From: Octopus sinensis
Taxonomy: Eukaryota
Length of the DNA stretch: 64,000 nt
Direction of reading: 5' to 3'
NCBI RefSeq assembly: GCF_006345805.1
Contig: NW_021831284.1
Span: 62,001 to 126,000 of the forward strand
Shown: in pieces, positions 1-64,000 of the stretch
Layout: every line of letters begins with the position of its first letter
Numbering within the stretch: the stretch's first letter is position 1
Made by a program: the position numbers and the translations under genes
Notes under the pieces: generated by a model
Database searches by the model: none
Told to the model about the DNA's origin: nothing
What the model saw: only the letters and a program-made list of their open reading frames with translations

Positions 1-1297
1 CAACATACACATCTTCTCATCTACTAACTGTATATGATTTCATGTGTAATCGACACAGACAAGTCCTCTTTGTGGGAAGATGTGACTTATTCTTCGGATA
101 TTTCTCTCTACGGGGACAGTAATGTTGTCTTCACTGCATCTCGAACAGCCAAGTAGAAAAATAAATAACGATGATAGATATTGGGCTGTGGCTGCAAGGA
201 ACAGTGATGAAAATATTTGCCATAGTAATTTGGGAACTCTCTATAAGCGGATCATTTCTTTAAATTATTTTGCTCGCTTTGTAGTCTACGCTTTTCGGAC
301 TTCTCCAACATTATGTCATCTCATATGTGCCTGTGTTACTGATGCAGTTCAACAATCATTTTCATTTTTCGAACACAGTGGATATCAAAATGTGATGAAT
401 TCAAATTATTTAAAAGTATATCCGATTTTTGAATTGATATTTACAGATTCCTGGATATCAATATATTTATGTGTCTGTTTCTGGTTGGGGATCTTATTCA
501 ATTAAGCAGAAGGATCTTTGCATTATTTATTTCGATCCCCTTTTTGAGAATTTGTTGGAAATGTATGTAGAATTTCCCTCAAGATTGGATGAGTCAACAT
601 CTCAAAAATCATTGATATCTTTTTACAATAACAAGTCCAGGACGTTCACTAAACAGACTATTATATATCCTGATAATATACTGGTATATTTGGTGATCAA
701 ATTTTTAGGAGTCCCCCGCCAACTCGAAACAAAACGGGCATGAATCAGAGGGTTAGTCATACTCAACAATGATTAGCTTTAGATTTTTCTGTGCCAATTC
801 AAATTCCGAGTGACAATTATTCTGAACACTCCGAGGAGCCTATTAAGACAAATCATAGTTTTCAGTCCGAGAGTGAATCAAATGAGTTACGTTCTGAAGA
901 GTGTGTACTAGAAATGTCGATCAATGTGGAGGACGATAATTTTACAAGAGGTAATTTTGTGTTTGACATGATTATAGTGGATTCCTGTGAACTTACCGAT
1001 GAGCTAAGAACACCTATTAATATAAGTGAGGAGAATCCAAGTATGGAATTACAGTCCGGTTAGTATGTTTATTCTGATGATAAAGATGATCCAGTTGTAG
1101 ATAGCTTGAATTTATCAGACTCAGGTGATGCTAATATTTCGAATCCCATTCAAACTTTGATTTATGAGACTAATATACAAATCACCAACGAAACACGTGA
1201 CGATCCAGCTGAATCAGGTTTGTGATTTATAATAATATTTTTAGTTCAAGTTGTGACACAAGAAGCAGAGGTGGAATCTAACCAAAGTAAATTTTAG
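1..1297 (+). CDS. Ankyrin-like protein, 3' part (ZU5-B + UPA domains, then acidic low-complexity tail); 5' end outside window
   Basis: Spliced translation LWEDVTYSSDISLYGDSNVVFTASRTAKYWAV...LYKRIISLNYFARFVVYAFRTSPTLCHLICACVTD...IPGYQYIYVSVSG aligns with recalled ankyrin ZU5-UPA text (QWEDITGTT..VSFTTNVSARFWL..LYRELICVPYMAKFVVFAK..LRCFCMTDD). GT-AG introns at 153-177, 416-446, 684-708, 752-776, 1059-1085, 1218-1244 join the ORF pieces; stop TAG 1295-1297. Confidence 0.8.
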
Positions 1298-3937
1298 TTT
1301 ATTTCTATGTTGTGTGTTTTGATTTCTTGATAATTTGGTCTATTTGGGGCCTATTTATCACATATCGCTTATTAATTCCCTATTTCTTAATTTTGTCCTT
1401 ATTAAAAAGCATCTAGATTATTTAGATTCATTATTCTAAATTGTTTTATTAATTAAATATTTTTTATTGGTTGATATTTATCCTATTTTAGATTTGGATT
1501 GATCTACCATCCTTACCAATTCGTTTTCTTAATCTTTAGTAATTTTAATACATTTTAAACTAAATCACTTCTTTTATTTTCGTAATTTTAAAAACTTATA
1601 TTTACAGAAATAGCTTAATATCTTAGTGACTTGATTTGTATAACTTATCCAAATATCGTCAACCTGAGATATTTCTATTTTCGTAAAAGACCTTTTCACA
1701 TAAACTTAGTGTTTGGGGAAATACTGACTATTTATATGCCCTAAGACCTCAAATAATTAGTTTTTTAATCTTGTAAAGGAATGAATTTTGTATGTCGGAG
1801 TTTTATGGGTTGGTCACAAATGAGTGTTAATAAGTCGTCGACTTTGCTAAGTGGGATATGCCACATCTCATCATTTTATGTTAGGATGATGATTATAAAA
1901 ACAGATTTAAATGTTAAAATTAAAACACTGCATACTGAAAATACTTGAAAAAAAACATTGAGTCTCAATTTCCATTACTATATGTCAGTATACTGTCCAG
2001 AAATTTCAATTAAATCTTTTATTCAGTCCGCTGTCTTTGTGAATTATAAACTACAAATTATGATCGAATGTATGAACCGATTTAAATAAACAAGATAGTG
2101 CTATGAATGTCCTCATTGCGGACCTCTTCAACGGAATGCTTAAAACAAACAACCATTTACCCCTTGGACGAGGGATACTGTTCCCTGTCCAAAAACCGAA
2201 CAAAGCTAAGAAAAATCTTTTGAATAGCATACGGGAAGTTCTTGCAATCATTACGCTAGAAAGAATAAAACCTCACACCGAACTATTTATATTCGCTTTT
2301 CACAGCGGATTTTGGAAAGGAAGATCGACTTCTGACATTGTGTAGACCAGTGGTTCTCAACCTTTTTTGTCCGCGGACCCCTTGTGAGTAAATGAAAAAT
2401 TTCGCGGACCCCCTACATATTTATTAAGTTTTTGTCAAAAAAATTTTACTTATCTAAACACAAAATTTATTATTTTATTTTTTTTTTAACACGTGATAAT
2501 CTATTGAATTCCAACAAAGTTAAACTAATGTATGTAAAGCAGAAAAACTGATGGCGATCCAGAAATTTATTATTAAATCAATAGAGAAAATTAGTGAGAA
2601 GGTTGATATTGTTTTTTTTGAGGCAACTTTTTCAATAAGAGGCTCGGTTGTCGACAAGCAAACCCTGATGTCATCTTCAATATTCAGTCTTGCGCGATGA
2701 TTATTTTTTATATTGAGAAGTGCTGAGAAGCCATGTTCGCATAAATATGTTGTCGGGAATATAAGCAACAAATTTAATGCATTTGCGCTTACGGAAGAAT
2801 AATGCTTACACATTTCGCACCAAAATCTTGATAAAGCAAGTTTTTCATACAAATCTTTTGCGTTTGAATTATTGATCATGTCAATAAAAGCCTCTTCGAC
2901 ATTTTCATCGACCAAACGTGGATCAACACTGAATGGTGTACGAATGAATTTCAAATCAACTTCGTTCAATTCTGGAAAGTATTTATTTACTTCTTGTTGA
3001 AGATATGTTAATGTGCATAAATAAGTTCGGTTATTTTTTTGATTTCAAATGCATCTATATTTACAGATTGTTCTTCAAAAGATTCAAACATAGTAAAATT
3101 ATTTAGTTTTACTTTTTCTTTCCACAGTGTTAACTTCATCAAAAAAGCACTAATAATTAATATGAAACAGTTAACAAACTTAATTTTATCCACAAAATCA
3201 ATTATTGTTTCATGTCTTCCCTGAAGCGATTTGTTGAGTGAATTTATACGAGAGAAGACATCTCTCAAGTAAGCAAGTTTAGATAGCCATGAACTATCCA
3301 TTAATTTTGGAATAAATTCCGATGATTTGGAATTGTTTTCGCGAATAAAATATTCAGATAATTCATTCCTCAAAGAAAAAACTCTGGCAAGAATGTTTCC
3401 CCTAGATAGCCATCTCACTTCAGTGTGGAATAACAAAGCCTTTCCATCCTTTTCAAATTCTTCGCAAATAAGTCTGAAAATGCGCGAATTTAAAGCACTC
3501 TTTTTAATATAATTTATGATATGTACGACATCATCGAGAACATATCTTAAATCTGAAGGTAATGTTTTTGCAGCAAGTGCATATCGATGTAGCATACAAT
3601 GCATATGTTTCGTTTCCTGGAGCAAGTCTAACTTGGCCTCTAAAGCCAGAATGAAAGCCAAGCATTGCTGGAGCTCCATCGGTTGTGCAACAACATACAT
3701 TATTCCAAGATAACCCAACACTGTCAAAAAACATAGAAATTGCTTGAAAAATATCTTCTCCTTTAGTGGTCGATTCAAGCGAATAGGAAAATAAAAATTC
3801 CTCTTTAAAATCTCCGTCATAGACATTACGAGCAAATATTATTAATTGAGCACAGTTCGCTACATCGGTGGATTCATTAACTTGTATAGCGAAATTTTGA
3901 TGGCATGCAGTTTTTATTGTTTTACCACCTGTTAAAA

Positions 3938-6349
3938 TCTTAATAATAAAATGGTATGGTGTGTGTCTGTCTGTCTGTCTGTGTGTGCACACCAACTTCA
4001 AATTGGCAATACGATGTCCTCGACTTACATGATGAGGTCCTTAAAACCTTCCCCCAAAAAAAATTAAAAAAAATTTTCTGCGTTTTGGTCAAAATGAACA
4101 ACTACGATGTCCTCGACTTACATGATGAGGTCCTTAAAACCTTCCCCCCAAAAAAAATTAAAAAAAATTTTCTGCGTTTTGGTCAAAATGAACAACTACG
4201 ATGTCCTCGACTTACATGATGAGGTCCTTAAAACCTTCCCCCCCAAAAAAATAAAAAAAAATTTTCTGCATTTTGGTTAAAATGAACAACTACGATGTCC
4301 TCGACTTACATGATGAGGTCCTTAAAACCTTCCCCCCAAAAAAATTAAAAAAAAAATTTCTGCATTTTGGTTAAAATGAAAACTACGATGTCCTCGACTT
4401 ACATGATGAGGTCCTTAAAACCTTCCCCCCCAAAAAAATTAAAAAAAATTTTCTGCATTTTGTTAAAATGAACAACTACAATGTCCTCGATTACATGATG
4501 AAGTCCTTAAAACCTTCCCCCCAAAAAAATTAAAAAAAATTTTCTGCATTTTGGTTAAAATGAACAACTACAATGTCCTCGACTTACATGATGAAGTCCT
4601 TAAAACCTTCCCCCAAAAAAATAAAAAAAAATTTTCTGCATTTTGGTTAAAATGAACAACTACAATGTCCTCGACTTACATGATGAAGTCCTTAAAACTT
4701 CCCCCCAAAAAAATTAAAAAAAAATTTCTGCATTTTGGTTAAAATAAACAACTACAATGTCCTCGACTTACATGATGAAGTCCTTAAAACCTTCCCCCCA
4801 AAAAAATAAAAAAAAATTTTCTGCATTTTGGTTAAAATGAACAACTACAATGTCCTCGACTTACATGATGAAGTCCTTAAAACCTTCCCCCCCAAAAAAA
4901 TTAAAAAAAAATTTCTGCATTTTGGTTAAAATGAACAACTACAATGTCCTCGACTTACATGATGAAGTCCTTAAAACCTTCCCCCCAAAAAAATTAAAAA
5001 AAATTTTCTGCATTTTGGTTAAAATGAACAACTACAATGTCCTCGACTTACATGATGAAGTCCTTAAAACCTCCCCCCCCAAAAAAAATTAAAAAAAATT
5101 TTCTGCATTTTGGTTAAAATGAACAACTACAATGTCCTCGACTTACATGATGAAGTCCTTAAAACCTCCCCCAAAAAATCAAAAAATTATTTTCTGCATT
5201 TTGATTAAAATGAACAACGCGAATGTCCTCGACATTCATGATGAGGTCCATTAAAACCTTCAAGGCAAAAATCTCACGTATTAAGAATATCCTTGATGAA
5301 AACGACAGCGAGAATATTAACAATGATGAACTCCCAATTATTCGCGATAAAGAAATTCAATTCATCCTATGTTTTTCTCTTTAAAATTAAATGCATATAT
5401 CATTATCGACCATGAATCAAAATTAAAGCTATTATCATATTTGACTTTGACAGAATGTGCAATCACAGATTGCACGACTTTGAATAGAGTGTGCAATTAA
5501 CAGATTTTGAAAAACCACTTTGATAGTTGAAACCACATTAGCACAATCATTAACACAATTTACCACCAATTGACGCACGACCTTGAATAGAGTGTGCAAT
5601 TAACAGATTTTGAAAAACACTTTGATAGTTGAAACCACATTAGCACAACCATTAACACAATTTACCACCAATTGACAGCGCAATCAGAAGAATTTGCGTA
5701 AAAATATTAACTATTTACTTGAGTTTTTCGTAAAGATAGAATTTATTTTCGGTATGCCTCTTTTCCTAAACTTTTTTATTATTCAAAAATAATTTTTTAA
5801 ATAGATAACCGAAGGAGGAAAAACGAAGCTGAAGAAAAACGGTCAGCTTAATAAGGTAATTAATTAAATCTTTTTTGTGTGTCGCTTTTTTGTGTGTCGC
5901 TTTCTTGCCTGCCGCATTTCCGCCTGCCGCATCTCCCCCTGCCCCATTTCCGCCAGTAAAAAACAAAAAAAGAAAAAAAAGGAAATTACAAAGGAAAAAT
6001 GAAAAAATTAAATAAAAAAAAATAAACCACAAAAAATGAAAAAAAAAGTGTGCAATGACAATAAACAAGGCCCAGGGACAGTCATTAAAGGTAGTTGGGT
6101 TATTTTTAGAGAGTGAGTGCTTTTCACATGGACAGCTGTATGTGGGATGCTCGAGGGTAGGCAGAAGAGAAAATTTATTCATATATGCCAAGGAAGGACG
6201 GACGACAAACATCGTTTATCAACAGGCGATAGAATAGGGTTACATTTAACCAGGTAGTTTTATACATCTACATAAACTTATAGTTGTTTGATGAAACAGG
6301 CCCTCCGCAGGAGCTAGGTCGCGGTGAGCGAAGCGAGCTGCCGAGCTAG
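3938..6349 (+). mobile_element. Non-autonomous Helitron, copy 1
   Basis: Starts TC after A (3938), ends CTAG before T (6349) with a subterminal GC-rich hairpin; carries Pif1 helicase C-terminus MTINKAQGQS...HGQLYVGCSRV (6055-6237); ends shared with 51798-54409. Confidence 0.92.
4011..5260. repeat. Tandem array of ~93-bp unit, ~14 copies, inside Helitron 1
   Basis: ATGTCCTCGAC recurs at ~4014, 4107, 4201, 4295, 4388, 4481, 4573, 4665, 4757, 4850, 4944, 5037, 5132, 5223; units differ mainly in C/A homopolymer lengths. Confidence 0.97.
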
Positions 6350-7599
6350 TAAATAATATAATATCAATAACCTGACACTTAATATTTTCTGACATTTCAG
6401 AAATTCGTCGATGAACAGTATCATTCGATAATGGTATTTCCGAAATCATATTTCAGCATGAGTGCCAATAAGAGTACGTACTATGTCTTTACAACAAGGA
6501 AGAATCAGTTTTTCGGCCATATTATGAGGTTTCTTTTCTTTCGCTATACGTAATGAGATCATGTAAGATGCTAATAGCATGGAATTATCAGAAGGCAAAG
6601 TTTGTATGAAACGAGTCAATACTTGATTTTTCATCATTTTAGGCAAAGAAATAAATAATCCTTATTTTTGTGGATTAGATGGGGATGACATGTGCGCAAG
6701 TGTATCACAAGAGTTGTTGGTTTCATGCTATTGTGTGACAGAATTTTCATGCACACAACACATTTTGGGCTTTCAAATCCATCTTTATCAATACAAATAA
6801 ACCCATATTTTATATAAATAATTAAGTTACATTCAGCTTTAAAGTAATTTAGCCTCCTCAGTATTATTGAATATTAAAATATATTAATTTATTTAGCCCC
6901 CTCAGTATTATTAATATTAAAATATATTAATTTATAATATATCTAAAAGAGTTATTAATTATGATTTAATTCTATTATATATTAATTTAAAATTGTTATC
7001 ATTAAATAAAAACATTTAAATAAAGTTTCAGAAAAATCTCGCGGACCCCAGGTTGAGAACCTCTGGTGTAGACCCATAAATGGCATTGTTCCACCATTCA
7101 AAGGTTCAAAAATGCGACATACATTCTTGGCATTGATATGTCAAGAGATTTTGAATCGATTAATCGTCAGAAATTAATGGAAGTCCTCGCAGGATTCCTT
7201 GATGAATCTTCTATCCGGATGATCAGGGCACTCTTATCAGAAACCTATCTATCGGTCAGGGTACGAGACAAGTGCTCTAAACCATTTGAAACAACATCTG
7301 GAACACCTCAAGGGGATCCGTTATCTCCTATACTGTTTGTCACATTTCTGGAAGTTGCATTGAGAAAACTAAAACCATACTATTAAGGAAAGATCAATGT
7401 GGTGGCATACGCGGATGACGTGGATCTTATTTCTTCCGACTGGGACGCTCTGGAAAGCCTACTGGAGGTGATGCCAAATAGACTTGCTGAGTGGTTCCTC
7501 AATGTAAATGTGGAGAAAACAGAATTTACTGAACTAGCAAAACTGAACTTAGGTTCAGAACTTACCTATATCTACAAAGGAGACTGACTTGAAAATTAA

Positions 7600-9030
7600 A
7601 AAATTAAACAACAGTAGGGCAAAATAGATGGAAAAATGAGCAAGTATGCACCAAGCGAATTGACAGCCATCATTACGAACATTTTTAATATGGTATTTGA
7701 GACACATTCACCTTTGAAACTTGGGGATGGAATTTTAATTTCTTTACGTAAACAAGGAAAGAGCAAGGGTCCGCTAAAAAATCTAAGATCAGTGATATTA
7801 CTGAAGACACTGAGAAAAATTCTATCTCTGATAACTCTTAATCGGATATCTTCTGATGTTTGCGATTTTCTGTCGCCAGGACAGAGTGGATTCAGAAGGG
7901 GTCGCTCGACTGCAGACGCTGTCTGGTCTCATAGATGGATGTGTGCTATGTGTCAACAATACAAAAATGACTTTAAAATTCTGGGAGTGGACATTTCCAG
8001 TGCGTTTGACACTGTCAATAGGAAATCGTTGTTGGACGTTATTGAGAGTTTTCATGATGAAACGGGTTGGAAACGAGTTATCAAATCCTTTTGGGACAAC
8101 AATTGGAACATTTAAGAGGTGGACTCTCTATCTCCGGTTCTATTCATAGTATACCTGGAGGCAGCACTGAGAGATCTCAGAACAAAGTGCGAAGGATCGA
8201 TGCCGATGGAAATTATATATCCAGACGACATAGACTTTGTGTCAGAAAATGATCAGGAACTTGCATCTGTTTTGAAGAAAATTCCTGACGAATTTGAGAG
8301 ATGGTGTTTGCACGTTAATCAAGAAAAGACTGAACACATAAGAATCGCAAGGGAATCGAAATATATTGATGAAAGTTGGAGGAAAAAAAGGAAATTGGGA
8401 TCATTACTTGGTGATAGTGAGGACATGATGTACCGGAGAGTTTTAGTTTTGCAATGTACAAGAAAATGCAAAAGATATGGATTTATAAAAAAAACTTCAA
8501 AAACAAACCTTAAGCTAAAGCTGTACAAAGCATATATAAAACCAGTACTCATGTACCTGGTACTTGGGGTGTCATAGAGGCAGAATTACATAAAATGGAC
8601 ACGTTTCACAGAAAACAACTACGCAATCTACTGGGTCTAGGATGGCCAAAAAAGATTCCTAACAGAAAATTATACGCTATGACACGATCGGTGCCAATAA
8701 GCATTGATATTATAGAATCAAAATGGAGGCTGTTTAGACCCGTACTTAGTATGGACGTAAACACACCAGCAAACACAATAATAGATGATAACTTTAACAA
8801 TAACAACAAAACACCGTTCAGAGGAAGGCCCAGGGTCACTCTCCCTGTTGCACTAAACAAGGAGACAACTTGGATGTGCTGACGACCCTGAAAACATACG
8901 AGTATATGCTCAAAGCAGACCCCGATGGAGACGCCTGGTGAACAAGATTTCTGAACGTGCGGTACAAACTGGACCTTAGCTAATTTAACATTTCTTTGGT
9001 TCTGTGTACGTGCTATTAATAATAATTATT
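7600..9030 (+). mobile_element. Second RTE-clade retrotransposon RT remnant
   Basis: LRSVILLKTLRKILS, QSGFRRGRSTAD, GVDISSAFDTV, DSLSPVLF, YPDD, KLYKAYIKPVL, FRGRPRVTLP across frameshifted ORFs 7636-8882; TAA-rich tail ~9010-9030. Confidence 0.85.
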
Positions 9031-9256
9031 ATTTGGTGACAATAATAGTATCAAAAACGTAAAGAGTAGTGGTATTATCTGATAAAGCCTTTCCTTAATA
9101 TGCCATTCAAAGGTAAAGAAAAATTTTAAAAATTCCAACTTTTCAATTTAGTTCTTAAAAAAACTTGGAAACGACTCCTTTCCAGGTCAGAACCAATAAA
9201 ATTATTTTCACTTGAGCGACGTATAGGCTGGACAACTCTCCGGCCAATAAATTGTA

Positions 9257-9705
9257 CAGTAAAACCTCTGGTGCTCGCCATTTTCGGGACCAAAGAAAAA
9301 ATGGCAAGCAATAGAATTTGGCAAGAAATGGAAATAATCAATAAATTTTTTGACTTTGAAATTTTGAAAACATTTCGGTTTTCGATACTTTCCGATCATA
9401 AGTGAGCCTTTTAAGTCATATTTGAGTAAAGAAACAAAGAGAATCGAAAGAAATTAAAAGGAAAAAATTAACTAAAAAAATCTTTAATAGTTTTTTTTAA
9501 TTCAGCCATATTTCTAATAACGGTGTCGATTAGCCATGTTTCTAATAATTTGTATCAAAATTTTCATTTTGATAAAAGAATGATTATTCTTTTCAACATT
9601 TTCAAAGCCTCTTCTGAATTCACATGAGAATAGAATATTTATCAAAATTTACTAGAAATTTTTAATTTTTTGAAAAATATGTGGCGAGCACCAGAGGTTT
9701 TACTG
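9257..9705. mobile_element. Tc1/mariner (pogo-like) MITE
   Basis: TIR CAGTAAAACCTCTGGTGCTCGCCA at both ends in inverted orientation, flanked by TA at 9255-9256 and 9706-9707. Confidence 0.9.
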
Positions 9706-9707
9706 TA

Positions 9708-11500
9708 TTTATAGCATTTCTCAAGTTCGGCCAGCTACAGGCGGTCCTGGGAAATGATTCCAAATTCGATGAGAGTAATTTCGTTCTTAATTTTTTCATA
9801 CACAAATATGTCAGGGTTTTTGTAGGGAATTTTCTTGTCTGTAATTATTTTAGAATCGACTCGTATTTCGACATTTTTTGTTGATATGATTGATTGGACA
9901 GAATAACCTTTCAATTTTTTGACTTTGCCGATTGCGTACTTCTTAAATAGATGCAGGTGAATACATCTCACGACCTCATTATTTCTTCTGACGTAATCAC
10001 TTGTGAGCATTTTTCCGCACTGGGTTGCCAAATGCACAACAGTTTTTTTGGTTCTCTTACAATGATTGCACAATTCTCCCTTGGTTGAAAAGAACAGACT
10101 TCTATCCTGCATTAGGCAATATAGTGCCTCACTTCTGGGAGTGACATTCTTTTTCCAAAGCAACCCGCTTGACGTTTCTATATTAATATTCTGATCATTT
10201 AGACATTTGAATAATATGGAATGCAGAACTTTACATTCGATAATTTTGATTAACAAATTCATCTGGGCGGTTTTGATAGACTCCGCACAGATGCTTTCTC
10301 TGCTCTCAATACCATACAGTGAACAAAAATAAAACTGAACATGCTTCTTCTTATAAATTTACAATGGGAGAATATTGCAAATGTGTCTCAAATTTATTCT
10401 TACCATAGATTAAGGTATTTTACATTTTTTAGTTTTTTTTGATAAATATATATTTATCCCCTTTTTATGAAATCGAAAATTCAAAACCAAAAAAAACTGA
10501 ACAAATTTAAATTACTTAAAGATATAAAAGAAAAAGTTTTATTTTTTTAAATTCGTTCAAATTCAATCATTTATAATCTCTTTACGTGGCTAGTCATTGA
10601 ACATCTAAAGAAAAAGACAGAATAATTTGCATGTATAAATCTGGAAAAACATACAGAAATCGCAAGAAAAATATTTAACAGCCAATCTGACCAAAACAGT
10701 AAAATTCGGTAGAGGAACTATCATGTTATGGGGTTCCATAAGCATTGTTGGATTCAGTAATTTGGTTTTGAGAAAAGAGAAGATGGGTGGAACTTTGTAT
10801 CGAACTTGAAGATTTTAGTTACCAAAAAGACAATGATCAGAAACATACTTCGCAATAGCAAGGCGCTTTTTTCAAGTAAATAATATGGAATTAATACCAT
10901 GACCTCAACCAAGCCCACATTTAAACCCTATAAAAAATGTTTGGGTCTTTATTAAAGAAAAAATCAAAGGAAGAGAATTTTTGAAAAAGGAACATTTATT
11001 TGCAGAAACATCATCCATTTGGAATGACCTCAAAATAAATATGCAAAAAATCTTATTAATAGCATGCCAGGCCGAATACTAGATGTAATTAGAGCTAATG
11101 GAGAACATAATAGATATTAAATAAATTTGTTCAGTTTTTTTTGGGTTCTGAATTATCAATGAATGAAAAACCGTATAAATATAATATTTTTTAGAAAAAC
11201 ACAAAAATAAACAATACTTTATTTAATTTTTTAAATCAATAGAAGTTATTTTTTAGATATTGTTTCATAGTAAATTCGTGAGAAAATGCTTGTTCAGTTT
11301 TTATTTTTGTTCACTGTATTTGGAGGCTAGATTCCTGCGATTGTTGATAAGTGCAATTTATTTCTTTTAATTGATCTCAGAATCCCCGATTTTCTCAGGC
11401 AAACTAGGCCACGACCCAAAAGATATTCTCTCAAGGCCACCTAAGAACTGGAATAGCATCAATTCACTTTTAAAAACAATTGACGTTAATCCTCTTCTAA
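9708..11500 (-). mobile_element. R2/NeSL-like (RLE-type) retrotransposon C-terminal remnant, interrupted by Tc1
   Basis: CNHC..HLATQC zinc knuckle and IRVD..NPDIFVYEK..LIEFGI (PD-(D/E)xK) in ORF 9735-10262; same family as 36030-39420; continues after 11318. Confidence 0.85.
10317..11316 (+). mobile_element. Tc1-like element (IR/DR type), internally deleted
   Basis: TIR CAGTGAACAAAAATAAAACTGAACA, TA TSD (10315-16, 11317-18), inner repeat AAAAAACTGAACAAATTT at ~10490 and inverted at ~11125; transposase remnants TVKFGRGTIMLWG and PQPSPHLNPIKNVW. Confidence 0.9.
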
Positions 11501-11924
11501 GGTTTTTCTACTCTTTAGGGTATTTTGAGGGAGACGAGTAAGTCGCTGATCTGCGGGTCGATTCAAAAAGGCTCAATGTTAATCAGGCCAATATAATAAT
11601 TATATAGCGACAGTGTATATTCTTTTATGGTATGAAACAAGTTTGCAGAGTTTGGTCTTGTTTTACAGAAAGTACTTCATCCTGGGATTTTGATATTTTT
11701 CAAATTTGGAAATTATTGATAGTAAATGTACTAAAAAATAAAATCGCTCCAAAAAGCAAGATGCCCCAAAGCGGAGGTTTTATTGGGGCAGGGTGGTATT
11801 ATACATACATAAAAGAAATTGATGAGGCACCGAGGTGTATAAAAACCAATTATATTCTCCAAAAATGAAAAACAGAAAAAGATTTTTACAAATAGCACAA
11901 ACCAATATAAAGAGTTAAGAGTAT

Positions 11925-12434
11925 TAAATATTGGCTTTTGTGAAAATTCGACCTGACACAACTATTTCTACGGATACGGCTGTTTCAAACAATAAACCAG
12001 ATATTTTTGTCCATGACAAGATGAAAAATACAATTACACTCATTGAATTTGGGATTACCTCACAAAATTACTTAAAGCAAGTTGAAGTGGAAAAGTTCCA
12101 CAAATATTATCTTTTAGCACATGAATTAGGAGCGATTCATCGGGCTAAAGTGAAGATAATCCCTGTTGTACTTAACTGGGATGGAATTGTCTCAAGATTC
12201 TTCAAAAGTCATCTGGATTCTATCGCAGTGGAAGACAGAGTGAAGGCATATATCCAAACACTCGTTTTAAGAAAAACATTGGAGAGTATGCAGGTGGAGA
12301 CAAGACATGGAATATCGGTTCCCGAAGAGGAGCAAGCAGTGATTGGGTGTCAACCGAAGGATTCTTCTGAACCAGGAATACGTGTAAACGAGGACCTCTA
12401 TGTACCGACTATGATAGTTGGGCATAAGAGATGA
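11925..12434 (+). mobile_element. R2/NeSL-like RLE endonuclease fragment
   Basis: NNKPDIFVHDK..TLIEFGIT..KFHKYYLLAHEL..IIPVVLNWDG. Confidence 0.85.
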
Positions 12435-12629
12435 ATGATTGTTTTAAAAAGAATATGTAATAATAGGGAAGAACAAAAATAATTCACTTCATTCTTTTGT
12501 TTAATAAAAATATATTTAAATATTGGCTGATAGAATTGGATCTGAAAATCTGTTATTCTTTGAGAATTGGCTTATTCATTAGGAAATTGGGTTTCATAAT
12601 TTATCTCATTGTTTATTTGAAAGTTTTTC

Positions 12630-12853
12630 TTAATTATCGAACATCAATGGATATAATGACGAATAAATGGCGCCACAAAATAAGATTAGAGGCAGTCCGC
12701 TAAAAAAGTTAATTGAGTTTATCGGAGCGTTTTTAAGGGGACGTGAAAAACGTTTCAACATCCCTGTCAAGACGAAATGGTTCTAAATTCGATAGAATCC
12801 GATTTAAGAAAGACTCTTTTTAGGAATGTGTTTAAGAATCCTTCAACATTCAT
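12630..12853 (-). CDS. Possible small single-pass membrane protein (~64 aa), head-to-head with DNAJB12
   Basis: ATG 12853, a possible 32-nt GT-AG intron, then ..FFSGLPLILFCGAIYSSLYPLMFDN*; no confident homology. Confidence 0.25.
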
Positions 12854-12950
12854 TTGGTATGTGAAACTGTATTTTTATTTTATTAAATGACTATTTATTT
12901 TGTTCAAAATAATCTTTATTCAAAACTATAATAAAGTTCCTTTGTGGTGC

Positions 12951-14059
12951 ATGAGTTACGCTAACAAAGATGAGAGCATTAACTGTCTAAACATTGCTAA
13001 AAAATATATCAAACAAAAAGACTACGAAAATGCAGAAAAATATTTATCAAAATCATTAAAACTTTTTCCCACATCTGAAGCTCAAGGTATTATCTATTTC
13101 AAAATCTCAGAACTCCTAACAACAATTCGCCTAAAAGCTCCTTCATTTACTCCCAAACAAAAAGAATTAGCAGATAGGTAATAAGTCATAATACTTTCAG
13201 AGTGTTCAAAGAGACTGACTACTACAGAATCTTGGGAGTGTCCCGTTCTGCTTCCACAGACGAAATCAAGTCAGCTTATCGAAAACTGGCACTTAAGTTA
13301 CATCCTGACAAGAACAGCGCTCCTAACGCATCTGATGCTTTTAAATGTATAAATTAAAAATAGTTTCATCAGCGGTAAACCTGGCTTTCTCTGTTCTAAC
13401 GGATGAGGATAAGCGAAACAGCTACGATTTGAACGGTGTTCGGCCAGTTCGTTCTCATTCTGGTTGAGTTTGAATGCTTTGATTTTTAGAAAATGTATCA
13501 CCCGATGATATATTTCGAGCCTTTTTTGAAAATGGAAGTAATTTTAAAAATTGTATTTTTAGTGCATCAAAGACAATTTTTTTACTATACTAACCAGCGT
13601 CAAGCACGGCATTCTCACAGTCCACAAAGGGAGACCTCTCTTTTCCAATGGGTTGGTGCAATTCCTTTGCTTCTGTTCGTTGTACTCCCACTTTTATCCT
13701 CGTTATTCGCCCCGAGTTCTCCTTTCTCTCTCCACCAGACCTCGTAATATAATTTTAAAAATTCTATAGGAGTTACTCTGTTCTACGTACAGTTGATCGC
13801 GTACAGCTTCCCTACTATGTTAAAACTGATTTTGACGGCGACGTGAGTAAAGTGGAGAGAAAAGTGATTGAATCATACATTGAACATTTCTCAGAGTTGT
13901 GTCAACAGGAGAGACAATATAGTTGTAGAATTTCTTTATGAATTTTTAGAGGCCAGACTTGAGTTGTTTTCAATGTATGGAGATTCTGAGTCACGAAATA
14001 AACTTGCTCAGTTAACAATGCCTAATTGTAAACGACTTAAGGAGATTTCATCTTTGTAG
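12951..14059 (+). CDS. DNAJB12: DnaJ homolog subfamily B member 12/14-like (J domain, TM, DUF1977)
   Basis: [17 protein letters not shown]..; J domain [25 protein letters not shown]; TM segment; C-terminal LPYYVK..KVERKV. Introns 13087-13110, 13178-13200, 13347-13372, 13463-13489, 13538-13562, 13744-13769, 13922-13949 (23-28 nt). Confidence 0.95.
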
Positions 14060-14929
14060 TGTTTATTATTTGGGTTTTAAATATATTTATTAATAAATCA
14101 TTTGATATTTACACATATTTGAGTAATAATTGACATGTGCCATTTTCTGGGAGACTATAGGAACATCCTGGATGATATTGAAGTCGGGTGGTATGCCTTC
14201 TCTCGAAATGCCATATTTGCACACGATTGTCAAAAATTCTTTTCCCTTTCCGAGAAAATACTGAAGATATGTAGGAATAGTTGTGTCTATTGAGGTAGTC
14301 ATTTTCTAGTGCAGCGTTTCCCAAAGTGGGTGTCGCGGGCAAATTATCTAAGTAAATTTCTTTTATTCAAACAAAATTAGATGTTAGCTAGAGTCTGAGA
14401 GAGTAGTTGAGAGCCTAAGGGACCCGTGTACTGCGTATTGAATGGCAATTTCAGCGGAGCACAGCGACCGAAAGAGCCAGGTCGTCTCCCTCCAGTCGTT
14501 TGTTTTCAAGGAGATTCTCCTACTAATGTCAGTAAGGAATTAAGTCGCGCCCTTGTCGACGATTCTTGAAGTTTCAAAGGCAAAGGGGCAAACTCAAGAG
14601 TCCGGAATACACAGGTATTTCGTTTTCTTTAACTTTTCGGCCTGAGCAGTGGGGGAGCCCGAGTTGCTGCAAGTCTATGGTAGCATATTGCCGAAAAAGA
14701 GTCAACGCAGCTGGCGTCCCAAACCAGGGACTTACCTCTTCTGAAAGAAAAGGTCGTCATCCCGTCGGGCGCTTTCCGTCGCTCCGTTCTAGAGCCCTCC
14801 TGAAAACGTCATTGAGTTGAATGTGGCGAGGAATTCTACCGGCACTCTTCTTAAACGACAAGGCGTGCAAGCCGTTTGACAAAATTGTGAATCCGCACTG
14901 GCAAGGGTAGGGTTGGCAGATGTCCAATA

Positions 14930-15425
14930 AAAAAATTTGAATTTTTTACCGTCTTGTGGAGATGAATGATACAGTTGTCATGCGAAAATTTGCAAAACTG
15001 AAGGACTATGAACTTCCCCGTACTGAAATGGAGTCAGTTGCCTTCCTTCAAGAGGATGGAATCTTTCTTAAAGAAAAAAAATGTCAAAACAGACATTTTA
15101 TGACCCTTCTCCAACAGCAGGAGAATACAACATGGTTGTGCCATAAAAGTGGGTGTCGAACATATAGTTCAAGTGAGCCATTTAGATAACTCCTTCGATG
15201 AGCTAATAAATGCCATTGTCAAATTTTGTCCGCCGATATCACGCTTCTTACAACCAGCTGACCTTTTTTGTTGTAATAAAGATTTTTTCACTGAGGGAAT
15301 GATGATAAGCATCTTTATTAACCGACAACTGTGTCTTTTTAGACAGGTGGTCGTTAATAGCTCAGATTTAATTCTGTCAGTATTGTTTTGACACCACTAA
15401 GCCGGTAAAAATTCAAATTTTTTTA
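14930..15425 (+). mobile_element. Merlin (IS1016/ISXO2-like) remnant
   Basis: Inverted ends AAAATTTGAATTTTTTACCG / CGGTAAAAATTCAAATTTT; ORF 14956-15189 with FLQEDG..C...W.C....C pattern like the Merlin N-termini at 48460 and 52746. Confidence 0.55.
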
Positions 15426-15480
15426 AAAATAAAATTTACAAAATCGGCATAGTTCAATTTTTTAAATTTTCGATCTAATA

Positions 15481-16071
15481 TGTCGCGAGCGCAGCGAGCG
15501 ACCACTCAATTTCTAGATCCGATCAATCAAAAAATCTATAAATTGACAAATACCCAGGCATGTATTTGGGATTAAATATATTCGATAACAAAAATTAAAA
15601 TCGATGCCAAAGCAGAATGAGCTTTAAAACCGATTTCATAAATAAAAATAATATTTTAAAATTTATAATTGATATTTTAGAATAATGAGAAAAAATCTAA
15701 ATGCTTCATAATTTATAAAAATGTCAAAACAAGAATCTTCTGAAGGAGCAAGCCTGTCTGCACAGTTCATTTTTGATTAGAAGACCTAATTTTAGAGATT
15801 AAAACGAAAAAATAGCAATGAGATCTGTCAAATTATTACCCCCCTCACAACCTAAACCAAATTAGCGTTCAGTATTCATTGATTTTACTTTTTCTATTAA
15901 GGTCTACTTATAAATTATTTTATGGGATTCAATGGAAAACTTAAGTTATTTCAATTTTAATTTTAAATCATGTTAAAATTTTAAATAATTTAATAAATAT
16001 ATTTGTTGATGATAGGCTTGTTAGGTGTCAAAGTCGCGTCTAGCGCTCGGTCGCGCGCTGCGCTCGCGACA
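15481..16071. mobile_element. MITE with TGT...ACA termini and 5-bp TSD (Ginger-like, unassigned)
   Basis: TIR TGTCGCGAGCGCAGCG(A/C)GCGACC; TAATA at 15476-15480 and 16072-16076. Confidence 0.75.
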
Positions 16072-16548
16072 TAATATTCATAAAAATTTTCATTAATTCA
16101 TTTAAAGGCTATTTTCGTGCAGGATGAAATGCAACAGTACCAAAAATCCTTTCTCCTTATAATTAGCCAATAATAGGGAATAAGTCCAAAATGATAAAGT
16201 CCTCCAATTATTTGTTTGTAGTAAATTATGTGTGCAAGGTTTAACTATATAAAGATAAAGAAAAAAAACTTATCAAATTCAGTTCCATTTAGATATTTTT
16301 TTCGTTAAATTTATGTAATGAATGCTCAAATTTTATTTTCGTTAGATGAATAGTCCACTGTATATCTACTTTGCTCAAAGAAAGTGCGACTTAAGCATAC
16401 TGAATATGACCACCAATCTTTTAATTATTACTTGTAAAGAAATATACGCTATCTCCGGATTAAATCATTTTCGTTGATTATTAAGATACGATTAAGCAAT
16501 AAAAATCATTAAAAAGTTAAAATTGAATAAATTAAAAAAACATTTTCT

Positions 16549-17992
16549 TCACAACCTGTTTTCCTCCAATACCTATATATATTCAACAAAATAAACATTA
16601 TTAATATTTTTCAGAGCATTTAAAGTTTTCAGAAATGTTTCAACATTAATGTCTTGGTACTTTTGTCGAAGTGGTCGCATTTTTTTAGGCCTTTAAAAAA
16701 TCTAATAATTTTTGAGGTGGAATATATATATTTTATTTAAGTCGCTCTATCAATAATTTAAAATATTATTAACAGAAAATGCACTGCATCCTCCTTCTTA
16801 TTGGGAGCTGTCGGAATTTGATGTGCATAAGTCCACAACAGAATTTTCCATGTGACCTATAGTGCCAGTATTCAATATTAGGTACATGCTCGCCATAATA
16901 TTAAACAAAATTAGAAAATAAATAGTAAAAATTTAATAATATTTAAATATTGATAGAGCGCTTAACTTCAATAAAAGATAATATATTCCACCTCAAAAAT
17001 TATAGATTTTTTAAAAGGCCTAAAAAAACTGGACACTTCGACAAAAGTACCGGTTTTTTTTAGTTAGTTATTTTTTCAGAATTTATGTGGCGAAACAAAT
17101 ACAGAACTATAGGAATCTTTTGACAGATTGTAAAAGACATAAATTCTTCTACAGTCCTGGAATTTGGATGCCGAGACTAAAATGACTAAATTGGTTAAAT
17201 AAAATTTTAAATAATTTTAATAACCATTTAAATTATTGAAGAGGGTTAAAATTAATAACTATTTTTCACTAAAAAAATTAATTAATTTTAATTATCTTCA
17301 AAAAAAACTGCGACCACTTCGACAAAAGTACCAATGTCTTCAATTTCAATACGGTATGAAGATGACGGAGAGGTCTCAGATAAAATTGACTCGAAAACGA
17401 GTTTGTTCCTCCGAAAATTTTGGAGATATTGGACAAATTCTTCTCTAGATAAACAATCTAGCCACGAATGGGGAGACAGTCTTTCGACTTGTTCAACGAA
17501 TGAGGATTTGAGGTTCTCATCTATACTCTCTCCCGTCGAAATATATTTTAATTCAGAGTCAATAGTATTTCTTAAAAATAATTTAATAAAGATTAATTCT
17601 AATTATTTTAGGTTAAATTATTTAAAAATATATAAAATTACTTTCGGGGAGAAGTGTTTGTATATTGGGTGGATTCCAAGATATAATCGGCAATTGATGA
17701 TAGTTTGTCTACAATTTTAGGATCTGACAAATCCTAAAAAATAGAAATGTTTTTAGTGCCTTGAATATTATGGGTTTCTTCGGTAATACAATTCCAAGAT
17801 TATCTATAGCATTGAAAACGACTAAAACATAATTATATAGCTTTAATTACATTCTGTAATAAAAGAAGGTTCTGCTTTCCTAAATTTGTTCATCGTATTT
17901 TCAAATGAAGGGTCGAACCTTTATTTAAAGATTTTTAATTACCTTTTGAGTATTTCTCTATATTTATCCAAGATATTGAAAGAATTATTCAT
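16549..17992 (-). CDS. Orphan protein (~195 aa) with tiny introns, disrupted by a Merlin MITE in an exon
   Basis: MNNSFNILDKYREILKRFDPSFENT..LPKKPIIFKDLSDPK..DENLKSSFVEQVERLSPHSWLDCLSREEFVQYLQNF..RIEIEDI|NVETFLKTLNALKNINNVLEENRL*. Removing 16656-17332 plus one TSD restores the frame; needs 24-, 29-, 26- (GC-AG), ~71- and 24-nt introns. Confidence 0.65.
16656..17332. mobile_element. Merlin-family MITE with an internal inverted duplication
   Basis: TIR GGTACTTTTGTCGAAGTGGTCGCA; 8-bp TSD AATGTCTT (16648-16655, 17333-17340); extra inverted copy of the left arm at ~16790-17051; same family as 52542-53404. Confidence 0.93.
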
Positions 17993-19695
17993 TATCGACG
18001 ACCAAACAAACGTATTTTGATTAGAACAATATTTTATTACAAATTAATATTAAAGTTTAAATAAATCTCTTTCAATTTTTAAAAAAATAAAATTAATAGT
18101 TATTTAGTTAGCGTAATTTGTTGTATTTTGTTACATCAACCTCACCCTCTTACGGCCCACGTTCAATAGTCGGAGTCCTTAAAGTTTCGCTTATGCCGTA
18201 CTCTCAACTATCCTCCCAGTCAGTCTTTTTCATCTAGTTGACATTCTTGAAAATTTCGACAAAATGAAGAGCCACTTTTTACCACTTGTATTATTATGCA
18301 CTTTCACGAATGCCATAATGTCTATAGCCACATGTACAACACTCTAAGAAACAATATTTATAATTAGTTTTTTTTATCTTCCTTTGTCGAATGCGAGTAG
18401 TCTACACTTTTCCAGATAGTCTTTAGACTTGTTTAGAACCGACGGAGGTGAGCATCACGTGTTTAGATTGTCTGCAGATATTGGAAGTGGGGAAAAGGAG
18501 GAAGTATGATAAGAGCTCCTTGCATAAGAGCTTGGGATGACGCATTAGTGTAAAGTCCATGTCATTCCGTGTGTGATAACATGGGATAAACTGCTGACTG
18601 AGTACCACAAGGGGTGCTTATGATAGTTGGTTGTTAAATACAGTCAACTGTTCTTAAGAGAATTCTGGATTGTATTTTGTTTAATTCAGTCTTTTCCTGA
18701 CATTCAGTCAGAGAGAGGGGGTAGACTGCACCTTTCGGAAGTCTTAAAAGAGCCTATAATTTTTTTGAGATGTAAATAAAAATAACAAAATTAAAAAAGC
18801 CTACTGAAGATTCTAAGAGCCACCAAAGGCTCACGAGCCAGCTTTTGCTGACCAAGAACCTGTAGGTGACTAAAATTTTGCTTGTGTCAGCCGAACAAAG
18901 AGAACAATGAAGTTAATTATTCTAATTAATCCCGAATTATAAGTCTTTTTCTTACAGTTTTCTTTTTATTGGTGTGCGATAGTAACGACGCTAAGCATAC
19001 TGGTGCAAAGCTATGCTTAGCTATGTTGAATAATTGGTTTGGTAATAATTTAATAGACTTTTTATTAGGTGCAAGAATTTATAACTTTTATTATATGCAT
19101 TTATAGCTATATTATTTTTTTAGATGCGGTTTCTCTAAATTGGAATTGCAATTATCAAATGTGTGGTTCCGACGTTCGAGTACTCATCGTCTGTGTTTGG
19201 AGTCTGTCTGGTTTTCCCCTTAATAATATCTTGCTTAATTAAAACTATAATTCTTAATTCTTGTATTCTTGTTATTCGAAAACAAAAAAGTACAGCCAAA
19301 CTTTTATTGCTCTCCACGTTTTGCAAAAAATTGAAAATTTTCAAAGAAACCTTTATTCCCCCCCCCAAATTCTAAATCTCGCCACTATTTTACAATATTA
19401 AAAACTGTAATTATTTTCTAAAAAAGTGGAAGTAACCTAATAATTGAAAAAATAACTTGTTTTAGATAAATAACGAAGAATAAATTGCTTTTTGCTTTGT
19501 TTTCCGGTTTGCCTATTAATGTCGTATTAATGGGAATGATATTAAAGCAAATATATCGGTTGAATATAAAATTTGTTGCATGTATAGACTTGGAAATAAA
19601 GATTTGTTCAAAAACCCAGAAGGTCATTATTATAATGATTGTAATATAGCTTATGATTTTTAAATTACCTATTTTATATTTTTAAATAATACAAA

Positions 19696-19836
19696 TTAGA
19701 ACCGCCGACCGATCGAAAATCGATACTTCAACATATTGACTTCTTAGAGCAAAAAAAAAGAATAGTTCAACGTGAACTAAAAGAATATGAGACGTGGGTT
19801 CCAAACTGGAAAAATGATTACGATTTTGATCTTTAA
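19696..19836 (+). CDS. Last exon of a diverged paralog of the orphan family at 20708/23740
   Basis: LEPPTDRKSILQHIDFLEQKKRIVQRELKEYETWVPNW aligns ungapped to LVPPTKEDLRLRSIELLKDQEKIIQSELDYYKKMVDGW (14/36 identical); upstream exons not resolved. Confidence 0.6.
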   Translation, partial: LEPPTDRKSILQHIDFLEQKKRIVQRELKEYETWVPNWKNDYDFDL

Positions 19837-20707
19837 TCAACTAAAAATAAACTTATTATTTAACATACTGTAATCACAACATTCTATATCTTATCTTCAA
19901 TAGTTCTAAAATTTGAACTAAAAAATTTCAAATTTAGTTAAAAGTTACCTACATTTGGAAAATTTTATTTTTAAATTTAGTCTGGTAACAAGTTTTCCGT
20001 TTTGCCCATCTTAATTTCCTAAGTTGTTATTCATATGCTAAATTTATTCAAAGTAGATATTCCATGTTCTTATCTTTAAATCTAACTTTTATTAAAGACT
20101 AGTCTATGTATAACTCAAAAAACAGAAAAATAGTCTTTATTTTAAAAGATAGTCATCACAAATAAATTTTCATTTTTGGTATACATCTTATTTTTAAAAA
20201 GTCGGAAAAGCTTCTTGCTAATTTAATAACCAACTACAATTGGCCTCTAAATGGTAAATGTCAAAACATATTTAATAACAATTATTTGATTCAATAAATT
20301 ATTTATAAACCGCATACTAATTGGTTGGTTTAAGTTTTAATGTCATTACATTTGCATTTTCGATAACAATCAGAACATAATTACTCAATAAAATAGTGAA
20401 TTATTTTTCTTTAAACCTTCGTAAATATAAAAAATTTCGTCAAATACGGAACCATAACTTCAACTTTCTACACTCAATTTTACCAATTCTTTGTTTCTGA
20501 AAATTGTAATAATTATTACTCAAAATAAATAGGAATTTCTTGATGTACTCTTCAGAAATATATAATCAGAATTTTTCGTTCTTGAAGCTTAAAAATGAAA
20601 GTTTTAGTTTAACAGAATAACATATAATTTTGTGGCCATTTTAGTGGTTATTTTGATGCGATAATAAATAAATATATATTGGTTGAATTTGATAGATTGT
20701 TGGAAAG

Positions 20708-21353
20708 ATGTCTGGACACGGAAAAGATGATTTACATAAAAAATTTAAAAGTAGTTGATAGATGGATTATAAATTTTAAGTAAAATAGATAATAAATTTA
20801 CAATTATAAACTTTAAAAAATAGCAAATATTTTTCTAGATCCAGGAAGAAGTAACTTGGACGAATATTATTACGAAATGCCTGACAGTATTTTAAATACA
20901 CCTCATTTTTTAAGATAACTTCAATTACAACGACTACGTTTATGGCCGCGACGTAGATCCCAATAATCCATATTTCTTGCACAAACGTTTAATTAATGAT
21001 AAATATATACAGGAGACAAATATAATTTTGAATATATAGACGCAAATGGAAATTACAATTGTCAAATATTTGATTATGAACGCACTCCAATATTTACTGA
21101 CATTTATAAACGCTTTCCTGAAATGTTTCCGATTTATAATTACGTTCAACCAAGTGAAGAATTACGTACGAGTCGATATCATCGTTTGAATATTTTTTGT
21201 TATTATTGATAAATAGTAGTTCCGCCAACAAAAGAAGATTTGAGACTAAGAAGTATTGAATTATTAAAAGACCAAGAAAAAATTATTCAATCTGAACTGG
21301 ATTATTACAAAAAAATGGTCGATGGTTGGAATCCGACAAAGGAAAAACGATAA
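20708..21353 (+). CDS. Orphan Tyr/Asn-rich protein with C-terminal helical/coiled-coil segment, copy 1 (not in ORF track)
   Basis: Introns 20887-20914, 20987-21012, 21184-21216 give ..EYYYEMPDNNFNYNDYVYGRDVDPNNPYFLHKRDKYNFEYIDANGNYNCQIFDYERTPIFTDIYKRFPEMFPIYNYVQPSEELRTSRYHLVPPTKEDLRL..W NPTKEKR*. First exon and start are uncertain. Confidence 0.7.
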
Positions 21354-21530
21354 TTTTACTATTTAATTTATTTTACTAATGAATTCGTAATCTAATTATC
21401 TTTTTCAGGAATTAATTTATTAATTCTGTGATCAATAACTTATATTAAGAATTTTTAAAATTGATAGAAGTTTTGCAATTTTTCTAAAATTTTTGCAATT
21501 TTTCTGAATTCTAAAATTTTTCGTGGGGTC

Positions 21531-21835
21531 CGCGGCTATCGTGGTTCAACAGGAGGCGAATCGAGGAGGCCCAACAAAGGGCCCTCAGATTAACCGATCG
21601 TTGGTCACATGATAGCCAACGCCCCGGTCCAGCTTCTCTGGAAGACCTCATCAAGCTGAACCTGGGCCCGTCAGCGAATGCTCCGCCAAAAACGGCCTGC
21701 CGCCCAGTGCGATCTTGTGTAGGCTCGTGGAAAGATCACCGAGCAAGGATGAGGTCCCTGGTTGAATGGATCGGGATCACGTGACGTTTATTCGGTTTTT
21801 AGCGTGGTCTTGGTGATTTAATAAATTAATAAATA
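21531..21835 (+). mobile_element. 5'-truncated 3' end of the I/Jockey-like LINE (second copy at ~24538-24845)
   Basis: Near-identical to 60333-60635, ending in a TAAA-repeat tail. Confidence 0.9.
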
Positions 21836-22644
21836 GCGATAGAGAATTGATTAATTGCATTAAACAGTAAAATACAAGAAGAAAATTAAAAATTTCATTT
21901 CTGCTTTGAAAAAGCATCCAGTTAATTATTTCTAATATGATATTAAGACCCTCGTTTTTCACTAAAATAAATAATCTTTCCTTGATAAAAAATTATTATA
22001 AATGCGGCTCCCGAAGCGAAATGAGTTTGACATCGCTGCACTATATTATAAAGAAGTGCCAATCTTTTCAAAATTAAGGGCTCAAAGAAGAATCAAATCT
22101 GAGAAATCTATGGAGCTCTTTCAAAGCTTAAATATTTACGAAACCTAGTTCAGAGGAAAATAAAATCAAAAAAAGTAAAGATTTAATTAATTTTTGTCTC
22201 CAATACGAATTGATACTTTTTGATTGAAGTATTTAATAAGAAATATAGCAGCTAAAAAGCACAAATTCAAGTTTTGTGAAAATGTTCAAAGATTTAAGGA
22301 AAACTTTAGGAAAAAAGCTAAAAAAAACTTGTTGTACACTACTTGATTTCCAAGGATAATAAACTAAGTGTAGAAATAACACTTTTAGAGTCATTTGCCG
22401 ATACAGATTATTAATTAATTAATATTTAGTTAAATTGCATCTAACGATAGTAAGAAACTTTATGTCTTAACTATACTCTCATAAATTTTTTTATTCATTA
22501 TAATAATCGTTTTAAAAAGTATTATTTCATATTTTTGCAATAAGAGGATAATTTTACGTGAGAAATTCAGTTTCGTTCTGAATTTGTCACTCAAGAGATA
22601 TTCTTAATTATTATTATGAAAGCAATCTCGCGGAATCAAAAAGT

Positions 22645-23218
22645 TAATTAAGATTCCACTTTTGCCATCCGACTCAGGATACGCTCTGTTAGTCGTATCC
22701 ACGCTCCCCTGTTACGTGCGAGGTATCTCAGTTCGTCCAGATCATCGGCCGATTTCAGTTTCCTTCCAATCGACGTGAGATCATGGTCGAGCGTAGTCGG
22801 TAATGTTGTTCTTTGTCGGCCCCTATATGCCGTTTTATTTAATGAGCAGAAGTAGGATTCCATGTTCTGATTGGCCGGCGTCATTTCCGAGGCTCTTAGG
22901 ACATGTCCAAAGAGCATCCACTTCGTGGACGTCACTTTCTTTGCAATCTCGGATGTATGAGTGATTCTGTAGAGTTCATTATTGGTCATCTTTTTGGCCA
23001 GTGAATTCCCAGGAGTAGTCGTAGTTGTTTTCTGTGGAAAGAGTTGAACTGCTCCAGTTCTTTAGCGGTTAGGCCCCAGGTCCCCGCGTGTTGTAGAGCA
23101 AGATTGGTTCGACAAAGGAGTTGTACAGCCGAATTCGAAGGCGGGTTCCTATGTACTTGCGCCTCGTCCAGATCGTCCACATTTTTTTGAAGGCTGCAAC
23201 AGCCAGCAACAGCCAGCA
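22645..23218 (-). mobile_element. 5'-truncated RTE 3' end (duplicate at 25650-26213)
   Basis: RLYNSFVEPILLYNAGTWGLT..FHRKQLRLLLG..W..YRGRQRTTLP. Confidence 0.9.
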
Positions 23219-23739
23219 TACATCTTATTTTTAAAAGTCGGAAAAGCTTCTTGCTAATTTAATAACCAACTACATTGACCTCTAAATGGTAAATGTCAAA
23301 ACATATTTATAACAATTATTTGATTCAATAAATTATTTATAAACCGCATACTAATTGGTTGGTTTAAGTTTTAATGTCATTACATTTGCATTTTCGATAA
23401 CAATCAGAACATAATTACTCAATAAAATAGTGAATTATTTTTTTTAAACCTTCGTAAATATAAAAAATTTCGTCAAATACGGAACCATAACTTCAACTTT
23501 CTACACTCAATTTTACCAATTCTTTGTTTCTGAAAATTGTAATAATTATTACTCAAAATAAATAGGAATTTCTTGATGTACTCTTCAGAAATATATAATC
23601 AGAATTTTTCGTTCTTGAAGCTTAAAAATGAAAGTTTTAGTTTAACAGAATAACATATATTTTGTGGCCATTTTAGTGGTTATTTTGATGCGATAATAAA
23701 TAAATATATATTGGTTGAATTTGATAGATTGTTGGAAAG

Positions 23740-24374
23740 ATGTCTGGACACGGAAAAGATGATTTACATAAAAAATTTAAAAGTAGTTGATAGATGGATT
23801 ATAAATTTTAAGTAAAATAGATAATAAATTTACAATTATAAACTTTAAAAAATAGCAAATACTTTTCTAGATCCAGGAAGAAGTAACTTGGACGAATATT
23901 ATTACGAAATGCCTAACAGTATTTTAAGTACAGCTCATTTTTAAGATAACTTCAATTACAACGACTACGTTTATGGACGCGACGTAGATCCCAATAATCC
24001 ATATTTCTTGCACAAACGTTTAATTAATGATAAATATATACAGGAGACAAATATAATTTTGAATATATAGACGCAAATGGAAATTACAATTGTCAAATAT
24101 TTGATTATGAACGCACTCCAATATTTACTGACATTATAAACGCTTTCCTGAAATGTTTCCGATTTATAATTACGTTCAACCAAGTGAAGAATTACGTACG
24201 AGTCGATATCATCGTTTGAATATTTTTTGTTATTATTGATAAATAGTAGTTCCGCCAACAAAAGAAGATTTGAGACTAAGAAGTATTGAATTATTAAAAG
24301 ACCAAGAAAAAATTATTCAATCTGAACTGGATTATTACAAAAAAATGGTCGATGGTTGGAATCCGACAAAGTAA
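23740..24374 (+). CDS. Orphan family copy 2 (1-nt deletion at ~24131 and earlier stop; possible pseudogene)
   Basis: Same exon/intron layout as copy 1; GACATTATAA vs GACATTTATAA frameshift; ends PTK* at 24372-24374. Confidence 0.55.
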
Positions 24375-26224
24375 AAAACGATAATTTTACTATTTAATTT
24401 ATTTTACTAATGAATTCGTAATCTAATTATCTTTTTCAGGAATTAATTTATTAATTCTGTGATCAATAACTTATATTAAGAATTTTTAAAATTGATAGAA
24501 GTTTTGCAATTTTTCTAAATTCTAAAATTTTTCATGGGGTCCGCGGCTATCGTGGTTCAACAGGAGGCGAATCGAGGAGGCCAAACAAAGGGCCCTCAGA
24601 TTAACCGATCGTTGGTCACATGATAGTCAACGCCCCGGTCCAGCTTCTCTGGAAGACCTCATTAAGCTGAACCTGGGCCCGTCAACGAATGCTCCGCCAA
24701 AAACGGCTTGCCGCCCAGTGCGATCTTGTGTGGGCTCGTGGAAAGATCACCGAGCGAGGATGAGGTCCCTGGTTGAATGGATCGGGATCACGTGACGTTT
24801 ATTCGGTTTTTAGCGTGGTCTTGGTGATTTAATAAATTAATAAATAGCGATAGAGAATTGATTAATTGCATTAAACAGTAAAATACAAGAAGAAAATTAA
24901 AAATTTCATTTCTGCTTTGAAAAAGCATCCAGTTAATTATTTCTAATATGATATTAAGACCCTCGTTTTTCACTAAAATAAATAATCTTTCCTTGATAAA
25001 AAATTATTATAAATGCGGCTCCCGAAGCGAAATGAGTTTGACATCGCTGCACTATATTATAAAGAAGTGCCAATCTTTTCAAAATTAAGGGCTCAAAGAA
25101 GAATCAAATCTGAGAAATCTATGGAGCTCTTTCAAAGCTTAAATATTTACGAAATCTAGTTCAGAGGAAAATAAAATCAAAAAAAGTAAAGATTTAATTA
25201 ATTTTTGTCTCCAATACGAATTGATACTTTTTGATTGAAGTATTTAATAAGAAATATAGCAGCTAAAAAGCACAATTCAAGTTTGTGAAAATGTTCAAAG
25301 ATTAAGGAAAACTTTAGGAAAAAAGCTAAAAAAAACTTGTTGTACACTACTTGATTTCCAAGGATAATAAACTAAGTGTAGAAATAACACTTTTAGAGTC
25401 ATTGCCGATACAGATTATTAATTAATTAATATTTAGTTAAATTGCATCTAACGATAGTAAGAAACTTTATGTCTTAACTATACTCTCATAAATTTTTTTA
25501 TTCATTATAATAATCGTTTTAAAAGTATTATTTCATATTTTGCAATAAGAGGATAATTTTACGTGAGAAATTCAGTTTCGTTCTGAATTTGTCACTCAAG
25601 AGATATTCTTAATTATTATTATGAAAGCAATCTCGCGGAATCAAAAAGTTAATTAAGATTCCACTTTTGCCATCCGACTCAGGATACGCTCTGTTAGTCG
25701 TATCCACGCTCCCCTGTTACGTGCGAGGTATCTCAGTTCGTCCAGATCATCGGCCGATTTCAGTTTCCTTCCAATCGACGTGAGATCATGGTCGAGCGTA
25801 GTCGGTAATGTTGTTCTTTGTCGGCCCCTATATGCCGTTTTATTTAATGAGCAGAAGTAGGATTCCATGTTCTGATTGGCCGGCGTCATTTCCGAGGCTC
25901 TTAGGACATGTCCAAAGAGCATCCACTTCGTGGACGTCACTTTCTTTGCAATCTCGGATGTATGAGTGATTCTGTAGAGTTCATTATTGGTCATCTTTTT
26001 TGGCCAGTGAATTCCCAGGAGTAGTCGTAGTTGTTTTCTGTGGAAAGAGTTGAACTGCTCCAGTTCTTTAGCGGTTAGGCCCCAGGTCCCCGCGTTGTAG
26101 AGCAAGATTGGTTCGACAAAGGAGTTGTACAGCCGAATTCGAAGGCGGGTTCCTATGTACTTGCGCCTCGTCCAGATCGTCCACATTTTTTTGAAGGCTG
26201 CAACAGCCAGCACTTTCCTTCGAT

Positions 26225-27640
26225 TAATAAATTTATTATTATTATTAGCACTGTCATAGGAACATAATGTAATTTAAACTAATTAAGTTCCCACATGTGC
26301 CACATATGAGACTATCTTTTCGGTCATAATTTTCCATGATGTGCGGTTGTATGCTATACTCCTGAGAGTATCTAGGTCGTCTCCATTTTTCAGTTGTCTT
26401 TTAACGCGTTGTAGTTCTTTTGAGATTACAATAGGTAATGTATTTCGTGGGCGTCCTCGGGACGCAGATCTTTCGTCCTTTGCGTAATATGATTCCATTG
26501 CCCAGTTAGCATAAACATCCTGGTCGAGTCTTAGAATGTGGCCCAATAGGCGCCAACGTGCTTCGGTAATGTCCACACTGACGGGTCTGCTGTTGCAGAT
26601 ATTGTATAGGGTGGAGTTCTTGATTTCTTTGGCCAGTTGATGCAATAAGAATTCTAACTGTCTTCTATGGAATGCATCAAGAGATTTTGATTCAGACTCA
26701 GATATTCCCCATGTTCCTCCGTTGTACAAAAGTATGGGTTTAATAAAGCATTGTATAATTTGGCACGTAAGGCCGTTCCAACCTCGCGGTTTCGTAGCCA
26801 AGTGGTCCGCAGTTTGTTAAGTGCAACAGTCGATAGCATCTTTCTCCTCATAATGTCTTCACTATCTCCTAAAAGAGTTCCAACTTTTTCGAGTTTCGCC
26901 ATTTTTCGTCGTTCTATTTGCCTCCCGGTTGATTGTTACATATTCGGTTTTTTCTATGTTCACTTTTAAGAACCATTTTTCCAGTGCCTGGGGAGCAATG
27001 TTCAGCAGTCTTCGAGTGTCGACTTATCATGAGAAAAAAGTCTACATCGTCGGCATATATCACTTCAGTTATTGAAGTAGTCTTCACTAGTTTTCTCAGA
27101 TCTCTTAGTGGCCGCTTCAAGATAGACAATGAATAGTACAGGTGATATTGAATCACCTTGGGGCGTTTCCAATGCTTGTTTTGAAAGATCTTGATTGTAC
27201 GGGTCCGATCTTCACCGTAACTCGGTTGTCTATAAGTAGTGCTCGAACCATTCTGATCGAGTCATTGTCAAGAATAGTTTTGAGGATCTCCATTAGCTTG
27301 TCTCTGCGGATTGTATCAAATGCCCTGCTCATATCAATGCCCAATATTGTGGTCGCCATTTTAAATTTCTGAGATATGGCACAGATCCATCTATGTCCCC
27401 ATACTACATCTGCAGTTGATCGCCCAGGCCTGAATCCACTTTGGCTAGCCGACAGATATTCATTAACAGGGTCCTTAATACGTTCCAGTGTTACGAGCGA
27501 GAAGATTTTCCTTATTGTGTTAAGAGTATGATTGGGCGAATGTGTTAAGAGGACCTTGCGGCTTGTTGGGTTTTTGGAGAGGAATTAGCGTTCCTTTCCC
27601 AATAGGCGGTATGGTATTTCCATGGAACATCCGTTCAGGA
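26225..27640 (-). mobile_element. RTE-clade retrotransposon RT remnant
   Basis: QSGFRPGRSTADV, ILGIDMSRAFDTI, YADD, LLYNGGTWG, RGRPRNTLP; (TAA)n tail at ~26225-26246. Confidence 0.9.
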
Positions 27641-27795
27641 GGTTTGTGAAATTTGATATTCTTAATTAGAAATTAATAAATTTGTATTTTCGTCTTTGAT
27701 TTAAAAATAATAAATTATTTAATTTCAAAATAGTATAAGTATAAGTAAATCAGTTCTAGTTCCGTTTTAATTATCTTGCGAGTTAAGTCAAAATA

Positions 27796-29296
27796 ATGGT
27801 TGAAAAAAATAACCAAGTTGTATCAAGAAAGTCTTTTGTGGCCCCATCTAAAAATTTTTTAAGCTTTTCAGCAAACGAAGCTTTACAAATTGTATCAATA
27901 TGCCAGGTATATCAAATTTATCAGTCACAGGATGAAAACTGGGCAACAGCAATCAACAACGAAGGGACACGTGGATTGATTCCGCTAAGCTATGTATGGA
28001 AACGTGGCGAAGTAGTCACGAATATGGAATCGTATAAACGAAATAACAAGCCTAGATGTTATCACGGGAAAATAGAACGAGTGGAAGCGGAGGAGATTTT
28101 GAGTCATGGTTGTGAAGGGAGTTACTTACTACGAGACTCTTCTTCCCAGCCTGGAACATATGTATTATCTACGTCTTCTGAGGGGAAACTAACCCACTAT
28201 TGCATATTCAAACTGGAGTCGGGATATTCAATTGATAAGAAATTAATATTCACGAATATTCGAGAACTATTGCAGGTTTCCTAGGTCAATAACTCTCAGT
28301 ACTACCACGAAAATGCAACTCTGGGGTATTTGCTTGTGAATGGAATCATTCCGGAAAATAGGGAAAGTGTGATCGACAGAGTGGCATTCCAATCTCAAGG
28401 ATGGTTTATTGACCCTGCAAATTTGGTAATTATTAAAAAAATAGGCTCTGGAGAATTTGGAGGTTGATCTAATCTAATCATCATAGACGTGTACTATGGA
28501 ATGTATCAGGAACAGGAAGTGGCACTCAAACAGCTAAAAGACAATAGTGGAATCAGCGCCTTTCTTAAAGAAGCTTTGATGATGACGTGATATCCTATTT
28601 AATAATTAGGGCAATCTGTGATCCGCATATCGTCCGTTTGTTTGGAGTATCCGTCGGAAAAATGGTCACGATAGTCACCGAATTCCTCGAGAATGGAAGT
28701 CTTTTAAATTACCTCAGATCTCGTGGGAAATCCGAGATTTCTGAAACCCAACAGCTTTCATTCTCTCTGTAGGCTTACAATAATAAATGTTAGAGATATT
28801 GCTTCCGGAATGGCTTACTTGGAAAAACATCACGTTATTCATCGAGACATTGCTGCTAGAAATATTCTTCTTAGCAAAGACAACTGTGCCAAAGTTGAAC
28901 ACACAACCTTAGACATAGGTGGCTGATTTGGGTATGGCTGCCTTCAACACGGATGCTTATAATACTGTCAAGCTCCCAGTACGTTGGGCAGCCCCTGAGA
29001 CTATCAGCAAACGAGTATATCTCAATGCTTATGGATAGACGTATACTACTAAATCGGATGTCTGGAGCTACGGAGTTGTTTTGTGGGAAATCTATTCCTT
29101 TGGACTAACGCCGTATGCTAAATTCTCAGTCGATGAAATAATGTCCGCAGTTCAGTCTGGTTATCAACTGGAGATCCCATCAAGGTGTCCCGAACCAATA
29201 TATTCTCTCATGCGCCGTTGTTGGAACATTGATCCTGCATATCGTCCTACTTTTGAATCGTTGTTGGCACTCATAAAAGTTTTAAAGACAATTTAA
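27796..29296 (+). CDS. CSK: Tyrosine-protein kinase CSK-like (SH3-SH2-kinase)
   Basis: SH3 ..[14 protein letters not shown]; SH2 YHGKI..YLLRDS; [41 protein letters not shown]. Introns 27907-30, 28276-99, 28463-86, 28587-609, 28769-93, 28894-918, 29015-38 (23-25 nt). Confidence 0.93.
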
Positions 29297-29584
29297 TTAT
29301 TTTTGGTATAAATTGGTATCATACTAAAATGTGAAATTAACACATTCCAATTTAAAGTAAATCTTTTTAAGCATTTATAATCAGAAATTTAACAGCTAAG
29401 CTGGTTAATTCCAGGAATTTGTAATCTACTAATGATTTGCGTTTAATGGGAATCTATAAACAATATTTTTTGCTAACTGAGTATCAATAACGTTGCTTTC
29501 TAGAATTTATCCTTTTATACAATTAGGTTATGATTTAAAAATACCATGACCACATCTAAAAATATCTGACCACTCTCTTATTAC

Positions 29585-30181
29585 TAGGGCAACCAAAAAA
29601 TTGCAAAAATGAATTTTAAAAATTGTAAAAAATTGCAAAAATAATTTTTTTTAATTGTAAACATTACATTATGCAAAAAATTAACGAAATTATTTATTGT
29701 AATAGGAAATCAATATTCCTGAACATTTTCAGGTTAAAGTTCCTCTCTTACTAAGAATTTTCGTCAAAAGAGATATTGCCCTTTCGATAGATGCTGAAGA
29801 TGCATCAACAAAAAATTTTGTGTCACACCGTACAACAGTTGAGCAATTGGAGCAAAATAAATTCCCTTCACTGTCAATAACAAACTCGGGGAATTTCTTT
29901 GCATAAAATGAAATTTTCTGTGACACTGTCCTTTACCCATTACAACAAACAACTAAAACACGTTTTAATAATCTTATTATATTATATTATTTTTTAATAA
30001 AAAAATTTTTTTTTAATTTAAAAAAATTGCAAAAAATTGTAAAATGACTACAAAAATTGCAAAAAATGGCAAATTTAAATCGAATAAAATATAATTAAAA
30101 TTAATGTCATTCATTACTTTATTATTTATCGAATTTAATTAAATTATATTTAATTGCAAAAAATTGCAATTGGTTGCCCTA
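29585..30181 (-). mobile_element. hAT-type non-autonomous element
   Basis: TIR TAGGGCAACCAA, 8-bp TSD CTTATTAC (29577-84, 30182-89); internal remnant LFCSNCSTVV (zinc-finger-like). Confidence 0.9.
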
Positions 30182-30470
30182 CTTATTACTTAAAAATATT
30201 GAAAATTTCTTTATTTGCAGTATTATTCAACAAAACAACGTAGTGTATGTCTAAGTTGTTTTGAATTCAAATTGAATATAGGCTTTTAAATGCATACATC
30301 TTGAGGCTGTCTCTCCTTATTGAAGGGTACTATATAACTACAGCGTTTAGTCAAATAATCCAGTTTGAACAAAAAATCCAAGCTCATAAAATAATAAAAA
30401 TTATAATGAGGAAAATTAATATTTTCATAAAACGGATAATAATAAAGATTTAAACAAAAATAAGCAACCA

Positions 30471-31732
30471 TCAAGACCTTCGAGGAGTAGAATTCCTACG
30501 ATCTCTACTCCTACTACGCCGACGACGAGACGACCTCGGCTTTCTACTACGAGACCGACTTCGCGATCTTCGTTTCTTCCTAACACAAAATCAAACATCT
30601 AATAAAACCGTTTATATTTCGTTTCAATGTCTTTAAAAACATCTTCAAGCTGATCAATCATTTCCTTACACCGAGGATCGTCAGAAACAAGCGATTTTCG
30701 GATCATAGACGCGGCTGTGTGTAAAATTTGTATGCCAGACTCATATTTCCCTAATAACAATTGATTTTTAAAATGAAAACCATTTTCTGCATTAGAATTA
30801 CCAGCTTTGATCGCATTTTTAGTTACCTCCCAATTTTTTTGGATCATGTTCTCTATATCTACGGGACTTCGTTTAGGAAGACGGCTAAGATTTCCCAAAT
30901 AAAAACAACTTTGCTAACAAAGGTGTTGTTGAAGGAGGGGGAAACTATACAAAATATAATTTTACAATAAAAATACATTATTCGTTTTCTGTGGAACACT
31001 ATAAGGCTGGTTTTGGTAGTTATTGACTACAGAATAACCATCAAACTACAAACAAAGAGGATTTGGAAGTCTTCCCCCTTGAGGAGCTGTTTGAACTCCA
31101 CTTTGAGAAATCACATCTTCAATTCACTAAGACAACAAACCGTCGTTCAGTCTTCTCTCGTCCCTTTTTCGGGTGTCTCCATCTCCTCCACAAAGTGATT
31201 TGTAGTACTCCAAGTTTTTTTTATTGAAAGGAACAACGACTGGATTCTTGCCATGAAATGACTTGGCAGACAACCTATCCATTACTACTTTGGTCGATTC
31301 CTCCTTCTGGAATGTCAAAATGGCCATTCTACACATTAAATGTTATTTAAACCCTTTGCTTTGCCCGTTAGACCTGTTTTCGTAAAATTTTATTTCCACC
31401 AAATCATCTATCCCCAATTCTCTTACGGATTCAGTCAAGTCACGGTCACTTGTCCACTGCTGGTAATAATAAAAGCGACAACCCATTGTAAATTGGCCAC
31501 AATTAATGGTACTTTTCTGCCACTGTAATCATTAGAAGTTCCAGAAGGCGGTTTGTTAGTTGAAATGGAGTTCTCGACAAACTATTTTTAATTAAAAAAG
31601 CACTACGTTGGGATTATTTAGTACGTCTTCGTATATGTCGATGACGTCGTCGTTATAGGAATTGTTCTATATTTGTGTGCTGAAATTATTGAATACCTCA
31701 GTATCAAACGAATAAAGACTGTTAAAGTCCAT
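30471..31732 (-). CDS. CPSF6: Cleavage factor Im large subunit (CPSF6/CPSF7-like)
   Basis: DIYEDV; RRM LIVANLQWWTSDRDL..IKFYENRSNGQSKG; helical domain NWEVTKNAI..YESGIQIL..MIRKSLVSDDPRCKEMIDQLEDVFKDIE; C-terminal RS domain; multiple 24-32-nt introns; TGA at 30471-30473. Confidence 0.92.
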
Positions 31733-32030
31733 TCCACAAAACTATATTAATAATAAATATTTTATTAAATTATTTTTTTGGCATATTTTATTATAAAATA
31801 CTAATAAAAATTCTAAAATTTTAATAAATATGAAAAATAATAATCTCAAATCTAACTTCCAATGTAATTTGAAAGGCCATCAAAAAACGGCCTGCGCTGA
31901 GAATAAGCCATTGAAGGATGACCACACAGAAAAAGATCTCAACAATTTGATGAAGTTCTACTTAAAAATTTTGCACAAAGACCACCAAAGGTAGGTTTCC
32001 CTTTAATCAATCGGGAAAAAACTAAAAAGG

Positions 32031-32515
32031 GTGGCGAAAACCAAATACTTTACAGACAACGATGTGTTGAATACATTAAAGTCAATCAAGTCAACACTCT
32101 TAAGCGGACCTGATAAAATCCCAATAATTCTTTTAAAGAATTTTGGAAACCATGGTATTGCTGCACTGTTCAAAATTTACAATCATTCTATCAACAAAAA
32201 CCGTATTCTTTCTCTGTGGAAAATGGCTAATCTACACCTAATCCTCAAGCCGGGAAAACCGAAAAAGGAACCGAGCTCATACAGACCAGTTGCCCTACTC
32301 TGCTCCATGTCGAAGGTGCTGGAAAATTTTTTTCTTGAAGGATCAAGAGGTATCTCCCTGACAAGCTTTTCTAACACGGATTTAAAGAAGAAAGATTTAC
32401 TCTGACACACTTATCCGGTTTGACTATCTTCATTTAGCAAGGATTCTCACAAAAGCCCGGTCACCAAAAGACCGTTCTCGGTACTAAAGCCTTCGATTCA
32501 GTGTCGAAAAATAAG
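32031..32515 (+). mobile_element. I/Jockey-like LINE RT fragment, internally deleted
   Basis: GPDKIP..LILKPGKP..SYRPVALLCSMSKVLE; KAFDSV; related to 59222-60331. Confidence 0.8.
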
Positions 32516-32702
32516 GCGTTTTAGATTAATTATTCAAAAAACTATACTAGCTTGAGTTTTATACTGCAATAATTAGCGATTTTTTTAAACTCAATTTATT
32601 GACGGAAAAAGTCATGCATGGAACAAAATCAAATTAATATTTAGTTCCATTCCCTTATTCTAGTAGTACTGCTTCCAATCTTTTTTTAAGGATAAATTTT
32701 TT

Positions 32703-34330
32703 TGTCATAACCAAGGTAAAATAACAAGTATAATAGAGAAGTTAACTAATTTAGATGAGTCGCCGAGCGGATGGACAGGCAATTTCCGCGATATCCGCTG
32801 AAAAAGCCAGCTCGTTTCGTGACTGTCGTGACTCCTCCTCGAGATGATTAAACGAATCTCTGAGAGGAGTTGGAGGGCTTTGGGTCCAATTACCCCACTG
32901 GTCTCGAAAGCCAGGGGAATGAAGCAGCAGGTATCGGTCAAAGAGGCATATTTTGCAGTTTTCCTAGATTCGGCAAGGGCAGATGCAGATCCAGGACGAG
33001 AAGCGGAGTCAACCAACGATGATGAGGAAAATTAGTCTACGCAGGTAACATCCCACACGAGTGCCATTCCCTCCCTGAACGGGAAAAAAGTCGACCTGTC
33101 AGGGCGTTTTCCATCTCCACGGTCTAGTCCTATCGGTTCTAACATCGAGGGAAATCCAGCGGCGTTAAGCGCGCGCTTCACAACGTCATTCAATGAGGCG
33201 TGCCTGGGAATCCTGCCGGCACTGAGGCGACAAGAGAGAGGGTGTAAACCTCTCATGTCAATGAGTTGTCCACATCTGCAATGGTGCGGCTGGCAAATCT
33301 CTATGCCAAGCCGTAAACAGATTCCGATGCGGACAGATTCGTCGTCCAGCAACATTCCAGCAGATGAAATCGGCAAAGCGTCAAGCCAGGCACAAAGAGT
33401 GGGGTTGACAGGCACAATTGATGCTTGCCAACTGAAATTGGTCAGCACGTAGGTGGATATCTTCGAGTACATGGGAACAATGTATATCATCCCAGTTCTT
33501 TTGAACTGAAGGGACGTCCGGGATTTTAAGCCCACGAGAAATTCACATGTTGACACCCGCCGTATATTCCAACAACTCGGGCTGTTCAGGGGAGGGGAAA
33601 AGAACAGAGTTGAAGGAACTAGCAGAGGCAGACAACGAGGAAAGGTAACATGGGAGGGATAAATCAGCACAAGAACGAATGCCAATGCCCCCGTAGCGAA
33701 TAGGTAAATTAACCCGTCGCATGTCTGAAGGTTTGAATTTGATATTTACGAGAAGCTCAAGAGCTTCGGAGACCATGTTGTCGAGACAAGACAAGTGATT
33801 TTGTTCGAGAAAGCAGGGCGATGAGTGCATGAGATAAGTTAGCTTCGGTATAAAGAGATAGTTCTTGAGCAAGAAAAGGCCCAAATGGGATTCAACGGGA
33901 ATGTCCAGCGCCTGTGAAATATTATTCCAAGCAGTAGCCATTAAATATTTAAATGAAAATAACAAGTCAGACAAATCAGATACACAAGAGGAGTCATGGG
34001 ACTCTACATGCTCAGACACGTTCTCGCACAGACATCTCGCCCTGTCCGCTGTCGATCCTGTGGCGTTTAGAGGCTGGCCAAGGACGCAAGATTCTCAAGT
34101 ACAGTCACTTCACGAATTCGCTTCTTTTTACTCCAATCGCTTTGGAGTCTTCTGGAATCTTCGGCCCCAAGATGCTCCGCTTCTTTCGCTCCCTCGGTTG
34201 ACGGATATCGAGAATAAGACACGATTCCAGAGAGTCATCCTGGCTCTTCGAACGTCTCTCGATCGCCGTGATCCGTGAGAATGGCTTTGCTATTCGCGAG
34301 GCTGGCCAAGCGTCTCGTGACACCCATAGG
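32703..34330 (-). mobile_element. CRE-clade RLE retrotransposon 3' part (32703-34019) plus an oppositely oriented CRE fragment (~33960-34330)
   Basis: LPIRYGGIGI, AWLDALP, CRCG..HPLSC..RHASLND, EPIGLDRGDGKRPD, WDVTC, PLAFETSG. Confidence 0.9.
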
Positions 34331-34507
34331 TTCTCAGTTTAAAAACAAATATAAAAAATAAATAAATTTTTATTAGATTTTTTATTTACCAAATAGCACA
34401 CATATTAATTTTAACGACATTTTTTAAATACCGCAAACCGGAATTTTTAAGGGAATGGTTAATAAGTAATAAAAGTCGTTTTTTGCGTTTTGTATTCAAA
34501 ACTAAAA

Positions 34508-35754
34508 ATGTCAAGAGGTGTTTATCTCTACGGACCGAATGACCTCCGAATTGTCCCCTTAATTTTAAAATATTTTAGAAATATGAACCAATTCCAAAAT
34601 TAAAAGATAATGGTAAAAAACAATTTGTATTTCAGATGCAAAAATCCAAATCTGTTCAGTGGGGATATGCGGAACTGACATTTTGCTTCTAAATAAAGTC
34701 CACTTTGGCGCCACCCAGACAATTCTTCCAATCAGACTAGGACACGAGCCTTCAGGGGTGGTGGTCGAAGTCGGTGATAAGGTCACAAATATTAAACCCG
34801 GTAAAAATCATACAAATATTTTTTGGTGACCGAGTTGCTATCGAGCCATTGGAAACGTGCAAAAAATGTCAATTCTGTAAACAAGGAAAGGGAAATATGT
34901 GTTCTAATCTTGCATATTTGAGTGCACACGACACTCACGGAGCCATAACCGAGTTTCACGTACAGCAGGCGACCTCCTGTTATAAGTACATAAAAAATAA
35001 CTTAAAAAACAAGAATTCCCGACTTTATGTCTTTCGACGAAGGAGCAATGGTCCAACCTCTTTCCATCGCAGTAGGAATATGCAAAAGAGCAGGAAATTT
35101 ATTAGGAAAAAAAGTAGTAATTGGCGGAACAGGTGTCTTAATATTATAACAACACATCCAGGGGCGATTGGAAGCTTATGTTTGATGGTTCTTAAGGCTA
35201 GTGGAGTCTCGAGGATTTGTGTGACTGGTAGGGTACCGTCGATAACAAACCTACAGACATTTTCCAAGAAAGGATTGATTTTGCTTTCAAAAATGGGGCG
35301 GATTGTGGGGTACTAGTTGGAAAGGGTGACAGTCCTGGGGTGATCTCGGACAATATTATTAAGGAATTGGGGGATATGGCAGATGTGTGTATCGACCTTT
35401 GTGGAATTAGTTCAAATATTGATAGTCTTGTTGGTGTAAGGTGATTTCCGTGAATGTTAAGGCTGCGGTTCCTGGCGGGGTGTTGGTGCTGGTGGGACTA
35501 AATGAGGGGACTACGTCCTGTCAGAATATTGTTTTTAAAAACTTGGATGTTCGTGGTTTTTTAAAGACGTATAATTGGTAGGCTATTTTGGGTTATTTTT
35601 TAGTTATCCGGAAGCCATAGATTTGATAAAAACCAATAAAGTGGACGTCAATTCTTTGATTACGCATCGAATTCATTTTGACGATTTTCAAGTCGCATTT
35701 GATAACATGTCCCGTGGTATTGGAATGAAAAATATAATTTATTTTAACCAATAA
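34508..35754 (+). CDS. SORD: Sorbitol dehydrogenase-like zinc MDR
   Basis: YGPNDLRI, GICGTD, GHEPSG, (GDR)VAIEP, C-x2-C-x2-C-x7-C, GGTGAIG, LVLVG, LITHR; eight introns of 23-29 nt, the third with a non-AG acceptor or alternative AG (see findings). Confidence 0.85.
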
Positions 35755-36029
35755 TAACAATAACAATTAAATTTAACTAATATCTAAACAATAATACAAT
35801 TTAAACAAAAATTCTTTTTTTTTATTATTTTTAAGTATTAATTAAAGTATAATTTTCTCAATCTGTTCATTACTTCCTCTATTCTGATATTCCCTCAGGT
35901 AAGGATGCCAGCCTCTTTCATTGGGAAGTGCTGACAGGCAGCGGCGAAAACAAAAATTCTATAATAATAAAATTTTAGGTAATTAGAAAACAATTATTAA
36001 AAGAAACAAAATTTAACTTAAGCTAGACT

Positions 36030-39000
36030 ATTTAATTTAGATTCTCAGTCCCGATTATTGGAATCTCTCTCCTCCTTTTAGGAGAAGAGCTTGCAACCAG
36101 TTCCTCCTCACTCTCCATCTCCCAGCCAGATAGATTTTCTATTTGTCTTATATCTTTCACCGGCGTGTCACGGCAGCATGCCACTACTGCAAGCTGGTAA
36201 GCAGCAGAGGCGTATTCTTCGGCAGATACTCTCACTCCATGTCTGTGTTTAACTACCATGCTTTCTAGAGTCCTTCTTAAAACAACAGATTGAATATAAG
36301 TTTTTGTGGCTTTTTCGATCGATAATTTGTCCATATAGTTTTTGAAGTATCTCGAAACAACGCCGTCCCACGTCAAGACAACCGGGATAATCTTTACCTT
36401 TGCATCATAAAGTATCGAAAGTTCGTTTGCGAGCAGATCATATTTATGAAATTTCTCGATTTCGACTTGTTTGAGGCGATCTTGTGACGTGATGGCAACT
36501 TCGTTTAAGGTTATCTCTTGTTTGGTTTTGTCATACACGAAGATATCTGGTTTGTTGGATTGAACTTTAGTTTCCGTCATGATTGACATATCGACTCTGA
36601 TTTCAACATTCTGCGTCGATATTATGGACTGAACAGAATGAGTTTGCTTCCTCTCTTAATACCGTAGGTTCGACACAAATGAAGGTGAATGCACTTCACA
36701 ACTTCATTGTGTCTCCGCAGATAATCACTGTTTAACATCTTCCCACACTGTGTAGCCAAATGATCAATTGTTTTCTTGCATTTTTTCAGTGACTGCATAA
36801 AGATCCCATAAATGTGAAGAACAAATTCCTATCCTGCAAGAGACAGTACAATGCTTCACTCCGTGGGCCATTATTTCCTTTAGATAACCACTCTGAGGAT
36901 GTGGCTAGATCAACATTTTGTTCGTCCATGCATTTGAATAGAACCGAATGTAGCATTTTACAATTGATGTTCTTTAGCAAATATTTTCTTTGAGCATCTT
37001 TAATAAACTCAACACCCAAATTCTCCATGTCGAGAATTGCATACTTGGAGGCGAGAAATCCTGCAATTGTGGCCATATGCCATTTATTTGTTTGTATCAC
37101 ACGCAGGATTCCCGATCTCCGTAAGCATACTGTCGACTGTCTTTCTAAACTTTTCATGAACTGGAAAAGTATCAGTTCACTTATGAAAGAGACTGAAGCA
37201 AGTCCTCTCTCAAGAGATTTCCGATTTAAATATAACCTCTCTTTATTTGCAGGTTTGAGATGGAGTCTGAGAGTCGTAAAAAGTTGTCGTATTTGACGGT
37301 CAATACAATCAAATTCATGAGGTTCAATAAGTCCGATGTAATAATTTTTTTTTTTAATTGAAGAAGTTTTATTTATTTTACAAACGAAAAGAGTTAAAAT
37401 GCGCAGCGGATCGACTGGCAATTCCCGCGCATGATGGCCAATGAGATCCTTTGAAAGAGTCTGATCGACTCGTTGGGATCTTTCGTGGCAACCACGAGCT
37501 TAGATCCAAGGCGGCGGAGAAACGATAACGTCTGCGGGCCGATGACTCCAGAGGTTTCCACCGCGACTGCAGTGAATTGGTGATTCTTTGCCAGGACCCG
37601 GTACTTCTTCTGTTTTGTTAGTTCCGCCTGCTTTGCAACTGAGCCCGGTTCCGCAGCGGAGGCAATTAGATTCTTGGCGGAGAAAGTGTCGGAACAGGTG
37701 GCGTCCCAGATAAGGCATTTCCCCTTTTCAAACGGGAAGATTGACATGCCATCCGGGCGCTTACCGTCGCCTCTGTCGAGCCCGACTGGTTCGAGCTCAT
37801 TAGGAAACCCCGTCGTCGTTACGGTGTCGTTGATGGCGGCGTGTCGTGGGAAACGTCCGGCACTACGTGAGCAGGAGAGGGGATGATGGCCAAATGAGTC
37901 CACTCTTAAGCCGCAGCGGCATTTCTTAGAAAGAATTGTTATCCTTTCCTTTACATTTCCAAGGATAGAATCCATTACTTTACTCTTAAGAACCTTACTT
38001 CCTGCATCTTCAAGTACACCCAAGTAGCGATATCCTTTGACTCTTTCCAAAGTCTCACAACAAGATAACGATTTAATATTTGATGCTGACTTTTCTGAAT
38101 TCATCTCCAAGCCAACAGTTTTAAAGAATCCATCAACAGTATTCATCATTTTAATTACTACATCTTCTTTAAGAGCGAATATCTTTAGGTCGTCAATGAA
38201 GAACAAATGATTAGTAGAATAGGTCAACATATTTGGGTCCTGTTGATTAATCTGAACCTTTGGAAACATGGCATTAAGAATCCTGCTTAGTGGGTCCATC
38301 ACCATAACAAACAGTTGTGGGGATAATGAGTCTCCTTGTAAAATCCCTCGGCTCAACTTTACAGAACCAATTCTCCTTCCGTCAACATGGAGCTTTACAG
38401 TCCACATTCGTACAGTCCTTTTCACAAAGTTAACAATCCATACAGGTATCCCAGAGCACTCCAACACATGAAATAGAAAGTCGTGGTCAACAGAATCGAA
38501 AGCCTTCTTGACATCAATCCATGCAGAGTATAGCCCATTTCCATGCTCTTTATTTAGGCATTGGTTAATAAGGGCGTGTTCTTTAGCACCCTGACACTGT
38601 CTCCTCGTACCAAGTTGATTGTCGGAAATTAAGCCAAATACATCCATGAACTCAGACAGTTTTCCATTAACACACTTGGTAACTAACTTATAAAGTGTCA
38701 AAATGCATGTTATAGGCCGTAAATCTTTCGGGGTCTCACAATCGTTCTTTCTAGGAATTAGATATGTAATTCCAGTATAAAACCAGTTTTCTGGCATGTA
38801 ATCACCGTTGATTATTTTGTTGATTTCAACACATAAGAATTCATGCAGAGATTCTAGTCTTTTAATGAAGAAATTATCTATTTCGTCACATCCCGGTGCC
38901 TTCCAGTCAGGAAGATATTTAATGATCTCCATTATGTAATTATTTGTTAAATCTGGCAACATGTCTTCACTGCCGGTTATTCTTTTACTAACATTGTCCA

Positions 39001-39420
39001 GTGACACGGATATTTCGTTCCTTTTGCTCCATACTTTTTCCCAGAACGACATGCACTCCTCATCGTCAAAAGAGTATGTTGTGACTTCATTACTCTCTGA
39101 TAAGTTTCTGTAAAATCTTCTTCTGTTTAGTTCGAAGCAAACATTGTCCTTACGGAAGTCCTTCCTCGAGTTATATACAGCAATTTGTTTTTTCTTAACT
39201 CTGATTAGGTCATGTAGTAAGGATTCGATTCTCGAAAGCTCTCTTTTTTTTTCTTTTTATATCCATAACGACATAGAATATCCATCACATTTTGTTTTTC
39301 ACACTGTGGCAGAGCCTGTCTTACGTAACAATTTACAAGTTCTAATTCTGCGGATAATTTTGAAATCTTGCCTCGGTATTTCCCAACCATGTGGTCTGTG
39401 GCTTAACTTTCTTAGTTAAG
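36030..39420 (-). mobile_element. R2/NeSL-like non-LTR retrotransposon (RT + CCHC + RLE), largest copy in window
   Basis: RT motifs WKAPG, LRPITC, DVKKAFDSV, RGILQGDSLSP, FIDDLK, YRYLG; C-terminal HLATQC, KPDIFVYDK, EVAIT; a few frameshifts. Confidence 0.92.
37345..37925 (-). mobile_element. 5'-truncated CRE 3' end with poly(A), inserted in frame into the R2/NeSL-like ORF
   Basis: ORF 37394-39052 switches at ..TILSK|KCRCG.. to CRE motifs HPLSC, GDGKRPDG, WDATC, VETSG; A11 tail (T run 37345-37355). Confidence 0.88.
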
Positions 39421-39538
39421 ACTGAGTAGGCACACTGGGCAGCATTATTACTAACTCAACTATAAAGGTACGGTTTTAATATACTCCTAGTTAACTTTCT
39501 TTGAAAAATTTAAGATTTTAAATTCAACAAATATAGAA

Positions 39539-41497
39539 TCAATCAGAAGAGACTATTTTGCTCTTTAGGTCAGCTATAATTTCATCTTGGATAACAACAC
39601 GTGCTTTTGATTCTGCTAGCAAAATTTCTAATTCTTCAATCCTTCTTTTTAAATTCTCAGTCTCTCCCTACAAAAATCATTTAAAAACGGGACAACCTGC
39701 GAACTAAGTTCCTTCAACAAATCACCAGCTGAAGGCCTACACCTAGGATCATTACTGATCATCAATCTGATCATAAGCGACTATAATCATATTAGTCATT
39801 TCCCACCAGTTGTGCCCACCGTCGAGTAAATCCCTTTGACGGGCCATTAGTTCGAAGATATCTTGTACAAGTTATTCGTTCACTGTTAGTTATATAAACA
39901 CTATAAAGCTCATATAGGACAATCCCCAAAGAATATATATCACACTATAATATATTTCATTTTTAACCTTATTATCGTATTCTGAAGATTTTGTGACTTC
40001 TGGAGCAATATATAATCTGGTCCCGACTCCTTTTGAAAGCTGAACAGTATTAGAATCTATAAAAAGTAAATCAATAAAAGTAACCATCACATGGAGACTG
40101 AACAGGTCTAGCAAGACCAAAGTCCCCAATTTTAACAGTCAAGGTCTCTGTGTTAAGAAATATGTTCCCTGGCTAAAATATTAGAATATTAGACCTTGAT
40201 ATCTCTGTGAATCACTCCCATTGAGTGTATATATTCAAGTCCTTTAACTATTTGGAGAGTAATAGCAAAATTATCACATCTGTCAATTACACTATGCCTT
40301 TCTTTAATGCACTAATACACAAATACCGCCTCACCTTCAAGAATTCGATTAGCGACAAAACAATTGCGAGTATCCAGCCAATTCTTTAACGTATCAGAAC
40401 ACATTTCCATTTGGATGAACAACGTCCAAACTAATGATTTCTACATTACGGAAAAATTTATTTTCGAACCTCAGAACGACTAGATTTTGTATCATCTAAC
40501 AAAAAGTATTCTGACAAAATAAAAAAACCGGCAGTAGATGAACTCCACTGGTTATACTGAGGCTGCTCTCCACTACAGCGAAAAACAACAAGAGAGGAAC
40601 TATCAAAAAATCAAAATTGTTCCAAACTAACCTTTCAGAAGACTTTTGGGGTTGAACTGATTCATATTCTTCGTTCGAGTCCTCACTTTCGCTGCAGTAA
40701 AACTCCACCCAGGACGAATAATAGCGGACGACATTGGGGTGAGTTAACTTTGCAAGGACTACAACTTCTCTGAGAAGAAATTCAATATCTTCTTTGGATT
40801 TTTGAATCAGCTTGACAGCATATTGAGCCTTGTCTACTTTATTGCGAGTCTAGTAAACTTGACATTGGAAATTACTAAATAAACGTGGCCAAAGCCACCA
40901 CTTCCAAGAGTAGAAATTTGAGTAAAATTCAGATGGTAGAACGAAGATCGGTTTAAAACATTTGTAAAATTGTTGGGCTTTAGTTTTGGTTGTAGTTCTC
41001 TAGAAATTTTTAAATCTCTAAAAGATACAAAAAGTTATTCGTCACTTCGTCCTTAAACAATGTTTTGATCAAGTCAGGGTTTACTACATTAACAAGCGCC
41101 CTCATTAGAAGTTTAAATGTAGAGTAGCTGTGATCCAGATCGAAATGTAATTTATATGTAGAGGGTAAAATATCACGTTTTTTTAGTTGTTCTGACAAAA
41201 CTATATTTTTTATGTTTCTTTATTTTTACTGTTTAAAAATTTATTTGCTTCATTTGAATTACCAAATAAGATTTCACTGATGTACTTTAGTGATGAAATG
41301 AGGACCATTTGTGCTGCGTCTAATTTTTTAGTGTTTATTTCTCCTTTTGGAATAATCTCAACATCGTTGCTATCAATTTCTGATTTTATTTAATTATAAT
41401 TACCTTCAAAACCTCGTATTGGTTCTATTTTGATATTCTTTGCAATGTTTAATTCTTCTTCGGTAAATTGACCATAAGAATCGTCAGTATCAGACAT
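39539..41497 (-). CDS. EIF2AK1: eIF2-alpha kinase, HRI/EIF2AK1-like
   Basis: HRI-like N-terminal region; LGSGGFG, YAVK, LREVVVLAKLTHPNVVRYYSSW, acidic insert, LFIQMEMC, HRDIKPGNIF, KIGDFGLA, GVGTRLYIAPE, DIYSLG; C-terminal coiled coil; introns mostly 22-33 nt. Confidence 0.88.
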
Positions 41498-41945
41498 AAT
41501 ATTTTAAATTAAATTATTTTTATTGAGAAAATAAAATTTCAATAAAAAATTAGTTAATATTTTAAAACTAAAAAATGTGGGTTTGTGATTTATATAAATT
41601 AGTTAATATTTTTAGAACTAAAAAATGCGGTATCTCTACTAAAAAACAATTTCTACTAAAAAACAATCTCCTTCGTGTACGAAGAGTTTAAAATCAGATA
41701 TTGAAATGTCATCTTTCAATAGAATACAATTTCAAATCTATTTTTAACGTTAATTCAGCGAAATTCCTTGATATTTTTATTGAGAATTCAGTCAGCTAAT
41801 TGATAAGAATTTCCAATTCTCCTAATAAATGATAAATTATTTGACTTTCATTTATCATTCTTTATATGAAAATTAAAAAATAAGAAAAACAGATTTAAAA
41901 AACCAATTTAACAAAAAATAGAATTATCGAACAAAAATAGAATAT

Positions 41946-42500
41946 TTACCATTTAAAATCTTTATTTTTCTTTAAAGTGTGATTTATAGAGTATTGGTGT
42001 AGTGACCACAGATTTAACTCACTACAAGCTCTTTCATAGTTTTTTATAGCTTCGTCAATCTCCTCTTCTGTAAAGCCAATGTAGCTACTCCTGCTTGGAG
42101 GTTCATCCCATTTTGGATCTTTATGAAGTGGTTTGCAGTCGGCGAATGCTTCGCCAAAAGTTGAACGATCTTTAAAACAATTATACATACGTGTGCGTTT
42201 TGGTGTGGGTTCATCTGGGTATTGATATGGAATTGGTTCAACCCCAGATGAATTGTAAATAAAATCATAATCTAAGATCGCATCTCGTTGGGCTTGGAGT
42301 TCGTTTCGAATGGGTTGACAGAAATCAAATGCATCATAAAATCCATTGTAGTTCCATACATTATGATTCGTACAGTAGTTGTATGCATCATTATTCCAAC
42401 TGTAGTTATATGGATCATTATTTCCATTGTAGTTATATGAATCATTATTTCCATTGTAGTTATATGAATCATTATTTCCATTGTTATAATTATTGTACAT
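41946..42500 (-). CDS. Orphan 184-aa protein with Asn/Tyr-rich 9-aa repeats
   Basis: Open ATG ORF; 27-bp tandem repeats at ~42373-42490 encode NGNNDSYNY-like units; no recognised domain. Confidence 0.6.
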   Translation of the reverse strand: MYNNYNNGNNDSYNYNGNNDSYNYNGNNDPYNYSWNNDAYNYCTNHNVWNYNGFYDAFDFCQPIRNELQAQRDAILDYDFIYNSSGVEPIPYQYPDEPTPKRTRMYNCFKDRSTFGEAFADCKPLHKDPKWDEPPSRSSYIGFTEEEIDEAIKNYERACSELNLWSLHQYSINHTLKKNKDFKW

Positions 42501-43044
42501 TTTCTAAATCGAGTTAATAAATTGTAAAAATTTCTTCATATTTATATCAAAAATTGCGTTTTTTAAGTAGAAATTTAATACTGTTTTTAACCAAATGCGA
42601 AAATTAAGTTAAATTCGTATTTTTTGTAGAGCACTTGATATGTCCTCTAAAATATTTTGTGTTAAAAATTCGATTTTTTATACAAATTAAATTACCAACT
42701 AATGGAAAAATATTTTTCTGATAATATAAGTAATATTTTTTCCTACCTATCAAGAATATCAAATAAAATATTTAGTCTACCAAAAGCATCAAATAACATA
42801 TGCACAACACAATCAAAAAGAATAAAATATATTTCCACATAGCCACCAAAAACATCAAATAACATATCTACAGTTCTGTCAGTTACGGGAAGCAGTTCTC
42901 TATTTTATAATCGACAACATACTTTCATCCAACCACCAAAAATCCAATTATAAATGCTTATCAAAAAAAATGTATGAATGGAATTTTATTTTTCTAGTAA
43001 TCAGGGCATAATAAATAATTATAACTCATCGGAACCGTATAGAA

Positions 43045-44220
<1,176 letters not shown>

Positions 44221-44224
44221 TAAC

Positions 44225-45800
44225 CCTCAATCAGGAAGCACTGGTATAGAACTTATTAAATAGTTAAAAAAAGATACAAAGGCTAGTAGAGAAAGTCTGG
44301 TGCGATATTTTGGCCATTCCAATATGGCTATTCCAATTCTTTGTCTTAGCCATAACCCTTCTCGTTGATCTCTCTTCTTAACGGCAAGCATTTTTTCCGA
44401 GTTCGAGCAAGAACTCAACAGTTTTTCGGCCAACGGCTCCCGATGACTCGGCCGCCACAAGGGTAAATCTGTAGCGGTACCCAAGAAAGGAAAATTTTTT
44501 GATTTTCAGGTTTTCCGTAATTAAAGCAGATGGTCTAGGAGTCTGAACCGATTTAATGAGGTTCGTGCTTGAATACGTGTCAACACAAGTTGCGTTCTAG
44601 ATCTAAGATCTTCCGAATGTGAAAGGGAAAAGGGTAATCTCGTCAAGTCTCTTTCCATCTCCCCGATCGAGACCTACTAGTTCAAGCTGTGCTGGGAAGC
44701 CAAATAGCGTGACGTAGTCTTCTTCCAGCACTTGTGCAGGATAACGGGTGCAATCTTCTCGCATCGACTGCTTTTTTGCATCGTTATCGGTGCTCCTGGC
44801 AAACGTCTAATCCTAGCTTTTGTCCGATTCTAGTTTTCAAATAATCTTTGTCCCAAAAAAGTCCCGAGGTTTGGGCAAAGTATTGCACCAACCCATGCTC
44901 CACTCCCTCCGCTTGTAACCAAACAAGCAAAAAAATGTTGTTTTGCTTCTTTTTTAAGGTCTTCCAAACTTTTGGAGCAGACAATGTTATCCCAATTACT
45001 TTGCTTTGTTTTTGTGGATTTTGAGTCAAGACCCGTTCCATTTCCGACAAGCTTGGTCAAATGATTCATTCCAGCAAAGTCCAATAGTGTGATGAAAGAC
45101 TTTCCGTGTCAACTGGCTGCAGCTTGAGAGAGACGATAGATATGTCGAATACGCAACCTTCAGCGCAGATCTTAGACCGACACTCCCAAATTCAGAAGGA
45201 AGCTTATATTGCTTCCAACCAAATTCGTCGAAGCGGACGTTAATTAGTGACCCAACAGTTTGTTTGAGAGCTTTGTCAATTGAAGGTAGACTGTCGTATT
45301 TCTCGTGCAGGATGAACAAAGCTTGGGTAATCCGATGTTGTTTCTCATCAGTAAGAAGTATGAGACTCGAGACATGACAATCTTTTTTCTAGGCGTGTTG
45401 ATTCTTCATTTTTGGAAAGTAGGTGGTTCTTGAGTTCTTCTCTGCTGAGTGGACATCCTAGAAAATATAATTGGCACAGTCGGGATCCCATGAAGAAATT
45501 GGTTAAAAGAATCCTTGATAGAGAGAAAGTCAGTGTTTGGGTGTGAGACATTAATTAGCTCTGATTTGTTAATATTGATGTTCAGTCCCAGGTGTTTTGA
45601 ATGATCCTCCAATTGGCATCGTCGAGAAAGATTTAACGGTGCATCAATTGATCTCACAACATCATCAACTGTCTAACTTGATTCCAATGCATTCGTTTGA
45701 AATATTTTTCTGTGAGAAGAAACGCTTGTTGCATAAATCGCAGCCTCACATCTATTCTGGATGCAAACATCGATTTGTCTAGGAAAAAACTCATTTCCGA
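44225..45800 (-). mobile_element. CRE-clade retrotransposon remnants
   Basis: LGLNINxxKSE, LPSEFGSVGLR, ELVGLDRGDGKRLD, FTLVAAESSG in broken frames. Confidence 0.75.
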
Positions 45801-46039
45801 GTTTTCGGCTTACCGGGGCCGATGCTACCTTTCATACAAGTTTTTAAAATAGTTCCCGACTGCAGTAAACCGGATTCCTCCTTTGGGTTTTTTAAAAGAA
45901 AGTACCTTGCTGGGAACTGTTATGGTTTAATGGCCATGTTTAATCGGGCTATAGTCGGAGGAGTTCATTATACTTCAGAATCCCCAGAACATGGCCAAAT
46001 GGAGAATGAAAGAAGAGAGGACACTGTGTAAAAGACTGT

Positions 46040-46600
46040 TGTCTGAAGTTTATTGTCACTCTTTGTCAAAGTATGACCAGAAAATGTATTTCTGTCCAAT
46101 CAATCATATCCATACAAAATGTTGAAATACGAGTAGATTGTCAAATAGTTACAGACACGAATATTCAGTGCAACAAGCCTGACATATTTGTGTACGACAA
46201 AATTAAGAATCACTTCCCAGGACCGCCTGAAGCAGGTCGAGGTCAAGAAATGCCATAAATACGATCTATTGGTAGGGGAGTTGTCCATTCTTTACGACGC
46301 TCAAGTTAAAATAATTCCACTTGTTTTGACTTGGGACGGGCTCGTTTCCAGGTTTTTTAAGAAATACATTGAAAAGTTGGCTATCGAAGACGCAACTCAG
46401 TCTTATATACAGTCAGTTGTATTGAAGAAAACATTGGAAAGTATGATTGTTGAACACAGGCATTGGATCAGAATCACTGATGAGGAGATAAATTCAGCCA
46501 GTAGCCTCCTAATTGAAGCAAATCATTCGTATGAAGATAATATGGAGAATGAGGGAAAAAGAGTCGTAACCAACTTGGAGACAGAAGATTAAGGAGTGGT
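46040..46600 (+). mobile_element. R2/NeSL-like RLE fragment
   Basis: EIRVD..NKPDIFVYDK, TSQDRLKQVE, KIIPLVLTWDG. Confidence 0.85.
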
Positions 46601-47689
46601 GTTGGTTACTTCCTCCTCTAAAAAAAGGAGATTAACCTCTAGCGGACAATGGTCGGATTAGCGTCAATTAAATAATATTAACTTAATTAATCAATTTTGT
46701 TTAGTTCTTGTCTAAATAATTAGAATTTTTATATCCTTGGTCGAAGGATTATATTAATTTTTTTTGATGATAGATACTTTTTTAATTAATTATTATTTTG
46801 TTATTTAATTAATTTAAATTATATAGTATATTTAATTATGTTGTCAAAGTTGTTGAGGGATCATCAAGTCGTGCAGCAAAAAAATAGAGCATTAATTGGT
46901 AGTAGTATTCAGTCTTTTATTTAGATGAGGCGATTGAAAAGTCAAAGAGATCGACAGAGGTTTTTGTGAATGGGTTGATCGAGAGGTCAAACAAGGGGTT
47001 AGTCTGACCTTTAATGTCCTCAGAGTTAGAGAGGTATACGACAAGGAGGCCAAGATTAGTTCTGATTTGAATAAATTGTACGAGAAGTCATCCTCACTGA
47101 TCACTGAGTCATCAAATTGGGTGCGGATGGGGGATGAGCTTAACTGTGCTGTGAAGGTGACATTAAGATATTCATTTTGGTAGGAATTGGGAGACATTCA
47201 GAACTGGGCTCGATTAATGGACAGAGAAATGAGGGAGATTGTGGAGACAGTCTCCAATATTTACTCTCTCTGATTGACATACTTACCTTTATTGTTGTGT
47301 GACTGTCGCGGTGTCACTCAACTCTCCTTTTAGAAACTAGTCTGTTTGTACTAGCATTGTCTGCCCCTCCTTGTTTATCATCCATTACTCTTTGATTAGG
47401 TCTCTACTGGACCAGATTCACATTGACTTGTGCCATCAAACCTGGCGAATTTAATGCAACGAGTCCTTTCTACATGTCGAATGTAATGTATGCCAGCCAG
47501 GTTACAATAGTATAGTGTTAGACTGTTCAACAAAAGTCCCATTAGGCAGTTTATTTACATTATAAATTTTTATTAATAAAATTTGATTTGCCAGCCGCAG
47601 AAAGAAAACTTTCAAGAAGGAACAAGGAAGTTAATTATTTTAATTAATCCAAAATTATTGACTCCTTGTCTTTTAAGTTTTCTTTTTAG

Positions 47690-47900
47690 TTGTGGTGCGG
47701 CGGTAACAACGGTAGGGCGCTCGTGATGTCCCATCCAAAAGTCCATTCATGTTTGGAATCTGTATGTGGTAAGATGTCATGACGGCGTCACTTGTCATAA
47801 AATTCACTCAGACCCAATCGGAGCTTCCTGCACAGGGAGCCGCTAGGAATCGAACCCTTGACCAATGAGATTACTAGCAAATTCTAGACCACTTTTACTT
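47690..47900 (-). other. tRNA-derived (Thr-AGU-like) fragment with downstream body; possible SINE
   Basis: Minus strand AGTGGTCTAG (A-box-like) ... CTAGTAA ... GGTTCGATTCC (B-box) TAGCGGCTCC; anticodon stem does not pair, so not a functional tRNA. Confidence 0.35.
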
Positions 47901-48326
47901 ATTAAGAACAAGAATGTTTTTTTAATTTTTAAAAAGTCAAAAATAAATTTCTGACAGCAATAAAATATGAAGATTTTGTCAATTTTTGCGAATCCGTTTT
48001 TGTAAAGAAAGTTTTAAAAAATTCATTTTAAAATGCATCTTTATGATAAGATTTCTGTACTTGTGCATCTCATGCATCACAAAATAAGGCTCTAAATAAA
48101 AAAATATAATTACTTTATTTAAAACCGTAGATTCACAAGCACCAAAATTTTCTTTATATAATTATTTTTGTAACTAAGACGTTTCTCTGTATTTTTTACA
48201 GATAATTTAATGGAATTGGCATATAAAAAATAAAATTGTAATTGACATTTCAAAATATCTTATTACATGATGCTTTTCACTTTTAACTTCTAGATTCGCT
48301 CATCTGTCAAATAACAAAAAAATTCC

Positions 48327-48890
48327 GGTACTTTTGCAGTAGTCTACAGCCACTTTCTAGCGAGTTTCAAAATAATACTATTTTTTACAGTGATAATATA
48401 TGTGTTTTATAATTAATTACTATAAAATAAAATAATAATCCAACGTGTTATAAATTTAAATGAGACGTGAACTCAACCTGTTCAATTTACCAAAAGATAC
48501 TTCCGAAGCCACAAAATTCCTGCAAACTAATGGAATAGTGCCCATCGTCAAGTTATGCAGCCGCGGCCACTCGATGTCCCTCAGAATGTGCAATCCACCG
48601 GTATGGTATTGTCACAAAAGAGAGTGCAGAACTAGTTCTGGATTGAAAGCCGGTATAAAATACGTTGTAAAAATGTACAGGAACTTGGCTAGAGGGAGCC
48701 AGAGTACCTTTGGAGGATATCATAAGATTTATTTTCTTGTGGGCCAATGACATATCATCGGTCAAAGTGTGTTCAGACAATTTGGGGTGGGCTGGGCATA
48801 CGACTGTGGATTGGTCGACGTACCTTCGTGATATTTGCATAAAATCACTCACAACTCGTCGAAGAAGGAAAATACTACTACAAAAGTACC
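48327..48890 (+). mobile_element. Merlin element, internally deleted, with intron-containing transposase N-terminus
   Basis: TIR GGTACTTTTG(C/T)AGTAG; 8-bp TSD AAAATTCC (48319-26, 48891-98); CSRGH..W.CHKREC..GLKA|GTWLEG..IIRFIFLW after removing 48653-48680. Confidence 0.92.
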
Positions 48891-50365
48891 AAAATTCCTT
48901 ATTAAACTGGGCGACCTGGCAAGCAGAAGGAGAAATGATCATCGAGCTTTTCCAACGCATATCAATAGCCATCTTGCGTGGGAATTGCCATTCCATCTCA
49001 TCCTTTGCTGCTAATTAAATACTGTGAAAATAATTGTTTCTGTAGTTTCATGACTGTCGTTTGAACAAATACGACAGCCAGTCGTATTATCTGTCACCCC
49101 GATAAAATCCAACTTGGATTTCTAGCAGACTATAATTGCAAAATTTTTTTTTATTCCACATGAAATATCAAGAGAAACAGATAGTTTATCTTTTTATTAG
49201 CTTTTGCCTGTATCTTATAAATTTTTCAATGAGTCTCCCAGAGTTTATAACACAATATATTTAATTTCAATTTATTCCAATTATTATTATTTTGTGTGAA
49301 ATTAAATTAAAAGAATAAATATATTCGCGCTTGTATGTCTATTCAGGTTTATTCCAAGTGTATTTTGGAAATATTAAAATTATTACGCCAAAATTCTGAT
49401 TCCAACGAGGAAATTAAAGCAGTTAGAATTCTCAAACATCAATTAAATAGGTTTTTGGATATATGACAAATCAGCTTACTGAGTCAGACCTCCTGGTTCT
49501 TTTATTCTTATATCACATTCTAGAAGGAACTTCCTTTAAATGAAGATACAGTTTATTGCCGACTTACATCAGTTCCGTAAGTTAACTTTGATTATCTTTA
49601 AGAGATTGTAAATTAGAGGACATTGTAGCTCTCAGTAACAGTTATTATGGCTATGATATTTTAAAAGACCGGAATATTCGACAAACTTCAGAAAGTTCCG
49701 ATTTGTTAAAAATTAATTTCGGTTTTTAACCCTTTCTTTAAGAAGATAGTTCTACATTTAAATTAGTAGTTTTGTTCCGTAGTTTATTGCCACATTCATT
49801 AATGTGTATTATTTAATACAAAAGTATTCCATTCCTTAAAATATTGATTCGTACTAAACGAAACGAAACATTTTTATTGTAAGACAAAAGAGGATAGTGA
49901 CAACAATTAGGACGGAAATATAAACGAGACAATTGATCAGGGCAATCGAGATCATTGAAGGAACGTCCGGTTTCTGTCTGGAGGCAAGTTATTGATTCAG
50001 ACCGATAAATGGGTCGGTCACCCGAATTCGTCTCTGGGAAGACTGGAAAGATTCTTTGATGGTCTGCCGCATCTCCGAGGACTTAAGGCTGGGTCTCGTA
50101 GATCTAGCCTATAGGCTAGCTTCTGCGCATAGCGCCGTATCTTTTCGATTTCATTAGAATTATCTTATTTAGCATCGATTGTGACTCCCAAGTACTGTAA
50201 ACAGTAAAAGCAAGTAATTTTCACCATGGGCCGAGGTTTTTGATCTGCTCAGTTTCTTTTGTTGATTTGGAGGTAGGCCGATTTTTCCATGGCCAGCAGG
50301 GTCGCTTACTGATGCACCACCAATTTATCACCTCAATGTAACAGAAAACGGTTTATCCGACGCTT

Positions 50366-51290
50366 TTGTGTCCTTTGAGATGTCCAGGACGAGAACTTCG
50401 TCAGCGTATAGGAAGAAAGTTGTCGAATGGTGAAGGGAAACTGCTTATTACCAAGTTGAATAGAAGTGGACTAAGAAAGATCCTTGCAGCACCCCCCTTT
50501 CGGAGCGTGATGTTTCTTGTATGGAAGCCAGATTCAGATACGAATGAGTTGCTGTTCGAGAGGAAGCACCGCAGTCAGAGCCTCTCCTGTTGGCTTACAG
50601 ATTTGTACCTTCTCCAAGAGGTTCCGATACCATTGACTGTCAAAAGCCTTTGAAATGTTTAATTGTCAGAGGAGGAGCGTGTGGTGGTACTGCGGTTTGG
50701 GCACGACTGGGAAATAACATGCATGGTGATGGACGAGGTGCTGTACAAAATAGCGGAGAAAGTAAAGAACCTTGCAGTGATGTATTTGGTGAATATAACG
50801 AAAATAGGACATACATTGAGAGTGCAGATATTCGACTCAGCGTCTGGGGTTCAGCAAGGGGATACATTAGGATTTCTTCTATTTGCCTTCGCAATGGACC
50901 ATATGGCTGTCAAACCCGCTCAATTTCTGGTATCTTGACGATATCCATACGTTGATATTATTTCGGACTTTGGTCAAATTGGTCTAATCACTCAATGGTT
51001 CCAAGTCGGGGTTCACTCTGCTTTTTCTATTTTATTAGACTTTCGCATTCCTTTCTGAGAAGGTTGCCGGTCTCAGATTGAGAAATCCAAATGATCTGTT
51101 TGTCCTTGGTTCGCCAATCTTTGGTCGAGGGATATCCACATCTATTGCGGATAAGAAACGTGAGTTAGTTCTAACCATGGAACAATTCTCCGAACTTGGT
51201 ACACATGTGGGGCTATTTCTCACTAAAAACTATCTTTGTGTCACTTATTTTTCAATTCCCGCCAATTTAGCTTGATCCTATATAATATTA
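50366..51290 (+). mobile_element. CRE-type RT remnant carrying a captured DIM1 fragment
   Basis: PRGSDTI, SASGVQQGDTLGFLLF, YLDD, LFVLGSPI motifs. Confidence 0.7.
50663..50803 (+). pseudogene. TXNL4A: DIM1/TXNL4A (U5 snRNP thioredoxin-like) fragment, intronless, 47 codons
   Basis: LSEEERVVVLRFGHDWEITCMVMDEVLYKIAEKVKNLAVMYLVNITK vs recalled Dim1 LSEEDRVVVIRFGHDWDPTCMKMDEVLYSIAEKVKNFAVIYLVDITE. Confidence 0.92.
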
Positions 51291-51797
51291 CGTAATCTAA
51301 AAGACACTCTAAATCCACTACGAATCAAATCCACCACAATACTCCTCTCAGCCCCAACAAGTCCTGTACTGACACCAAAAATCATTTTCAAACAGTCACA
51401 AGTAGAGACTCCCAAAGCGTAGAGATCGCTGAGGACATTAGAACATGCTATTCTCCCCTAAAAAGTTACAAACGACCAAAATATTACCATTTTATAAGGA
51501 TCGTCAATATTTGGGTAGAAAAAATCAGTAGTTTGTATTAGACTGAGATCTCCGTACCGCAAAGGGACAATACTGCAGTCAATTCCTTGAATATATAATG
51601 TAAGTTACCCATTAAGGATCTGGAAAAATTTAGATCCATGGGGATGTCCCTCCAGTAGTCTGAGCAGGACTGACTGGTGGACTTTGCACCCTCATCCCTT
51701 TAGTTCGGTGTATTTTGTGAGAGCAAAATCTCTACGTAAGCCGTATTTCGTTGGGTCGAAACCGACTTCTTGTTTATCCTAAGATGATTATATTATA

Positions 51798-54409
51798 TCT
51801 TAATAATAAAATAGTATGGTGTGTGTCTGTCTGTCTTCTGTCTGTGTGTGCACACCAACTTCAAATTGGCAATACGATGTCCTCGACTTACATGATGAGG
51901 TCCTTAAAACCTTCCCCCCAAAAAAAATTAAAAAAAAATTTTCTGCATTTTGGTTAAAATGAACAACTACGATGTCCTCGACTTACATGATGAGGTCCAT
52001 AAAATTTTCCCCCCAAAAAAAAATTGAAAAAAAATTTTCTGCATTTTGGTTAAAATAAACAACTACGATGTCCTCGACTTACATGATGAGGTCCTTAAAA
52101 CCTTCCCCCCAAAAAAAATTAAAAAAAAATTTTCTGCATTTTGGTTAAAATGAACAACTACGATGTCCTCGACTTACATGATGAGATCCATAAAACCTTC
52201 CCCCCAAAAAAAAAATTGGAAAAAAATTTTCTGCATTTTGGTTAAAATAAACAACTACGATGTCCTCGACATTCATGATGAGGTCCATTAAAACCTTCGA
52301 GGCAAAATTTGACTTTGACAGAATGTGCAATTACAGATCGCACGACCTTGAATAGAGTGTGCAATTAACAGATTTTGAAAAACACTTTGATAGTTGAAAC
52401 CACATTAGCACAATCAATAACACAATTTACCACCAATTGACAGCGCAATCAGAAGAATTTGCGTAAAAATATTAACTATTTAGTTAAGTTTTTCGTAAAG
52501 ATAGAATTTATTTTCGGTATGCCTCTTTTCCTAAACTTTTTGGTACTTTTGTCGAAGTGGTCGCAGTTTTTTAGGCCTTTTAAAAAATCTAATAATTTTT
52601 GAGGTGGAATATATTATATTTTATTTAAGTCGCTCTATCAATAATTTAAAATATTATTAAATTTTTTACTAATTTATTTTCTAATTTTTTTAATATTATG
52701 GCGAGCATGTACCTAATATTGATATAAACTGGCACTATAGGTCACATGGAAAATTCTGTTGTGGACTTATGCAACATCAAATTCCGACAGCTCCCAATAA
52801 GTAAGGAGGTGGATATCCTTTCAAAATCACGTATATGTCCGAAGGGACATCAGATGGAATTAGTCTTGGGACCGAAGCTCAATTGGAAATGCTCAAGAGT
52901 TGGTTGTAGAGTCCAATGTTCTATTAAAAAAGGTATAATTTCTCTCAAATAATTCTAGATACCTGGTTAGAGAATTGTAGATTGCCATTTGAGGATGTCA
53001 TCGCCTACATAACTTATGGAGTTACGATAGGCATACCTTCAAATGGCTTCATCACGAATACAATTGGGGTGAACATACTAGTAATTCGATATGTCGAGGT
53101 GGAAGCATTATTTATAGTGACTGCTGGAAAGGTTAGCATTATTTGATTAACATTTAGGGTATTCAACTGATCATTGGTTGAAAACGGCTACACACACGAA
53201 ACCGTTAACCATAAGTAAGGAAATATAATATATTCAGAAAATTCTTTGTGGATCAACGACGGGAGTGCACACCCAGACAGTAGAACGAATGTGGGGAAGT
53301 GCAAAATGCAAGAATAAAGCTCAAAGAGGAGCTGTAAGACATCATCTGGGATCTTATTTCGCAGGTTTTTTTAGTTAGTTATTTTTTCAGTCGACAAAAG
53401 TACCCTTTTTATTATTCAAAAATAATTTTTTCAATAGATAACCGAAGGAGGAAAAACGAAGCTGAAGAAAAAACGGTCAGCTTAAGGTAATTAATTAAAT
53501 CTTTTTTGTGTGTCGCTTTTTTGGCTGCTGCTACTTTGCCTGCCGCATCTCCGCCTGCCCCATTTCCGCCTGCCCCATTTCCGCCTGCCCCATTTCCGCC
53601 TGCCCCATCTCCGCCTGCCCCATTTCCGCCAGTGGTTTGTCTAATCAAGGTCACTAAGCTAAATCTCCGGACTATAAAGGCTCCTAAGCATTATCTTAAT
53701 TGGCTGTTAAAAAAATTAGACAGGTTGTTGCCGTGGCGGCAGAGATTTTTTTTGTTTATACTATTTTACAAATTTTTAAAGTTTTTTATTTGTTTTTTTT
53801 ATTTTTTTTGTTATTTTCTAAAAATTCAACTGGATTGAATTTTTAAACTCCTTAGATCCCTCTGGAATGCCGAATCATCTTTTAAAGTTAAAGATAGGCG
53901 TTCCAGTGGTTTTATTACGAAATCTTGCGCCACCTAAATTATGCAACGGAACGAGGTTAGTTATCAAAAATTTGATGGCTAACGTAATAGAGGCGGCGAT
54001 ATTAACAGGTAACTATAGAGGTGAGGATGTTTATATTCCACGAATTCCGATAATTTCTGATGAATTACCATTTAGATTTAAAAGGCTGCAATTTCCTTTG
54101 AGGATGAGTTTTGCAATGACAATAAACAAGGCCAGGGACAGTCATTAAAGGTAGTTGGGTTATTTTTAGAGAGTGAGTGCTTTTCACATGGACAGCTGTA
54201 TGTGGGATGCTCGAGGGTAGGCAGAAGAGAAAATTTATTCATATATGCCAAGGAAGGACGGACGACAAACATCGTTTATCAACAGGCGATAGAATAGGGT
54301 TACATTAAACCAGGTAGTTTTATACATCTACATAAACTTATAGTTGTTTGATGAAACAGGCCCTCCGCAGGAGCTAGGTCGCGGTGAGCGAAGCGAGCTG
54401 CCGAGCTAG
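51798..54409 (+). mobile_element. Non-autonomous Helitron, copy 2
   Basis: A|TC start, hairpin + CTAG|T end; five 93-95-bp units (51874-52300); Pif1 helicase [34 protein letters not shown] (53867-54296). Confidence 0.93.
52542..53404 (+). mobile_element. Merlin element nested in Helitron 2, transposase with three micro-introns
   Basis: TIR GGTACTTTTGTCGA; absent from Helitron 1 at the same site; CPKGH..WKC, SDCWK|G, TVNH, HTQTVERMWG; introns 52933-58, 53132-57, 53215-37. Only 6 bp (CTTTTT) of flank is duplicated. Confidence 0.9.
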
Positions 54410-54667
54410 TTTAAAATATATGTTTTATTAAAGGTTGAAAAGTAATACAGCACAACCATCAAAAAAATTAGATAATATTTTATTTAATTATTAAAATTTT
54501 AATTAAACAAATAAAAAAAATTATAATTTTTATTTAAAGTTAAAAGTATCTCTGGATTCTTATTTTCCTAACTGAATAAATAGTCGAATCGAGGAGAGTA
54601 CTAATTATTTTTATTTTTTAATCAACAAATTTTTGAATAAATCAATAAATTATAATAATTGTGAATT

Positions 54668-57243
54668 ATGTTAATTCAACAGCCGGTGGTGTTTCTTGTC
54701 TCAAGTAGTCATTACTAACCAAAATTTTTAGGAATATAAAGAATTTGTGCAAGAGGAAGTGAAACCTTTGCCCAAACCAGTGATTGTGAATAAGAAGGAC
54801 CGCATAACGTTGACGGAGTTGGAAGATAAAAAAAAGAATTGGAGATAAGATTGGAAGTTGAGGCCATTAAAATAAGAGAAGAACAAAGTCAGCATTCATT
54901 GAGAGTAAAATCATGTTTTATTTGCCTTTAAGTTGATTGAGGGGAAAAATAGAATTGGTGCAAAGAAGAATCCCTCATAAATTAATGAAATAAACAAGAA
55001 AATAAATTTTTGCAAAAATTTTTCATCGAGGAGCATTTTATTTGGTTGGATTATATAATTGGTTGGTTCTCAACCTTTATTTTTGTATCGCCCTTTTGGA
55101 ATTTTTTTCGCTCCTCCAATTTTTATATCGCCCCCTTATTTCATTAGTAAAAATTTTATTTAAAAAATAAGAGTTTTAATGAGATCCTTGTGGCTGATGA
55201 AGATTGACAAGTTTTTCAAAATTTGTACTTCTTTTCGTAAGTGTAATTCTAATGTCGCCTCTTTCTTCTATATTTAGTTTGTTTCTTTTTTTTCCGATCA
55301 TACCATTCAGAGTGCTGAATCCTCTCTCTACGCAGTATGACGTAGGAAAACCTAATATTATTGGCATCATTTTTTCCCATAATTTCGGGAATTTCATTTT
55401 TATAGATTTTTCTCCCCAGAATTGTGTCAGGTTTTCATTTTTAAATTTTATTTTCAGTTCTTCGTCGTTTTTTAGTTCTATTAATTCTTCTTGACATTCA
55501 TCATCAGAATCATAATGAATGGGCAACCAAGGATTAATCATCCAATCAGAAAAGTTTAAATTAATTAAATCTTCAAATCTTTTTTTCAAATCTTGTTCCA
55601 AAGATTCTAAATGAAATTCATAAATTTTCAGATCGTTGTCATCAAAAGTGTGGTCATAAAAATCGAATTTTCCAAATTTTCTATTACTTAAATTAAATTT
55701 GTAAAATTGAATTTTTTCAATGAATGTATTTATAATTCGTTTGCAATTAATTAAATTAACATAATCTCCTTTTTTGCAATTAAATGATGCCGATGTAAAA
55801 TACAATGAATTGAAGTGGACATTGGAGATTTTTGTTTTAGATAAGCTAAAAAAACCACGATATTTTCCAACCATAGCCATTGCGCCATCTGTTACGCACG
55901 ATAAAATATGTTCAAATGGAATATTATTTAAGAATAAATAAGATTCAAACATTTTGAATATTGACAATCCTGTAGTATCCGTGACTAAAGATTTTGCAAA
56001 TAATAACTCTTCTTGCAAAATAAAATCATCATCGAAATATCTTTATAAAAAGTATTTATAAAAAGTAATACCTTACATATGCCATCAAAATTGACTGATT
56101 ATCAACGACAACTGATTCGTCAAGTTGGACTGAAAACTTGCGTTCTCTGAGAAATAAAATTAAAGATTGTTCAATTTCATTAGAAATTTCATCAATTCTT
56201 CTTCGTATAGTGTCGTTGCTTAATGGAATAGTCTTCATAATATTTGAAGAATCTTTTTGTAAGATATCGTTTATAAATAAATTTAAACAAGGACGGATGA
56301 CATTTTCTGCAATCGAATGGGCATTACCTATAAATTAAAATAATAATGCAACTAGTTTTTGCGATTATCTCTGCAACTTTATATGAATAAGATAATCCAG
56401 AGACATTTTGAGATATATTTTTATTAAAGATTGACGGTAAGGTGTTTTTATTTTCAAAATTCTTTTTTAATTCTAGAAAAAAGTCTGGCTTTTTTCCAAT
56501 TGAATTATGATGTTTTCGCTTTAAATGTTCAATCAAACCAGACGGTTTCATTGCCTCATTCGAAAAAATTGTACCACATTGAAGACAAAGTGGTTTATTA
56601 GGATCTTGAGGATCTTTAATAAATCCAAGAGAAATATATTCATCTTTATACATTCTGACTTTTTTTTGAACACGATCCATAAAGATAACTAGAAATCACG
56701 CTTAGAAATTTAAATAAAATATAATACAAATATCATGTTATTAGACTCGATTATATATCTTTATTTTTTCAAAGATTATTGACTTCTAACATAAGATTTT
56801 AATTTTTCAAATATTAGCAATCAGCCATCGCCCCTCTGGCAGAAAAAATCGCCCCTAGGGGGCGAATCGCCCGCCGTTGAGAACCACTGATATAATTCAT
56901 TTAATGTAGGATGAAGAACAAGATGTTTCAAAACGTGACTTTAATCAGTCAACATTGGAAGACCATTTTGACAAATCAAGACTACCTTGTGTTATGCTGG
57001 TTAGTCTTTAAAAATGCCATTTTTTTATTTCTACAAATATAAATTAAGATGAAAAATTTTTGGATGGCTGGAAGGATAAAATATACTCATTTGGTGCATA
57101 AGGATACAACTATCTTTAATAATTTTCCATGGAAGACGAATCTCAGGGTGGGGTCAGACCCGTCGGAGAAATTGGAGGAATTCGTGATCTTCTTTGTACG
57201 CCCTCCGGAAAAACGGAAATACATGACGTTTGATCGTCCTTGA
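54668..57243 (+). pseudogene. MFAP1: MFAP1 (spliceosomal B-complex protein) homolog, degenerate
   Basis: STAGGV; PKPVIVNKKDRITL; HRGAFYL|DEEQDVSKRDFNQSTLEDHFDKSRLPCVML|MKNFWMAGRIKYTHLVHKDTT. Frameshifts, a stop and missing internal segments. Confidence 0.8.
55061..56889 (-). mobile_element. hAT element, internally deleted, inside an MFAP1 intron
   Basis: Right TIR GTTGAGAACCACTG, left GGTTGGTTCTCAAC (3 terminal mismatches); TSD ATATAATT (55053-60, 56890-97); BED finger PLCLQC..HLKRKH, FSVQLDES, VTDGA, FPTSYCVERGFS. Confidence 0.93.
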
Positions 57244-57489
57244 GTAATTTAAAAAATTTGTCATGATTATTTTTTAAAATGTAAATATTTGTATAATGAA
57301 TTGACGATAACTATTTGTTAGTAGAAGGTCTTTAATTTAATTCTAAAATATAAAGATAACACATTATTATGAAAAAATTGATAAATTTTTAATGTTGTTA
57401 AATGCCTTGCTCATACACCCCTCTACATTAAAATCCGAATACTTAATTTTTAGCAAATTTTTAATGATAATTTTTCGTATTAATATACA

Positions 57490-58250
57490 TTACATTCACT
57501 CGAACAGAGCAGCCTTTTAGATTTTTTTGGTAATTTCAGCCATGTTTAGTCACGAATCAATAGTATTTTTAAAAATCAGTGCATAAAACGAGTATCCCCA
57601 GTATTCCAAAGATTATTAAAATTAAGAATCTTCCTTGCTGCCTGATAATGCTTTTAGAGCATCGAGATCCTCAACCACTTTGCAGTTTTTTGTTTATTGC
57701 AGCTAAATCTTTGTTTAATTCGGTAGGTATTGTGTCTTGGGTTTTTCACAAAATGGGACAAATTAGTTTTCCATCGCAATGTTCCGAGGAGTGAGACTAC
57801 CCAGTCTTAACATTGGCCAAAAAATCGCCATCTGGAATTCAGGATTTCTGTAGAGATCGACTCGAATTACATCGTTTGTATAAGACTGAATTTGATATTT
57901 TTCTTAGGAATTGCATTTTTATAATTTTTTGATAAAATTGGTTCAAACTGTTCATTTCATATTTGGTGATTTCCCATATCGATCCGTTATACGTCAGGAC
58001 CGAGACAACTAACGTGTTATTGTCTTTGTATTTAGCTTTCTTAGACGACAGCTGTTTACGAGTTTATTGTACGCCACATTTGATAGTATCTTACTATGAG
58101 TCACCAGCAGTAATCCAACTTTTTATGCCTTCTCCAGAGTTTATCATAGGTCCGTTTAGCACGAACAATTTTTGTGCATTCCGTGGAATACAATGCCAGA
58201 CAAAAAATTAGATTCGTTATAAATTTTACTTTTTTCTTTGAAAAATTATA
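57490..58250 (-). mobile_element. Highly decayed RTE-like remnant
   Basis: TLVVSVLTYNGSIWEITKYEMNSLNQFYQKIIK resembles the RTE C-terminal motif; many stops. Confidence 0.35.
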
Positions 58251-58269
58251 AACATTTACGACATTTTAG

Positions 58270-60635
58270 CTAGTGAATTACAACTATGTACATCCCACCT
58301 CCCGGCTCTTGTCCAAGGAGCTATTGCCTCCCTACTCTCTCCAATCTTGCACGGATAGACGGGGTCATCTTATGCGGTGACCTCAATGCAAAACACCCCC
58401 TTTGGCTCTCTAATCAGTTGGCGGATACAAGAGGGAAATCTCTAATTTCCCAATTGGATTCCTTAACCATCCTGAACGACCCTTCGAGAAACACAAGAAC
58501 CTCTTTCAGAGGGACCAACAAACCTACGTCACCCGATGTTACTTTATGCTCTCCTTCTCTGGCATCATCTACGGAGTGGTCAGTCTTCTATGAAACGAGA
58601 AGCGACCACAACCCGATAACGGTTAAGATCAAAAGAGAAGTTGTCACCAGGAAAGTTCCAATTCCATACAATTACAAAGCGGCCAACTGGCCACGGTTCC
58701 AAGAGATATTGAACACGAGACTAAAAAATTGCAATCTGTGCAACTTTAGCTCTCTCGACAAGGCCTTCGGCTTCTTCTCGAAGATCATCCTGGAAGCAAG
58801 AGCAATGGCTATTCCTAAACGCCCACCTCACGCTGCTTGTAGTCGAAGGATATCCGGTCTAGCCAAGGAGAGAAATCGCCTCAAAAGGTCAAACCGGATG
58901 TCTTCTGACATAATTACCCGCATCCGACACTTAAACAAGGAATTGAAGTCCAATGAACTCAGACACACCTATTTGAAATGGAACCGCATTCTTTCTACCG
59001 TGAACCGCAATCGTTCAACGGGTAAAGTGTGGAAAGCCATTCGGCACGTGGCCAGGGGGGGACGCTCCCGAACCTTTCGAAGATTTTGATAAAAAAGACG
59101 TGAACAACCTCATGAATTTCTATGCGAAAAATGCACATAAAGATCACAGGAAATCCGACTCACTCCCCTCCAACAGAAGCCTAAAAAACGGGTTGAACCG
59201 CTCCTCCTCTCGGTAAAGGAGGTGGAAGATACCTTGCACTCAACAAAACCTTCTTATTCTTACGGCCCCGACAAAATCCCTGTGATCCTTTTAAAAAACC
59301 TTGGCGTCGAAGGTGTCAGATTCCTAACAGCAATCTTCAACCATTCTATCAACAACAACGTAATTCCGGCATTATGGAAACAAGCCTTAATAAGGCCGAT
59401 ACTGAAGCCTGGAAGACCAAGAGGGGACCCGGCTTCTTTCAGGCCGATTTCCCTGTTATGCTTGATGTCAAAAATCCTGGAAAGACTGGTTCTTGGCAGA
59501 ATAGAAGCTTTCTTACCCGAAAGACATTTTCAACATGGTTTTAAGAATGCGAAGTCCACGTCTTCGTACCTCCAATCCTTGTCTAACTTCATCTGTACCG
59601 GTTTTGCCAGCAAACCGAGGCACCAAAAGACAGTGCTCTGCTCCGTCGACATCCATAAAGCCTTCGATTCCGTCTCGAGGAAGCTCCTCTCAAGGAAGAT
59701 ATTCCAATCCGACTTTCCTCTGAAGCTAAAAATATGGATTACCAACTTCCTAAGTGGACGAAGGGGAAGGGTGTGCCTCGGTGGTCTGAAGTCCAAATCT
59801 CGTCTTCTACCCAACGGAGTACCTCAGGGATCCCCCTTATCCCCGGCCCTCTTCAACCTATTTTTGGAAGACCTCCCTCGCTCCCTCGACAACAATGACA
59901 TTGTTCTCTCATACGCGGACGACATCGTACTAGCCTCATGGGACCGGGACATCCAGAAGGCCTCGGAAAGGCTCCAAGCTAACTTGGATCGGCTAAACCT
60001 ATGGCTGACGGACAACCGGCTCGTGGTAAACGCGGCGAAGTCCGCCACGTCCCTCTTCACCTCGGATAAAAGATTGGGAAGGACGTCAGTCGACTTAAAG
60101 CTGAATAATTTATCCGTTCCCTTCTGCATGAGTCAGACGGTCCTAGGGGTAACCCTCGACATGCAACTCTGTTTCTCCCCACATGTGGACAACCTCCTTC
60201 GCAAATGCAAACAAAAACTGCAAATTCTACGAACCCTATCTGGAATTTGGAAAAACGGGTCGCACCCGGTACTGGCGAATATCTACCGCCAGTACTTCGA
60301 ACCTTGTGTTGCGTACGCTTGCGGATCATGAGGTCCGCGGCTATCGTGGTCCAACAGGAGGCGAATCGAGGAGGCCCAACAAAGGGCCCTCAGATTAACC
60401 GATCGTTGGTCACATGATAGCCAACGCCCCGGTCCAGCCTCTCTGGAAGACCTCATCAAGCTGAACCTGGGCCCGTCAGCGACTGCTCCGCCAAAAACGG
60501 CCTGCCGCCCTGTACGATCTTGTGTGGGCTCGTGGAAAGACCACCGAGCGAGGATGAGGTCCCTGGTTGAGTGCATCGGGATCACGTGACGTTTGTTCGG
60601 TTTTTAGCGTGGTCTTGGTGATTTAATAAATAAAT
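58270..60635 (+). mobile_element. I/Jockey-like LINE (APE endonuclease + RT), 5'-truncated
   Basis: GDLNAKHPLW, SPDVT, SDHNP (58286-59089); RPISLL, QHGF, DIHKAFDSV, GVPQGSPLSP, YADD (59222-60331); TAAA tail. Confidence 0.95.
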
Positions 60636-60639
60636 AACT

Positions 60640-60960
60640 GATTCACAAGGCTAAGGTGAAGATTGTGCCAATTGTTATTACGTGGGATGGAATCGTCTCA
60701 ACGTTCTACCGCAAGTACATGGAGCTCCTTGGGATTGAAGAACGTGTTCGGTCTTACATCCAGACTGTAACGCTGAAGGCCACTCTGGAGAGCATGTTTG
60801 TTGAGTACAAACATGGCTTCAGTGAAATCCTGGACTCTGCAAATTTCGTAAATAGGAACTAACGGAAATATAATTTCTCTATGAAGATCAGCAAGTCCCT
60901 TAAGACATCCAGAGATTGCGCGCCCCAGGAGGAGATTGAAGATCATGGCGAGGACGATCA
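60640..60960 (+). mobile_element. R2/NeSL-like C-terminal fragment
   Basis: KIVPIVITWDGIV..YIQTVTLKATLESM. Confidence 0.8.
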
Positions 60961-61003
60961 ATGTGGAGTCATGGGGAACTCAGAAAGGAAAAATGTATAT
61001 AAA

Positions 61004-61075
61004 GCCTCTATAGCTCAGAGGTAGAGCATTGGTCTTGTAAACCAAGGGTCGGGGGTTCGATTCCCTCTGGGGGCT
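61004..61075 (+). tRNA. tRNA-Thr(UGU)
   Basis: Acceptor GCCTCTA/TGGGGGC, D arm AGCTCAGAGGTAGAGC, anticodon stem TTGGT-CTTGTAA-ACCAA, T loop GGTTCGATTCC. Confidence 0.95.
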
Positions 61076-61229
61076 TAATTTTATAAAAATATATGTCAAA
61101 ATTTTTGATAGTTGTTTCTTCCACAAGATCCTATATTAAAAAAACCTGGTAAACATTTTTCCTTCTAACTAGTTTTTTAAACGCAAGTGGTTCAAATATA
61201 TTCTCTGAACAAAATATAATAAGCTGTCA

Positions 61230-61480
61230 ATCCTGGGCACGTTACGAGGCCCCTCAAGGATCGTAAGATTCTCAAGTACGGCCACCTCTCGAATTCCCTC
61301 CTATTCACAATATTTGCTTTTGAGTCTTCAGGGATCTTCAGCTCCAAGACGATTTACTTCCTTCGCTCCTTCGGCTGACGGATATCAAGAGTAAGACAGG
61401 CTCTAAAAACGTCTGTCGATCCCCGGGATTCGTGGAAATGGCTTTGCTATTTGGAGACTAGCCGAGCGTCTCGTGAGACA
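61230..61480 (+). mobile_element. CRE 3' fragment
   Basis: Collinear with 34050-34325 (FTIFAFESSGIFSSKTIYFLRSFG). Confidence 0.7.
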
Positions 61481-61928
61481 TTAGTTAAATTAATTAAAAT
61501 AGATAAAATGCAAATAATAATGTCAAAAACTTTACGAAGGAATTCAAATATTGATAAAACACGCTTGTGATCATTTTTAGGATCATTGAAAAAGCAAAAA
61601 CATTTTTTTAAATATTTAATGATTTTTTTAAGTTTTTGAATTTATTAATAAAGAAAGGACAAGAGAAAAATCGTCATTGGCAGATAGCCAGAGTATTGCT
61701 GATTTTGACTATGGCTAATTTTTTGATGTTTTACACAAAAAGTTAATTTTTTGATAAAATTTATAAAATATATATGAAAATAACTAAATTAATAATGAAT
61801 AGTTTTAGTTTTTTTTTATTTATGTAAACCAAAAGAGAAATAGTCATTGGCAGATAGCCAGAGTATTGCCTCTGACTATTGCTATAGATATTCTTTCGAT
61901 TTCGATTAATTAATAATTCAAAATTTAA

Positions 61929-63495
61929 ATGTCTATGTGGGGTCTAACAAACTATGACATGTTTCTTCCATTAATCTGTACAATACAAATTTGTGAATTT
62001 GCATGGAATATATATTTAAATAACAGACAAGTTAAACATAGATAACTATTATTATAGTATAAAGTATACAAAACATACACAAAAATTCGAGCTGAACACA
62101 GTAATCTTGTTTCAGACAGCGTTTTCGAAAAATCTCGACTTTATAAACTTGATAAAAGCAAATTCGGATTTACAATGTCAATATTTGATATTTTTTTAAT
62201 CTTTGTTTTATTAATTTATATAATTATTAAAGCTTTCGATTGCTACGCAAATTTACAAAACCGTTTGGATTATTTCCAGCAATATCAATTCTAATCAAGT
62301 TTTTTTTGCGAATAAAATGTTTTAGTATGTCGCAACAATCATTTTTTTTGACAATCTTACCTTGTCTACGTACACTAATTTTCGTTCCCTTTTCTTACTA
62401 TTCTGACTTTTTAATAGAAGCTAGACATGGTTTCAACAAACAAGTATTTTATCACTATTATAATTTTTATTAGACAGTGACGTTTTTTATTAAAGACAAA
62501 ATAAAAAAATTGTTGTTGATTTTATTTTTCGGGATTTTTATTGGGGTGGTTACACTCTTTATAATAAATAAAACTGGAGAATCATTTGCGAATTATTTAA
62601 CACAATTCGTTTTTATTGTCAATTTAGTGAGTCATTTTGAATTATGTTTAGTTTATTTTTTTATATATATGGAGAGTTTATAGCTCCTTTATTTGATACT
62701 TTTCGTGAATTGCCACAGTCAGAGTTGCGTACAAGAATTGAAGATTTGGCCTCTTCTTTGAACTTTCCCCTTCATAGACTTTTTGTGGTTGAAGGTAATT
62801 TTTTATTATTTTATTTTTTAGGATCCAAAAGATCATCTCACAGTAATGCTTATGTGACTGGATTTTATAAAAAGAAGAAAATTATTTTATACGATACTCT
62901 TATTGGAGCCGATAATTCGGAAAATGTAAAATTTAGTTTTTATAAATATTTTAGAATGAAAAAACTATCCAAGACGAATCTTCTCAATCAGGCGAAAGAA
63001 TGACCAATGATGAGATTGTGGCAATTCTAGCCCACGAATTAGGTCATTGGAAAAACTGGGACGTTTTTAAAATATTTGCCCTTCTTCAAGTATCTTTTTT
63101 TCATTAGTTAGATTCAACTTTTCATTACATTCAAAACATGTGGATATTTTTTGTATAACTCTAAATTCTACAATGCCTTTGGGTTTGGAACTGTGAATGT
63201 TCCAGAAATGCCTCCGTTGATTGGACTTGTCTTAATTGTTTACCTTATTTTACCACTTCAAGAACTATTGAATATATTAATGGTCACTGCGACTAGATAT
63301 AACGAGTTTGGAGCTGACAGATTTTCTACAATGATTGGATATGGGGATTACTTACAATCTGCATTAAAAAAATTGTATCGAAATAATTTGTCGTTTATTT
63401 ACGATGATTGGTTATATGCCAAATTGAAATATACACATCCACCATTGATTGAGAGACTCGATGCAATAATCAATGATTCCAAAAAGATTTCTTAG
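61929..63495 (+). CDS. ZMPSTE24: CAAX prenyl protease 1 (STE24/ZMPSTE24)
   Basis: RQ|YKVYK, FEKSRLYKLDKS, IEARHGFNKQ, IAPLFD, GSKRSSHSNAY, AILAHELGHW, EFGADRF, YTHPPLIERL; introns 22-31 nt; two apparent +1 T-run frameshifts (~62342-49, ~62656-62). Confidence 0.93.
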
Positions 63496-64000
63496 TTTAG
63501 TGGGAATATGATTTTTTTTTGATTAAAAATAATACTTTAACTCAAATACATTAGAGTTTTAAATAAAAAAATCAATAAATTGAAATTAGAATTCACAGGC
63601 GAGAATCTATTTTAAATATTCTTAATTAATCTAAATGAATTACTCAAGTTACTCATATTTTTTTTTGTCAATAAAAATTCCGAATTGTCAGAAAAGAATA
63701 AAAGAAGGTTTCAAATTAGTACATATAATGCATATTGACTTATAACTATTTCTTTATCGAGGAACACTATGAAAATCGTCATTACGATAAATTCTACAAG
63801 GTTACAGATGAATCACGTTTACTAAAAATCACACGACCTCAGGTCTATAATTCCGGATATAGAGTGTAAAATTAACAAAATAAATTCGAAAAAATAAAAT
63901 AAAACAATAGAATCACATCAATTAATTAAAATTAAATTGAAAATTAAAATTATAAATATGAGGCTACTTGACGATCCAGTTTCATGTTTATCCCTATCAC

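Follow-up and report, generated by a model that had tools for sequence, protein, structure and literature searches.

Genes and introns in the window

The DNA analysed here, a stretch of 64 kb that we refer to as the window, has a GC content of ~34%, carries several LINE reverse-transcriptase open reading frames (ORFs) and is densely populated with ORFs of LINEs and other transposons. It also holds six genes, homologous to CSK, STE24, SORD, DNAJB12, CPSF6 and HRI, which we confirmed to be split by uniformly tiny and densely spaced introns (Table 1). For five of these genes we used a homologue-guided protein-to-genome spliced aligner that was permitted to place GT-AG introns of 15-1000 nt, while the introns of DNAJB12 were modelled manually and checked against Pfam. 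This gave a set of 37 introns (CSK 8, SORD 8, STE24 8, DNAJB12 7, HRI 4 solid and CPSF6 RRM 2), all 22-34 nt long (median 26, mean 25.9, SD 2.5), with a GC content of 24.6% versus 37.5% for the exons, whose mean length is 132 nt. All except one (SORD 34801-34834, 34 nt if GT-AG) are ≤30 nt. A preliminary description of this DNA had proposed genome-wide micro-introns at high density, a scope that 64 kb is too short to show; micro-introns do lie at the coordinates it gave, and their density amounts to 7-8 introns per ~1 kb of coding sequence. Since GT-AG ends are imposed by the aligner, their presence in 37 of 37 introns is partly built in.

Table 1 Genes and introns placed in the window, in window coordinates
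Feature	Position	Strand	Details
Ankyrin-like gene, 3' part (UPA domain)	86-1297	+	cut by window start; micro-introns from open frames only
DNAJB12/14-like gene	12951-14059	+	303 aa, 7 introns (24, 23, 26, 27, 25, 26, 28 nt)
DNAJB12 intron 1	13087-13110	+	24 nt, in frame, no stop; tentative
DNAJB12 intron 2	13178-13200	+	23 nt
DNAJB12 intron 3	13347-13372	+	26 nt, within J domain
DNAJB12 intron 4	13463-13489	+	27 nt
DNAJB12 intron 5	13538-13562	+	25 nt
DNAJB12 intron 6	13744-13769	+	26 nt
DNAJB12 intron 7	13922-13949	+	28 nt, within DUF1977
CSK tyrosine-kinase gene	27796-29296	+	435 aa, 8 introns, 1.5-kb span; spliced alignments
CSK intron 1	27907-27930	+	24 nt, phase 0, in frame, no stop
CSK intron 2	28032-28055	+	24 nt, phase 2, in frame, no stop
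CSK intron 3	28276-28299	+	24 nt
CSK intron 4	28463-28486	+	24 nt
CSK intron 5	28587-28609	+	23 nt
CSK intron 6	28769-28793	+	25 nt
CSK intron 7	28894-28918	+	25 nt
CSK intron 8	29015-29038	+	24 nt
CPSF6/7-like gene	30602-31603	-	RRM exons verified; remainder modelled from open frames only
CPSF6 intron	31457-31482	-	26 nt; CAGCAG tandem acceptor, 23 nt also possible; spliced alignment
CPSF6 intron	31329-31352	-	24 nt; spliced alignment
Sorbitol-dehydrogenase-like (SORD) gene	34508-35754	+	341-344 aa, 8 introns
SORD intron 1	34553-34578	+	26 nt
SORD intron 2	34613-34635	+	23 nt
SORD intron 3	34801-34834	+	34 nt if GT-AG; doubtful
SORD intron 4	34986-35013	+	28 nt
SORD intron 5	35133-35161	+	29 nt
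SORD intron 6	35228-35256	+	29 nt
SORD intron 7	35436-35461	+	26 nt
SORD intron 8	35578-35603	+	26 nt
HRI (EIF2AK1)-like kinase gene	39560-41500	-	spliced alignments with 12 homologues; C-lobe introns solid, N-terminus and kinase insert tentative
HRI intron	40173-40194	-	22 nt; 10/12 homologues
HRI intron	40057-40084	-	28 nt; 9/12 homologues
HRI intron	39945-39967	-	23 nt; 10/12 homologues
HRI intron	39781-39806	-	26 nt; 10/12 homologues
STE24/CAAX prenyl protease gene	61929-63495	+	8 introns
STE24 intron 1	62031-62057	+	27 nt
STE24 intron 2	62205-62232	+	28 nt; placed from L001 copy
STE24 intron 3	62299-62325	+	27 nt (L001: 26 nt)
STE24 intron 4	62444-62473	+	30 nt
STE24 intron 5	62627-62651	+	25 nt
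STE24 intron 6	62795-62821	+	27 nt, in frame, no stop
STE24 intron 7	62926-62954	+	29 nt (L001: 27 nt)
STE24 intron 8	63090-63111	+	22 nt (L001: 21 nt)

Once spliced, the products match Pfam domains from end to end and align without gaps to human proteins of solved structure. Of the eight CSK junctions, seven are gap-free in the alignment to human CSK (1k9a, E=1.5e-102), and the gap lies at the one intron, found eighth, that was still retained in that query; the SH2 and PK_Tyr_Ser-Thr domains are full-length. The intron found eighth, CSK intron 2 (28032-28055), had been missed by the preliminary description, whose seven CSK introns (24, 24, 24, 23, 25, 25 and 24 nt) were each recovered with most of six homologues; it was picked with five of six homologues, its place corresponds to that of the oyster intron in phase 2 of aa 84, and its excision drops an 8-residue insertion relative to 10 homologues. 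The introns of SORD, placed with the human and sheep proteins as guides for spliced alignment, leave a product that matches human SORD (1pl6, E=3.1e-65), with full-length ADH_N and ADH_zinc_N domains. Here the sole 34-nt intron of the set may really be a 25-nt GT..TG intron (34801-34825), which keeps the conserved GDR residues and raises the ADH_N score to 87.0 bits, versus 68.2 bits for the 34-nt version. The DNAJB12-like model is open from ATG to stop after intron removal and matches DnaJ (1-63/63) and DUF1977 (10-108/108), and the CPSF6-like RRM aligns to that of human CPSF6 (3q2s, E=8.7e-30) without gaps. The best named matches of the HRI-like gene are EIF2AK1-like proteins, and its middle part, around 40312-40356, admits alternative in-frame solutions of 15-45 nt. 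The window copy of STE24 needs two +1 frame corrections, both in T-runs; a clean, near-identical copy of 450 aa lies on a second contig, L001. The NCBI models of both STE24 copies are truncated.

The ankyrin-like gene had likewise been described as split by micro-introns. Its identity is borne out, if weakly, by its UPA domain (Pfam UPA_2, E=4.3e-7; ankyrin-2 structure 4d8o, E=1.6e-6), while its candidate introns of 31, 19, 25, 27 and 23 nt come from a chain of open frames only.

Intron positions and the removal of introns

That open frames can be linked by short GT..AG pairs is in itself no evidence for introns, because many chains of a comparable kind, with GT..AG links of 18-45 nt, also arise when the sequence is reversed. 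On this basis the introns could be chance pairs picked to link open frames, an artefact of reconstruction. However, homology-guided placement with free choice of length arrived at the same junctions with several independent homologues, and 15 of 16 introns tested coincide in both aligned residue and phase with introns of normal size (221-4091 nt) in oyster CSK or limpet STE24. In CSK this holds for all eight, whose oyster counterparts are 293-4091 nt long, and we estimate the probability of a random site matching one of the 10 oyster CSK positions at p ~0.008. In STE24, seven of eight match the residue and phase of Lottia STE24 introns, and the remaining one falls within 2 residues, in a gappy region. 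The coincidence of positions and phases thus marks them as shrunken orthologous spliceosomal introns rather than chance GT..AG pairs, and we regard intron position as the decisive evidence on this point. We consider an origin by chance pairing vanishingly improbable. For all 37 introns of the set it is refuted, and it stays relevant to candidates drawn from open frames only, namely those in the ankyrin-like gene, at the N-terminus of HRI and in the orphan ORFs.

Since 25 of the 37 introns have lengths not divisible by three and an in-frame stop occurs in 9 of the other 12, retention of any of these 34 would break the reading frame; for three in-frame, stop-free introns the support is homology alone. 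Those three, along with the frame breaks in the window copy of STE24, might suggest segments that are excised from the DNA itself, as internal eliminated sequences are, or retained in pseudogenes or insertion-tolerant genes. We judge this very improbable, given that 15 of 16 segments sit exactly at ancestral spliceosomal positions and phases, that all have GT..AG ends, that retention of any of 34 would destroy otherwise intact and conserved frames, and that Dicyema introns of similar size were identified by setting genomic DNA against cDNA (PMC2222250). We infer that the introns of the window are removed from RNA.

Origin of the DNA

Although the record is deposited and RefSeq-annotated as Octopus sinensis, and positions 50719-64000 of the window (13.3 kb) are 100% identical to contig VCDQ01000570.1 of O. 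sinensis assembly GCA_006345805.1, the genes it carries are not octopus orthologues. Genuine O. sinensis CSK lies on a 174-Mb chromosome scaffold, where it extends over 154 kb, and shares at least 90% identity with other octopod CSKs, whereas the CSK of the window spans 1.5 kb and is ~41% identical to the octopod cluster. We give hardly any credence to the reading of the contig as true octopus DNA, for example horizontally acquired or from an unusual genomic compartment, since the octopus has its own chromosomal CSK, the window proteins are only ~40% identical to every mollusc orthologue among the CSK and STE24 matches, and the record that holds the window is a separate one of 854 kb outside the chromosome scaffold. 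The entry filed under O. sinensis is probably parasite contamination, which the preliminary description had not recognized.

On the strength of its micro-introns, its LINE-rich and AT-rich DNA and its host, and by comparison with published descriptions, the window almost certainly derives from a dicyemid, a group that the preliminary description had named among known cases. Dicyema introns measure 26.2 +/- 1.9 nt, occupy conserved positions and were verified against cDNA (Aruga et al. 2007, PMC2222250); genome-wide descriptions date from 2019 (Lu et al., PMC6736024; Zverkov et al., PMC6543705), the published median for Dicyema sp. is 27 nt, and Ogino et al. 2010, as cited in PMC6543705, also deals with Dicyema micro-introns. 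The genome of D. japonicum, whose host is O. sinensis, has 6.2 introns per gene, 36.7% GC and 49% repeats with a LINE expansion. The window resembles these descriptions in intron length (25.9 +/- 2.5 nt, against 26.2 +/- 1.9 nt and published medians of 26-27 nt), in its dense introns at ancestral positions, in its highly divergent proteins, in its AT-rich and LINE-rich DNA and in its host; it differs in being filed under the host's name, and its species may be D. japonicum or another O. sinensis dicyemid. The phenomenon itself is therefore already known, with dicyemid introns of this size in print since 2007, and to call such introns rare in animals, as had been done for this DNA, understates a literature that drew on cDNA from 2007 and on whole genomes from 2019.

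A contig from another animal with genuine micro-introns, either a myxozoan or an undescribed octopus-associated metazoan, is in our estimation unlikely. The myxobolids Henneguya salminicola, Thelohanellus kitauei and Myxobolus rasmusseni have median introns of 22-27 nt and equally reduced splice signals (PMC13644364), and four exact look-ups of ORFs in databases returned no match, and thus no direct match to a dicyemid; nor did the protein database searched hold a near-identical, transcript-derived protein for CSK or STE24. The micro-intron myxozoans surveyed are, however, all myxobolids, cnidarians that parasitize fish and annelids (the life cycle of myxosporeans alternates between annelids and fish or other vertebrates), whereas the record comes from O. 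sinensis, the published host of D. japonicum. Myxobolids are moreover described as having relatively few transposable elements, in contrast to the crowded window, the GC content of H. salminicola is 29%, and no myxozoan protein appears among the best 120 matches for CSK or STE24.

Other systems with tiny introns are more distant. Ciliate introns, of 20-35 nt in Paramecium and 15-16 nt in Stentor, likewise form a narrow, AT-rich class below 35 nt, presumably spliced by intron definition. The proteins of the window are nevertheless metazoan in type (a CSK-type SH2 tyrosine kinase, an ankyrin UPA domain) and use the standard genetic code, its introns are orthologous to animal introns, and multiples of three are not depleted among them (12 of 37, with about a third expected). 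The orthonectid Intoshia linei is also a reduced spiralian parasite with short introns at similar density, but its median is 57 nt and most of its introns exceed 30 nt, unlike all but one in the window.

Splice signals and a possible mode of splicing

The preliminary description had reported neither room for a polypyrimidine tract nor an obvious branch consensus. The latter holds, in that none of YTNAY, YTRAY and TAAY is enriched in 25 catalogued introns relative to shuffled introns; weak signals nevertheless exist at the 3' end (n=37), where position -3 is a pyrimidine in 33 of the 37, positions -4 to -6 form a brief T-rich, A-depleted run, and A is enriched at -8 to -11. A 2026 survey found the same 3' pattern in Dicyema japonicum and myxobolids (Hadjez et al. 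2026, PMC13644364). In 36 of 37 introns, any AG inside the intron ends within 19 nt of the GT. This pattern, in which the acceptor is the first AG to occur ~20 nt or more beyond the GT, and the one possible GT..TG intron are noted here for the window, and we did not find either stated in the dicyemid literature cited here.

Taken with the probable parasite origin of the deposited contig, these features very likely reflect U2-type introns that have shrunk within intron-rich dicyemid genes. Ordinary U2-type GT-AG spliceosomal introns would have contracted to ~26 nt without losing their ancestral positions or phases, and, because the introns are ~26 nt and the exons ~130 nt long, the two splice sites would probably be paired across the intron (intron definition). 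The 5' site may consist of little more than GT(A), and the 3' site seems to be whichever AG comes first at a distance of ~20 nt or more downstream of the GT, presumably preceded by the pyrimidine at -3 and a U-rich stretch of 3-4 nt, with the A-rich zone at -8 to -11 as a candidate location for the branch adenosine. The length-constrained, intron-definition spliceosome suggested earlier for this DNA would be compatible with both the narrow length range and the first-AG pattern.

Placement of micro-introns in six genes

Since an open-frame dynamic programme strings together long 'genes' rich in short 'introns' from the reversed sequence just as it does from the real strands, the joining of exons through short GT..AG segments is uninformative by itself, and we rejected it as proof of splicing. 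The open-frame chain finder (introns of 15-200 or 18-45 nt) was retained for drafting queries only, and a codon-usage dynamic-programming gene finder was dropped because its output was dominated by GC-rich transposons and codon bias differed too little from background. Introns were placed with a spliced aligner that fits homologous proteins to genomic DNA, scores with BLOSUM62, handles split codons and permits GT-AG introns from 15 to at least 1000 nt. The preliminary description had claimed introns of 22-34 nt in every reconstructed gene and, although free to range over 15-1000 nt, the aligner still placed 37 introns at 22-34 nt (median 26 nt, mean 25.9 ± 2.5 nt) across CSK, STE24, SORD, DNAJB12, CPSF6 and HRI (EIF2AK1). 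Their removal leaves a single open frame colinear with the homologous proteins, and the retention of any one of 34 of the 37 gives a frameshift or a stop; the remaining three, in frame and free of stops, are placed by homology alone. Micro-introns in the window are thus confirmed, far beyond chance. They are poorer in GC than the exons around them (24.6% versus 37.5%), the mean exon measures 132 nt, and there are 7-8 introns per gene. Because of the reversed-sequence control, introns proposed for the ankyrin-like, UPA-domain gene at the start of the window, the N-terminus of HRI and the orphan ORFs, where the support comes from open frames only, remain candidates.

For CSK, spliced alignments were made with six homologues (molluscan, echinoderm, sponge and Capsaspora), most of which recovered the seven introns of 23-25 nt described previously. 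The total of seven was too low: five of the six homologues added an eighth intron at 28032-28055, which had been overlooked because it is in frame and stop-free. With the seven introns removed, the protein aligns with human CSK (1k9a) over residues 7-438 (E=1.5e-102) with gap-free junctions, and excision of 28032-28055 as well removes eight inserted residues that ten homologues lack.

SORD, aligned to the human and sheep proteins, has eight introns of 23-34 nt, the sole length outlier being the 34-nt intron at 34801-34834, which excises the family-conserved GDR of 'KPGDRVAIEP'. A 25-nt alternative with GT..TG ends (34801-34825) keeps these residues and scores 87.0 bits against ADH_N, compared with 68.2 bits for the 34-nt form, which suggests either a non-canonical 3' acceptor or a wrong base in the assembly. 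STE24 likewise has eight introns by spliced alignment, and two (26 and 24 nt) were placed in the RRM of CPSF6 by alignment to that of human CPSF6. In the conserved C-lobe of HRI, the agreement of twelve EIF2AK1-like homologues fixes four introns (22, 28, 23 and 26 nt); in its divergent N-terminus and kinase insert the homologue alignments disagree and spurious long 'introns' arise, and the stretch around 40312-40356 admits several in-frame alternatives of 15-45 nt. DNAJB12 was modelled by hand: seven introns of 23-28 nt interrupt a frame of 303 aa, open from ATG to stop, whose product has complete DnaJ and DUF1977 matches in Pfam; the DUF1977 exon as a lone query returned five weak matches of no use for spliced alignment. 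One database protein of 128 aa that matches DUF1977 (P0373) reads as a genomic ORF running across a short in-frame intron, and is probably from another short-intron organism.

Splice signals and 3' site choice

All 37 introns carry GT...AG ends, a count to be read in the light of the aligner having permitted GT-AG only and of the SORD intron at 34801 fitting better as GT..TG. The GT is followed by A in 19 of the 37, and a pyrimidine precedes the AG in 33. Across the set, positions -4 to -6 are T-rich and depleted in A, and positions -8 to -11 are A-rich, while the branch motifs YTNAY, YTRAY and TAAY show no enrichment over shuffled introns. The earlier proposal that these introns lack both a branch consensus and a pyrimidine tract therefore holds in part: no branch motif is enriched, but a short T-rich run and a pyrimidine at -3 do exist. 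A 2026 survey (PMC13644364) reports for Dicyema japonicum logos with 'GTa' and 'AG', a few weakly conserved A positions and a pyrimidine tract that is missing or very short, a pattern with which the window introns agree.

Internal AGs all end at most 19 nt from the GT in 36 of the 37 introns, the exception being a CAGCAG tandem acceptor. In this small sample the pattern is suggestive of use of the first AG to lie past a minimum distance of about 20 nt. Short-intron organisms are expected to pair splice sites across the intron, and at the lengths seen in the window (introns about 26 nt, exons about 130 nt) its splice sites would be paired in this way. The 3' site may depend chiefly on distance, being the first usable site at about 20-30 nt from the GT, rather than on a branch site and pyrimidine tract; in that case a TG acceptor could be tolerable, as in SORD intron 3. 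As hints on recognition, the intron set offers a candidate first-AG rule, a short run of U and, possibly, a TG acceptor. Rfam and ARAGORN scans for snRNAs in the 64-kb window gave a single tRNA-Thr and nothing else.

Ancestral intron positions and the origin of the DNA

The oyster (Crassostrea virginica) CSK locus, in which we mapped ten introns of 293-4091 nt, and the STE24 locus of the limpet Lottia gigantea served as references for intron position. All eight CSK introns of the window, including the in-frame 28032-28055, lie at the aligned residue and phase of oyster introns; seven of the eight STE24 introns match Lottia exactly, and the eighth is off by no more than two residues, where the alignment has many gaps. 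Since a random site would match with a probability that we estimate at about 0.008 (ten positions in about 1300), this positional agreement cannot be chance, and the window introns are ancestral animal introns that have been shortened some 10- to 150-fold.

The contig is filed as octopus, and the draft STE24 protein has two standout matches, both named 'CAAX prenyl protease 1 homolog [Octopus sinensis]' (79% and 86% identity), against about 40% identity with every other animal; the genes for the two are on VCDQ01012064.1 (72 kb) and VCDQ01000570.1 (854 kb). The octopus CSK, however, is a different gene: XP_029633372.1 and its isoforms share at least 90% identity with CSK of O. bimaculoides, O. 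vulgaris and Argonauta, and are encoded on a 174-Mb scaffold over a span of 154 kb, whereas the window CSK is 41% identical to this cluster and spans 1.5 kb. That identity and that difference in span do not fit an Octopus sinensis nuclear gene and, because the octopus has a distinct CSK of its own, the contig is foreign to it. Window positions 50719-64000 are 100% identical to positions 1-13282 of the sequence retrieved from an 854,231-bp contig (VCDQ01000570.1, GCA_006345805.1), which places the window in this contig, probably at positions 62,001-126,000; a second contig of 72 kb (VCDQ01012064.1) carries related sequence.

Animal introns shorter than 30 nt have been reported only in dicyemids and in myxobolid myxozoans (PMC13644364), so that intron length by itself would admit a myxobolid source. 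No myxozoan protein occurs among the best 120 matches of the window CSK or STE24, though, and the octopus record and the density of transposable elements in the window also speak against such a source, myxozoan genomes being described as transposon-poor and the window being far richer. Dicyemids inhabit the renal sacs of octopuses, and D. japonicum, sequenced from O. sinensis, has a genome of 36.7% GC, with 49% repeats, a LINE expansion and 6.2 introns per gene. Comparison with cDNA established that introns of Dicyema genes are absent from the mRNA, measure 26.2 ± 1.9 nt and occupy conserved positions (PMC2222250), a length matched by the 25.9 ± 2.5 nt of the window; the median intron of Dicyema sp. 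is 27 nt. Intron-rich genes with short exons, an AT-rich and LINE-bearing genome, and a cephalopod host are traits common to dicyemids and the window. Exact-product look-ups with four ORFs of the window, aimed at its source or a dicyemid read set, gave no match. From these likenesses we infer that the window DNA is very probably of dicyemid origin.

The micro-intron phenomenon is already known for dicyemids, whose introns, with those of the myxobolid myxozoans, are the shortest on record in animals, and the values for the window agree almost exactly with those published. What is new, and of practical use, is that parasite DNA has probably been deposited, and in part annotated, under the octopus name: in a reference assembly that is much used for octopus, one contig of 854 kb or more appears to be of parasite origin, and among the papers searched none reports dicyemid sequence in the Octopus sinensis assembly. 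To judge from the 854-kb and 72-kb contigs, the assembly and the NCBI protein set may contain a large part of an unreported dicyemid genome, with truncated models labelled octopus. The joint reading, that 3' sites are set mainly by distance and that the assembly also holds so large a part of such a genome, we consider unlikely.

Annotated models and the surrounding sequence

Introns of 22-30 nt defeat standard gene finders, and those that are in frame and stop-free are undetectable without homology or RNA. At least two NCBI Octopus sinensis proteins appear to be truncated parasite models. XP_036354668.1 (window 60719-63495) has 295 aa, compared with 450 aa for the full protein from VCDQ01012064.1; aligned to the window, it begins in a transposon ORF (60719-60847) fused to STE24 exons, contains two true micro-introns (30 and 26 nt), bridges its other gaps with 'introns' of 1210, 149 and 468 nt, and skips the exon encoding the catalytic, zinc-binding HELGH motif. 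XP_029655489.1 (positions 10001-12856 of the STE24 locus from VCDQ01012064.1), with 312 aa versus 450 aa, skips the HELGH exon too. Mislabelled entries of this kind are a risk to analyses of orthology, gene families and horizontal transfer.

The two STE24 copies are 98% identical, their flanks only 91-92%. Relative to the clean copy on VCDQ01012064.1, the frame of the window copy is broken in two T-runs, near 62335-62342 and 62654-62660, each needing a +1 correction; these breaks may be either homopolymer assembly errors or the marks of a decaying duplicate. Indels between the copies are mostly intronic and all lie in homopolymer runs; since they may be assembly errors, we set them aside as evidence.

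The window, with a GC content of about 0.34 overall (0.27-0.45 per 2 kb), has genes of short exons interspersed with transposon ORFs that lack introns. Pfam confirms LINE reverse transcriptase and endonuclease, and hAT-like and helicase fragments are present. RVT_1 and endonuclease domains were confirmed for two of the LINE-type copies, which are higher in GC than the genes.

Features of the window, with positions in window coordinates
Feature	Position	Strand	Remarks
LINE-type copy	7072-8879	+	Long intron-less ORF
LINE-type copy	25656-27584	-	Long intron-less ORF
LINE-type copy	31797-32402	+	Long intron-less ORF
LINE-type copy	36035-39256	-	Long intron-less ORF
LINE-type copy	58286-60331	+	Long intron-less ORF
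Satellite array	4010-5261		93-95 bp unit, 13.5 copies; 92-94% matches over the two arrays
Satellite array	51873-52298		93-95 bp unit, 4.4 copies
Direct duplication, ~3.0 kb	~20800-23300 and ~23800-26300
PIF1/Helitron helicase C-terminus-like fragment	6040-6234
PIF1/Helitron helicase C-terminus-like fragment	53822-54294
15-bp GC-rich tandem repeat GCCTGCCCCATTTCC	5880-5960		Adjoins helicase fragment
15-bp GC-rich tandem repeat GCCTGCCCCATTTCC	53538-53630		Adjoins helicase fragment
CPSF6 intron	31457-31482	-	CAGCAG end, a tandem NAGNAG-type acceptor; 23 or 26 nt, one-residue difference
Orphan ORF, single exon	41946-42500	-	184 aa
tRNA-Thr (anticodon TGT)	61003-61076	+	Rfam 70 bits; ~850 bp upstream of STE24 start

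The single-exon orphan ORF, for which Pfam gave no match, has an N/Y-rich N-terminus derived from a 27-nt tandem repeat (42375-42484). Within the direct duplication, ORFs 3011 nt apart have identical translations, among them 21515-21781 with 24526-24792. The satellite is common to both contigs, its array on VCDQ01012064.1 lying at about 3080-4410 of the extracted locus, and the pairing of a helicase fragment with the GCCTGCCCCATTTCC repeat, seen twice in the window, recurs there as well.
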